Shown here piece by piece: positions 1 to 64,000 of a stretch of DNA of 64,000 nt (position 1 is its first letter; the number at the start of each line of letters is the position of its first letter). The DNA comes from Macrostomum lignano. Lineage: Eukaryota. Both the position numbers and the translations under genes were made by a program. The DNA is taken from positions 1-64,000 of the forward strand of contig NIVC01001451.1 in assembly GCA_002269645.1 (NCBI GenBank), in the 5' to 3' direction. The notes under the pieces were generated by a model. The model was not told the origin of the DNA and made no database searches. It worked only from the letters and a program-made list of their open reading frames with translations.

Positions 1-450
1 ACTACCTTTCGTGATTTATTATATTTCGTGATTTATATTATAGCATTGGGATTGATATCGAATTGAGAGGAAACACAACTTATCAAGAAATTTATCGGTC
101 GCACTCTATCAGACCATCTCAGGGTACCGCTCTTCAGCTGGTGCAGAATAAGCATGTTTTGGCCTTAGCCCAAGCATCGCAGCTACCGCTATTTAAAGTT
201 ATTTTGGGATATCTGTCAGCGGAAATAGAGAGACGCGCTCACTCCGTCAGCTAAGAGTTCGGGACATTTAGCCCAGTTAATCCGAGCCAGACGCTTAGTC
301 ATTACGGTTAAAAGTCCTGGTGATTCATAGTCTGGCCGTTAGACAAAGACACCGTGGGAAAGGTAGCCCAGCGGAAATCTAGACTCATAGCGAGACCATT
401 AGCCCAGGAGAATTCTAGGGCGGTCGAGACGATTGGCCAATTCCGCATAG

Positions 451-856
451 TGCCAGACCGCGGGTCCTATCACAGCTGGCTCTCTCGGTGGATGCAAAAA
501 GCCGGCTACGGTCTGCGAAATCCGCTGTTATTTGAAACGGCTGATGCAGTGTCTCGACATCCCGGGTTTGATAAGCGAGGATCTGCGCGACACAATCGGC
601 GCTCACTTGGACAGTTTGTCCTATTTAATGTTAATACAAACGGTGTCCGCACTTGAAAAAGTAATGTAATTTTTAATTACCTACCATTACCTGAAGCAGC
701 CCACTAGGAATTGGACGGCATTGGATGGAAGGCGGAATACTTTGACGGGCTGGTTGACCGCCCAGAACTGTGAGCTGCTCACCAGCGAGAAAATTAAAGC
801 CATGTTTGAGATGAAGGATGCTGTGCTGGCAGAAGCGCGGTCATACAAGGACAGGT
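451..856 (+). other. Possible spliced exon pair of an unidentified gene
   Basis: An open frame ending at 660 (..LMQCLDIPGLISEDLRDTIGAHLDSL..ALEK) joins in phase across a 39-nt GT..AG intron (661-699, which contains an in-frame stop) to an open frame from 700 to about 853 (PTRNWTALDGRR..EARSYKD), followed by GTGAAT. No recognisable domain. Confidence 0.3.
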
Positions 857-1099
857 GAATTTAATTTTTTTCTAAGACTTTTTATGTCAAGGTTTAAAAT
901 TAAAGAGTTTTCTGTCATGTTAAGATTATTCGACTAATAGATTTAAAAAATGGCGCTGGCATATAACAGTGGCACTGGTATTAAAAGTGGCACTGGCATT
1001 CAAAGTGGCAAGAGTAAATCTCCCTCCATCTTATCTCTAATTGGTTGATTTTCGAGGTCGCGGTGCGCAGTGCCGAAACACCGTCGACCACCTGTTTGG

Positions 1100-2172
1100 A
1101 GTTGGATGTTAAAATCAAACATACCTACAAGTTTATTGTGGATACCGGAGCCTGATCGGTTTCCATTGTTCCACCTCACCTCGTTAACGCACTTGTTATG
1201 CAAACATTCGTTTAGTTACTGCTACCGGAGCCGCCATACAAATTCACGGGTCGGTCCTACTGGATGTTCTCAATCCCCGGTTTGCATCGCACCTTCCAGT
1301 GGACCTTCAGTAGTAAAACCCATCATTGGTTACGACTTCTTGGCTTACCATGGGTTAGTTGTCGATTACCAGCGCAAACACATTCGAGACTCAGAAACGG
1401 GACTGTCAACTGTTACCTTGTCAATTTCATATGTTCATTGTGGCCCACTCACTGAGTCGGTAGAACTGCCACCCAACCTAGATTCTCGGACGAGCACGCT
1501 GTTGACAAATTTTGCAGATTGTTTTTTTTTCGTTGAAAGCGGAGCCCTTCCGCCAGATTCAGAGGTCAAGCATGAGACTGTTCACCGGCTAGACACTGGT
1601 AGTGGAGAACCGGTTCACTTGCGACCTTGGCAACTGCACCCTGCAAAACTGCAGGCTGCAAAGTAGGAGTTTCAGCAGTTAATTGATGCCGGCTACCTCA
1701 GACCATTCTCAAGCGCTTGGGCGTCACCCCTCTACATGGCACCCAAGGGAGCTGGCTGGCGTCCATGCGGTGTCTATCGCGAACTGAACAAACGAACAAA
1801 TTCGGACAACTATCCGGTTCCACATATTCATACCTTCACTCGGTACCTACACGGAAGCACTGTGTTTTCAAAGTTAGACCTTGTTCGCGCCCTTCATCAG
1901 ATTCCAGTCGCAGAAGAAGATATATGCAAAACCGCTATCACCACACCGTTTGGATTGTTCGAGTACACACATGCCCTTCGGCCTGAGGAATGCAGCACAA
2001 AATTTCAACGCTTCATTGACTGTTTTTTACGGACTGTCATTCATCATATCTTACATCGATGATACCCTGATATTCTTGAGGACTCGGAAAGACCACTACT
2101 CGCATTTGGAACAGGTTTTGGACCGCCTACAAACACGGACTGCAGGTTCACTTGAAGAAATTTGAGTTCTTG
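1100..2172 (+). mobile_element. Degenerate Ty3/Gypsy LTR-retrotransposon pol fragment (protease + RT)
   Basis: Protease motif FIVDTGA* near 1133, [52 protein letters not shown] and YIDD. Several stops and frameshifts; truncated at about 2172. Confidence 0.9.
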
Positions 2173-2903
2173 AACATTAGACGGTGGTGGCCGTGGAGGG
2201 CCTCGTTACGCAGATCTTCGGCACCCCACGGTCCCCACTGTCGGTCCTGGGCTCGGACCCGGCCGGTGTGGTCACACTGGCTCGCGCAACCCTGCGTCAC
2301 GCGAGGTGTTAGCCTGCAGCCAAAGCTGGAAGAGGCCTGTAGCTGGCTCTGCAGGCAGGAAAGAAGTTGGCAGAAGGCAGCTATCCTCACAGACAGCGCG
2401 AGCGCCCTGAAGGTAATATTCGGAAACAGCAAACACCAACACGCAGGAGAGATCAGATGGAAGCTGGAAGAGTTGAAGGAGAGGGGAAAGATTGTCGAGC
2501 TTGCCTGGATCCCAGCGCACTGCGGGCTCCCGGGAAACGAGGAGGCAGACAAAGTGGCTGCGACAGCCTGCGAGGAGGACCAGCAAGAGGCGACGGTGGG
2601 CAAGAGCGCTGTGTGACAGGCGATCGAGGCGGCAGAAGCTGAGAAAGCTAAAAAAGCTGGAGGGGCGCACCCGCGCTGTGAAAAGACCTACAGCGGCAAC
2701 CGAGCAACCATTAAGAAGACGACCTTTGAAAGCACAGGAGACGCCACCAGCTTCAGGAGAGCTAGAACTGGCCACTCGCTCGAACTGGCGAGCTACAGGA
2801 AAAGACTTGGAAAAGAAACGGACGGCATCTGCAGAAAATGCGGGCTTGAGGAGGAAAGCATCGAGCATGTCAGTGCCCAGCCACCTTCTGGAAAAGACAG
2901 GAG

Positions 2904-3161
2904 TGTTAAAGATGTTATAAGTAATCGTTTATCTTAAAATAGTCAACTTTATATTTATAGTAAGTGAATCCAAGTTTTCCTTCTAGAATTTTCTATAACA
3001 GACTGCTTAATTATATCTATGGTTTTCGACTCCCTTACCTGTACCACTAAGTTTTGTTTGAGCTACGCCAGTGCTAAATTCCATGTTAACCCTTCTTTTG
3101 CTATCTTTCTCAAAACTCAATAAACGCCGATTCATTATAATTTAACAAGGCTTTCTTAATA
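2904..3161 (+). repeat. Copia 5' LTR
   Basis: TGTTAA...TTAATA; direct repeat of 7309-7566; AATAAA near the 3' end. Confidence 0.97.
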
Positions 3162-3173
3162 GGTTATGGGCCC
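3162..3173 (+). promoter_or_regulatory. Copia primer-binding site
   Basis: GGTTATGGGCCC directly after the LTR, the same type as the Drosophila copia PBS, which is primed by an internal tRNA-iMet fragment. Confidence 0.85.
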
Positions 3174-3315
3174 TGCGCCCTTCCACTGTGATCTACTGCA
3201 GTGTGAACAATAAAGCTGCTTCAGTGGCAGTGCGTCAGTCGGCGTGATTGTCAGGCTCTACCGTCTCTTAGAAAGTTCAAGCTCAGCAGTCCAGTTGTGC
3301 TGGTGGATCGACACG

Positions 3316-6300
3316 ATGTCTTTCGATGCCAAACTACTGGTTGAGAAGTTGGATAGTTCCAACTACACTGTCTGGAAGTTCAAGATGAAGAACGTCCTGA
3401 TGGAGCGAGAACTTTGGGAAGTTGTTGATGGTACAGAGACACTTGCTGAGGACGCGACCAACGAGGTCAAAGTTCAGTTCAAGCGGCGTGCGAACAAAGC
3501 CCTAGCGACTATCGTATTGGCTGTTGCGGATAGTCAAATTCATCTAATTGAGGATGCAGAAACTCCGAAGGAAGCGTGGGATAAGCTTCAAGCATATTTC
3601 GAGCGGAGTTCACTGGCAAATAAATTGTTTCTTAATCGGAAACTACAAGCGCTCAAGATGGTGGAAGGTGCATCCATGCAGGAGCATGTTAATCAGTTCA
3701 AGGATATCGTCAAACGACTGTCGGCTATCGGGGCAGGTGTTCCCGAGGACTATCAAGTCACGATTCTGCTAAACAGTTTGCCGAAGTCATATGACGGGTT
3801 GATTACTGCCCTGGAATCGCGAGCGGACGACTTGACGATGAATTTCGTACTCGAGCGGCTTTTGCACAAGGAGTCAAAACGACTTGAACAGGAAAGCTGT
3901 GAACCTAGCAGCAATTCAAAGGCTCTGGTTGGATTCAAGAGGCAACAGCACCAGAGTGTCAGACCAAAAGTATGTTTTTTCTGCAATAAGCCTGGTCACA
4001 TAAAGAAGCACTGTTACAAATTCAAGAATAGCCTCTCAGTGACAGGTGGATCGAACACAAATTCAAGACCACAGGATTTGAAGAAATCCAACAGAAGGCA
4101 TCAGGCGAGGATTGCAGACGCCCCAGCAAAAGACTTAAAGGACTTTTCAGCTTCAGATGAGGAAGATTCTGCATTTCCGGCGTTGTCTATGGGCACATCA
4201 CCGACAGCTAACGAGTCTAGTACATGGATTGTGGACTCAGGCGCAACGAATCATATGACTAATGATCGGACAAGTTTTGAGGAATTTGAAGATTTTTCGG
4301 TACTGGAGAACATTTCGCTAGCAGATGGACATAAGCTCGAAGCCACTGGAAAGGGAACCGTTCGGTTGTATATCAATACTGGTTCTGGTAAGAAATTGTG
4401 CGAGCTGAGCGACGTTCTATATGTACCACTTATGGAACAGAATTTGTTCTCAGTATCAGCAGTTACAAGAAAAGGCTTCCGTGTACAATTCAGCGACGAC
4501 AAGTGTCAGATTTTGAGCGCAACTGGTAAGATTGTTGGAGAAGCTTTAAAAGTTGGCAGACTGTACAAATTGAAAGGCTTTAACCTAACTAACGAGACTG
4601 CATCTGTCGCGAGAAACAACAGCATCGACCTATGGCATCAGCGCTATGGACACCTAGGTGAGCAAGACCTGAAATCTCTAATTAATGGAAAGCAAGTGGA
4701 CGGAATTGAGCTTAGCAAGGATGACGTAAAAACTGAAGGCATCAGTTTCTGCACAGCATGTGTGGAAGGAAAGCTACATCGAACGCCATTTGCAAAGGGT
4801 GAAGCGTCAAGGTCAACTGAACTATTGGGTCTAATTCACAGTGACGTGTGCGGTCCCATGAAAACTACGTCAATTGGAGGATCAAAGTATTTTGTCACAT
4901 TTATTGACGACTATTCGCGCTATTGCTCAGTTTACTTCATTAAAAGCAAGTCAGAAGTCTTAGAAAAATTCAAGATCTTTCAGGCTCTCGTCACGAATCA
5001 AACAGGCAAGTCTATCAAGATTCTTCGGACTGACAATGGTGGAGAGTATACATCGGGAGAATTTGAGGCATTCTGTGCCCGAAACGGAATCATTCACCAG
5101 ACTACTGTCCCACACTCTCCTAAACAGAACGGAGTAGCCGAGAGAATGAACCGAACCTTGGTGGAGGCAGCACGAACAATGATTGCACATGCTCATATTG
5201 GCAAGGAATTCTGGGCAGAAGCAATCTCTACGGCAGCATATCTGCGTAATCGATCAATAACGAGTGCAGTCAACAAAGCGACACCATATCAAATTTGGAC
5301 CGGCAGCAAGCCGAGTGTTCAGCATTTGCGAATATTTGGATGCGTTGCCTACGCGCATGTCCCAGCTGAGAAACGTCACAAGTTTGACTCAAAAGCTCGG
5401 GAAGTCAGATTTATTGGATACTCGGAAACCTCAAAAGGATATCGTTGTTTTGATTTCCAAACACGATCAGTTTTCGTCAGTCGCGATGTAACGTTCCAAG
5501 AGTCGTGCTTCGTGAAGCAATTAGTGGAGAAGCAGGAGACACTTCAACTGAATGCAGGTACCGAACCAGCATCGTCTGATTTCAAATGTGTTCCTGAAAC
5601 TGTCGACAAGCAAGAAGTTCGGAGATCAACTCGAGAGAAGAAGCCCGTTGACAGGTACGTGGCATCCGTCGCAACACAAATTGACGAACCGAAAACTCTA
5701 CAGCAAGCATTAGACAGCTCATTCTCTAAAGACTGGCAAGAGGCTGCGAACGCAGAGTACGAGTCACTGATGGAGAACAAGACATGGAAACTGGTTGAGC
5801 TACCAAAAGGACGTCAAACTATTGGCTGTAAGTGGGTATTTCGTGTCAAGTATAAGGCAGACAACTCAGTAGACAGATACAAAGCAAGATTGGTAGTCAA
5901 AGGATACTCTCAAGAGCATGGAGTAGATTACGAGGAGACGTATGCACCAGTAGCTCGATTTACATCAATTAGAACTCTACTGACTGTTGGAGTTTAACGA
6001 GATTGGAAAATTCACCAGATGGATGTCGTAACAGCATTTTTAAACGGCAAACTAGACGAAGAAATTTACATGGAACAACCGGAAGGATTTGTGGTTCAAG
6101 GCAAGGAAACACTAGTATGCAAACTAGAAAGAAGTCTATATGGACTCAAGCAGGCTCCTAGATGTTGGAATCAAACTCTACATGATGAACTTTTAAGTCT
6201 TAACCTAGTGCAGGCAAAGTCAGAACCGTGTATCTATGCTAACTCTCAATCTGCGATCGGTGTGTATGTGGACGACATTCTATTAACAGCATCTGACGAC

Positions 6301-7209
6301 TACATGCCCGTACTGAAGCAAGAACTGCAATCTAAATTTAAGATGAAGGATCTAGGCGAATTTCACTATTTTCTTGGAATTCAAGCTACCTGGAAGAATG
6401 GTTCATTGTTTCTAAACCAAGAGCGGTATCTAAATACCATCCTTTCTAAATTCAACATGATGGACTGCAAACCGGTATCAACACCAATGGACACAAGTGT
6501 CAAGTTCTACACTACACAGACCTGTGATGCTAAGGTGGACAAGACTATGTATCAGGCGGCAATAGGAAGTCTAAACTACGCAGCACTAGCTACACGACCA
6601 GATGTGTCATCTGCAGTGGGAGTTCTCGCGCGATATTGCTCAGACCCAACTGAACAGCATTGGAGTGGCGTGAAGCGTGTCCTGAGATATCTAAAGGGAA
6701 CCATTTCATCAGGATTGGTTTTTCAGAAGGACTCGCGTGCAATCGATCTAATTGGATATTCCGATGCAGACTGGGCTGGAGATCACAATGACCGACGTTC
6801 TACAACCGGATACATATTCAAGTTGGCTGAATGTCCGATTAGCTGGAGTAGCAAGAAGCAACAAACTGTAGCCCTATCGACGACGGAGGCCGAGTACATG
6901 GCACTCTCAGCTGCTACCCAAGAAGCCACATGGTTACAACAGTTACTACTAGATCTTCGCGTAGAAAGTCTCAAATACGTTACTATCCTAGAAGACAATC
7001 AAGGCTGTATTGCTCTAGCTAGGAATCCTGTCTTCCACAGTCGTTCTAAGCACATTGATATCCGTCACCATTTCGTGCGTGAGAAGTTGGTCGGTGGAAC
7101 TTTAAAGCTAATTTACTGTCCGTCAGAGGAGATGATCGCTGACATTCTTACTAAAGCACTGTCTAATGCCAAGTTTCAAGTGCTCAAGGAACTGATTCCT
7201 GTTCGTTAA
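3316..7209 (+). pseudogene. Copia gag-pol polyprotein with one in-frame TAA at 5995-5997
   Basis: Gag N-terminus NYTVWKFKM; knuckle CFFCNKPGHIKKHC; protease WIVDSGATNHM; integrase HSDVCGP, TDNGGEY, NGVAERMNRTL, SKGYR; RT YKARLVVKGY, YVDD; RNase H YSDADWAG, TEAEY, EDNQG, ADILTK. ORFs 3244-5997 and 6019-7209 are in the same frame. Confidence 0.96.
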
Positions 7210-7299
7210 TATGACTGCTAACTCTTTATCTAACTTTGATATTCAAGACACAATATGAACTGTTTGTACCAGTATGCACTAGTTTTTAAGCTAAACATT

Positions 7300-7308
7300 A
7301 AGTGGGAG
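7300..7308 (+). promoter_or_regulatory. Copia polypurine tract
   Basis: AAGTGGGAG immediately before the 3' LTR. Confidence 0.75.
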
Positions 7309-7566
7309 TGTTAAAGATGTTATAAGTAATCGTTTATCTTAAAATAGTCAACTTTATATTTATAGTAAGTGAATCCAAGTTTTCCTTCTAGAATTTTCTA
7401 TAACAGACTGCTTAATTATATCTATGGTTTTCGACTCCCTTACCTGTACCACTAAGTTTTGTTTGAGCTACGCCAGTGCTAAATTCCATGTTAACCCTTC
7501 TTTTGCTATCTTTCTCAAAACTCAATAAACGCCGATTCATTATAACTTAACAAGGCTTTCTTAATA
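7309..7566 (+). repeat. Copia 3' LTR
   Basis: Direct repeat of 2904-3161, followed by TSD AGGAG. Confidence 0.97.
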
Positions 7567-7708
7567 AGGAGTTGGGCATCCAGACTCTTGGTGACTGGTG
7601 GACGGAGGAGAAGGCGGCGCACGCCTTCTGGAAGTGGTGGAAGAGGAATGGCATAGGCACAGCTTGATCCGGCAACAACAACAACAACAACAACAGCAGC
7701 AGCAACAG

Positions 7709-9597
7709 TTGCACGTGGGACATGGTGTCCGATTTACGGCGCTCTTCGACCTCCCCCGAAGGAAGAGGGTCCCCTCCGCGACGAAAACGCGGCGCCGAGT
7801 AGGAGCTGCGGGATACCCGCAGTCTAGGCGTAAAGCCCAGAGGGTACTGACTACATCGTCCAAGAGGTCGATTACAGTGGATACGCGGACGACCTCGCCA
7901 TCTGGGCCTCCGGCAGGAATATCACAGATGTCCGTGAGCGCATTCAAAGGGCCCTCCACCTTATCGAAGAGTGGGCCAATAATCTTCGCATCGAACTCAA
8001 CCCTTCAAAAACTAAATACTGCCTGTTCTCTCGCAACCGAGCCGATCGAGACACCACCGTTCATCTCTCGTTGCTTGGGCGTCCTATCCCCAGTAAGCCG
8101 GCGCTGAAGTTCCTCGGGGTCTGGATTGACCGCGGACTTCTTTTCGACAAACATCTGAGCGAAATCAAGGACAAAATGCTCCGTCGAACTGCCATCATCA
8201 AAGCTTTAGCAAACCAGGATTGGGGATGGGATCGCCTCCTCCTCCTCAAAGTCTACCGTGCTTTGGTCGAGTCGGTGATCTGGCATGCTGCATCGGCCTG
8301 GACGCCCTGGTTGTCCAAGACTCGCCTGGATGAACTTGACCGCGCTCAAAGGGAGGCGCTGCGCACCATCACCGGCCTGCCACGATCGACCCCCCACGGA
8401 AGCTATTTACCTGGAGGCTCAGGTTGACCCTATCAGCGTTGAGGCCCGCAGGCGTGCTCTGCTCACCTACGAGAAAGCCATCCGTCGCCCTCTCAGTGAC
8501 CCGTTTCGCCAGATCTGTGAAAAACACTCGAACGTCCGACTCGCGGCCAACAGAGGCCTGCGCGAACAAGCGAGGCGCATCTGCGATTCCATGATGCCGC
8601 TCCCGCGTATGCCCTTCCACCTTGCTCGCCGTCCACCCTGGACCTCACTCGTCGACCAGGGCATCAACTGTTTCACCGACCTGCCAGACCTGGGAGCCAC
8701 TTCGACTGAACAAACTCTTGCAGCCATTGAGCAACGCTGCCCAGGATCCTGCACCTACTACACCGATGGCTCGGCCACCGGAGGGGTCGAAAACGGCGGA
8801 GCCGCTTGGATCTTCCTCAATCATGATGGCACCAGCCGTCGCCGCGGGCACGCAGCAGCTGGTCGCTGGTGCAACTCCTACGAAGCCGAATTAATGGCCA
8901 TCAAGCTCGCCCTGGAAGACATTATCAGCTCCGAACCGCGCCATGCCGTCAAACTGACCGACAGCCTGAGCGCCATCGCCGCCATCAAAACTGACCGTCC
9001 AACCCTCAACCTGCGGCTTGAGCAAGTTAAAGATCTCCTCGCTAACGCAGCCATGCACACAAAGATTACCCTGCAATGGGTTCCGGGACATTCGGGAGTG
9101 CCCGGTAACGAACTGGTCGACGCAGAGGCCAAGCTCGCGGCCACACTGTCTCAAGACGAGTCAGAAATTACCCTTGCAGCTGCTAAAGAGCGCATCCGCC
9201 ATCATCTCAAGTACCGCCCTACCCTTCATGGGCACTTGGCCGAGGTCTATGGTAAAACGATCTCCTTCCATCAGGGACCGCGTCGCCAACAAATCCTCGT
9301 GGCGCAGGTCAGAGCAGGCCACTGCCCTGACTCCAACTATTATCGCAACCGCACCGGCATCACCGAAGGCGGCCCCTGCCGACCTTGCCTGGATGTTCCG
9401 GACAGATTTCATTTCTGGACCTGCCCTAAGCTCGAAGCTAATCGGCGCAACATCGGCGTCACTAGTCTGAGTGACTTTGCACGTGGTGACTTGGTGGCGC
9501 AGCTCCTGGGAGCCGTCGACTGGCGGCCCCTGTGAGTTGCTCACCGCAGACAGCAACAACAACAACAGCAGCAGCAGCAACCGCAACAACAGCAGCC
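7709..9597 (+). mobile_element. Truncated I-group LINE (RT C-terminus, RNase H, zinc finger, CAA/CAG tail)
   Basis: GYADDLAIW at about 7880, ELNPSKT, KFLGVWID and DWGW. Frameshift near 8395. YTDGSA, NSYEAELMAI, LTDSLSA, QWVPGHSGVPGNELVD and CRPC..HFWTCP. Stop at 9535; tail at 9551-9597. Confidence 0.9.
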
Positions 9598-10175
9598 TAC
9601 TGTGACGGCTCGGCTGCCGGGGGCACGTCCTGCGGAGGCACCGCGGCCGTCGTCACCGTCGGCGACCCTGAGAATCCGACCATCCAGGACACCTTCCGTC
9701 AACGCGGCGCTCCCTCCACATCGTCTTTCGAGGAGGAGGTCCGAGCCGCTGCTCTCGCCATGAACTGGATCAATTAATCCGTCACCTTGGGTGCCATCAG
9801 CATCTGCACGGACAGCCAGGCCCTCCTCCGTGCGCTTGCCAGCGGCAGCCCCACCATCAGAGCCCAGCTGCCCTCCTCCACCGTTGACATCATCTGGCAA
9901 TGGGTCCCCGGCCACCAAAACATCACCGGTAACTAACTCGCCGACCTCGCCGCCAAGGAGGCCACCGCGCTGGACCTCCCTCCCCCTGCCCGGTCAGCCT
10001 GCGCAGCGCTAAAAACGCTATCTTCCGTGTCCTCCAAGACCCACCGATCAGCCACGACCGCTCTCGCCTCACCTACAGCCAGCTCAACCGCCAACTTGAA
10101 GATGGCTTCATCACCGATCGTGCTGACGCTGTGCTTCTCGCCCGCATACGCTCGGGCCACTGCAATAACAATCAG
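9598..10175 (+). mobile_element. Degenerate LINE RNase H fragment
   Basis: YCDGSAAGG, SSFEEEVRA and WQWVPGHQNITGN*LADLAAK, with stops and frameshifts. Confidence 0.75.
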
Positions 10176-11499
10176 TTAGCTGAAACAGTGGGCATTCTCA
10201 GCATAATGGGAGGCGATGAAAATCAGTCAGCCAAAAGTACACACATGCCTTTGCACTGCTAATACGAGCTAAGCCAACAGCCCGTCACTCCTTTCTGCAC
10301 ACAAATCAGCCTAGATTAAATGAAATACACTGGTGAAATAGGCAGGGATGTTGATAAAATCTCAGTTAAGTCAGACAAATTGGCAGTCGCGAAGCTTCTC
10401 TTTCAGTGAGAAGGGGAATTCCGAGGCAAAAAAATGTTTTCGAATATTTAATGCGAGATAACGCGAAAACACCATAAAATTGGTTGAGGCTTTCAGTCTG
10501 TGGAGCGTTCTACACGGACAGTATGGATAAGAGATTTATTACCCGGTACATAGTGATGACTTTGACATTCGATACAGGTGGATGATGATGATGATGACGA
10601 TTTAGTACATAGTGATGGATATAGGTGGCGGGATGGATAACGGATTGGTATGTGGCACTGTGTGGGTTAAATTCTGCATGCCAAAATAAAATAATTTGAA
10701 CTTGAACTATTTTGTTTACGATGAGCCGTCCCTCATGTGCTGAGATGGCTAGCTGAACGAGTGGCGAACATTCTCTGGCAAACAATTGATGTTCCAGATG
10801 AAGACAAGGTGTCCAGCAAGTCTTCGTTCAAGGAGACTGCAATTACTTTTGTCGAGTTTCTCAGCAGTGTTTTTCGTGACGCCACGAATGAAGACGGCCC
10901 AACTACGAATCCGCTGCATTTTGAAAGTTGACTGAGCTGCTTGTTGATAAGTGGCTTCCTCTGGCTCCTATTTGAAACCATTTTGTGTCTAAAGCACCAA
11001 GCCAATTTGAGCTGACGAAATCGTGGTAAATGTGACTGCGGAAAATTACTTTAGGAGCATCAAACATGATGTGTGCACTGCAAGGCAGAAAGGGACTTCG
11101 TGCACCAGACTTTATGACTGCATTTCTAGAGGGGACTAGACTTAGACAGAAATCAACAAGCATTATCAAATTCGGTATGCCACAAGCTGTTACCACCAAG
11201 AAGCGATCGGAGGATTCATCACGGGCTGAGGACGTTTAATCCCATAGAGTATCTACGGCGGGAAGCGAGAAGCTTCAGGTTCGGCCAAAGCTCTGGTCTT
11301 ACTCAGCACGCGAGGTAGCTGCGGGGATGCCGACATGGTCCAAAACTGCAGCAACCCCTAGTCCAGTGCCACCACTGCGCCCCCATCAAAAACTTGGCCG
11401 AGTATGCGGATGCGGATGCTGTCCCGGTTGCGGCTCCGCCCTCGACCATGAAAACCATCAGTGAGGCGGAAAAAACAACTCGCTTCAAGTCAGCAGGAA

Positions 11500-12144
11500 G
11501 CTGCGCGGACCACCCGCGGAATTTCCGGGGTGGAATTCCTGCATCTTAACATGCACGACTGCATCGCGGCCTCGAGCAACCTGATGCAGGTGGCGAATTT
11601 CACTAAACCTGGTGTTATCTTACTTCAGGAGCCCTATGCGAAGAAATCTAAGATTTTGAATATTCCTGCTGGTTTCGACTGTTTCCTAGGACCCCTTGAA
11701 ACCAAAGAGCATCCATATTCGTGCATACCCATCTCAAAGCTTTGCATAGACCAGGTCTTTTAGACAGAGACATCTGCGTAATTTAATGCAATCACATTAT
11801 CACCAACCATATGGTCATTACAGCCTCGATTTCTGACGATGGCAAAGCAGTTCTACCAATCCGTCTAACTTCACTTCCGCATCGTCCTGCTTGGAGTCAA
11901 TGGTCCTCTCGGGTCATGGCTATTTTTTGAGTCATCCTTACCTCCAGAAAAAATCTATTGTGAGAATCGCCTATTCTGCCTCTCCGGTGTTCAAAATGCG
12001 GAGGACTTCATTTGCGAATTTCCTCGCTTTTACTCAGGACAGGCTCACCTGCCTCGGCCCAAACCACTACCTAAGAACTACCGGGCGAGCCAGCATCCAC
12101 CTCCTCGACTATATCCGGATGCCCGGAACCCCCTGCAGCTAAGT
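11500..12144 (+). mobile_element. Internally deleted LOA/R1-like LINE relic
   Basis: Endonuclease start FLHLNMHDCIAASSNL..LLQEPY lies close to the ORF2 C-terminal remnants LSGHGYF and YLRTTGRA. The end CTGCAGCTAAGT matches the 3' end of the element finishing at 58458. Confidence 0.75.
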
Positions 12145-13503
12145 CGTGATTCAATAGTATTGCTTTGACTCTGTCCGACTATGAGCGTTATGATGCACAC
12201 AGGGCGTCAAAGAGAGTATCTAATATCCGTCATATAGCAATGCAGCGGGACGTTTATTCTCATAATTATTTAACCGGTTTAATAACTACGAAATCTAGTG
12301 ACCCTGGTTGGATGTATTTATTAACCGTGGTTACCACAGCATTCAAAATGTGACATAGTGACACGATGAACTTTGCTATAGGTTGCATGCACTGTAGTGT
12401 TGACTCACTAGCAGTGGAGTTGTTATTGATCGGCTTAGAGATTGTATTTTATTCCACCCCACCCCATGCGCGCGTTTGAATCTGTCTGCACCCACCACCT
12501 CAGTGCTAAATAATAAATGTTAACAGCCTAGCTCTCAAGCGAGCACCTTTTCCTCACTCCTGCAATTCCACACTTCTGCCTCGCTTAACAAAGTTATCAC
12601 ACAAAACTGTGCAGTCGTGCTCCATCGCTGACTGAATAACAAATTCGCGCAAAAACTCGTATAGCCAAAATATCAACCTTCCTTCGCTTTCTGAGGCACC
12701 ATATCTTAAATAAATATCTTAAAATTGTTTGGCAGTCATACCTGCCCATTATTTGGGTCACCGATTTCTAGTGGTTGCTGATAAATAATTGTTTTTTTAT
12801 TTCACCAGCGTGTCTCGAAAACTATTTTGGAATACATTTCATTAATTTAGAAAGTCCTAAACATATATATGAGCATAGATATGGAATATTTTATGCAAGA
12901 ACCATCTGATGCATTCAGCAAGTCGGTACGCATGTTTACGCAAAAGAACACCGAAAATGTTAGAGAAATTGCTTACTTATTTAACTTTATTATAACATTC
13001 AATATCATTGAAAAATGCTACAAAAACAAGACGGTATTTTTGTCTGAGACCTATTAAGGCTGTCTTGGTTCACAAGATCAACTGAATACATACTGATTCT
13101 GGACGGTTCAATCAGTCGGTCGTCGGTCCGTCGTTTGGAGACGGTTGACAGTACTTTAAGGAGCCATTATTTGATGCTGAATCAATCAGCGCCCCCCGTT
13201 GGGGAGCCAACAAAGAATATACTAAAACTTTTTTAATACACCCATGGACTACTCAAATACGGGGACGAGAAAATAGGCAAATCATAACAATTTTTTACGA
13301 GGCTGGTTTGTTATTAGCAGCGAGGATGACTGGCTGACTTATTTGCATGGAGCGATACTGTGTTACTTAATTGTTGTTTACGGTTATTGTTTATCAGCTA
13401 CAGCTTGTGCTACAGCTACGAGCGTATATCGACTGCAGGCTAGCAATAGACGCTGGCATTATAGCAGCTAAGTTTCTTTTTCTGCTTCTGTTGTTGGCTT
13501 AAA

Positions 13504-13638
13504 ATGCCAAGAAAGTGCAGCGTTGTTGGCTGTAAGTCAAATTACGAGTCCGAAGGATTAGTTACGAAAGTCCATCTGTTTCCAAAGGACTCGGTTGAGC
13601 GAGAGCGATGGAGAAAAGCCCTACCGAACACTCTGGAG
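13504..13638 (+). pseudogene. Orphan first exon of a THAP-domain protein
   Basis: MPRKCSVVGCKSNY..HLFPKDSVERERWRKAL matches the THAP N-terminal C-x4-C and FP..R..W signature. It ends at GAG|GTACGC; no second exon with the C..HF motif was found nearby. Confidence 0.8.
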
Positions 13639-13730
13639 GTACGCAATATTTACTGTAAGGTTAATTGTGCTAATATCTTTTTGTGAGTTACGCAGCGCGT
13701 TTTTCCTTTATTCCGCCTTTTAGTCCGTGA

Positions 13731-13758
13731 CTAGCAATCAACGCCCCCGTTGGGGAGC
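13731..13758 (-). mobile_element. Helitron-type 3' terminus (GC hairpin + CTAG|T)
   Basis: The minus strand reads GCTCCCCAACGGGGGC-GTTGATTG-CTAG then T. A decayed copy of the same motif lies at about 13178-13207. Confidence 0.55.
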
Positions 13759-14924
13759 AAAAGAAATGCAATACAGGTTTTTTTAATAAGCAACATGTAG
13801 CTAAGCCTTGAAATCTTAAAAAATCTCCTGTCAAACTTCTAACCATAACCCCAACCCTAACCATAACCCTAAATTTAATATTTTGTTCACGAGTTTTTGC
13901 ATGATGCTTGCATTATTTTTTTGCATGACGCTTCCATAAACATTTTAATAGGCTACATGAGCTAAGTTATAAGCTACCCTAACCCTAGCCCTAAGCCAAA
14001 TCTTAACGCTATACCCTGAACCTAACACTAAACCTTGAAACCCTAACACCAACCCTACAGCCTGACATTTGCATAAGTTTGTGAAGCGCTAAAGCACCAA
14101 ATTTTTGTGAACAGAATATTCTCAGTGACATGAAATATTTGAAGCTTTATTTATTTCCGCGATAGCACATCACTACAAAGAACGTGCATATACGCCTACC
14201 ATTTAATACTTGAATACTTTAAGTGTAGGACAATACGAAACTGCATGAATGAATTCGCCGAACTATTAAACATTTCTGTAAGTTTTACGATTATTATACA
14301 CAGTACAAAAAACTGTTTTATCCATTTTTAACTGCTATAACTAACAAAGAAGCAAACGGCAACAAAAACAATGTGCTTTTAATTAAATTTTAAACAACCG
14401 AAAATTGACGTTCAGCAGTTAAAACAATATTTAAACCAACCCATGTATTTATTCAAATGATATGATATGATCTTCTGCTGCTAATACGAGCGTAGCAAGT
14501 GAAAATTTGCAATAATGTAATAATTTATTAACAAAAGGATCGACTGTCGCTTCGGCAGATGGTGCCATCGACAAGCAGCCAGTATAGCTTTAGCGGTACA
14601 AAAATTTACATGTATATGCCATCCTGACTACCTGCCGACTCGCGTCACTGCTCAATTGCATGCATTCGGTGTAAGCAAATGTAGAGACATTCATTCTCAA
14701 ACCAAACATTAAGTCGCTCCGCTCTGCTTAAGGCTGCTACAGAGCTTGACTGCAAATGCTCCTTTTAGAGTCTGGAACCACAGGGTATACAGAGCAGCTC
14801 CTATACACCATTCACAAACTCTTTTAGCCCAGTTAAGATGCAGTCAACCTACTCTCAATGAGGGCTGCTTCATAAATTCCAATTATACATACAGGTTTGA
14901 CCTGCTTATACCTGTACTATATCT

Positions 14925-15180
14925 GTTTACTGACTGTATTTTATGGTCTGTTTAGAGGCTGTATTAGTGACTGTATTATTGTCTGTTTAGAGGCTGTATT
15001 GTCTGTTAAACGACTGTATTGTCTGTTTAGAGGCTGTATTGTCTGTTAAACGACTGTATTGTCTGTTTAAAGGCTGTATTGTGTGTTTAGAGGCTGTATT
15101 GTCTTTTTAGAGACTGCATTGTCTGTTTAGAGGCTGTATTGCCTGTTTAGGGACTGCATCATTCTGTTAAAAGACTGTAT
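14925..15180 (+). repeat. 20-bp minisatellite (GTCTGTTTAGAGGCTGTATT), short form
   Basis: About a dozen degenerate units; the same short form occurs at about 19377-19632 and 40370-40604. Confidence 0.95.
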
Positions 15181-15334
15181 TTATTGTGTAATTTCTACTT
15201 TAAGTACTGTTATATTTATGTCCCTATGAGTATAAGGAGGAATTTATGAAACATTCCTCGTAAATAGGATTTACTCAATGTGCTCTCTCAGGGCTATCAG
15301 TTCATTGAGACTCTACGCGACTTTGATTTCACTC

Positions 15335-16539
15335 TCAGCCATCAGACGCTCGGGTCAAAAAAGTGGCACGCGCCAACTGTGGCAACTCACTGATACGAAG
15401 TGCTGTTCTGTACGCTGTGATCATCGAACGACATTCTGCTCGACTCATCCTGACAGTCGGCACCTCCACTGCGGTGAAACTGACTCCGGTCATCACCCGT
15501 CGACACTCGTCAAATCGGGTATCGCCTTCCTTTGCATTCCTATACCAGTCAGCCAAGACTCTGGCTTCACCATCGTCACTGTTGCATTTTACGTCAGAGT
15601 TCGAGCATCCCAACGTGACGGAGCCCGAATACTCCTGCACCTTTGCTCTTCTTATGGACAAAACATCGCCGATGTTCCACCTGTCCACTTGAGCTGACGA
15701 CGAACCCCAAAACGTGCAGCTTACAGAGCCGAAGGTTCGGTCAACCAAAGTCACTTTGGCTACGTTAACCTTCTTCCCAGCACGCGTTCGGACTTTTTCA
15801 GGCGGTTGCCTGGCGTCGATCACTCCCAGCACATCGACGATTCTGATAGTGAAAGGGAGCAGTACTTTTTTTAACTATTTACACACTAACTTAAGCATCA
15901 CATTAGATTTCTAAAGTATTTGTACACTAACAGGAGCATCATGAAACTAATAACCCAGGCTTCGTACAGTGTTGCGATGATAAATATTTTCAAACACAAG
16001 ACAAACTAACTGTCACCCAAAAACACGATTACATGTACTTTAACTCCGCGATATTTGAGCACTAATACATGACGAAAACTACTAAATCAATTAGTCACTC
16101 ACCTGTCCAATCCAGTCTGTTGCAGTTGACTAGTGTAATTAATTACTGGATCTCGAGCAACCGGCACTTCGTTGCTTCTTTAGATGAAGCCCTTGGAATC
16201 CACGGAAACGGTCATCTCAAGTGGATTGTCCGTACACTTGTACTCTGGCTTGGCAGTCTTCACCATCCCGCCGGATATGCGAACGGCTTCAGCATCGTTG
16301 CAAACTTCCCAGACAGCTTGCAGGTCCTTACCGAAGACGCTGACTCGCATCTCAGATGAGTCGTCCACCAAGATGAACGAAAACACTTGGCCCTGACCTT
16401 TGTTGTTATTATACGTGTGAACGTCTTTCAGGTTCGTCACAAGGCCAGTGACAGGCGTAGGCATTTGACCAGCTGTCAGACCTGCAATCCCATCCTTCTT
16501 CGACTTCTTTTTCAAAGGTGACTGTGAATAAGAGGCCAT
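15335..16539 (-). pseudogene. RPA1-like OB-fold gene, unit 1 (in-frame stop in exon 1; 372-bp deletion fusing exons 2 and 3)
   Basis: Exon 1 reads MASYSQSPLKKKSKK..VTGLVTNLKDV..GQVFSFILVDDSSEMRVSVFG..VRISGGMVK..EYK (DBD-A-like). It splices in phase (GAC AG|A ATC) to exon 2, IVDVLGVI..VTLVD..SVSCTFWG..IGDVLSIRRAKVQEYSG..L..WY (DBD-B-like). Confidence 0.8.
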
Positions 16540-17403
16540 TTTGCACAAAGAATTATCCAACAGTCGAAAAAGGAACTGATAAAAAGTATCAATCAAACTT
16601 TTTCTAAGCAATGATAAGCTTTAACTTTAAGACAACAAAATAGGCTCAACAAATCACAAAGTATATATGTTGAAATAAAAGTAGCCACGAAAAAACACCA
16701 CCTCCCCTCCAGCCCAGTACATTGTACTCAATTTTGCATTCATTTTTATTTTTATTACACAATCTAATTGGCTGGACACACAACCCACCCCAATCACTCC
16801 CGTGCCCAGCATTAAAGCACACACTGCACCCTCTGCTGTAAGCTAAGGTCTCCTCACTTTTCTCACCTGATACTTTTGTTTGTTTGCTATCTCGTTTTAT
16901 GGTGACACAATTCTCACCGACTGACTCAGCAAGTGTAGGCAATACTTTAAGAGTTCGCGGTTGCATGTACTTCACTGTACAAACAAAACTTGTATGGCGC
17001 GGCTGACTGGTTCAGCCATTTTCGCACCTTCTAAGCCGGGAAAGAAAAACAGGCGACCCTCAAGTCAGGCTGCATGGCCACCAGTACGCTAGACAATTTG
17101 TAGACCAATCGCCGCTCTAAAGCCCCGACCTGCACACCCTCGCTTGCACAACCGACCAATAGGAAGCCTCAGACTTGTACAGAAAATCACCCTAAGGCTC
17201 AGCGAAGCGACGACGCACAACCCATAACCCCTATTTTATTCGCCCCTACACCTCAGTTTCAGTGCTTATATAGTCTGATTTATACATTTAGAGTCATATA
17301 TTTCTATATTAGAGTCATCTAATTGTAGCCTGTTACTGACTTTCATGCTACTCGTATTATTACTGATAAATTTGCAAAAATTTTCTCCTCTTTTAATTGC
17401 CAG

Positions 17404-18131
17404 TTGTTTGTTTCTTCTGCGGAGGCCGCCACCGCGTAGCCAGCTGTAACGCTATGAAGGCCGCCGCCCGCCATTTGCAGCAGCAACAGCAGCCGCAGCA
17501 ACAGCAGCCGCAGCAACAGCAGCCGCAGCAACAGCAGCCGCAGCAACAGCAGCCGCAGCAACAGCAGCCGCAGCAACAGCAGCCGCAGCAACAGCAGCCG
17601 CAGCAACAGCAGCCACAGCAACAGCAGCCACAGCAACAGCAGCCGCAGCAACAGCAGCCGCAGCAACAGCAGCCGCAGCAACAGCAGCCGCAGCAACAGC
17701 AGCCACAGCAACAGCAGCCGCAGCAACAGCAGCCGCAGCAACAGCAGCCGCAGCAACAGCAGCCGCAGCAACAGCAGCCGCAGCAACAGCAGCCGCAGCA
17801 ACAGCAGCCGCAGCAACAGCAGCCGCAGCAACAGCAGCCACAGCAACAGCAGCCGCAGCAACAGCAGCCGCAGCAACAGCAGCCGCAGCAACAGCAGCCG
17901 CAGCAACAGCAGCCGCAGCAACAGCAGCCGCAGCAACAGCAGCCGCAGCAACAGCAGCCGCAGCAACAGCAGCCGCAGCAACAGCAGCCGCAGCAACAGC
18001 AGCCGCAGCAACAGCAGCCGCAGCAACAGCAGCCGCAGCAACAGCAGCCACAGCAACAGCAGCCGCAGCAACAGCAGCCGCAGCAACAGCAGCCGCAGCA
18101 GCCATCGCCACGCAGAATGAAAATTGACTAA
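17404..18131 (+). pseudogene. Zinc-knuckle/(QQQQP)41 exon lacking the RGG first exon, unit 1
   Basis: Acceptor TTGCCAG at 17403 is retained; the upstream ATG/RGG exon is deleted. The 15-bp unit CAGCAACAGCAGCCR spans 17481-18095. Confidence 0.7.
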
Positions 18132-18434
18132 AAATTTTAATAATACAATAGTAACAATTTACTGAACGTTTTTTGACTTTTGATTAAAATCCGTGATAGA
18201 CTTATTTAATTTTTCGAACTTTTGAAACGATGACGCACCAGTGAAAAGTTTTGATAACAGAATGTTCTAATGACGTGAAATATTTGGAGTAAAATTCATT
18301 TCCGCCATAGGATGTCATTACAAAGAAGGACCCTACATATACACGTACCATTTCATACTTGCATACAGAACGAAAAAAGAATGGAATACATTTTTAATTA
18401 ATAAATAAGCTACATGAACTAAGTCATAAACAAA

Positions 18435-18458
18435 CCCTAACCCTAACCCTAGCCCTAA
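18435..18458 (+). repeat. Interstitial telomere-like repeats (CCCTAA/CCCTAG x4)
   Basis: Also at 22887-22910 and 28786-28809, with degenerate blocks at about 13842-13872 and 13977-14058. Confidence 0.8.
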
Positions 18459-19786
18459 CGCCAATCTGAACACTAACCCTATACAAGCCTAAACTTAAAA
18501 CCAAACCTATGGCCTGGCATCTGCATAAGTTTGTGAACCGCACCAGTACAAAGTTTTGTGAACAGAATATTCTAATGCCATGAAATATTCGAAGTACAAA
18601 TTTTCGCCATAGCATGTCATTAAAAAGAATGACCGTTGCATATACACTTACCATTTCATACTTGCTTACTTTGAAAGTAGAACAATACGAAACTGCATGA
18701 ATGAATTCGCCGAACTATTAAACATTTCTGTAAGTTTTACGATTATTATACACAGTACAAAAAACTGTTTTATCCATTTTTAACTGCTATAACTAACAAA
18801 GAAGCAAACGGCAACAAAAACAATGTGCTTTTAATTAAATTTTAAACAACCGAAAATTGACGTTCAGCAGTTAAAACAATATTTAAACCAACCCATGTAT
18901 TTATTCAAATGATATGATATGATCTTCTGCTGCTAATACGAGCGTAGCAAGTGAAAATTTGCAATAATGTAATAATTTATTAACAAAAGGATCGACTGTC
19001 GCTTCGGCAGATGGTGCCATCGACAAGCAGCCAGTATAGCTTTAGCGGTACAAAAATTTACATGTATATGCCATCCTGACTACCTGCCGACTCGCGTCAC
19101 TGCTCAATTGCATGCATTCGGTGTAAGCAAATGTAGAGACATTCATTCTCAAACCAAACATTAAGTCGCTCCGCTCTGCTTAAGGCTGCTACAGAGCTTG
19201 ACTGCAAATGCTCCTTTTAGAGTCTGGAACCACAGGGTATACAGAGCAGCTCCTATACACCATTCACAAACTCTTTTAGCCCAGTTAAGATGCAGTCAAC
19301 CTACTCTCAATGAGGGCTGCTTCATAAATTCCAATTATACATACAGGTTTGACCTGCTTATACCTGTACTATATCTGTTTACTGACTGTATTTTATGGTC
19401 TGTTTAGAGGCTGTATTAGTGACTGTATTATTGTCTGTTTAGAGGCTGTATTGTCTGTTAAACGACTGTATTGTCTGTTTAGAGGCTGTATTGTCTGTTA
19501 AACGACTGTATTGTCTGTTTAAAGGCTGTATTGTGTGTTTAGAGGCTGTATTGTCTTTTTAGAGACTGCATTGTCTGTTTAGAGGCTGTATTGCCTGTTT
19601 AGGGACTGCATCATTCTGTTAAAAGACTGTATTTATTGTGTAATTTCTACTTTAAGTACTGTTATATTTATGTCCCTATGAGTATAAGGAGGAATTTATG
19701 AAACATTCCTCGTAAATAGGATTTACTCAATGTGCTCTCTCAGGGCTATCAGTTCATTGAGACTCTACGCGACTTTGATTTCACTC

Positions 19787-20991
19787 TCAGCCATCAGACG
19801 CTCGGGTCAAAAAAGTGGCACGCGCCAACTGTGGCAACTCACTGATACGAAGTGCTGTTCTGTACGCTGTGATCATCGAACGACATTCTGCTCGACTCAT
19901 CCTGACAGTCGGCACCTCCACTGCGGTGAAACTGACTCCGGTCATCACCCGTCGACACTCGTCAAATCGGGTATCGCCTTCCTTTGCATTCCTATACCAG
20001 TCAGCCAAGACTCTGGCTTCACCATCGTCACTGTTGCATTTTACGTCAGAGTTCGAGCATCCCAACGTGACGGAGCCCGAATACTCCTGCACCTTTGCTC
20101 TTCTTATGGACAAAACATCGCCGATGTTCCACCTGTCCACTTGAGCTGACGACGAACCCCAAAACGTGCAGCTTACAGAGCCGAAGGTTCGGTCAACCAA
20201 AGTCACTTTGGCTACGTTAACCTTCTTCCCAGCACGCGTTCGGACTTTTTCAGGCGGTTGCCTGGCGTCGATCACTCCCAGCACATCGACGATTCTGATA
20301 GTGAAAGGGAGCAGTACTTTTTTTAACTATTTACACACTAACTTAAGCATCACATTAGATTTCTAAAGTATTTGTACACTAACAGGAGCATCATGAAACT
20401 AATAACCCAGGCTTCGTACAGTGTTGCGATGATAAATATTTTCAAACACAAGACAAACTAACTGTCACCCAAAAACACGATTACATGTACTTTAACTCCG
20501 CGATATTTGAGCACTAATACATGACGAAAACTACTAAATCAATTAGTCACTCACCTGTCCAATCCAGTCTGTTGCAGTTGACTAGTGTAATTAATTACTG
20601 GATCTCGAGCAACCGGCACTTCGTTGCTTCTTTAGATGAAGCCCTTGGAATCCACGGAAACGGTCATCTCAAGTGGATTGTCCGTACACTTGTACTCTGG
20701 CTTGGCAGTCTTCACCATCCCGCCGGATATGCGAACGGCTTCAGCATCGTTGCAAACTTCCCAGACAGCTTGCAGGTCCTTACCGAAGACGCTGACTCGC
20801 ATCTCAGATGAGTCGTCCACCAAGATGAACGAAAACACTTGGCCCTGACCTTTGTTGTTATTATACGTGTGAACGTCTTTCAGGTTCGTCACAAGGCCAG
20901 TGACAGGCGTAGGCATTTGACCAGCTGTCAGACCTGCAATCCCATCCTTCTTCGACTTCTTTTTCAAAGGTGACTGTGAATAAGAGGCCAT
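19787..20991 (-). pseudogene. RPA1-like OB-fold gene, unit 2
   Basis: Same structure as unit 1 at +4452. Confidence 0.8.
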
Positions 20992-21855
20992 TTTGCACAA
21001 AGAATTATCCAACAGTCGAAAAAGGAACTGATAAAAAGTATCAATCAAACTTTTTCTAAGCAATGATAAGCTTTAACTTTAAGACAACAAAATAGGCTCA
21101 ACAAATCACAAAGTATATATGTTGAAATAAAAGTAGCCACGAAAAAACACCACCTCCCCTCCAGCCCAGTACATTGTACTCAATTTTGCATTCATTTTTA
21201 TTTTTATTACACAATCTAATTGGCTGGACACACAACCCACCCCAATCACTCCCGTGCCCAGCATTAAAGCACACACTGCACCCTCTGCTGTAAGCTAAGG
21301 TCTCCTCACTTTTCTCACCTGATACTTTTGTTTGTTTGCTATCTCGTTTTATGGTGACACAATTCTCACCGACTGACTCAGCAAGTGTAGGCAATACTTT
21401 AAGAGTTCGCGGTTGCATGTACTTCACTGTACAAACAAAACTTGTATGGCGCGGCTGACTGGTTCAGCCATTTTCGCACCTTCTAAGCCGGGAAAGAAAA
21501 ACAGGCGACCCTCAAGTCAGGCTGCATGGCCACCAGTACGCTAGACAATTTGTAGACCAATCGCCGCTCTAAAGCCCCGACCTGCACACCCTCGCTTGCA
21601 CAACCGACCAATAGGAAGCCTCAGACTTGTACAGAAAACCACCCTAAGGCTCAGCGAAGCGACGACGCACAACCCATAACCCCTATTTTATTCGCCCCTA
21701 CACCTCAGTTTCAGTGCTTATATAGTCTGATTTATACATTTAGAGTCATATATTTCTATATTAGAGTCATCTAATTGTAGCCTGTTACTGACTTTCATGC
21801 TACTCGTATTATTACTGATAAATTTGCAAAAATTTTCTCCTCTTTTAATTGCCAG

Positions 21856-22583
21856 TTGTTTGTTTCTTCTGCGGAGGCCGCCACCGCGTAGCCAGCTGTA
21901 ACGCTATGAAGGCCGCCGCCCGCCATTTGCAGCAGCAACAGCAGCCGCAGCAACAGCAGCCGCAGCAACAGCAGCCGCAGCAACAGCAGCCGCAGCAACA
22001 GCAGCCGCAGCAACAGCAGCCGCAGCAACAGCAGCCGCAGCAACAGCAGCCGCAGCAACAGCAGCCACAGCAACAGCAGCCACAGCAACAGCAGCCGCAG
22101 CAACAGCAGCCGCAGCAACAGCAGCCGCAGCAACAGCAGCCGCAGCAACAGCAGCCACAGCAACAGCAGCCGCAGCAACAGCAGCCGCAGCAACAGCAGC
22201 CGCAGCAACAGCAGCCGCAGCAACAGCAGCCGCAGCAACAGCAGCCGCAGCAACAGCAGCCGCAGCAACAGCAGCCGCAGCAACAGCAGCCACAGCAACA
22301 GCAGCCGCAGCAACAGCAGCCGCAGCAACAGCAGCCGCAGCAACAGCAGCCGCAGCAACAGCAGCCGCAGCAACAGCAGCCGCAGCAACAGCAGCCGCAG
22401 CAACAGCAGCCGCAGCAACAGCAGCCGCAGCAACAGCAGCCGCAGCAACAGCAGCCGCAGCAACAGCAGCCGCAGCAACAGCAGCCGCAGCAACAGCAGC
22501 CACAGCAACAGCAGCCGCAGCAACAGCAGCCGCAGCAACAGCAGCCGCAGCAGCCATCGCCACGCAGAATGAAAATTGACTAA
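21856..22583 (+). pseudogene. Zinc-knuckle/(QQQQP)41 exon, unit 2
   Basis: Copy of unit 1 at +4452. Confidence 0.7.
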
Positions 22584-23885
22584 AAATTTTAATAATACAA
22601 TAGTAACAATTTACTGAACGTTTTTTGACTTTTGATTAAAATCCGTGATAGACTTATTTAATTTTTCGAACTTTTGAAACGATGACGCACCAGTGAAAAG
22701 TTTTGATAACAGAATGTTCTAATGACGTGAAATATTTGGAGTAAAATTCATTTCCGCCATAGGATGTCATTACAAAGAAGGACCCTACATATACACGTAC
22801 CATTTCATACTTGCATACAGAACGAAAAAAGAATGGAATACATTTTTAATTAATAAATAAGCTACATGAACTAAGTCATAAACAAACCCTAACCCTAACC
22901 CTAGCCCTAACGCCAATCTGAACACTAACCCTATACAAGCCTAACCTTAAAACCAAACCTATGGCCTGGCATCTGCATAAGTTTGTGAACCGCACCAGTA
23001 CAAAGTTTTGTGAACAGAATATTCTAATGCCATGAAATATTCGAAGTACAAATTTTCGCCATAGCATGTCATTAAAAAGAATGACCGTTGCATATACACT
23101 TACCATTTCATACTTGCTTACTTTGAAAGTAGAACAATACGAAACTGCATGAATGAATTCGCCGAACTATTAAACATTTCTGTAAGTTTTACGATTATTA
23201 TACACAGTACAAAAAACTGTTTTATCCATTTTTAACTGCTATAACTAACAAAGAAGCAAACGGCAACAAAAACAATGTGCTTTTAATTAAATTTTAAACA
23301 ACCGAAAATTGACGTTCAGCAGTTAAAACAATATTTAAACCAACCCATGTATTTATTCAAATGATATGATATGATCTTCTGCTGCTAATACGAGCGTAGC
23401 AAGTGAAAATTTGCAATAATGTAATAATTTATTAACAAAAGGATCGACTGTCGCTTCAGCAGATGATGCCATCGACAAGCAGCCAGTATAGCTTTAGCGG
23501 TACAAAAATTTACATGTATATGCCATCCTGACTACCTGCCGACTCGCGTCACTGCTCAATTGCATGCATTCGGTGTAAGCAAATGTAGAGACACTCATTC
23601 TCAAACCAAACATTGAGTCGCTCAGCTCTGCTTAAGGCTGCTACAGAGCTTGACTGCAAATGCTCCTTTTAGAGTCTGGAACCACAGGGTATATAGAGCA
23701 GCTCCTATACACCATTCACAAACTCTTTTAGCCCAGTTAAGATGCAGTCAACCTACTCTCAATGAGGGCTGCTTCATAAATTCCAATTATACATACATGT
23801 TTGACCTGCTTATACCTGTACTATTTCTGTTTACTGACTGTATTTTATGGTCTGTTTAGAGGCTGTATTTTATGGTCTGTTTAAA

Positions 23886-24160
23886 CCCCAAAAGACTAAC
23901 GCAGAATAAAAGCAAGTGGCACAAAAGACCGGCAGACGCGGCCCAGAAAGGGAAAACGAACCCCTTAAGCGACGAAATATATTGATTTTGTAATTTAAAA
24001 GAGAAAAAAATATTTTGCCAAAATTACGCCGACTCAGCGGCCGCGACGCGTGACTAAATAGCACAGAGCGGGGGGGAGGCTGCCCTAAGCCCTGCACGCA
24101 CGCAGAGCACCAGCACCCCACCAACCCACCAAAGCGAGGCCAGGCCGGCGCGGGGGGGGG
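23886..24160. mobile_element. About 275-bp insert flanked by TTTAAA (possible MITE)
   Basis: TTTAAA|CCCC...GGGG|TTTAAA. Present in units 3-5 (also 29785-30058 and 35127-35400) and absent in units 1, 2 and 6. Inverted terminal match is short. Confidence 0.45.
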
Positions 24161-24203
24161 TTTAAAACCAGTTAAAGTCAGATACCTGCCTCAAACTGAC
24201 GTA

Positions 24204-25120
24204 TTAGAGGCTTTATTGTCTGTTTACTGACTGTACTTTATGGTCTGTTTAGAGGCTGTATTGTCTGTTTAGAGGCTTTATTGTCTGTTTAGAGGCTGTA
24301 TTGTCTGTTTAGAGACTGTATTGCCTATTTAGAGACTGTATTGCCTGTTTAGAGACTGTATTGCCTATTTAGCGACTGTATTGTCTGTTTAGAGACTGAA
24401 TTGTCTGTTTAGAGACTGAATTGTCTGTTTAAAGGCTGTATTGTCTGTTTAGAGGCCGTATTGTCTGTTTAGAGGCTGCATTGTCTATTTAGAGGCTGCA
24501 TTCTCTGTTTAGAGGCTGCATTGTCTGTTTAGAGGCTTTATTGTCTGTTTAGAGGCTGTATTGTCTGTTTAGAGGCTGTATTGTCTGTTTAGAGACTGTA
24601 TTGCCTATTTAGAGACTGTATTGCCTGTTTAGAGACTGTATTGCCTATTTAGCGACTGTATTGCCTATTTAGCGACTGTATTGTCTGTTTAGAGACTGAA
24701 TTGTCTGTTTAGAGACTGAATTGTCTGTTTAAAGGCTGTATTGTCTGTTTAGAGGCCGTATTGTCTGTTTAGAGGCTGCATTGTCTATTTAGAGGCTGCA
24801 TTCTCTGTTTAGAGGCTGTATTGTCTGTTTAGAGGCTGTATTGTCTGTTTAGAGGCTGTATTGTCTGTTTAGAGGCTGCATTGTCTATTTAGAGGCTGCA
24901 TTCTCTGTTTAGAGGCTGCATTGTCTATTTAGAGACTGTATTGTCTGTTTAGAGGCTGCATTGTCTATTTAGAGGCTGCATTCTCTGTTTAGAGGCTGCA
25001 TTGTCTATTTAGAGGCTGCATTCTCTGTTTAGAGGCTGCATTGTCTATTTAGAGGCTGCATTGTCTGTTTAGAGACTGCATTTTCTGTTTAGAGGCTGTA
25101 TTTTCCTGTTTAGGGACTGC
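24204..25120 (+). repeat. 20-bp minisatellite, expanded form
   Basis: About 45 units with higher-order sub-blocks; also at about 30103-31018 and 35445-36320. Confidence 0.97.
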
Positions 25121-25298
25121 ATCATTTTATGTTAGACGACTGTATTTATTGTGTAATGTCTACTTTAAGTACTGTTATATTTATGTCCTATGAGTATAAG
25201 GAGGAACTTATGAAACATTCCTCGTAAATAGGATTTACTCAATGCACTCTCTCAGGGCTATCAGTTCATTGAGACTCTACGCGACTTTGATTTCACTC

Positions 25299-26875
25299 TC
25301 AGCCATCAGACGCTCGGGTCAAAAAAGTGGCACGCGCCAACTGTGGCAACTCACTGATACGAAGTGCTGTTCTGTACGCTGTGATCATCGAACGACATTC
25401 TGCTCGACTCATCCTGACTGTCGACACCTCCACTGCGGTGAAACTGACTCCGGTCATCACCCGTCGACACTCGTCTGTATCGAATCTGCGAGAAGAAAAA
25501 ATTTATAAGGATATAGAATATGTGTGACAAGAAAGTCCTATTAAGCATGAATACATAAAAGCAACACAATAAGTACTGTTCTCTTTGCTATTCAATTTGC
25601 GATTATCAAAATAAATGGCTTAACTGAACACCTGTCTAACCTTGTAACCTAACAAACTTTATTATATTTAATAATCAACTAAATTTGTAGAAAATCACTC
25701 ACCTTTTGGCATTTCCGAAGTCCCTCACAATTTCCTTTGAGTGTTTGTCATAAAACTCAAACAAGGCAGCAGGCTCCCGAATGGTGGTCACACTTTCGTC
25801 TCCAATCTCATCAGTCCTGGAGTAGGCACTGGAGCGGGCACAGGTTCAAACCGGGTATCGCCTTCCTTTGCATTCCTATACCAGTCAGCCAAGACTCTGG
25901 CTTCACCATCGTCACTGTTGCATTTTACGTCAGAGTTCGAGCATCCCAACGTGACGGAGCCCGAATACTCCTGCACCTTTGCTCTTCTTATGGACAAAAC
26001 ATCGCCGATGTTCCACCTGTCCACTTGAGCTGACGACGAACCCCAAAACGTGCAGCTTACAGAGCCGAAGGTTCGGTCAACCAAAGTCACTTTGGCTACG
26101 TTAACCTTCTTCCCAGCACGCGTTCGGACTTTTTCAGGCGGTTGCCTGGCGTCGATCACTCCCAGCACATCGACGATTCTGATAGTGAAAGGGAGCAGTA
26201 CTTTTTTTAACTATTTACACACTAACTTAAGCATCACATTAGATTTCTAAAGTATTTGTACACTAACAGGAGCATCATGAAACTAATAACCCAGGCTTCG
26301 TACAGTGTTGCGATGATAAATATTTTCAAACACAAGACAAACTAACTGTCACCCAAAAACACGATTACATGTACTTTAACTCCGCGATATTTGAGCACTA
26401 ATACATGACGAAAACTACTAAATCAATTAGTCACTCACCTGTCCAATCCAGTCTGTTGCAGTTGACTAGTGTAATTAATTACTGGATCTCGAGCAACCGG
26501 CACTTCGTTGCTTCTTTAGATGAAGCCCTTGGAATCCACGGAAACGGTCATCTCAAGTGGATTGTCCGTACACTTGTACTCTGGCTTGGCAGTCTTCACC
26601 ATCCCGCCGGATATGCGAACGGCTTCAGCATCGTTGCAAACTTCCCAGACAGCTTGCAGGTCCTTACCGAAGACGCTGACTCGCATCTCAGATGAGTCGT
26701 CCACCAAGATGAACGAAAACACTTGGCCCTGACCTTTGTTGTTATTATACGTGTGAACGTCTTTCAGGTTCGTCACAAGGCCAGTGACAGGCGTAGGCAT
26801 TTGACCAGCTGTCAGACCTGCAATCCCATCCTTCTTCGACTTCTTTTTCAAAGGTGACTGTGAATAAGAGGCCAT
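25299..26875 (-). pseudogene. RPA1-like OB-fold gene, unit 3 (three coding exons)
   Basis: Exons 26875-26439, 26178-25703 and 25485 downward. Introns 26438-26179 and 25702-25486 are GTGAGT..CAG. TAA at 26516-26518; 1-nt frameshift near 25815. Confidence 0.8.
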
Positions 26876-27739
26876 TTTGCACAAAGAATTATCCAACAGT
26901 CGAAAAAGGAACTGATAAAAAGTATCAATCAAACTTTTTCTAAGCAATGATAAGCTTTAACTTTAAGACAACAAAATAGGCTCAACAAATCACAAAGTAT
27001 ATATGTTGAAATAAAAGTAGCCACGAAAAAACACCACCTCCCCTCCAGCCCAGTACATTGTACTCAATTTTGCAGTCATTTTTATTTTTATTACACAATC
27101 TAATTGGCTGGACACACAACCCACCCCAATCACTCCCGTGCCCAGCATTAAAGCACACACTGCACCCTCTGCTGTAAGCTAAGGTCTCCTCACTTTTCTC
27201 ACCTGATACTTTTGATTGTTTGCTATCTCGTTTTATGGTGACACAATTCTCACCGACTGACTCAGCAAGTGTAGGCAATACTTTAAGAGTTCGCGGTTGC
27301 ATGTACTTCACTGTACAAACAAAACTTGTATGGCGCGGCTGACTGGTTCAGCCATTTTCGCACCTTCTAAGCCGGGAAAGAAAAACAGGCGACCCTCAAG
27401 TCAGGCTGCATGGCCACCAGTACGCTAGACAATTTGTAGACCAATCGCCGCTCTAAAGCCCCGACCTGCACACCCTCGCTTGCACAACCGACCAATAGGA
27501 AGCCTCAGACTTGTACAGAAAACCACCCTAAGGCTCAGCGAAGCGACGACGCACAACCCATAACCCCTATTTTATTCGCCCCTACACCTCAGTTTCAGTG
27601 CTTATATAGTCTGATTTATACATTTAGAGTCATATATTTCTATATTAGAGTCATCTAATTGTAGCCTGTTACTGACTTTCATGCTACTCGTATTATTACT
27701 GATAAATTTGCAAAAATTTTCTCCTCTTTTAATTGCCAG

Positions 27740-28482
27740 TTGTTTGTTTCTTCTGCGGAGGCCGCCACCGCGTAGCCAGCTGTAACGCTATGAAGGCCGC
27801 CGCCCGCCATTTGCAGCAGCAACAGCAGCCGCAGCAACAGCAGCCGCAGCAACAGCAGCCGCAGCAACAGCAGCCGCAGCAACAGCAGCCGCAGCAACAG
27901 CAGCCGCAGCAACAGCAGCCGCAGCAACAGCAGCCGCAGCAACAGCAGCCGCAGCAACAGCAGCCACAGCAACAGCAGCCACAGCAACAGCAGCCGCAGC
28001 AACAGCAGCCGCAGCAACAGCAGCCGCAGCAACAGCAGCCGCAGCAACAGCAGCCACAGCAACAGCAGCCGCAGCAACAGCAGCCGCAGCAACAGCAGCC
28101 GCAGCAACAGCAGCCGCAGCAACAGCAGCCGCAGCAACAGCAGCCGCAGCAACAGCAGCCGCAGCAACAGCAGCCACAGCAACAGCAGCCGCAGCAACAG
28201 CAGCCGCAGCAACAGCAGCCGCAGCAACAGCAGCCGCAGCAACAGCAGCCGCAGCAACAGCAGCCGCAGCAACAGCAGCCGCAGCAACAGCAGCCGCAGC
28301 AACAGCAGCCGCAGCAACAGCAGCCGCAGCAACAGCAGCCGCAGCAACAGCAGCCGCAGCAACAGCAGCCGCAGCAACAGCAGCCGCAGCAACAGCAGCC
28401 ACAGCAACAGCAGCCGCAGCAACAGCAGCCGCAGCAACAGCAGCCGCAGCAGCCATCGCCACGCAGAATGAAAATTGACTAA
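27740..28482 (+). pseudogene. Zinc-knuckle/(QQQQP)42 exon, unit 3
   Basis: As unit 1, with one extra 15-bp unit. Confidence 0.7.
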
Positions 28483-31196
28483 AAATTTTAATAATACAAT
28501 AGTAACAATTTACTGAACGTTTTTTGACTTTTGATTAAAATCCGTGATAGACTTATTTAATTTTTCGAACTTTTGAAACGATGACGCACCAGTGAAAAGT
28601 TTTGATAACAGAATGTTCTAATGACGTGAAATATTTGGAGTAAAATTCATTTCCGCCATAGGATGTCATTACAAAGAAGGACCCTACATATACACGTACC
28701 ATTTCATACTTGCATACAGAACGAAAAAAGAATGGAATACATTTTTAATTAATAAATAAGCTACATGAACTAAGTCATAAACAAACCCTAACCCTAACCC
28801 TAGCCCTAACGCCAATCTGAACACTAACCCTATACAAGCCTAACCTTAAAACCAAACCTATGGCCTGGCATCTGCATAAGTTTGTGAACCGCACCAGTAC
28901 AAAGTTTTGTGAACAGAATATTCTAATGCCATGAAATATTCGAAGTACAAATTTTCGCCATAGCATGTCATTAAAAAGAATGACCGTTGCATATACACTT
29001 ACCATTTCATACTTGCTTACTTTGAAAGTAGAACAATACGAAACTGCATGAATGAATTCGCCGAACTATTAAACATTTCTGTAAGTTTTACGATTATTAT
29101 ACACAGTACAAAAAACTGTTTTATCCATTTTTAACTGCTATAACTAACAAAGAAGCAAACGGCAACAAAAACAATGTGCTTTTAATTAAATTTTAAACAA
29201 CCGAAAATTGACGTTCAGCAGTTAAAACAATATTTAAACCAACCCATGTATTTATTCAAATGATATGATATGATCTTCTGCTGCTAATACGAGCGTAGCA
29301 AGTGAAAATTTGCAATAATGTAATAATTTATTAACAAAAGGATCGACTGTCGCTTCAGCAGATGATGCCATCGACAAGCAGCCAGTATAGCTTTAGCGGT
29401 ACAAAAATTTACATGTATATGCCATCCTGACTACCTGCCGACTCGCGTCACTGCTCAATTGCATGCATTCGGTGTAAGCAAATGTAGAGACATTCATTCT
29501 CAAACCAAACATTGAGTCGCTCAGCTCTGCTTAAGGCTGCTACAGAGCTTGACTGCAAATGCTCCTTTTAGAGTCTGGAACCACAGGGTATATAGAGCAG
29601 CTCCTATACACCATTCACAAACTCTTTTAGCCCAGTTAAGATGCAGTCAACCTACTCTCAATGAGGGCTGCTTCATAAATTCCAATTATACATACATGTT
29701 TGACCTGCTTATACCTGTACTATTTCTGTTTACTGACTGTATTTTATGGTCTGTTTAGAGGCTGTATTTTATGGTCTGTTTAAACCCCAAAAGACTAACG
29801 CAGAATAAAAGCAAGTGGCACAAAAGACCGGCAGACGCGGCCCAGAAAGGGAAAACGAACCCCTTAAGCGACGAAATATATTGATTTTGTAATTTAAAAG
29901 AGAAAAAAATATTTTGCCAAAATTACGCCGACTCAGCGGCCGCGACGCGTGACTAAATAGCACAGAGCGGGGGGAGGCTGCCCTAAGCCCTGCACGCACG
30001 CAGAGCACCAGCACCCCACCAACCCACCAAAGCGAGGCCAGGCCGGCGCGGGGGGGGGTTTAAAACCAGTTAAAGTCAGATACCTGCCTCAAACTGACGT
30101 ATTAGAGGCTTTATTGTCTGTTTACTGACTGTACTTTATGGTCTGTTTAGAGGCTGTATTGTCTGTTTAGAGGCTTTATTGTCTGTTTAGAGGCTGTATT
30201 GTCTGTTTAGAGACTGTATTGCCTATTTAGAGACTGTATTGCCTGTTTAGAGACTGTATTGCCTATTTAGCGACTGTATTGTCTGTTTAGAGACTGAATT
30301 GTCTGTTTAGAGACTGAATTGTCTGTTTAAAGGCTGTATTGTCTGTTTAGAGGCCGTATTGTCTGTTTAGAGGCTGCATTGTCTATTTAGAGGCTGCATT
30401 CTCTGTTTAGAGGCTGCATTGTCTGTTTAGAGGCTTTATTGTCTGTTTAGAGGCTGTATTGTCTGTTTAGAGGCTGTATTGTCTGTTTAGAGACTGTATT
30501 GCCTATTTAGAGACTGTATTGCCTGTTTAGAGACTGTATTGCCTATTTAGCGACTGTATTGCCTATTTAGCGACTGTATTGTCTGTTTAGAGACTGAATT
30601 GTCTGTTTAGAGACTGAATTGTCTGTTTAAAGGCTGTATTGTCTGTTTAGAGGCCGTATTGTCTGTTTAGAGGCTGCATTGTCTATTTAGAGGCTGCATT
30701 CTCTGTTTAGAGGCTGTATTGTCTGTTTAGAGGCTGTATTGTCTGTTTAGAGGCTGTATTGTCTGTTTAGAGGCTGCATTGTCTATTTAGAGGCTGCATT
30801 CTCTGTTTAGAGGCTGCATTGTCTATTTAGAGACTGTATTGTCTGTTTAGAGGCTGCATTGTCTATTTAGAGGCTGCATTCTCTGTTTAGAGGCTGCATT
30901 GTCTATTTAGAGGCTGCATTCTCTGTTTAGAGGCTGCATTGTCTATTTAGAGGCTGCATTGTCTGTTTAGAGACTGCATTTTCTGTTTAGAGGCTGTATT
31001 TTCCTGTTTAGGGACTGCATCATTTTATGTTAGACGACTGTATTTATTGTGTAATGTCTACTTTAAGTACTGTTATATTTATGTCCTATGAGTATAAGGA
31101 GGAACTTATGAAACATTCCTCGTAAATAGGATTTACTCAATGCACTCTCTCAGGGCTATCAGTTCATTGAGACTCTACGCGACTTTGATTTCACTC

Positions 31197-32768
31197 TCAG
31201 CCATCAGACGCTCGGGTCAAAAAAGTGGCACGCGCCAACTGTGGCAACTCACTGATACGAAGTGCTGTTCTGTACGCTGTGATCATCGAACGACATTCTG
31301 CTCGACTCATCCTGACTGTCGACACCTCCACTGCGGTGAAACTGACTCCGGTCATCACCCGTCGACACTCGTCTGTATCGAATCTGCGAGAAGAAAAAAT
31401 TTATAAGGATATAGAATATGTGTGACAAGAAAGTCCTATTAAGCATGAATACATAAAAGCAACACAATAAGTACTGTTCTCTTTGCTATTCAATTTGCGA
31501 TTATCAAAATAAATGGCTTAACTGAACACCTGTCTAACCTTGTAACCTAACAAACTTTATTATATTTAATAATCAACTAAATTTGTAGAAAATCACTCAC
31601 CTTTTGGCATTTCCGAAGTCCCTCACAATTTCCTTTGAGTGTTTGTCATAAAACTCAAACAAGGCAGCAGGCTCCCGAATGGTGGTCACACTTTCGTCTC
31701 CAATCTCATCAGTCCTGGAGTAGGCACTGGAGCGGGCACAGGTTCAAACCGGGTATCGCCTTCCTTTGCATTCCTATACCAGTCAGCCAAGACTCTGGCT
31801 TCACCATCGTCACTGTTGCATTTTACGTCAGAGTTCGAGCATCCCAACGTGACGGAGCCCGAATACTCCTGCACCTTTGCTCTTCTTATGGACAAAACAT
31901 CGCCGATGTTCCACCTGTCCACTTGAGCTGACGACGAACCCCAAAACGTGCAGCTTACAGAGCCGAAGGTTCGGTCAACCAAAGTCACTTTGGCTACGTT
32001 AACCTTCTTCCCAGCACGCGTTCGGACTTCTTCAGACGGTTGCCTGGCGTCGATCACTCCCAGCACATCGACGATTCTGATAGTGAAAGGGAGCAATACT
32101 TTTTTTAACTATTTACACACTAACTTAAGCATCACATTAGATTTCTATTTGTACACTAACAGTAGCATCATGAAGCTAATAACCCAGGCTTCGTACAGTG
32201 TTGCGATGATAAATATTTTCAAACACAAGGCAAACTAACTGTCACCCAAAAACACGATTACATGTACTTTCACTCCACGATATTTGAGCACTAATACATG
32301 ACGAAAACTACTAAATCAATTAGTCACTCACCTGTCCAATCCAGTCTGTTGCAGTTGACTAGTGTAATTAATTACTGGATCTCGAGCAACCGGCACTTCG
32401 TTGCTTCTTTAGATGAAGCCCTTGGAATCCACGGAAACGGTCATCTCAAGTGGATTGTCCGTACACTTGTACTCTGGCTTGGCAGTCTTCACCATCCCGC
32501 CGGATATGCGAACGGCTTCAGCATCGTTGCAAACTTCCCAGACAGCTTGCAGGTCCTTACCGAAGACGCTGACTCGCATCTCAGATGAGTCGTCCACCAA
32601 GATGAACGAAAACACTTGGCCCTGACCTTTGTTGTTATTATACGTGTGAACGTCTTTCAGGTTCGTCACAAGGCCAGTGACAGGCGTAGGCATTTGACCA
32701 GCTGTCAGACCTGCAATCCCATCCTTCTTCGACTTCTTTTTCAAAGGTGACTGTGAATAAGAGGCCAT
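31197..32768 (-). pseudogene. RPA1-like OB-fold gene, unit 4
   Basis: Same exon structure and lesions as unit 3, with a few substitutions (e.g. QPSEEV for QPPEKV). Confidence 0.8.
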
Positions 32769-33333
32769 TTTGCACAAAGAATTATCCAACAGTCGAAAAA
32801 GGAACTGATAAAAAGTATCAATCAAACTTTTTCTAAGCAATGATAAGCTTTAACTTTAAGACAACAAAATAGGCTCAACAAATCACAAAGTATATATGTT
32901 GAAATAAAAGTAGCCACGAAAAAACACCACCTCCCCTCCAGCCCAGTACATTGTACTCAATTTTGCATTCATTTTTATTTTTATTACACAATCTAATTGG
33001 CTGGACACACAACCCACCCCAATCACTCCCGTGCCCAGCATTAAAGCACACACTGCACCCTCTGCTGTAAGCTAAGGTCTCCTCACTTTTCTCACCTGAT
33101 ACTTTTGTTTGTTTGCTATCTCGTTTTATGGTGACACAATTCTCACCGACTGACTCAGCAAGTGTAGGCAATACTTTAAGAGTTCGCGGTCGCATGTACT
33201 TCACTGTACAAACAAAACTTGTATGGCGCGGCTGACTGGTTCAGCCATTTTCGCACCTTCTAAGCCGGGAAAGAAAAACAGGCGACCCTCAAGTCAGGCT
33301 GCATGGCCACCAGTACGCTAGACAATTTGTAGA

Positions 33334-33502
33334 CCAATCGCCGCTCTAAAGCCCCGACCTGCACACCCTCGCTTGCACAACCGACCAATAGGAAGCCTCA
33401 GACTTGTACAGAAAACCACCCTAAGGCTCAGCGAAGCGACGACGCACAACCCATAACCCCTATTTTATTCGCCCCTACACCTCAGTTTCAGTGCCTATAT
33501 AG
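33334..33502 (+). promoter_or_regulatory. Candidate bidirectional promoter core (paired CCAAT boxes + TATA-like)
   Basis: CCAAT at 33334 and 33385, and TATATAG at 33496, about 25 nt before TCATAAT. A YY1-like CCATTTT lies just left, at the RPA-like 5' end. The CCAAT pair is present in every complete unit (e.g. 17105 and 17156). Confidence 0.5.
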
Positions 33503-33541
33503 TCTGATTCGTTTTTAGAGTCATAATAATAAAAAAATAAG

Positions 33542-34115
33542 ATGCATATTACACAAATATTCGGCGGCGGTAGAAGGCGAGGCGGCAGCGGTAGGCGAGG
33601 CGGCTGGCAGCGCGGCAGCGGCCCACGCGGAAAGAGTAGTGAGTACCTTCCTAAGACACTGTAAATCTTCAGCTTTGAGTACATTCGAGTATAGTCCTAA
33701 ATTTAATCTAATTGTAGCCTGTTACCGACTTTCATGCTACTCGTATTATTACTGATAAATTTTGCAAAAATTTCCCTTCTTTTAATTGCCAGTCGTTTGT
33801 TTCTTCTGCGGAGGCCGCCACCGCGTAGCCAGCTGCAACGCGATGAAGGCCGCCGCCCGCCTTCTGCAGCAGCAACAGCAGCAGCAACAGCAGCAGCAGC
33901 AGCCGCAGCAGCCGCAGCAACAGGAGCAGCCGCAGCAACAGCAGCAGCATCAGCAGCCGCAGCAACAGCAGCAGCAGCAGCCGCAGCAGCAGCAACAGCA
34001 GCCGCAGCAACAGCAGCAGCAGCAGCCGCAGCAGCAGCAACAGCAGCAGCAGCAGCCGCAGCAGCAGCAACAGCAGCCGCAGCAACAGCAGCCGCAGCCA
34101 ATGAATTTCCAATGA
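33542..34115 (+). CDS. Two-exon RGG-rich / CCHC zinc-knuckle / polyQ protein (139 aa), unit 4
   Basis: Exon 1 33542-33638 (MHITQIFGGGRRRGGSGRRGGWQRGSGPRGKS), donor GTGAGT in phase 1. Intron 33639-33792 with a pyrimidine tract and CAG. Exon 2 33793-34115 (IVCFFCGGRHRVASC, then a Q/P tract). AATAAA at 34137. Confidence 0.75.
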
Positions 34116-36498
34116 ATATTTATTTTAATATATATAAATAAACTATATCTTAGTAAACTATATTACTTTTTTGACTTTTGATTAAAATCCGCGATAGACT
34201 TATTTATTTTTTTGGACTTTTGAAAGAATGGCGCACCAGTACAAAGTTTTGTGAACAGAATATTCTAATGCCATGAAATATTCAAAGTATAATTCATTCT
34301 CACCATAGCATGTCATGACAAAGAATGACCGTACATACACACCTACCATTTCATACTGGCTTACTTTGAAAGTAGAACAATACGAAACTGCATGAATGAA
34401 TTCGCCGAACTATTAAACATTTATAAGTTTTTCGATTATTATACACAGTACAAAAAACTGTTTTATCCATCTTTAACTGCTATAACTAACAAAGAAGCAA
34501 ACGGCAAATTAAATTTTAAACTATTAACAACCACAAATTGAAGTTTAAAAATTGAAACAAAAGTTAAACAAACACTTGTATTTATTCCAACGATATATGT
34601 ATGATCTGCTTCTGACTACTAACGCTGAGCAAGTTTAATATTTCGTACAGATATTGAAAAATGTAATAATTTATTACAAAAGGATCGACTGTCGCTTCAG
34701 CAGATGATGCCATCGACAAGCAGCCAGTATAGCTTTAGCGGTACAAAAATTTACATGTATATGCCATCCTGACTACCTGCCGACTCGCGTCACTGCTCAA
34801 TTGCATGCATTCGGTGTAAGCAAATGTAGAGACATTCATTCTCAAACCAAACATTAAGTCGCTCAGCTCTGCTTAAGGCTGCTACAGAGCTTGACTGCAA
34901 ATGCTCCTTTTAGAGTCTGGAACCACAGGGTATATAGAGCAGCTCCTATACACCATTCACAAACTCTTTTAGCCCAGTTAAGATGCAGTCAACCTACTCT
35001 CAATGAGGGCTGCTTCATAAATTCCAATTATACATACATGTTTGACCTGCTTATACCTGTACTATTTCTGTTTACTGACTGTATTTTATGGTCTGTTTAG
35101 AGGCTGTATTTTATGGTCTGTTTAAACCCCAAAAGACTAACGCAGAATAAAAGCAAGTGGCACAAAAGACCGGCAGACGCGGCCCAGAAAGGGAAAACGA
35201 ACCCCTTAAGCGACGAAATATATTGATTTTGTAATTTAAAAGAGAAAAAAATATTTTGCCAAAATTACGCCGACTCAGCGGCCGCGACGCGTGACTAAAT
35301 AGCACAGAGCGGGGGGAGGCTGCCCTAAGCCCTGCACGCACGCAGAGCACCAGCACCCCACCAACCCACCAAAGCGAGGCCAGGCCGGCGCGGGGGGGGG
35401 TTTAAAACCAGTTAAAGTCAGATACCTGCCTCAAACTGACGTATTAGAGGCTTTATTGTCTGTTTACTGACTGTACTTTATGGTCTGTTTAGAGGCTGTA
35501 TTGTCTGTTTAGAGGCTTTATTGTCTGTTTAGAGGCTGTATTGTCTGTTTAGAGACTGTATTGCCTATTTAGAGACTGTATTGCCTGTTTAGAGACTGTA
35601 TTGCCTATTTAGAGACTGTATTGTCTGTTTAGAGACTGAATTGTCTGTTTAGAGACTGAATTGTCTGTTTAAAGGCTGTATTGTCTGTTTAGAGGCCGTA
35701 TTGTCTGTTTAGAGGCTGCATTGTCTATTTAGAGGCTGCATTCTCTGTTTAGAGGCTGCATTGTCTGTTTAGAGACTGTATTGTCTATTTAGAGGCTGCA
35801 TTCTCTGTTTAGAGGCTGTATTGTCTGTTTAGAGACTGTATTGTCTATTTAGAGGCTGCATTCTCTGTTTAGAGGCTGCATTGTCTATTTAGAAGCTGCA
35901 TTCTCTGTTTAGAGGCTGTATTGTCTGTTTAGAGACTGTATTGTCTATTTAGAGGCTGCATTCTCTGTTTAGAGGCTGCATTGTCTATTTAGAGGCTGCA
36001 TTCTCTGTTTAGAGGCTGTATTGTCTGTTTAGAGGCTGTATTGTCTGTTTAGAGGCTGTATTGTCTGTTTAGAGGCTGCATTGTCTATTTAGAGGCTGCA
36101 TTCTCTGTTTAGAGGCTGCATTGTCTATTTAGAGACTGTATTGTCTGTTTAGAGGCTGCATTGTCTATTTAGAGGCTGCATTCTCTGTTTAGAGGCTGCA
36201 TTGTCTATTTAGAGGCTGCATTCTCTGTTTAGAGGCTGCATTGTCTATTTAGAGGCTGCATTGTCTGTTTAGAGACTGCATTTTCTGTTTAGAGGCTGTA
36301 TTTTCCTGTTTAGGGACTGCATCATTTTATGTTAGACGACTGTATTTATTGTGTAATGTCTACTTTAAGTACTGTTATATTTATGTCCTATGAGTATAAG
36401 GAGGAACTTATGAAACATTCCTCGTAAATAGGATTTACTCAATGCACTCTCTCAGGGCTATCAGTTCATTGAGACTCTACGCGACTTTGATTTCACTC

Positions 36499-38070
36499 TC
36501 AGCCATCAGACGCTCGGGTCAAAAAAGTGGCACGCGCCAACTGTGGCAACTCACTGATACGAAGTGCTGTTCTGTACGCTGTGATCATCGAACGACATTC
36601 TGCTCGACTCATCCTGACTGTCGACACCTCCACTGCGGTGAAACTGACTCCGGTCATCACCCGTCGACACTCGTCTGTATCGAATCTGCGAGAAGAAAAA
36701 ATTTATAAGGATATAGAATATGTGTGACAAGAAAGTCCTATTAAGCATGAATACATAAAAGCAACACAATAAGTACTGTTCTCTTTGCTATTCAATTTGC
36801 GATTATCAAAATAAATGGCTTAACTGAACACCTGTCTAACCTTGTAACCTAACAAACTTTATTATATTTAATAATCAACTAAATTTGTAGAAAATCACTC
36901 ACCTTTTGGCATTTCCGAAGTCCCTCACAATTTCCTTTGAGTGTTTGTCATAAAACTCAAACAAGGCAGCAGGCTCCCGAATGGTGGTCACACTTTCGTC
37001 TCCAATCTCATCAGTCCTGGAGTAGGCACTGGAGCGGGCACAGGTTCAAACCGGGTATCGCCTTCCTTTGCATTCCTATACCAGTCAGCCAAGACTCTGG
37101 CTTCACCATCGTCACTGTTGCATTTTACATCAGAGTTCGAGCATCCCAACGTGACGGAGCCCGAATACTCCTGCACCTTTGCTCTTCTTATGGACAAAAC
37201 ATCGCCGATGTTCCACCTGTCCACTTGAGCTGACGACGAACCCCAAAACGTGCAGCTTACAGAGCCGAAGGTTCGGTCAACCAAAGTCACTTTGGCTACG
37301 TTAACCTTCTTCCCAGCACGCGTTCGGACTTCTTCAGACGGTTGCCTGGCGTCGATCACTCCCAGCACATCGACGATTCTGATAGTGAAAGGGAGCAATA
37401 CTTTTTTTAACTATTTACACACTAACTTAAGCATCACATTAGATTTCTATTTGTACACTAACAGTAGCATCATGAAGCTAATAACCCAGGCTTCGTACAG
37501 TGTTGCGATGATAAATATTTTCAAACACAAGGCAAACTAACTGTCACCCAAAAACACGATTACATGTACTTTCACTCCACGATATTTGAGCACTAATACA
37601 TGACGAAAACTACTAAATCAATTAGTCACTCACCTGTCCAATCCAGTCTGTTGCAGTTGACTAGTGTAATTAATTACTGGATCTCGAGCAACCGGCACTT
37701 CGTTGCTTCTTTAGATGAAGCCCTTGGAATCCACGGAAACGGTCATCTCAAGTGGATTGTCCGTACACTTGTACTCTGGCTTGGCAGTCTTCACCATCCC
37801 GCCGGATATGCGAACGGCTTCAGCATCGTTGCAAACTTCCCAGACAGCTTGCAGGTCCTTACCGAAGACGCTGACTCGCATCTCAGATGAGTCGTCCACC
37901 AAGATGAACGAAAACACTTGGCCCTGACCTTTGTTGTTATTATACGTGTGAACGTCTTTCAGGTTCGTCACAAGGCCAGTGACAGGCGTAGGCATTTGAC
38001 CAGCTGTCAGACCTGCAATCCCATCCTTCTTCGACTTCTTTTTCAAAGGTGACTGTGAATAAGAGGCCAT
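36499..38070 (-). pseudogene. RPA1-like OB-fold gene, unit 5
   Basis: Near-identical to unit 4. Confidence 0.8.
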
Positions 38071-38843
38071 TTTGCACAAAGAATTATCCAACAGTCGAAA
38101 AAGGAACTGATAAAAAGTATCAATCAAACTTTTTCTAAGCAATGATAAGCTTTAACTTTAAGACAACAAAATAGGCTCAACAAATCACAAAGTATATATG
38201 TTGAAATAAAAGTAGCCACGAAAAAACACCACCTCCCCTCCAGCCCAGTACATTGTACTCAATTTTGCATTCATTTTTATTTTTATTACACAATCTAATT
38301 GGCTGGACACACAACCCACCCCAATCACTCCCGTGCCCAGCATTAAAGCACACACTGCACCCTCTGCTGTAAGCTAAGGTCTCCTCACTTTTCTCACCTG
38401 ATACTTTTGTTTGTTTGCTATCTCGTTTTATGGTGACACAATTCTCACCGACTGACTCAGCAAGTGTAGGCAATACTTTAAGAGTTCGCGGTCGCATGTA
38501 CTTCACTGTACAAACAAAACTTGTATGGCGCGGCTGACTGGTTCAGCCATTTTCGCACCTTCTAAGCCGGGAAAGAAAAACAGGCGACCCTCAAGTCAGG
38601 CTGCATGGCCACCAGTACGCTAGACAATTTGTAGACCAATCGCCGCTCTAAAGCCCCGACCTGCACACCCTCGCTTGCACAACCGACCAATAGGAAGCCT
38701 CAGACTTGTACAGAAAACCACCCTAAGGCTCAGCGAAGCGACGACGCACAACCCATAACCCCTATTTTATTCGCCCCTACACCTCAGTTTCAGTGCCTAT
38801 ATAGTCTGATTCGTTTTTAGAGTCATAATAATAAAAAAATAAG

Positions 38844-39417
38844 ATGCATATTACACAAATATTCGGCGGCGGTAGAAGGCGAGGCGGCAGCGGTAGGCGA
38901 GGCGGCTGGCAGCGCGGCAGCGGCCCACGCGGAAAGAGTAGTGAGTACCTTCCTAAGACACTGTAAATCTTCAGCTTTGAGTACATTCGAGTATAGTCCT
39001 AAATTTAATCTAATTGTAGCCTGTTACCGACTTTCATGCTACTCGTATTATTACTGATAAATTTTGCAAAAATTTCCCTTCTTTTAATTGCCAGTCGTTT
39101 GTTTCTTCTGCGGAGGCCGCCACCGCGTAGCCAGCTGCAACGCGATGAAGGCCGCCGCCCGCCTTCTGCAGCAGCAACAGCAGCAGCAACAGCAGCAGCA
39201 GCAGCCGCAGCAGCCGCAGCAACAGGAGCAGCCGCAGCAACAGCAGCAGCATCAGCAGCCGCAGCAACAGCAGCAGCAGCAGCCGCAGCAGCAGCAACAG
39301 CAGCCGCAGCAACAGCAGCAGCAGCAGCCGCAGCAGCAGCAACAGCAGCAGCAGCAGCCGCAGCAGCAGCAACAGCAGCCGCAGCAACAGCAGCCGCAGC
39401 CAATGAATTTCCAATGA
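38844..39417 (+). CDS. Two-exon RGG-rich / CCHC zinc-knuckle / polyQ protein, unit 5
   Basis: Exons 38844-38940 and 39095-39417; same sequence as unit 4. Confidence 0.75.
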
Positions 39418-40661
39418 ATATTTATTTTAATATATATAAATAAACTATATCTTAGTAAACTATATTACTTTTTTGACTTTTGATTAAAATCCGCGATAGA
39501 CTTATTTATTTTTTTGGACTTTTGAAAGAATGGCGCACCAGTACAAAGTTTTGTGAACAGAATATTCTAATGCCATGAAATATTCAAAGTATAATTCATT
39601 CTCACCATAGCATGTCATGACAAAGAATGACCGTACATACACACTACCATTTCATACTGGCTTACTTTGAAAGTAGAACAATACGAAACTGCATGAATGA
39701 ATTCGCCGAACTATTAAACATTTATAAGTTTTTCGATTATTATACACAGTACAAAAAACTGTTTTATCCATCTTTAACTGCTATAACTAACAAAGAAGCA
39801 AACGGCAAATTAAATTTTAAACTATTAACAACCACAAATTGAAGTTTAAAAATTGAAACAAAAGTTAAACAAACACTTGTATTTATTCCAACGATATATG
39901 TATGATCTGCTTCTGACTACTAACGCTGAGCAAGTTTAATATTTCGTACAGATATTGAAAAATGTAATAATTTATTACAAAAGGATCGACTGTCGCTTCA
40001 GCAGATGATGCCATCGACAAGCAGCCAGTATAGCTTTAGCGGTACAAAAATGCACATGTATATGCCATCCTGACTACCTGCCGACTCGCGTCACTGCTCA
40101 ATTGCATGCATTCGGTGTAAGCAAATGTAGAGACATTCATTCTCAAACCAAACATTAAGTCGCTCAGCTCTGCTTAAGGCTGCTACAGAGCTTGACTGCA
40201 AATGCTCCTTTTAGAGTCTGGAACCACAGGGTATATAGAGCAGCTCCTATACACCATTCACAAACTCTTTTAGCCCAGTTAAGATGCAGTCAACCTACTC
40301 TCAATGAGGGCTGCTTCATAAATTCCAATTATACATACAGGTTTGACCTGCTTATACCTGTACTATATCTGTTTACTGACTGTATTTTATGGTCTGTTTA
40401 GAGGCTGTATTAGTGACTGTATTATTGTCTGTTTAGAGGCTGTATTGTCTGTTAAACGACTGTATTGTCTGTTTAAAGGCTGTATTGTGTGTTTAGAGGC
40501 TGTATTGTCTTTTTAGAGACTGCATTGTCTGTTTAGAGGCTGTATTGTCTGTTTAGAGGCTGTATTGTCTGTTTAGAGACTTTATTGTCTGTTTACTGAC
40601 TGTAGAGCTCTGAAATCACAAACACAAAAAAATCACAATGACAAAAATTATTGATTGAAAA

Positions 40662-41050
40662 TTGATTTTTACATGACGCTTCTATGATTTTTACCTGACG
40701 CTTCTATGATTGTTTACATGACGCTTCTATGATTTTTTACATGACGCTTCTATGATTTTTTACATGACGCTTCTATGATTTTTACATGACGCTTCTATGA
40801 TTTTTACATGATGCTTCTGATTTTTACATGACGCTTCTATGATTTTTTACATGACGCTTCTATGATTGTTTACATGACGCTTTTACGATTGTTTACATGA
40901 CGCTTCTATGATTTTTCATGACGCTTTTATGATTTTTACATGACACTTCTATGATTGTTTACATGACGCTTCTATGATTTTTTACATGACGCTTCTATGA
41001 TTTTTCATGACGCTTCTATGATTTTTACATGACGCTTCTATGATTGTTTA
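40662..41050 (+). repeat. About 22-bp minisatellite (TTTTTACATGACGCTTCTATGA)
   Basis: About 18 tandem units of 21-23 bp. Confidence 0.95.
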
Positions 41051-41152
41051 TACCTGTACTATACTATACTCTATACTATACTCTATACTATGACACCTTT
41101 AGTCCTTTAATTAGTCCTTTAATAAAAGCTTTCAATAAAAAAACATTTCTCT

Positions 41153-41212
41153 ACTAAGATTCGAACCCAGGTCGCGACATTGGCAGTCCAGTCTGTTCAC
41201 ATCTAGGCTAGC
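41153..41212 (-). other. tRNA-derived relic (A-box/B-box-like)
   Basis: The minus strand reads TAGCCTAGATG..CTGCCAA..GGGTTCGAATC; no complete cloverleaf. Confidence 0.4.
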
Positions 41213-41746
41213 TCTTATCGAATTTATAAATGAAATTGTAGCACCTATATAATTCAACACTCACTCACGAAGCAGTTATGACATAATCAATTTCCCAGGC
41301 AAGTCAGTATCAGTCTCAATTAAATTAAAGTTGACTGAATCAAGTCTGGTGCTACGCAATCTAAATCAAGTCTGGTGCTACGCTTCCACACTGCATTTTA
41401 AATACTGTGACGCAATTCAAGTCGGAGTTACAATTCAGTAATGATGCAATCTATTTCAGAATCAGAATTCAACCAGTCAATTTTTTCTCTTAGCATTCTT
41501 ATGCATTTCAAGTCGAAAAGTTTGCTTGACCTTTGCAAAAAAGCATGTTTTTCGAATATTTAATGCCTTCAGCATCGAGCAATTTCTTAGCCAAAATGCA
41601 TGTACCGAGACGCAAAAATTTGTGATCGAATGGTGCAAATTTGAAGAAAATCGGACAACGCATTCGCGTAAACGACGAGAAGACGGCTATTTTACATGGC
41701 ACCAATTGACATATATACATATAGTTTTGATTTTTAGTATATTTGA

Positions 41747-43580
41747 CTAGCCAATTCCAACCCCCGTTGGGGCTTTCCGTCAGAACTCCTACCAAAGTTT
41801 TTCCACGCAAAAGAAATTCACCCAACTGAACCCCCCCCATCCAAAGAATCTCTAATCCATAAAGTCCCTGATGCAAATAATCTCACATGCAAAAAACCCT
41901 CATCCAAAGAATCCCATACAAAGAACCCCCATCGACAGAATCCCCGATCCGAAGAATTGCCCATTCAAGGAATCCTCTATCTGTAGAATTCCCTATTTAA
42001 TGAATCGCCCATCCATCCCTATCTAAACAATCCCCATCCATCCCTATCCCAAGAATCCTCCTATTCATCCCTATCCAAAGAATTTCCCCATCCATTCCTA
42101 TCTAAATAATCACCTTAACCATCCATATCCAAAAAATTACTTCTCCAAAAAATCCCCCCTCTAAATAATTCACATCCTTAAATAATCCCCATCAAAAGCA
42201 TAATTGGCCAAAGAATCCAGAATCCTCTCATCTAAAAAACCCCCGTCAAATAACCCCCATCTAAAGAATCATTCATCTAAAGAATCCCCCATTCAAAAAA
42301 CCCTCAATCGAAACAATGCCCCACCGAAGAAATTGCCCAATGAATCACCTATCCAAATTTATCCATTAGAAGCATCCCTCATCCAAAGAATCATCAATCC
42401 ATAGAATTCCCCCAAGACTTAACATTTCAGCAATTTCCCCAAGCCTCGACACCTCAGAAATTTTCCCAAGCATTGACATCTAAGCAATTCCGGCGCAAGC
42501 CTTGACATGTTACCAATTTCTCCCCGTCCAAAGCCTTGACATCTCAGTAATTCCCCTCCCCAAGCCTTGATATCTCAGTAATTCTCCCAGTAAGCCTTCA
42601 TATCTCAGTAATTCCTCCAGTAAGTCTTGACATCTTAGCGATTCCCCTCCCCGAGACTTAAGACCTCAGCAATTCCTTTTTAAGCCTTCACACCTCAGCA
42701 ATTCCCCCCACAAGCCTTGGCATCTCAGCAAGTCCCATTTAAGCCTTCACATGTCATTAATTCCCCAAGGTAAGATTTTATACATGTATCTCAATAATTC
42801 CCCTTGTAAATCTTGACATCTTAAAATTCTCTTCCGAGCAAGCATACCCCAAGAGCAAGCGTCCTTCCGATAGCAAGCATCCCCTGATAGAAAGTACCCC
42901 AGCAAGATTAGGGATCAATTTCCTCAGCTAGCCAATTCCAACTCCCGTTGGGGCTTTCCGTCCAAACTCCAGCCACAGTTTTCCCACGCAATAAAATTTC
43001 ACCCAACTGAATCTCCCATACAAAGAATCCCTCATCCAAAGAATACACCACCCATAAAATCCACGATGCAAAGAATCTCACATGAAAAGAATCCGCCATC
43101 CAAAAAACCTCCCATCGATAGAATCACCGATCCGAAGAATTCCCCATTCAAGGAATTCTCCTATCTGAAGAATTGCCCATCCATAGAATCTTACATGCAG
43201 AGAATCCCCATCCAAAGAACCCCATCGATAGAATCCCCGATCCGAAGAATCCCCCTATCCATCCCTATCCAAAAAATCCTCGACCTCCATCCATATCAAA
43301 AAATCTCCCATCCAAAGAACCCCTATTAATAGAATCCCGGATCCAAAGAATTCCCCATTCAAGGAATTCTCCTATCTGAAGAATTTCCCATCCAATGCAT
43401 TGCCCATCCATAACATCTCATATGCAAAGAATCCCCTTCAAAAGAATCCCTATTAAAAGAGTCCCTCATTCACAGAGTCCCATCGAAAGAATCCCCACCC
43501 ATTCATATCCAAAGAATCCCCACCCATCCATATCCAAAGAATCCCCCACCCATCCATATCCTTTTAATCCTTTTAATCCC
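41747..43580 (-). repeat. Composite satellite element with Helitron-type 3' ends
   Basis: Conserved head CTAGCCAATTCCAAC(C/T)CCCGTTGGGG at 41747 and 42928. Degenerate AAGAATCCCCATCC arrays, then CCTTGACATCTCAGCAATTCCC arrays; higher-order period about 1.18 kb. Confidence 0.85.
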
Positions 43581-44198
43581 CGAAAACAGACTGCAGTAGT
43601 ACTCTTAGCAGCCTGCAGTTATCCACTTTGCCGTCTACAACTTTCATTAACATCAGCAAACTACAATAATTCACTCAGCAGTCCGCAGTTATCGCCTCAA
43701 CAACTTGCACTTAATACTTCACCGTTATTATCCACTTAAAACTCTTTAGATAGTTATCCCCTCAGCAGTTTGCAGCTATACACTCATAGGTCTGGAGGAA
43801 CTACCTCAGAAATCAGTATCAGCATCAGTATCCTCAGCAAACTGCAATGATCCTTTCAATAATGTAGAAATTAGCTCAGCATTGTATGGCTCACTAATCG
43901 ATTTTCGATACATATCGGCAATCTTTTGCATCACTCAGCATTTAGCAATACCTCAGCAGTTTAGCAGCATCGTCTGCAGTTTAGTAATTTAATACTTCCA
44001 TAGACCTAGATAATAACAATTAATGGGATCTTAGGATTTTACAAATCAAATCAAATTTGCTTAGTGGCTTGTGTGAGTAGCAAAAATAAATTATTGTAAT
44101 TAAAAAATATTTTTAAATTACTATTATTCAAAAAAATGTTCAAAATAGTCGAGGCACAAGCTACCAATGAATGAATTTATTTAATTTTAATTCACCGC

Positions 44199-44395
44199 TG
44201 GGGAGGCAGACTCGAACCTTGGACCTTACGCCTAGCCTAAACCTAGTCCTAATGGGCCCGTTCTATAAAGCCATCGTAAGATAAGATCGTTCTTAGCTCT
44301 TATCTCCGCAGTGTAAAAGTTCCGACGTACGTTCGAACTTACGCTACGACAGCTTTATAGTACGACCCCAATGTCTACACTGCGGCTATTCCGCC
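44199..44395 (-). mobile_element. tRNA-derived SINE-like head interrupted by a MITE
   Basis: An A-box-like TAGCCGCAGTG (about 44378-44388) and a B-box GGTTCGAGTC (about 44209-44218) are brought to tRNA-like spacing when 44254-44369 is removed. Confidence 0.45.
44254..44369. mobile_element. 116-bp MITE (PIF/Harbinger-like)
   Basis: Terminal inverted repeats GGGCCCGTTCTATAAAGC / rc GGGGTCGTACTATAAAGC (15/18), with a 3-bp flank AAT on both sides. Confidence 0.65.
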
Positions 44396-44885
44396 TACTG
44401 ATCGGAGGGCGCAAAAATCAGACATATATGCTTTGGCACCGCAGTCAAATACATAGCAGGGATAGGCTGCTCAGTGTGCACATGTTGTATGCAGGCAGAG
44501 CCAATGCACATGTTGAGTGAAATCTATTAATAGCAATTGTCTATGTAGTCCGCCAGTCAGCCAGAGTCAGAATGTACACACGCAGCCACTGAGCATTATT
44601 TTCCTCTCCCTTACTGCATCCAGTACTGAGGCCTACTACACAATGAAGAGAGAAAAGTTTGGCGCAATCTTAATTGGAATTGCTATTCAGTTAGTCAAGA
44701 TTTTGACCTTTTCTAGCCTCCCATTAAAAGCATTGGGAAAACTCGTTTTTCGAATATTTAACCATCTTCCCATTCGAATTTTTCAATGCAATTACACCCA
44801 CACAATCTCACAAGAATTTGGAATTGAATAAAGCAAGTTGAAAAAAATCGGTTCAGGCATTCAGGCTGTAGACTGGAATACCGGT

Positions 44886-45080
44886 CAGACAGACAGATCT
44901 TAGAGATTTAGTATAGTAAAATAAAGTATAGTATATTGTGATGATGATGATGATGAATGATGATGATGATGATTCCACAGACAGACAGACAGACTTTAGA
45001 GATTTAGTATAGTTGGATGAATAGGAAGGAAGGACTAGAGCGTTAAATCTGGACAGACAAATCTTAGTCATTTAGTATAG
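44886..45080 (+). repeat. Three (GACA)n..TTTAGTATAG modules with a (GAT)n microsatellite
   Basis: Modules end at 44916, 45012 and 45080. They resemble the microsatellite-bearing 3' ends of some non-autonomous animal Helitrons. Confidence 0.5.
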
Positions 45081-46769
45081 GTGGAAGACAGATCACATGG
45101 GAATCTGCGCCAAACACTGGCCACCGGACACAGCTATGGTGAAAAGCGACGATTCGAGGTCCTAGAGGATCCACCTTCTATTTTCGATGGAGTTCCTTCG
45201 TCTTGTCTTATCCACAACCAAGATATGGTTGCTTTGGATACCTATTTGTACTTAAGACTTTAGTATTTGGTTGATAAAATCTAGACTTCCTCGAAGCGCC
45301 CAGGAAACGATTTTTTACATTTTAGAACGAAATAGAGATGTGAAGGCGAGAAGTGTTTCTCTTTGGAGTCTTTGACGTACGAAGTGGCGATGATGCGATG
45401 AATTGGAGGAGTTTCAGCTGCGCGACACGACATCATATCTTCGTGGAATAGTGTGTGTGATTCCGTACAGGACTCTGAAACATTCAAGCGCCACTCCTAA
45501 GTGGTTACATTTTTCTGTAGGATTTATATTTGTTTTATTGGACTCCAACGAAGATACGCTTGTTCGATTGTCTATTTCGTCAAATTTTGCTATTCGCGCC
45601 TACAAAATGCATACGCCGCTTACTGTTCGTGACCTACTTATGGTTTTCAAACGCTGATATATTGGTCGCAACTAGATGCAATTATCGTACGATGCATAAA
45701 CTTTGAGTTTCAGTTAAGAACGAGATTTTGTATTTCACGAAAAGCAACATATTCGCTATTGAAAGCGCAGCGTTAGAGATTTCGGATCCAACTATAAAAC
45801 TCTTGCTAGTTAAAGCTAACACTGGGCTCACCGACTGCTCGCAGATATAGCACTCTATCATTCGGCAGTCGGCCTTACTTAACCTGATCAGTAACTCCGC
45901 CTATTCATACATTAGAACACTCATTCCATTGCCCCATCAGAGCATGCAACGACATCAACTCGAAGAAATGGGGAGCTGGGCATAGAGTATGATGCAATCA
46001 AAATTACGCGATAGGTTTTTCCAAGATTTCTGGTCCTCAGCGAAATTGTGTTCTGATGTTTGATGTTCGTACGTACAACCTTCCATTCGATACCGGTGCA
46101 AACGTCGCTAGCACGATGAGACGTGCTAGCGACGATGCCAGTCAGGCTGCACGAACAGTTCTAGCCATCATGGTAAAGCCTCTTTTTGGTGGAAAGCCGT
46201 TTGTCATCCGAATATTGTCCATTTTTCTTGTGGCTGCGGACTTTCTTCGACATCAGCTAAGTCACGGCGTGGAATCGAAAGTGTTTTTCTCATTTTCGGG
46301 ACAACCTTTACAACAAGCCCTGGATTGGGCAGAATTCCCTCACAGGAGTCCGTTTTCTGATGGCGTTCACATTCTTACTTTTAAAATCTGTTGAATCTTT
46401 TTTCGCATCTTTTTATTTTTCACATCTGTGCAATGATCATATCTGTTTAAAATTCACTTTTTTAAAGCCCACATCTGCTGTGTTAACTTTTTTCGTTTGT
46501 CTGTTCGGTATTCACTATTCACCCATAACAAATAGTCCTCATGTCACCTTATATGTTTTACTGCAATGTCTAGTAAATATACACTTTTTGTATATAGGCA
46601 TTTATACGAACTCTTTTTAAAAATATTTTCCAATGCACTTTCAAGGAAATATACAGCTAAAAGCTAAGAGCTAAAAACAAATTGATATAGCTACTGCTGC
46701 ATTTGCACGGCCATAGATTTAATCTTTTTGAAATTTACAAATTTTGTGCAACTTAGCACATAAACGAAG

Positions 46770-46983
46770 TGCTTTTTCGCGCCGTGATCACCCAACGACA
46801 TTCCGCTTGACGATCATTGATCATCATCTTTGCTGCAGAGCAACTGACTCCGGTAATCCCCTGTCAACACTCGTATGGATCTAATATGTAGGAACATTTT
46901 ATGCGGATATAAAATATTAGTGTAAAAAGTAAAGTCCTAATAAGCATGAACACAAAGGAACACAAGAAGTTTGTTCTGTCCTC
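46770..46983 (-). pseudogene. Diverged paralogous RPA-like exon 3 and adjacent intron
   Basis: Aligns by eye to 25360-25580 (GTGATCA..AACGACATTC, AACTGACTCCGGT, AAAGTCCTA.TAAGCATGAA). Confidence 0.7.
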
Positions 46984-47199
46984 TTAGCCATTTAGTTTGC
47001 GATTTCCAGACCCTAAAACCCGATGCCGATGCAGGCGGGAAGCGATGAAATTTCAGAGGGATCGGGAGGGGTGCCTGCATTTAGTCGGATGGATTGATTC
47101 CTGTGGGCTTGTATTCTTAACCAGATATTTCGACTTACACGTAAGCTTTCTAAGACGTATTTTGTTGTCGCTTCTTTGAAAATTTGCAACTGATCTCAA

Positions 47200-47602
47200 T
47201 GTAGTCTGCAATCAACACCTACAAGAAGGCGAAGAATACAATTGCTCCCTGACACTGGGCCATATAATTGCAGTGGTTACTGGTCTTGTAACCGAGTTGA
47301 AGGATGTCAAGTCCTACACGATAAGCAGTGGTCCAGGCCAAGTTTTTGCATTCGTCTGGGTAGACGACTGGGCAGAGATGACGACTCAGCGTTTTTGGCA
47401 AAGACATGCGGTCTGTCTGGGAAATTTACAGTACTTCCGATGCTGTTCGCATAGCCAGCAGAATAATTATAAGACGCCGATCCAAGATTCAACAACACGA
47501 ATTATCAATTGGAGATGACTCTGTCGACTACAAGATATCAATATGTCAAATCAATGACATTTCAATTGTTAAAGAATGTGCGTGCAACTACATGCAATTA
47601 TA
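47200..47602 (+). pseudogene. Diverged paralogous RPA-like exon 1
   Basis: VTGLVTELKDVKSYTISSGPGQVFAFVWVDDWAEM..SVFGKDMRSVWEIYSTSDAVRI matches array exon 1 (VTGLVTNLKDVHTY..GQVFSFILVDDSSEMRVSVFGKDLQAVWEVCNDAEAVRI); frameshifted. Confidence 0.85.
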
Positions 47603-48260
47603 AGTAACCTGAAAACATGCGACTGCAAGGGTGGGTTGCATTGGATCTATCTGCTACTCTACTTCTTCATCCACTATCCCACCTCTATCTACTAACCTTA
47701 TACCTCCATATCAACGAACCAACTTCTATCTACTAATCTTACGCGAGCACGCGAAGGCGTATTCAGCATGCCAGTGAAGTATGAGACAGACTAGGCCCAT
47801 GGGCTAAGGTCTGCGATGCTTCACGCCTGCCCCTATCTTCAGCAGGTCAAGGCTGGTGGGAGGTCTGCACCCTCTATTTGCCTCTGGCAGCCGCAGACCC
47901 CCCACGCTGTCTCGCAAGTCGACCCAGGGTACTCGTCCCCGCGTGTGTTCAAGGCAGTCCCTAGGGCTGCTGGACAGACTGGGCTCCGGCGCTGGCGACC
48001 CTATCCAGTGGCTTCGGCCGAATTTGGGTATGCGGGTCTGGCTCGCCAACCTGCAGGCCGTGGTACTGCTCAACGTACTCTCTAATGCCTAAGGTGTTGA
48101 CCGTGCCGATGGGCTGGAAGGCCGGGGAGTAGTCCGGTCGCAAGCGGTCCCCTCCTGGTGTCGGGCCAGCCTTGAGGGTGCTATTGGCCTACTGCCCGGT
48201 CAGGTGGAGCGGCCGGGTGGGTACCGCGCCCCTTTGAGGGTAGCCCACCAACCTTTTATC

Positions 48261-49786
48261 ATGGCCTTCGAGCCGCCTATGGATAACCAAACTAATTCTA
48301 GGGACGGGGACCCTTCTAAACCCCAACCTCAGTCCGAAGGACCGGCCGGCCCTGCTGGCAGATCCCAACCGACTGATTCAACTGTGGCAAAGGAAGGACC
48401 GGCTGGCTCTGCTGGCAGATCCGACCAGAGCTACCAAACTCATAATACCCAAAGACCTGCCAGCTCCGCTGGTGGATCTAAGGGAACCGCGAGCTCTGAG
48501 CCTAAAGGACCGGCCAAATCTGGCAGATCCGATGAAGCTCAGCGGGCTCGGCTTGAGCGCAAACGCGCTAAACAACGCGCCAAAAGGCAGGCCAAGAAGG
48601 GAGCTGCGGGGGCCAAAGCGGCGGCGTCCACCATGGATGCTGAAGCGACTGGCGTCCCAAGGCAACCAGACGGGCCGGCCGGTGGAAGCTCCGGTAGTTC
48701 AGCGGCGGCGCTCCCTGGAGATGCTGCTGCGGCTGCTGAGGCCGAAACCACGGCGCAACAAATGGCCACTGCCAACAAGGAGGTTCCTTCGGGAGCTACC
48801 TTTGCGGCGAAGGCCAAGGCCAAAATCCGGGAGTGATCATCCAAGGTCGCGACCAGGACTGGACCACTGATCAGCTTCAAAAAGTGTGGAGTGCTGTTGA
48901 CTCCTATCTGATTGAGCTGACTGTCGAGGAGGGAATCTCCATCGGCATTGAGCGGATGGTGCTGCGAAGCACATTCGTTCTTATTGCTCCTAGCAGCGAG
49001 GAGGACGCTCGGCAGCTGCTCCAGCGGCTACCGACGGTCTCCTTGGATGCTGACCTTGGCGGAGCTCTTTTTCTTCGCGAGGGCCAGCGTCCAAAGACGA
49101 TACCCTATGTGGTTTTCGTCCCTGCTAAGAGCACCGCAGCTGGACCAGACGTTATTCGCCGGGTCCTACTGCGTCTGAACCCCGACCTCCCTGCTAGTGG
49201 ACTGGTGTATCACCGTAAAGTCCGCAGGGGGGAGACGGGCAACTCAATTGTCCTCGGCCTTTCCAGCACTTGGGCGAGTCGGTACCCTAATGGATCCTCT
49301 TTCCAGCTGGGTGCCCTCAAGCTCAAGATGCGCCGAGGAAAGTCTGCCAAAGGGAAGGCTACTGCCAACCCCGGCATCTCCGGCAAGAGCGGGGCGCAGT
49401 CTAAGGCCCAAGGAAAGGCGCAAGCCGATCCCAAAGCCAAAGCTGCATCTCGCCCCTCTGCTAGCAGCAGTTCGGCGACCGCGGTAACGGCTCCGGCCAA
49501 GCCCCGGGAACCAAACCTGCCAGTCGGAGAAGGAGAAGGAGTTGAGGACGAGGCCGGGTCTTCGGAATCCGAGCTCTCCTCGGCCACCCTGGTGGGGTCT
49601 GAAGGTAAAGATGCAGGTGAGGAAGCTTCCTCCATCCTGTCATCGGAGCCTGAGGACTCTGCTGGGGGGCCGGTGGGGGTGAGGAGGCCATGGACGTCGA
49701 CCAACTCCCATCTCCCAGTCAAGCCCCAGCGGCCTGGGACGAGGACGATCTGTTGTCCAAGTCTCCTTGATGGCCCTGGGCTCTAG
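48261..49786 (+). pseudogene. Outer LINE ORF1 (frameshift near 48834)
   Basis: Low-complexity basic N-terminus, then TFAAKAK..IIQG..WTTDQL, which is homologous by eye to the inner ORF1 (TYAKVA..ICVR..LTTAQM). Confidence 0.8.
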
Positions 49787-52700
49787 CCAGAAATTGCATT
49801 TAATACAGTATGACTAAGCTCCACGCTGCCAAAGGAGCGACATTCTGTCTGCAAATTAATTTACAGCATTGCGTATCTGCGTCAGTAAATCTGATGAAGA
49901 TTGCTGAGCTGTACAGGCCAGGCCTCATCCTGATCCAGGAACCCTGGATGCGCAACGGTAAGTTGCCCAACATTCCCTCTGGCTACTCTGATTTTTGTGT
50001 GTGGCCCGGGGAACAGCCGCCCTAGAGCGGCTATCCTCGCTGCTAGCCATCTCCAGGCTTGGCTGAGGACTGATCTCTCTGATGGAGACCTTTGTGTCAT
50101 CCAATCTAATCATTTCTCTCCGCGTACGTGTCTTGTTGCCTCGGTTTATATCCCAGGCGACAGAGACCCTGCTCCTGAGAGTTTACTGCGCCTCGCACAG
50201 TACTGCGAGTCCCAGAACGCTGAGCTGTGCTTAGGGGGCGACCTCAACGCGCACCACAAGCACTGGGGCAGCAAAGATACCAACACTAGAGGAGAGGAGC
50301 TTCTGGCCCTCATCTCTAACACAAACCTCATGCTCTGCAACCGCGGCAGCACTCCTACCTTTAATAATGGCAGATGGACCGAGGTCCTCGACGCCACACT
50401 CGTTACCCCAAGACTCTTTGACAGAGTCAAGGAGTGGAGAGTCTGGTCTGAGGAGCCCTCCCTGTCTGACCACTGCTTTATCGCCTTTAATATCGCGGAC
50501 ACTAAAACCCAGTCTCCGATCACTTGGAGACGCAATATCCGCAACACTGATTGGGCGGCCTACAAGGCTGCCCTTGATCTGCACCTGCAGGAACTCACGG
50601 ACTTACGTCCGATTGAGACCTGCGAGGATGTGGATCATATGGCTGAGACGCTGACAGGTTGCATTATTGCAGCCTACGAAGCGGCTTGTCCTGCTCGCGC
50701 CTACAGAGGCAAGACCTCGGCGCCGTGGTGGAACCCGGAGCTGGGGAAACTCAGGCGGAAGGCCAAAAGCCTTCATCGCCGTGCCATGAAGACCGGAAAC
50801 CCGGAGGACATGGAGCTTTTCCGGCAAGCCTCCCGCAATTTCAAATCTGAAGTGCGCAAGGCCAAGGAATGTAAGTGGCGCCAATTCTGCAATGAATTGG
50901 ATCAAGACAGACCTACTTCTAGGCTTGTCAAGGCCCTTACAATGGACAAAATGTCCAAATTAGCCATGATCAAAAAAGATGATGGCTCTCTTACTAAAGA
51001 CCCTGAAGAAGTGCTTCAGCATATGCTTAGCACATTCTTCCCGAGGGTACCTACTGCTAGACCGGAGCCCAACCATTCGATGGATGGAGCCACCCTAGCG
51101 GCGGGCATTGTCACTGAAGACCTAATCGCTCGTGCGGTCAGAACCTTCAAACCCTTCAAATCTCCTGGACCTGATGGTATCTACCCTGTTCTCCTTCGTG
51201 AAGCAGCCAAGATACCCTCGTTCCTGAGACTCACCCGCAATCTTATGTGGGCCTCTATCCAGCTGGGATACGTTCCCAAATGCTGGACTGAAGCTCGGGT
51301 AGTCTTTATTCCCAAACCTGGGAAGGGTGATTACCAAAGCGTCAAGGCCTTCCGGCCTATTAGCTTAACGTCAGCAATGCTTAAGCTCACTGAGAGGCTT
51401 ATTCTCTGGCGGCTGCTGTCCTGCGAGCTGACAGCGATGCCCCTCAGCAATAATCAGCACGCCTTCCGTACCGGGAGGTCGACTGACAGCGCCCTGCATG
51501 CGATTGTCGAGAAGATTGAAAGGGCGGTACTGGGTGACGGTTACGCTCTGGCTCTCTTTCTTGACATTGTTGGCGCCTTCGACAACGTTATCTTTGAAGC
51601 GTTTCAGAGGGCCCTTCAAAATCGCAAAGCTCATGCTACCCTCATACGGTGGATCATGTACATGATCTCCAACCGTACGGTCACTGCCCAACTTCTTGGG
51701 CAAACTGCCTCCACCAGAGTCTGTAAGGGTGGACCCCAAGGCGGAGTCCTCACCCCGATGCTCTGGAACCTGGTCATGGACGCTCTTTTGAGTGACTCCC
51801 GACCCGACCCGGTCTTCAAAGTCGGGTATGCTGATGACGTCACGGCCATTGTGGCAGGACCGTCTCCCAGCACGCTCAGGGATCTGATGCAGAGCTTTAT
51901 CCACAAAGCAGAATCCTGGGCCAATGACAATGGTCTGGAACTCTCTGAGCCCAAAACCGTTGCCATTATGTTTACCAGCAGACTACGCTGGAACATACGT
52001 CCTCTGCAGCTCTACGGCAGAGATATTGCCTTCGCGCACCAGACCAGATGTCTCGGGGTCATACTTGACCACCGGCTCAACTGGTCCTCCCACGTGAAAG
52101 CAAAAGCCAAGCGTGCCTCAGCCATCCTGGCCCAGCTCCGACGAGCACTTGGCACTTCTTGGGGTCTATCCCCAAAGAGGCTTTGGTGGATCTATACTTC
52201 CGTAGTTAGACATGCCATTACGTACGCCTCTGTTGTCTGGGTTAGCGCTACCCAGGTCAAAAGCCATGCAGACCTGCTCAACACGATCCAAGGCAGAGCG
52301 TGTAGGCTCATCTGCAACGCCACCAGGTCCACGCCCTTTGCTGGCATGGGGGCCTTCCTTAATCTTCCGCCTCTTGACCTCTTCATCAGGGGTGAGGCGG
52401 CTAGAACGACGCGGCGTCTAATTGATGCCGGCGTCAAATTCATTTACATGAGAGCACCTGCTAAGCGGAACCTTGTCCCGCATAGCGATCTGTGCCTCAA
52501 CTTTCTCAACGAGTGTCAGGCCAATCGCGTCTTCACCGATGGCATTGCCTCAACGCTCAACCTGAGACAGCGCTACTCCGTAGCTATCGACTCGCGCGAT
52601 AACATCAATGACCATTGGAACCCTGGTGAGCTTCATTGCTACACCGACGGTTCTAAGCAGTCAGCCAACACCGGCTTTGGTGTTGGAATCTTTCTGAACG

Positions 52701-52808
52701 GGAGGGTCATCGCTACCCACTTACTTACTTACTACTGACGGGGGGCGCAGGCGCCGCGAATAGGCCGCGAGGCCCCTATCGCAACCCCAAGGTAAAAGAG
52801 CACAAGGA

Positions 52809-57531
<4,723 letters not shown>

Positions 57532-58524
57532 CTACCCACGCTCAATACACTGGGGTCAACTCCAGTGTTTTCCAAAATGAAGTTCTGGCCATCAGCTCCT
57601 GCACTGCAGAGCTTCTCGCCACTGGCGTTACTGGTAAGAACATCATTTTCCATTCGGACAGCCAAGCTGCCTTGCACGCCATCAGTGGCTGCAGCACCAA
57701 CTCTGCTACAGTCCTTGACTGTATTAAACTCCTCAATGTGTTGGGTTCCGCCAACAAAATTACCCTTAAGTGGGTTCCGGGCATGTGGGGATCCGAGGAA
57801 ATGAGTTGGCTGACACCCTTGCAAAAGTTGGTGCCTCCGGCTCCTCTCTCGGCCCCGAACCTCTTGTCCCGATTCCTGGCTGTGTCATCGACTCGCGCAT
57901 CAAAGCGTGGATCAGGACTCAGCACCGCTCGACTTGGGCGAACCGCACGAACTGCAGGAAATCCAGAGGCGCTGTCCCTCAGCCCTCTCACCAGCTCCGG
58001 AAGCTCCTCTTGCGCCTCTCGCGCAGAGACATCCGGGCTGCCACCATGACCCTCTCTGGTCACGGCTGCTTCTCCAGGCACCAGTACCTGCAGGGCAACG
58101 CCACCAACGCCACCTGTAGTTTCTGCAACTCAGGTGACGAAACCGCTGAGCATTTCGTCAGCATCTGTCCCGCCTTCACGCGGGCCAGACTCACTTACCT
58201 CGGGCCACACACATCTATTACTGAAGCGTGCAAACCCGAAAACTTTAATCAGCTCATGCGCTACCTTCGGGCCACCCGCAGGGCTGAACTCTCCTTTCCA
58301 GAGAGCACCATAGCTGTTGGCGACACTGGGGGACCTCCCTGGGCGGCGCCAACCCTCCGTCCATAGCGACGCGTCGGCCGTTCAGGGACTAGCGGAATGG
58401 GCGCCCGCGCCTTCCCGCTGTGTCCCCTCCGGGACAGCCCTGCAGCTAAGTAAGTAAGTAATCTTACGTCTTCAACTTTAAAAAACCTTTTAAAATTGCC
58501 TGCTCTTCGTTTGCCTTTTATTAG

Positions 58525-58848
58525 AATGGTCGATTTTATTGGAATAAATCGACGAACTGGAGTGGCCTGAAGAAGTCATTACGAAGGCTGGGAAGTGACT
58601 AAACGTAACGGTGACTTTGGTTGACCAGTCCTGTGGTTCTGTCTCCTGTAAGTTTTGGAGTACGTCCTCCGAATTAAGCTGTCAATTAGATATTGGCGAC
58701 ATTTTGTCAATATGACGAGCAAAAGTACAGGAGCACGCCAGCGCTGTCGTACTTGGATGTTACTGTCTCTGACGTTCGGCTCAACTTGGACGACACCGAG
58801 GTTAAGACTTTAAAAGAGTGGCACACGAGTGCTAACAGAGCGAGACAG
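58525..58848 (+). pseudogene. Diverged paralogous RPA-like exon 2
   Basis: Acceptor TTATTAG|AATGGTCGAT has the same phase as the array's CTATCAG|AATCGTCGAT. VTLVDQSCGSVSCKFWSTSS..IGDILSI*RAKVQE..LDDTEVKTLKEW. Confidence 0.85.
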
Positions 58849-60029
58849 TTTTAATGAGTTTCAATGTTTTAATTTGGCCACTCCGTTGTCGGAAGGCGCG
58901 GTTGGCAGTTCTTTTAACGTAAGTGGGGACAACACGCGGTTAATATCAACAGCCACCAGAGTTTTTTTGCAAAAATAATAAGTAAAGTTGTCATGAACTT
59001 TAAGAAAATAAGACATGAAAGCATATTCATCGTAACTTATTTAATTTAGTATCCTCTGTACTATAGTTTTACACACTAGTGTTACTACGCTTGTATATTG
59101 CATATTATTCGGTAATGGTAGATTGTATAGTATTCAACGAAGTTGTATACTATACAAGTGCATTGTACTTATACTTTCACTCAGCGCGCAGTCATTATTC
59201 CACACCTTTGTCGCTGTCATTATTCCACAATTTTTTATCATGCTTCAATTGGCTGTTTTAAGAGTTATTTTACCCATAGACCTACATGTCTATGGGTAAG
59301 CGCTACATAGACGCTACATGATAATATTAAAAAAAACTTGTACTGCATTTTTTGGCTCCTCAATGGGAAGCGCTGATTGCTAGTAAATTACTAAATTTGG
59401 GATTGCCTATTTGGATCACTACTACTGAAAAATCTTTGTGCGCTACTAACCGCAGTAGATAAATTCGGGTTTAACTCCTAAATTTCCGCGATGCTCATTA
59501 AAAGAAACAATTCTTCCATTTAACTCTTCCGTCTTCTGATTCTGAATTAATTGATTGGCTGCTATTTTTGATTGAGTCCACATTCCACAAGTCTTATTCC
59601 TGCATGGTCAAGAGTGCGGGAATGACATCTGCACGATTCTTAGCTTTAAGTCATGAATCCCCAGAATCCATTTCTTTGTATTCTTCTGTTCTGTGCAAAG
59701 CACTAGGAAAGTCAATATTGCAAATTCAGGAGCTTTTCATTGAATTTACAATTAGCCATGTCACCAATGTTTCGAGTCGAAACTTTCGACTTGCGAAAAT
59801 CTCTTTTAAATTAATAAAGTATGGACTCGTCAATAAAAATGACTAGAAGAAAAAAATACTGATGCAGATTTTACAAATTTGAAATCGTGATCGTGACCAC
59901 GACCGAACACTAATTACACGACATAAATCCATAAATTAAGAGATGCTTTGTTTAAAGCAGTAATAAATTAATCGTACATCGCTGACTTACTTTCCATGCT
60001 TGTATATGCTACAAAACTAAGTCTTTAGC

Positions 60030-60181
60030 CAGGGGCGTAACCAAGGGGGGGGACACTGGGGACATGTCCTCCCTGAAGGGGAAAAATTCTTTTACTGCCT
60101 TTGTATTTTGCTTCCATCACTTCCATCGGAGATGGATTTATGTTTCTGTCCCCCCTGACGTAAATCCTAGCTACGCGTCTC
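60030..60181. mobile_element. Possible degenerate MITE
   Basis: Begins CAGGGGCGTAACCAAGG and ends CCTAGCTACGCGTCTC (imperfect inverted repeat); no TSD identified. Confidence 0.35.
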
Positions 60182-62091
60182 TCTTCAACAATACCTTTAC
60201 AAAGTCACTAACGATATACAAATAACAGTTATGGACAAACTATAACAATTAGGCCTACTATACTATACATAACTCAATAGACCTATAACATTTTTAATTC
60301 ATATGAAGTCAGATCGCGTCTCTTGACCTCGTCCTAACCTAAATGTCTGCAATATTGAATAAATCCAACCCAAGGGGACTCACCCGATGCTGATACTGCA
60401 TAGTGATAGTTTAAGGGTACTGAATTGGATATGGTATTTTGGAAGCGCTATGTCCTTATTAAGAGTAGAAGCTTAGCTTTTAAGAAACGCTTTTTGTTCT
60501 CGCTTCACAAATGCCTAGGGCGTAAATTGGGGGCTAGACCTAACATGGACAACTGACCATGACCAATAATAACCGAACCCGGCCCCTCCCTCCTCGAAAT
60601 AGGGTGTTTTTCTGTCTGGAATCTGGATTAAACTCGTTGGCCAATGAGACACCGTTTATTCGTATATCGTGTATTTACAAGTACAACTAAGGTCTGTCTA
60701 CGCCTGAATTATCGATTGGCGGGGGGTGGGGTAGAGATAGCTTGTGCGTGTGTGGGTTCAGTTTATTTGGCTCTACTTGAAATTATCAATCGATCCGTCA
60801 CCCAATCCCTTTCTAAATGTACACTGCGCGTGAAAAAGCTTCGGGGTACGGATAACACTAAAAACACTGACCCACCCCACTCCTATTATTACATAGTATC
60901 AGTTTATCAGCGTAGTTTAGCGATGCAGTCAAAGCTCAAAATCTGGAGATGCCGCCCTGGCCCGCCCTCAATAGCTATAGGGTATGGACATGGTATTATT
61001 AAATAGCTGCTAGTACAGGGCGATTTCTTATCAAAGTTACTTTATATCGCATTTACTTCTTATAGAATAGTCATTGCTCATTTCTGTTACACTATATTCC
61101 TATTGAATAAGCCGACTAACGTGGTTTTATGCTCTAATAATTATTCCTTCAAATATCTCTATTGTCTCTAGCTAGCAACAATACGAATAAATTACGATTC
61201 ATGCCAAAATTAAGAATACGCTTGATACTCGACAAAACTGAAAACCGCCAGCGCACCTGAGCAGGAGTTGGATAAACTTGCGTCAATTTAAAGTTTAAGT
61301 TAGCTGATGTCTATCGATCTGCCCAATCCTGCCATTTAAAGTGGCAGTTTTCAATTCAATGTTGCCGAGTATAGCTGACTTTTTTTTTAATCAAATTGGC
61401 GCTAAAATATTTCAATGACTGGGAACTGAGACTCTTGCTCCCCTGGCAAAAAGCAATGCCTGTCCCTAGCGCCTTACAATGACAGAACTATTGACTATGG
61501 ACAGACACAAACTATGTGCATTAAGCTAAACAGGAGCTAATTATAGCCAATTACTTTTAAAATACAATAATGAGCCGGTCCGTATTGCATTCTATCTCTT
61601 CAGAGATGGATCGAAGCCACCAACCAACTCTAAACTCTTCGGAGATACCGTGACATATTTTCCGCGTTCGAATGAAGGACGCAGGTATTACGAAGTAAAC
61701 TGTTATGCTCCACAATCAACACTACAGCATCAGCATGTTGGAACGTCAGTAAGATCATTGGGATATTCATTATTCAACTTTCTGAGATATCGAAACATCA
61801 ATCTGCACCGATACCGACAAGTTTGGTGGATTTATACTACGCATACTGATACTACGAGTACATGTAGATATGGGCCAGTGGGCTACTTAAGCATATTTGC
61901 TTATTAAAACAACTTCTCTACGTTAACTTCAGTAGCAAGGAAGAATGTGTTAGCAATTTAATTTTATGCAAAGAAAGGCAGTTGGCATGACTTGTAGACG
62001 CACAAACAACTCGCTATTGGCGCAGCCGTAATGTACATTAGCCAAGCCAGCGTGGTTATAAACGTACATGGCAGGCAGCTTTAGGCTGGAA

Positions 62092-64000
62092 CTAGCCAAT
62101 CCCAACCCCCGTTGGGGCTTTCCGTCCAAACTCCAACCACAGTTTTCCCCATCCACAAAATCCCCGATGCAAAGAATCTCACATGCAAAGAATCCCCCAT
62201 CCAAAGAACCCCTATCGATAGAATCACCGATCCGAAGAATTCCCCATTCAATGAATCCCCTACTCAAGAAATTCCCGATCTACAGAAGCCCCCTATCTAA
62301 AGAATCCCCATCCAAAGAATCTCTCATCCACAGAATCCCCATCCAAAGAATCCCTCATCCACAGAATCCAAATACCCTGGTATAAAGAATCCTCCATCCA
62401 TCCCTATCCAAAGAATTTCCTCATTCATTCCTATCCAAAGAATTTCCTCATTCATTCCTATCCAAAGAATTTCCTCATTCATTCCTACCTAAAGAATCCC
62501 CCATCCATCCATATCCAAAGAATCCCCCCCAATTAATCCCCGTCCAAATAATTCACATCATAATCCCCATCTAAATAAACCATAGATCTCCCATCTAAAT
62601 AATCCGCCATCAAAGAAATAATTGGCCAAAGAATTCCCTCATCTAAAGAACCCCGTCCGAATAATCCCCATCCAACGAATCCAAAGAATCTCCCATCCAA
62701 ATAATCCCCCTATTAATAGAATTCTTGGCCAAAGAATCCCCTCATCTAAAGAACCCCCGTCCAAATAACCCCCCCCATCTAGCGAATCCTTCATCTAAAG
62801 AATCAACTATTCGAAAAACCCTCCATCGAAACAATACCCCATCAAAGTAATTCCCTAATGAATCACCTATCCAAAGATATCCATTAGAAGCATCCCTCAT
62901 CCAAAGAATCATCAATCCGTAGAATTCCCCAAAAACTTAACATCTCAGCAATTCCCCCGAGCCTCGACACCTCATAAAATTCCCCCAAGCCTTGACATCT
63001 TACCAATTTCCCCCCGTCCAAAGCCTTGACATCTTACCAGTTTCTCCCCGTCCGAAGCCTTGACATCTCAGCAGTTCCCCGTTAAGCCTTGAAATCTCAG
63101 CAATTCTCCCCCACAAGTCTTGCATCTCAGCAAGTCCCTCTTAAGCCTTCACATCTCATTAATTCCAATAGGTAAGATTTTATACATGTATTTCAATAAT
63201 TCCCCCTATAAATCTTGACATCTTAGAATTCTCTTTCGAGCAAGCATCCCCTGATAGAAAGTACCCCCACCAAGATTAGTGAAACAATTTCCTCAGCTAG
63301 CCAATTCCAACCCCCGTTGGGGCTATTCGTCCAAACTCCAACCAGTTTTTCCACGCAATAAAATTTCACCCAACTGAATCTCAAATTTAAAGAATCCCCC
63401 ATCGAAAGAATCCACCACCCATAGAATCCACGATACAAAGAATCTCACATGCAGAGAATCCCCATCCAAAGAAACCCCCATCGATAGAATCCCCGATCCG
63501 AAGAATTCCCCTTCCAATGAATCCCCCATCGACAGAATCCCCTATCCAAAGAAGCCCCATCCATCCCTATCCAAAGAATCCCCCATCCACAGAATCCCGA
63601 TCAAAATAATGCAAATATTCTCTCATCCAAATAAACCTCCACAAAAGAATCATTGAATCTGAAGAATCTGAATCTTGAGTCCCCTCATCTAAAGAACCCC
63701 GTCCAAATAATCCAAAGAATCATACTCCAAAATAGTCTCCATCTAAAGAATCCAAAGAATCTCCCATCTAAATAATCCCCCATCAATAAAATCCTAGGCC
63801 AAAGAATCCTTCATCTAAAGAATCCCCATTCAAAGAACCCTCCATCGAAAGAATCCCCCATCGATGGAATTTCCCAATGAATCAGCTATCTAAAGATATC
63901 TATTAGAAGCAGCCCTCATGGAAGGAACCCCCAATCCAAAGAATTCCCCCCCCCCAAGACTTGACATCTCAACAATTCCCCCCAAGCCTTGATACCTCAG
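62092..64000 (-). repeat. Second composite satellite element (runs off the window)
   Basis: Heads at 62092 and 63297, with the same sub-repeat order as 41747-43580. Confidence 0.85.

Follow-up and report, generated by a model that had tools for sequence, protein, structure and literature searches.

A putative 28-kb non-autonomous Helitron of Macrostomum lignano with an internally amplified pair of head-to-head genes

The 64,000-nucleotide stretch of a Macrostomum lignano contig analysed here (the window) contains an array of about 27 kb in which an RPA-like gene and a small partner gene are repeated 5.2 times. The question raised by this locus is whether the array is a working two-gene module, a host gene cluster or part of a transposable element. 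Comparison of sequences leads to the verdict that the locus is best read as a non-autonomous Helitron that has decayed and been amplified internally.

The tandem array and its RPA-like pseudogenes

Tandem amplification, placed at 14230-40604 in the first-pass annotation, was borne out by self-BLAST, which delimits the array at 13947-40602 and divides it into five full units of 4.5-5.9 kb and a partial unit of 1.07 kb, with 97.7-99.4% identity among units:

13947-18403, unit U1
18404-22855, unit U2
22856-28754, unit U3
28755-34231, unit U4
34232-39533, unit U5
39534-40602, partial unit at the array end

The KKKSKK, MASYS and knuckle motifs provide five anchors apiece. Unit length varies mainly with a 20-bp minisatellite (about 9 versus 45 copies) and a CAG-type repeat, and the differences between units are nested: a 370-bp deletion is confined to U1 and U2 and a 190-bp deletion to U1-U3, with further variation in polyQ and minisatellite lengths. 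The periods of the identity blocks also differ within the array (4457, 5884 and about 5302-5342 bp), in keeping with a series of unequal exchanges.

Each full unit includes a minus-strand two-exon gene that starts with MASYSQSPLKKKSKK and encodes two OB folds. Pfam recognises REPA_OB_2 in exon 2 (3e-10), the OB match of exon 1 being sub-threshold, and a profile of the gene family matches DBD-A/B of human RPA70 (1JMC) with E=6.5e-27 over both OB folds, so that the earlier assignment of two RPA1 DBD-A/B-like folds is upheld. The spliced gene with its KKKSKK start is present in every unit, as had been claimed, but all five copies in the array are pseudogenes:

15335-16539, minus strand, RPA-like pseudogene of U1: exon 1 16539-16103 (TAA 16182-16180), exon 2 from 15842, junction of the 370-bp deletion near 15510
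19787-20991, minus strand, RPA-like pseudogene of U2: lesions as in U1
25299-26875, minus strand, RPA-like pseudogene of U3: linker TAA, premature stop or probable frameshift near 25810, exon 3 25485-25355
31197-32768, minus strand, RPA-like pseudogene of U4: exon 1 32768-32332 (TAA 32411-32409), exon 2 32076-31601 (stop or frameshift near 31710), exon 3 31383-31253
36499-38070, minus strand, RPA-like pseudogene of U5: structure and lesions as in U4
47243-58842, plus strand, sixth RPA-like copy, heavily decayed: exon 1 47243-47600, exon 2 58548-58842, interrupted by nested LINE insertions

Exon 1 is 100% identical across all units, and an in-frame TAA in the linker between the OB folds, where homologues have F, Y, M or V, is common to all five copies. 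U1 and U2 additionally carry the 370-bp deletion, and in U3-U5 a premature stop or probable frameshift follows PVPTPG, the collinear match behind the frameshift being statistically weak. Because the nonsense codon is common and the later deletions differ, comparison of the copies shows that the one amplified was already dead. The sixth copy has a degenerate Helitron 3′ end of its own (59356-59383, plus strand).

The enclosing element and the origin of the array

The earlier guess that a rolling-circle element carries the genes is supported by canonical 5′-TC and hairpin-CTAG termini that bracket the array:

13731-41746, minus strand, predicted non-autonomous canonical Helitron of 28,016 bp with a 5′ TC end and a 3′ hairpin/CTAG, the whole array inside
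41050-41746, minus strand, Helitron 5′ terminus and leader of about 0.7 kb: TC at 41746-41745, TCAAATATACTAAAAAT from 41746 to 41730
40663-41050, no strand assigned, 23-bp satellite TGATTTTTACATGACGCTTCTA (TRF), about 17 copies in the gap between leader and array
13731-13755, minus strand, Helitron 3′ terminus: CCCCAACGGGGG palindrome, 9-nt spacer, CTAG, then T

Over about 1 kb, the leader shares 89% identity with that of a Rep/Hel-encoding, helicase-truncated Helitron copy (L001, 5372-6351), in which the satellite holds the same place (4015-5820); identity over leader and satellite together is 89-96%. Beyond the opposite end of the array are two degenerate satellite copies (13880-13945). The last 30 bp of the 3′ end match L001 at 26 positions and L002 at 25, the latter being a complete reference Helitron (A/TC...CTAG/T, 11.3 kb) that encodes Helitron_like_N (2.8e-47), PIF1 (1.1e-62) and then an RPA-like gene. 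A search for linkage to Rep and PIF1 helicase, proposed with the first-pass annotation, thus found homologous RPA-like genes, intact, inside M. lignano Helitrons that encode Helitron_like_N and PIF1 and have the same ends as the element in the window. Termini and homology are the sole basis for assigning the element, since no Rep/Hel was found in the window itself. Its 3′ hairpin has a stem of only 4-5 bp with an energy not distinguishable from that of shuffled sequences, and this copy gives no reading of the A/T target because the 5′ terminus immediately adjoins the CTAG of a neighbouring Helitron (41747-41750) instead of a host A. Between these two ends, at 13731 and 41746, no further Helitron termini were found. 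The array is probably (about 75%) the internal cargo of this single 28-kb minus-strand element.

Within such an element, the units would have been multiplied by unequal crossing-over or replication slippage, probably aided by the 20-bp and 23-bp minisatellites and the repeated 3′-subterminal block. The alternative that the Helitron built the array by its own rolling-circle replication, through terminator read-through or concatemerisation, each unit being a former complete non-autonomous Helitron with junctions since eroded, draws on several observations: exact head-to-tail CTAG/TC junctions are common in the family (41746/41747 in the window, two each in L001 and L011, three in L008), the element-3′ end of each unit is a block like the 3′ subterminal region, with TTAGGG-like repeats and CTTAG.TCATGTAGCTTATT, a motif like the 23-bp satellite comes after that block, and Helitron tandem arrays have been tied to rolling-circle replication (PMC12001565). 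It is nevertheless unlikely, because the unit junctions lack termini: hairpin, CTAG and TC-ATATACTAAA are found in none of the five, with mismatches allowed, and loss of both termini from every unit is not expected when units are just 0.6-2% diverged. The unequal block periods also match successive unequal exchanges instead. Over-expansion of one or two real units during assembly, which near-alike, minisatellite-bearing units could invite, is very improbable, for the discrete and consistently nested differences among units (the two deletions and the repeat lengths) are the pattern of real paralogues and not of a duplicated consensus. Least probable of all is a host cluster without a transposon, in which a lineage-specific RPA1 paralogue and its neighbour were amplified under dosage selection. 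Tandem amplification is a common way to raise gene dosage and one family member (P0015, at L003) does lie among ordinary host genes (HMG-box, HLH), but even that gene has a PIF1 fragment on one side and a Helitron 3′ end on the other; the five RPA-like pseudogenes share a stop, the array is bracketed by Helitron termini, and the rest of the window is wall-to-wall transposons.

The partner gene and the head-to-head pairing

On the plus strand, about 0.77 kb from the RPA-like gene and head-to-head with it, is the partner gene:

33542-34115, plus strand, intact partner gene of U4: exon 1 33542-33638 (MHITQIFGGGRRRGGSGRRGGWQRGSGPRGKS), GT-AG phase 1 intron, exon 2 33793-34115 (IVCFFCGGRHRVASC and polyQ/P), 139 aa
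38844-39417, plus strand, intact partner gene of U5: 139-aa product identical to that of U4
17404-18131, plus strand, U1 partner reduced to exon 2 by deletion of the RGG exon, with a 15-bp QQQQP repeat present 41 times
21856-22583, plus strand, partner exon 2 only, U2: equivalent of the U1 copy
27740-28482, plus strand, partner exon 2 only, U3: equivalent of the U1 copy
32769-33541, no strand assigned, predicted shared divergent promoter region of U4: CCAAT at 33334, 33385 (plus) and 33019 (plus), ATTGG at 32996, TATA at 33496; equivalent in every unit

The head-to-head arrangement and its paired CCAAT boxes had been pointed out before; the arrangement is real and the intergenic region has a TATA box and a pair of GACCAAT boxes separated by 51 bp, but CCAAT enrichment is weak (4 per 773 bp versus a window-wide 1.95 per kb). 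CCAAT/ATTGG boxes occur between the genes of L001 and L005 as well. An RGG exon, thought to occur in every complete unit, was found only in U4 and U5, where the partner is intact (RGG-rich exon, phase-1 intron, CX2CX3HX4C motif and polyQ); U1-U3 lack about 190 bp containing it. Nor does the description of a CCHC knuckle hold, since the spacing is non-canonical and Pfam gave no zf-CCHC match for the partners of the window, L005 or L006. The L001-type partner scores 12.8 bits against zf-CCHC (cut-off 20.8), and its domain order differs (PY/polyQ, knuckle, RS). The M. lignano gene model P0158 reproduces the first 48 aa of the U4 partner without a difference, splice junction included; no annotated homologues of the partner were found except one chimeric model.

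The pairing extends beyond this locus, to L005 and L006 and in variant form to L001, L007 and L011, spanning three diverged RPA-like subfamilies and both orientations relative to the element. A phase-1 intron just before the Cys/His motif is conserved at all five loci. In L003 and the P0006-type Helitrons (L002, L008-L010), the RPA-like gene is directly downstream of the helicase and the partner is absent; as one RPA-like subfamily does without the partner, the family does not require it.

There is a real possibility, though not the favoured one, that the plus-strand gene is no functional partner but a low-complexity orf or the decayed knuckle of a captured retroelement gag, hitch-hiking beside the RPA-like promoter, with the pairing reflecting common descent of a DNA segment and not function. 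Besides the missing Pfam match, the odd Cys/His spacing, the scarcity of annotated homologues, the different L001-type domain order and the Helitrons that manage without a partner, the protein is mostly polyQ and arginine low complexity, in which frames easily stay open; loss of exon 1 from three of the five units reveals no constraint, and a similar-looking copia gag knuckle, VCFFCNKPGH, occurs in the same window. Against this, conservation across the window, L005 and L006, comparisons in which the RPA-like proteins are about 50-60% identical and non-coding DNA is unalignable, extends to the ATG, the TATA box, a phase-1 GT-AG intron that lies 2-3 codons ahead of the first Cys, the spacing of the Cys/His motif and a Q-rich tract downstream of it, and the pair stays a unit through inversion relative to the element.

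Known systems and a proposed function

RPA-like genes in Helitrons are already known, with homologues in zebrafish and sea-anemone Helitrons and Drosophila Helentrons, and in rice the Mothra mother element, itself a non-autonomous Helitron, lacks RepHel but has retained an RPA-like gene and includes blocks of tandem repeats (PMC4683698). The window element resembles Mothra in these features, in having the termini of autonomous relatives and in the variable copy number of its repeats. It differs in its flatworm host, in a family protein of only DBD-A, DBD-B and a short lineage-specific tail (about 300-370 aa), in the head-to-head pairing with a small R-rich/Cys-His/polyQ gene, and in amplification of the whole gene pair 5.2-fold, not just short repeats, with every RPA-like copy a pseudogene.

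Likeness to canonical (Helitron1-type) Helitrons consists of the 5′-TC, the 3′-CTAG, a GC palindrome about 10 nt before the 3′ end, an A/T target (clean in L002), autonomous copies with Rep (Helitron_like_N) and PIF1 helicase, and frequent insertion head-to-tail in tandem; the lack of Rep/Hel in the window copy, the unusually short hairpin, the degenerate TTAGGG repeats in its 3′ subterminal region and an OTU-like N-terminal region that is only sub-threshold in autonomous copies of the family set it apart. Tandem arrays derived from Helitrons, as in Xenopus, have 2-7 copies of non-coding monomers of 121-1,996 nt (PMC12001565). Tandem organisation and minisatellites inside non-autonomous copies are shared with these, whereas the window monomer measures 4.5-5.9 kb, holds two genes and is repeated within a single pair of termini.

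Over their whole length, the tandem OB folds align with DBD-A and DBD-B of human RPA70/RPA1, but the N-terminal 70N/DBD-F is absent, as is DBD-C, zinc finger and trimerisation helix included; on this domain content, the RPA-like protein is not an RPA1 orthologue and presumably forms no RPA heterotrimer. The partner recalls CCHC zinc-knuckle/RGG-box proteins (zf-CCHC PF00098; gag nucleocapsid, CNBP-like) in its Cys-Cys-His-Cys motif beside an Arg/Gly-rich tract, and the L001-type partner has an RS repeat after a motif of canonical CX2CX4HX4C spacing; the partners of the window, L005 and L006, in contrast, have CX2CX3HX4C, one motif each, in a protein that is mostly polyQ. No description of such a partner was found in the literature, in keeping with the initial impression that the pairing was not a recognised system; the head-to-head pairing does not seem to have been described before, and the conserved partner gene counts as a modest novelty.

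The RPA-like protein of intact elements would coat the single-stranded transposition intermediate made by Rep/Hel, while the partner, expressed from a shared CCAAT/TATA promoter of about 0.8 kb, would act as an accessory nucleic-acid-binding or chaperone-type factor. The working single-strand-binding module of two genes that had been envisaged for this locus cannot operate here, because all five RPA-like copies are dead and the first exon is missing from three of the five partners. The module in the window would be a relic, from which at most the 139-aa partner of U4 and U5 could still be made.

The tandem array and the Helitron that carries it

Comparison of the window with itself located a genuine tandem array at 13947-40602, close to the 14230-40604 proposed in the first-pass annotation. 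It consists of five full units, each with a minus-strand RPA-like gene and a small plus-strand partner gene placed head-to-head, and a 1.07-kb partial sixth unit. The units as delimited by self-comparison are:

13947-18403, unit U1
18404-22855, unit U2
22856-28754, unit U3
28755-34231, unit U4
34232-39533, unit U5
39534-40602, partial sixth unit

The units are 97.7-99.4% identical to each other, and the peptide anchors MASYS, KKKSKK, GVIDAR and the Cys/His motif of the partner occur in exactly five copies each, spaced at unit periods. Unit lengths range from 4.45 to 5.9 kb, mainly because of a 20-bp minisatellite (approximately 9 copies versus 45) and a CAG/CAA-type repeat (a 15-mer present in 41 or 15 copies depending on the unit). 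Each unit boundary has a block resembling a Helitron 3′ subterminal region (TTAGGG-like repeats and CTTAG.TCATGTAGC). Degenerate TTAGGG/CCCTAA telomere-like repeats are present in the Helitron 3′ subterminal region and in every unit (window 13800-13880 and 18430-18480; 10500-10560 of L001, a Macrostomum lignano locus with a homologous RPA-like gene); subtelomeric accumulations of Helitrons have been reported for other animals. Neither Rfam nor tRNA scans, run over the full window, gave a match, and exact-sequence look-ups of the RPA-like exon 1 orf and of seven transposon orfs also returned nothing.

The proposal that a rolling-circle element carries the array is borne out by Helitron termini that bracket it on the minus strand. 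The 5′ terminus, TCAAATATACTAAAAAT from 41746, has a single match in the window and aligns with the 5′ ends (TCCTATATACTAAAAATG) of L001 and two further loci, L002 and L011; the leader of approximately 0.7 kb behind it aligns at 89% identity, and the leader together with a 23-bp satellite is 89-96% identical to the copy in L001, which encodes the Rep (Helitron_like_N) and PIF1 helicase of autonomous Helitrons (Rep/Hel). The 3′ terminus, CCCCAACGGGGG followed by CGTTGATTG and CTAG, runs from 13755 to 13731. The same hairpin-CTAG structure is found at L001, L002, L003, L006, L008 and L011, with homology ending at CTAG; the hairpin has a stem of just 4-5 bp, and its folding z-score against shuffled sequences (approximately -1) does not distinguish it from them. 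A pattern to capture Helitron termini in M. lignano would be TCYWATATACTAAA ... CCCC-N3-4-GGGG-N9-11-CTAG. By a rule cited in PMC4683698, Helitrons are assigned to the same family at 80% identity or more over the 3′-terminal 30 bp, a range that includes the window element (26/30 identical to L001, 25/30 to L002), with just 67-70% identity over the 5′ 30 bp. On its 3′ side the element is followed by T (CTAG/TCACGG); on its 5′ side it adjoins the CTAG of another Helitron, a tandem junction that masks the host A. An interpretation of the "leader + hairpin" block as one terminus was dropped because the minus-strand alignment shows a 3′-end/5′-end tandem junction.

No Rep/Hel was found in the window by tblastn with M. 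lignano Rep/Hel pieces, and therefore the element is non-autonomous. Since the termini bracket the array, no terminus-like sequence lies within it, and Rep/Hel is absent, the array is the cargo of one non-autonomous Helitron:

13731-41746, minus strand, Helitron of 28,016 bp enclosing the array

By its TC start, hairpin-CTAG end and family-level terminal identity this element would be classed as a canonical Helitron and, lacking Rep/Hel, as a non-autonomous one. The nearest known parallel is a rice Helitron called the "Mothra mother element", which has an RPA-like gene and variable blocks of tandem repeats and is without RepHel (PMC4683698).

The RPA-like gene and its partner

In each unit, exon 1 of the RPA-like gene opens with MASYSQSPLKKKSKK and closes at a perfect GTGAGT donor, and exon 2 is preceded by a CAG acceptor. 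Pfam identified REPA_OB_2 in exon 2 (3e-10), while the OB match of exon 1 was sub-threshold. A profile of the window protein and five homologues matches human RPA70 DBD-A/B (PDB 1JMC, E=6.5e-27) at profile positions 12-243 against chain residues 10-241, spanning both of the RPA1 DBD-A/B-like OB folds that had been claimed. The OB-fold assignment leans on this sequence-profile match because an AlphaFold2 model of P0004, an intact homologue, was poor (pLDDT 43 from a 5-sequence alignment). Among 5.8 billion proteins, close relatives were confined to ten M. lignano proteins (40-61% identity); an exhaustive representative search returned a small close family, followed by RPA70-length proteins of the ordinary kind (1e-43 to 1e-22). 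The protein starts approximately 12 residues ahead of DBD-A and its homologues end approximately 90-130 residues past DBD-B; no N-terminal 70N (DBD-F), no DBD-C, the trimerisation core with its zinc finger, and no further OB or zinc-finger match beyond DBD-A/B were found. The absence of 70N and DBD-C indicates that the family is not an RPA1 orthologue. The representative search also returned P0011, a predicted protein of 4022 aa composed of 26 near-identical RPA DBD-A/B-like stretches, which has the appearance of a further RPA-like fragment that was amplified in tandem and is read as a single orf.

The RPA-like copies of the window are dead, none of the five array units having an intact reading frame. 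Exon 1 is identical in all five; where homologues have F, Y, M or V in the inter-OB linker, it has an in-frame TAA (16182-16180 in U1). In U1 and U2 an additional 370-bp deletion fuses exon 2 to exon 3; in U3-U5 the copies end after PVPTPG and the conserved C-terminal motif goes on in another frame, a probable frameshift for which the collinear match is statistically weak. The working co-regulated module for binding single-stranded DNA that the first-pass annotation envisaged cannot hold for a locus in this state of decay. One more copy lies outside the array:

47243-47600 and 58548-58842, plus strand, sixth RPA-like copy, heavily decayed, intron filled by LINE elements

A reading of this copy as antisense within a minus-strand Helitron was dropped, because the copy has a 3′ end of its own on the plus strand, at 59356-59383.

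The partner gene begins at an ATG (33542 in U4, 38844 in U5) with a TATA box 46 bp upstream. In U4 and U5 a 97-nt exon 1 encoding MHITQIFGGGRRRGGSGRRGGWQRGSGPRGKS is followed by a phase 1 intron (GTGAGT...CAG) and by an exon 2 encoding IVCFFCGGRHRVASC and then polyQ/P, for an intact product of 139 aa. U1-U3 have lost approximately 190 bp including the first exon, and thus the RGG-knuckle gene attributed to every complete unit is present in two of the five. Nor is the knuckle of the CCHC type that was claimed: the motif CFFCGGRHRVASC has the spacing CX2CX3HX4C, one residue short, and does not match PF00098 (zf-CCHC) even at E<=10. The same spacing is kept in the partners at loci L005 and L006; the L001-type partner has the canonical CX2CX4HX4C spacing and a PF00098 score of 12.8 bits, below the cut-off of 20.8. 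Pfam returned only low-complexity noise for the partner proteins. As to the clustered RGG/RG repeats of an RGG-box protein, exon 1 in the window reads GGGRRRGGSGRRGGWQRGSGPRG and the L005 partner GRRRRRGGREG; the L006 partner is arginine-rich only (QQRRPRHPRK), and the L001 type has an RS repeat instead. Homologue searches with both partner types returned nothing except one chimeric M. lignano gene model, P0158 (UniRef). P0158 matches the partner at 100% identity over residues 1-48, a stretch that spans the predicted splice junction, and then continues into a reverse-transcriptase fragment; it thus independently reproduces the predicted junction, and it points to M. lignano, or something very near to it, as the source of the window.

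A spacer of 773 bp separates the two ATGs. It contains two GACCAAT boxes separated by 51 bp and two more CCAAT/ATTGG boxes (four versus approximately 1.5 expected, a density only about 2.7 times the window average), with a TATA box on the partner side. CCAAT/ATTGG boxes are also present in the intergenic regions of L001 and L005.

Recurrence of the pair in related Helitrons

The search for linkage to Rep/PIF1 succeeded: RPA-like homologues share Helitrons with Helitron_like_N and PIF1 orfs at L002 and L008-L010. The Helitron in L002 is canonical and complete and spans 11.3 kb, with a host A before TCCTATATACTAAAAATG at the 5′ end, orfs for Helitron_like_N (2.8e-47) and PIF1 (1.1e-62) followed by the RPA-like gene (P0006), and a 3′ end of CCCCGAAGGGGGG, 10 nt, CTAG and a host T, so that the insertion reads A/TC...CTAG/T. 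L008-L010 have the same layout of Rep/Hel, RPA-like gene and 3′ end, and L003 has a PIF1 fragment, the RPA-like gene and a 3′ end of the L002 kind. Helitron termini enclose the RPA-like orf in relatives as in the window, but the window copy is without Rep/Hel. An OTU protease domain, expected from the GDGNCFFHAV motif of autonomous copies, is not claimed (20.9 bits, below the cut-off of 23.3).

The pair is not confined to the window. In L005, a 2.7-kb contig, the RPA-like gene faces a minus-strand partner with a TATA box, comprising exon 1 MKIINNFYGSPSPFGRRRRRGGREGKKK, a phase 1 intron, ITCYLCAGPHPVRRC and polyQ. L006 has the architecture of the window: Rep/Hel is absent nearby, and a same-strand Helitron 3′ end lies downstream of an RPA-like gene of the P0001 type. 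Its partner is MKVTIIEKGQQRRPRHPRK / PIKCYFCGGPHRVARC with a Q-rich tail. L001, L007 and L011 are 14.4-kb elements with Rep/Hel and a P0004-type RPA-like gene, L001 and L011 being bounded by CTAG/TC junctions; here the RPA-like gene faces a variant partner that consists of a PY-rich/polyQ exon, a phase 1 intron, the canonical motif and the RS repeat, and the pair is inverted within the element relative to the window. At all paired loci the partner intron is in phase 1 and lies 2-3 codons ahead of the first Cys, and the RPA-like proteins of these loci have diverged to 40-60% identity. When a full unit was compared as DNA with the M. lignano loci, no non-coding sequence could be aligned apart from the Helitron ends. 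The partner gene is absent from P0006-type elements. The head-to-head arrangement is conserved, though not universally: an RPA-like gene cut down to the DBD-A/B core faces the partner in several sublineages, and intact copies are present in M. lignano.

Two further observations concern these loci. Approximately 5.5 kb from the pair in L006, a glycine-rich orf (GGGGGN...RGG) at 3079-3298 (minus strand) is followed by a canonical CX2CX4HX4C knuckle; the partner gene could be related to it or derive from it. At L001 10500-10779, a Helitron 3′ terminal fragment (TTAGGG-like repeats, GCTACATGTAG..., hairpin, CTAG), 87% identical to the 3′ end of the window element, lies inside an intron of the intact RPA-like gene P0004.

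RPA-like genes are the best-known accessory genes of Helitrons, and their role in rolling-circle transposition is not known to have been demonstrated. A literature search found no publication connecting Helitrons with a partner-type gene. The conserved partner appears to be the sole part undescribed so far. In intact elements, the two-OB protein would presumably coat the single-stranded DNA intermediate; the partner, judging from its motif content and conserved linkage, might bind or chaperone nucleic acid and be expressed jointly with the RPA-like gene from a promoter common to both. A tentative reading, with a probability of roughly 0.3, is that flatworm Helitrons carry an accessory gene for an arginine-rich, glutamine-rich protein of approximately 90-155 aa with a single Cys/His motif, divergent from the gene of an RPA-like single-strand-binding protein, as a two-gene module kept even through inversion, whose products may act jointly on the single-stranded transposition intermediate (e.g. 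as a binding protein with a nucleic-acid chaperone or condensate-forming partner). The pair offers a concrete two-protein system for testing, and M. lignano is a laboratory flatworm in which transgenesis is possible.

Origin of the array and neighbouring elements

One nonsense mutation is common to all RPA-like copies of the array, and therefore amplification started from a copy that no longer functioned; the unit-specific deletions form a nested pattern and are later. Amplification probably proceeded by unequal crossing-over or slippage within the element, which is favoured by the minisatellites and by the 3′-subterminal-like block that is repeated at every unit boundary. The main rival is rolling-circle concatemerisation, to which Helitron tandem arrays are attributed in the literature (PMC12001565) and with which the frequent CTAG/TC head-to-tail junctions among related Helitrons agree; what speaks against it is that all five unit junctions are without termini. 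The locus indicates that tandem arrays of kilobase scale that carry genes can form inside one Helitron. For annotation, the 27-kb "gene cluster" is pseudogene cargo of a transposon, to be masked and not counted as an RPA1 expansion.

Junctions in which CTAG is directly followed by TC...ATATACTAAA are very frequent among Helitrons related to the window element, and those of L008 include three consecutive non-autonomous copies of approximately 2 kb. To the right of each of the further 3′ ends in the window are arrays of 16-30-bp CCCCATCCAAAGAATC-type repeats, and the 3′ end at 63322, flank included, is identical to L009 4376-4401.

41746/41747, head-to-tail junction in the window
6417/6418 and 20797/20798, head-to-tail junctions in L001
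234/235 and 14600/14601, head-to-tail junctions in L011
2829, 4957 and 6801, head-to-tail junctions in L008
41772 to 41747, minus strand, Helitron 3′ end (window 41747-43561)
62117 to 62092 and 63322 to 63297, minus strand, Helitron 3′ ends (window 62092-63598)

A remnant of approximately 0.5 kb at 13190-13730, starting TCACGGACTAAAAGG, separates the array-bearing Helitron from the next hairpin (13204-13192, its CTAG degenerated to ATTC) and is possibly a degenerate mini-Helitron of the same head-to-tail series. The window also contains retrotransposons. Several are non-LTR elements (RT, RNase H and endonuclease-like orfs), and the intron of the decayed sixth RPA-like copy encloses those at 48-58 kb. 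A young copia-type LTR retrotransposon at 2900-7566 has LTRs that are 99.6% identical and a gag with the canonical knuckle CFFCNKPGHIKKHC.

2900-3161 and 7305-7566, LTRs of the copia-type element
3973-4014, knuckle of the copia-type gag
3244-5997 and 6019-7209, copia-type pol orfs
8285-9535, non-LTR retrotransposon coding region
48204-52738, plus strand, non-LTR retrotransposon coding region
52809-58366, minus strand, non-LTR retrotransposon coding region

Follow-up and report, generated by a model that had tools for sequence, protein, structure and literature searches.

A probable Macrostomum lignano family of small two-exon genes encoding a single CCHC-type knuckle, often found head-to-head with RPA-like genes

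Among cellular CCHC knuckle proteins, CNBP and Lin28 invite comparison with the product of a small gene found in a 64-kb window of Macrostomum lignano DNA (the window being the whole stretch analysed). Like them, the product has its ligands in the order Cys-Cys-His-Cys, with the first Cys followed by an aromatic residue and the second by Gly, and its flanks are basic; unlike them, it has three rather than four residues between the second Cys and the His, and just one knuckle with no folded domain besides. SRSF7/9G8 is an SR-type RNA-binding protein with a knuckle, and the RGG/RG motif is defined by at least two RGG triplets a few residues apart (di-RGG). The window gene joins a knuckle to RGG, and its paralog at locus L001 joins a knuckle to an RS tail; however, these small genes encode neither an RRM nor a helicase, are far smaller than the SR/RGG-type knuckle proteins, and had no detected sequence similarity to them. 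CCHC fingers have also been mentioned in the N-termini of invertebrate Vasa proteins (PMC12787238).

The spacing of the window knuckle, CX2CX3HX4C, is that of the second knuckle of jockey-clade LINE ORF1 proteins (PMC2330053) and of the second zinc finger of HERV-W/H gag (PMC5016936). The likeness to these Gag and ORF1 knuckles extends to the pattern C-[FY]-x-C-x-G-x-H and to a basic stretch before the knuckle, whereas the window gene has no capsid/MHR, pol or LTR context, is spliced, and ends in a polyQ/P tail. The partner gene next to it is like RPA70 in its REPA_OB_2/tRNA_anti-codon OB folds, which are equivalent to DBD-A and DBD-B; unlike RPA70, the partner family is short (230-370 aa) and devoid of the N-terminal domain and the zinc-ribbon DBD-C, and the window copies bear a premature stop.

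We conclude that the window gene is probably a real member of an unannotated, lineage-restricted M. lignano gene family. As reconstructed from the genomic sequences, the family would comprise two-exon genes for proteins of 87-154 aa, whose N-terminus is basic or rich in RG and whose only knuckle, of CCHC type, is encoded immediately after a phase-1 intron; the tail is of low complexity, Q/P-rich in the window, and the window subfamily would represent the CX2CX3HX4C variant.

Structure of the gene and its tandem copies

The gene is on the forward strand. Its promoter-like region (33334..33502, +) contains GACCAAT boxes at 33334 and 33385 and TATATA at 33496, and it belongs to a 773-bp divergent intergenic region common to the knuckle gene and the minus-strand RPA-like gene. 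The promoter-like region is nearly invariant across all five units of the array described below, and GACCAAT[CA] motifs are also present in the intergenic region of L001. The 773-bp region holds four CCAAT/ATTGG against 1.8 expected, an enrichment that is not significant (P=0.12). Transcription may start from a shared CCAAT/TATA bidirectional promoter.

Exon 1 (33542..33638, +; 97 nt, 64% GC) opens with an ATG at 33542, with A in the -3 position and, 12 nt 5' of the start codon, a TAA in the same frame, and encodes the RG/RGG-rich basic N-terminus MHITQIFGGGRRRGGSGRRGGWQRGSGPRGKS. RGG occurs at residues 13 and 19, and four RG fall within residues 13-30, making the protein di-RGG. Since exon 1 is 97 nt long, the intron (33639..33792, +; 154 nt, 34% GC, with a GTGAGT donor, a polypyrimidine tract and a CAG acceptor) is in phase 1, and exon 2 (33793..34115, +) is entered in that phase. 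Exon 2 encodes the CCHC-type knuckle CFFCGGRHRVASC (33798..33836, +; CX2CX3HX4C) and the Q/P-rich tail, and ends with a TGA at 34113-34115, 22 nt before an AATAAA polyadenylation-type signal (34137..34142, +). The 83-residue tail (66 Q, 11 P) is encoded by a minisatellite of CAG/CAA/CCG with periods of 15 and 45 nt (33866..34098, +). The predicted spliced product has 139 aa. The promoter-like elements, ATG, 97-nt RGG exon and GTGAGT...CAG intron of matching phase all lie where an earlier note on this DNA had placed them, and its knuckle, stop, AATAAA and product length agree base for base; the Q/P-rich tail it described is there too, with 77 Q/P residues instead of the claimed 78 or so.

This gene belongs to a tandem array (13947..40602) made up of five units, 4.45-5.9 kb long, and part of a sixth; every unit contains a small knuckle gene, its RPA-like partner and a 20-bp minisatellite. 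The copy described above is that of unit 4. As the earlier note had held, unit 5 carries a second intact copy (38844..39417, +; ATG at 38844), which lies 5302 bp downstream and has no difference from that of unit 4 across the 809-bp interval; the exon-1/exon-2 junction peptide of these exon-1-bearing copies is GKSIVCFFCGGR. The array units are 98-99% identical to one another, and the intactness of the ORFs therefore says little.

Exon 1 is absent in the other three of the five units. The copies in unit 1 (17404..18131, +), unit 2 (21856-22583, +) and unit 3 (27740-28482, +) consist only of the acceptor, the knuckle and (QQQQP)41; these units retain the promoter and the 3' half of the intron, and have stops just 5' of the acceptor in the knuckle frame, with no ATG preceding the knuckle. 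Trans-splicing of a spliced leader would presumably not rescue them, because the acceptor frame would give no ATG in the knuckle frame. Their tail tract consists of 41 copies of a 15-bp repeat, 98% pure, that encode (QQQQP)n, and the C-terminus and stop region differ between unit types. Between type A and type B copies, the knuckle frame has four synonymous changes and one nonsynonymous change (P about 0.01-0.05) and is the best of the six frames. Neither the missing exon 1 of units 1-3 nor the partly degenerated state of the array had been mentioned in the earlier note.

Copia and non-LTR elements and minisatellites border the array, and the retroelement ORFs of the window lie outside it. The window copies sit in transposon-rich DNA, in a young array where erosion has already begun, so that what they do today is uncertain. 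Neither Rfam nor tRNA scans of the 64-kb window gave a match. Telomeric-retrotransposon and insect readings, suggested at first by the strand bias and the units of about 6 kb, were rejected: the RPA-like gene pointed to the flatworm, and neither TTAGG repeats nor poly(A) junctions are present.

Across the six-frame translation of the 64 kb, C-x2-C-x3/4-H-x4-C has six matches, five of which are copies of the small gene and one a copia Gag knuckle. The knuckle signal in the window exceeds chance. The pattern is rare in six-frame translations, and of the three M. lignano loci examined, two have it at the syntenic spot.

Paralogous loci and the RPA-like partner

Using an exon-2 ORF fragment as the query, we recovered a UniRef M. 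lignano gene model, A0A1I8JBM3 (UniRef100_A0A1I8JBM3, hereafter P0025), whose first 48 residues are exactly those that the proposed splicing would yield. The same 32 exon-1 residues are joined to the knuckle in this model, which is the proposed exon-1/exon-2 junction. P0025 represents another genomic copy and runs into a reverse-transcriptase fragment after VASCN.

Upstream of the closest RPA-like paralog, at a distance of about 1 kb, lies a divergent two-exon paralog of the small gene, L003a (NIVC01000254.1). The basic exon 1 of L003a (58 nt, phase 1) starts MKVTIIE, its knuckle is CYFCGGPHRVARC (CX2CX3HX4C) and its tail is rich in Q; overall identity to the window protein is 46%, and 10 of 13 knuckle residues are the same. 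The dN/dS between the window gene and L003a is about 0.07 (Nei-Gojobori, 19 codons; Fisher P=7e-4), with differences at 9/12.2 synonymous and 9/44.8 nonsynonymous sites, the synonymous sites being saturated. These substitution counts indicate that the knuckle is evolving under purifying selection between the paralogs. At L001 (NIVC01004209.1), a small gene that is also divergent from an RPA-like gene has a PY/polyQ exon, a phase-1 intron, the canonical x4 knuckle CRFCLRRGHIAAEC and the RS tail. In all three genes the phase-1 intron lies 0-2 codons before the first Cys, after first exons of 97 (window), 58 (L003a) and 349 nt (L001). The earlier note had named a lack of homologues with conserved Cys/His residues as grounds against the gene; this lack does not hold, because two paralogous M. 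lignano loci share the two-exon architecture and keep C, C, H and C.

The transcript-based NCBI annotation calls neither the L001 nor the L003 small genes. A word-indexed search of a 5.8-billion-protein index gave no match to the first 61 aa of the window protein or to the L001 small protein, and none of the 139-aa product, the L001 product and the exon-2 ORFs was present when looked up as an exact sequence.

The RPA70-like OB-fold partner (31686..32768, -; exon 1 at 32332-32768, exon 2 ending at about 31686) encodes a product 56-66% identical to M. lignano REPA_OB_2 proteins, and 10 of its 10 relatives are from M. lignano. Together with a window repeat shared with an M. lignano contig at 88-92%, this marks the window as DNA of M. 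lignano or of a very close relative. An in-frame premature TAA (32409-32411) is common to the RPA-like genes of all five units, which have in addition an apparent C-terminal frameshift. The knuckle gene and the RPA-like gene are head-to-head in the window, L001 and L003 (three of the examined loci), with ATG-to-ATG gaps of 773 bp, about 0.9 kb and about 1.0 kb, respectively; no knuckle gene was found upstream of the RPA-like copy at L002 or of the sixth one in the window. Expression classes for the partner genes Mlig018233, Mlig007159 and Mlig007586 were not found in the paper texts and supplements.

The pair appears to have been duplicated as a cassette. The knuckle may bind zinc and, together with the di-RGG stretch, contact single-stranded RNA or DNA, and the Q/P tail, encoded by an unstable minisatellite, could provide self-association; the earlier note had proposed an RNA/ssDNA-binding protein prone to form condensates. 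A bolder proposal, which we consider unlikely, is that the two genes form a co-duplicating, co-regulated module specific to Macrostomum, in which the knuckle protein, a domesticated nucleocapsid-like chaperone, and a truncated RPA paralog act together on single-stranded nucleic acid. For such a two-gene module, its amplification in tandem and rapid turnover would make germline function or transposon control the natural guess.

Resemblance to Gag knuckles and alternative readings

The Pfam zf-CCHC profile (PF00098; gathering cut-off 20.8 bits) did not match the full 139-aa protein or its first 58 aa at E<=10. The window knuckle departs from the CX2CX4HX4C spacing of this profile, which the family members L003b and L001 have; these two score 28.2 and 12.8 bits, respectively, and L003a has no match. 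A PDB sequence search returned non-significant knuckle alignments (E 5-9) with the ligands in register and a one-residue gap. AlphaFold2 modelling of the exon-2 ORF with no alignment gave no confident fold (mean pLDDT 64, pTM 0.24, about 50 for the knuckle) and predicted only helices through AMKAAARLLQ(n).

The best non-self match among 1.84 billion proteins was P0022, which has a Retrotrans_gag domain (PF03732, 26.6 bits) and three or four tandem x3 knuckles behind basic stretches; these align ungapped with the window knuckle at 46-63% identity over 16-26 residues. The window protein likewise has CX2CX3HX4C after basic residues, as in a Gag nucleocapsid. The idea that it is a domesticated fragment of such a nucleocapsid (basic stretch plus x3 knuckle), captured as a host gene, had been put forward in the earlier note, and the x3 spacing known from LINE ORF1 and HERV-W/H gag, the P0022 match and the retroelement-rich genome (PMC5730564; the window itself) are all in keeping with it. 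We nevertheless find this origin rather unlikely. The match amounts to a 13-25-residue motif, mostly Cys, His and Gly; P0022 comes from an organism other than a flatworm, and the assembly it belongs to, GCA_006381635.2, is not that of M. lignano; and no capsid/MHR or Retrotrans_gag Pfam domain was detected in the 139-aa protein or its paralogs. The gene is not inside a retroelement: it has two exons and its own promoter, and lies with minisatellites on one side and the RPA-like gene on the other. A spliceosomal intron is conserved in the family, one sister paralog shows canonical x4 spacing, and the copia knuckle at 3973, the sole retroelement knuckle in the window, is x4. Of the earlier proposal the x3-knuckle resemblance stands: at the level of sequence, the Gag likeness is a resemblance, not proof of ancestry.

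Three other readings bear on whether the window gene is alive, mobile or a gene at all. The window copies may be dead relics in a recently amplified, heterochromatin-like block, with intact ORFs that simply have not yet mutated, even if the family is real elsewhere. The stop common to all five partner genes, the deletion of exon 1 in three units, the near-identity of the units, the copia, non-LTR and minisatellite flanks, and the passage of P0025 into a reverse-transcriptase fragment all fit this reading, which we regard as a serious possibility but not the probable one: the knuckle frame still has a four-to-one excess of synonymous changes between types A and B, and units 4 and 5 keep promoter, splice sites, ORF and poly(A) signal. 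RPA-like genes are often carried by Helitrons, and the RPA-like and knuckle pair could be cargo of such a mobile element, the array arising by rolling-circle or unequal amplification. The pair is multi-copy, a Helitron_like_N gene lies 4.5 kb from it in L001, and the same 23-bp minisatellite element occurs near it in the window and L001. Mobile cargo is nonetheless very unlikely, as no Rep/helicase ORF was found in the window or within 10 kb at L002 and L003, the paralogous loci have no alignable common non-coding DNA or termini, and the protein divergence of 40-66% resembles that of an old host multigene family. A chance ORF formed by GGC and CAG simple repeats beside fortuitous splice-like sites would account for an exon 1 open in two of three frames (read by eye), a tail that is pure minisatellite and the lack of a Pfam match. 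It is effectively refuted, with hardly any probability left to it, because the gene model has the identical junction, the intron is conserved in phase and position, and the paralog knuckle is conserved at a dN/dS of about 0.07.

If expressed, the genes of the probable family would give a model organism for regeneration and the germline a set of unannotated, rapidly evolving proteins that are very small and carry one knuckle each. CX2CX3HX4C, so far noted mainly in retroelement Gag, appears here to be kept under purifying selection in a spliced gene of cellular type. That the small gene repeatedly lies head-to-head with an RPA-like OB-fold gene suggests that the two form a functional module, one that could be tested by RNAi in M. 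lignano, and reach beyond flatworm genomics would be limited unless the module hypothesis is true. The locus is also a clean case of a coding minisatellite whose length varies between neighbouring copies, with (QQQQP)41 in one unit type and an 83-residue Q/P tail in the other.

Structure and database matches of the small gene

The interval was read directly and the gene was assembled by script. On the plus strand of unit 4, the start ATG at 33542 (A at −3, in-frame TAA 12 nt upstream) opens a 97-nt exon 1 (33542-33638, 64% GC) with the product MHITQIFGGGRRRGGSGRRGGWQRGSGPRGKS, followed by a GTGAGT donor at 33639. The 154-nt intron is AT-rich (34% GC) and carries a pyrimidine tract before the CAG at 33792; exon 2 (33793-34115), entered in phase 1, encodes IVCFFCGGRHRVASCNAMKAAARLL and then 83 residues (66 Q, 11 P) up to the TGA stop at 34113-34115. 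Upstream lie two CCAAT boxes (33334 and 33385) and a TATATA (33496), and AATAAA is located at 34137. The predicted product is 139 aa long, and both the reading and the assembly bore out the earlier note's description of the gene in every detail. The second copy, in unit 5 (ATG at 38844, offset 5302 bp), shows 0 differences across 809 bp. The intergenic regions have recurring GACCAAT[CA] boxes, whose number in the window does not by itself reach significance (P=0.12).

Pfam gave no zinc-knuckle match for the product, and a word-indexed search of 5.8 billion proteins returned no match. When the exon-2 ORF fragment was used as the query, an exhaustive HMMER search gave four matches, including the M. 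lignano protein UniRef100_A0A1I8JBM3 (P0025). Residues 1-48 of P0025 are exactly MHITQIFGGGRRRGGSGRRGGWQRGSGPRGKSIVCFFCGGRHRVASCN, the sequence expected across exons 1 and 2 when they are spliced as proposed, indicating that the same splice was picked by an independent gene model. Beyond residue 48, P0025 continues into a reverse-transcriptase fragment absent from the window, and thus M. lignano has at least one further copy that bears exon 1 and is broken after the knuckle.

Small knuckle genes beside RPA-like paralogs

We fetched the genomic surroundings of three relatives of the RPA-like OB-fold partner gene (loci L001, L002 and L003). L003 (NIVC01000254.1) has the closest RPA-like paralog, and about 1 kb upstream of it, on the other strand, is an unannotated small gene. 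It consists of an ATG, a basic 58-nt exon (MKVTIIEKGQQRRPRHPRK), a GTAAGT donor and a phase-1 intron, then PIKCYFCGGPHRVARCDAIKEYYQHQQEQQQQQQQNQQEQ, and encodes 87 aa. The earlier note had named a lack of homologues with conserved Cys and His residues as part of what would refute it, and the L003 gene is such a homologue: its knuckle has the same CX2CX3HX4C spacing, with three residues before the His (x3), and 10/13 residues identical to the window gene. Across the 19 codons that can be aligned, the two genes differ at 9 of 12.2 synonymous sites (saturated) and 9 of 44.8 nonsynonymous sites, giving a dN/dS of about 0.07 (Fisher P=7e-4).

The RPA-like paralog at L001 (NIVC01004209.1) is more distant than that at L003. 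An unannotated small gene (9082-8483, minus strand, 154 aa) occupies the same position and orientation there, divergent from the RPA-like gene Mlig007159. Its 349-nt exon 1 (phase 1) is PY-rich and contains polyQ; after the intron come a canonical knuckle (CRFCLRRGHIAAEC) and then an RS repeat. No small knuckle gene was found beside the RPA-like gene at L002. Since the knuckle pattern turns up rarely when all six frames are translated (6 occurrences in the window and 3 in 62 kb of M. lignano loci), the two matches at the syntenic place are not due to chance. Small-gene divergence follows partner divergence across the window, L003 and L001: the window and L003 have x3 knuckles and partners 56-66% identical, and L001 has a knuckle with four residues before the His (x4) and a partner about 41-51% identical. 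This tracking fits duplication of the pair as one unit.

A second small gene was seen at L003 (about 3660-2700, minus strand). Its long Gly-rich exon is followed by a phase-1 intron and the canonical knuckle (CYRCKVLGHVAREC), which Pfam recognises at 28.2 bits; after another intron comes an Ala-rich exon. The start codon is in frame only if a T9 homopolymer has been miscounted or an upstream exon exists.

Nature and origin of the family

The small gene is best read as one of a family, restricted to its lineage, whose very small products carry a single knuckle with low-complexity flanks. A phase-1 intron directly before the knuckle is conserved in the family, and the gene is often duplicated head-to-head with an RPA-like OB-fold gene. 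It is a genuine member of this family, with a predicted product and an inferred function. The knuckle matched Pfam zf-CCHC in neither spacing nor score. In non-significant alignments, its four ligands and its aromatic and glycine positions match those of nucleic-acid-binding knuckles, with one residue fewer before the His. The product belongs among the CCHC-type knuckle proteins.

The x3 spacing is found in jockey-clade LINE ORF1 proteins, in their second knuckle (PMC2330053); it is also present in HERV-W/H gag (PMC5016936) and is given for a gammaretroviral nucleocapsid in one review (PMC1635273). The top non-self match in the HMMER search, P0022, is not of flatworm origin; it contains a Retrotrans_gag domain together with three or four x3 knuckles, all with a basic stretch in front, that align gap-free with the small-gene knuckle. 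The Gag-likeness proposed in the earlier note therefore holds as a resemblance, through LINE ORF1, HERV-W/H gag and P0022. Several facts speak against a recent capture: the small proteins have no capsid region, the intron is conserved within the family, and the family includes an x4 sister. The idea that the RPA-like/knuckle pair is Helitron cargo was also raised by a Helitron_like_N gene near L001, but neither the window nor L002 nor L003 gave it support.

The product carries a di-RGG motif at its N-terminus, which together with the knuckle would bind single-stranded RNA or DNA, and the Q/P tail would mediate self-association. AlphaFold2 without an alignment gave nothing informative.

The tandem array and its surroundings

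Self-comparison and Tandem Repeats Finder delimited a tandem array at 13947-40602, with five units of 4.45-5.9 kb and a partial sixth. Every unit pairs a minus-strand OB-fold (RPA-like) gene with a divergent small gene at a distance of 773 bp, and has a 20-bp minisatellite (TTAGAGGCTGTATTGTCTGT) downstream of the former, in 8.7 to about 45 copies: about 45 in units 3-5 (24204-25113, 30102-31011 and 35444-36313) and about 9 in units 1-2 and the partial sixth (14977-15181, 19429-19633 and 40423-40595). Degenerate telomere-type CCCTAA tracts were seen at the array's left edge and within units 2-4 (13840-14060, 18435, 22887 and 28786-28870), which suggests a subtelomeric origin or interstitial telomere-like repeats.

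In units 1-3 (type A), about 165 bp are missing, among them all of exon 1; the promoter is nearly unaltered, and the knuckle remains, as do the acceptor and the 3' half of the intron. Because stops lie directly 5' of the acceptor in the knuckle frame, the type A knuckle is not encodable from an ATG. Of the 5 positions near the knuckle at which type A and type B (units 4-5) differ, 4 are synonymous when read in the knuckle frame; no other of the six frames does as well. The type A Q/P tract is a 98% pure array of a 15-bp minisatellite (GCAGCAACAGCAGCC; 17480-18100, 21932-22552 and 27816-28451) with about 41 copies, which in the knuckle frame would translate as (QQQQP)41. The Q/P tail in units 4-5 is encoded by the same minisatellite, shorter and more degenerate, so that repeat length differs between adjacent gene copies.

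The OB-fold partner matched solely M. lignano REPA_OB_2 proteins (top identity 61%, E=3e-94). At a position that is Phe or Tyr in relatives, 5/5 array copies carry an in-frame TAA (32409-32411 in unit 4), and close to the C-terminus, before a conserved C-terminal segment, they have an apparent frameshift. The array thus amplified a gene that was already truncated, and its partner copies are truncated or dead. The array is young and is visibly decaying, as the loss of exon 1 in three units and the stop common to the partners show. A sixth, divergent RPA-like copy on the plus strand (47243-47673 and 58548-58945), with no knuckle gene found upstream, is interrupted by the non-LTR retrotransposon sequence at 48.2-58 kb, which is GC-rich and measures about 11 kb.

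This non-LTR sequence, another non-LTR element (8285-9535) and a copia-like element (3244-7209) flank the array. The copia polyprotein is broken into two ORFs (917 and 396 aa) inside the reverse-transcriptase domain, and its Gag knuckle (VCFFCNKPGHIKKHC) starts with VCFFC, as in the small gene, with canonical spacing. A 23-bp minisatellite (TGATTTTTACATGACGCTTCTA) at 40663-41050 has remnants at the left edge, and the repeat comprising it and adjoining sequence (40663-41654) is 88-92% identical to L001 3825-6351. In both the window and L001, the minisatellite lies no more than a few kb from an RPA-like/knuckle pair, in opposite relative orientation. Two C-rich regions (42219-43242 and 62733-63602) have a GC skew of about −0.5, internal repeats of 90-110 bp and a mutual identity of about 80-86%.
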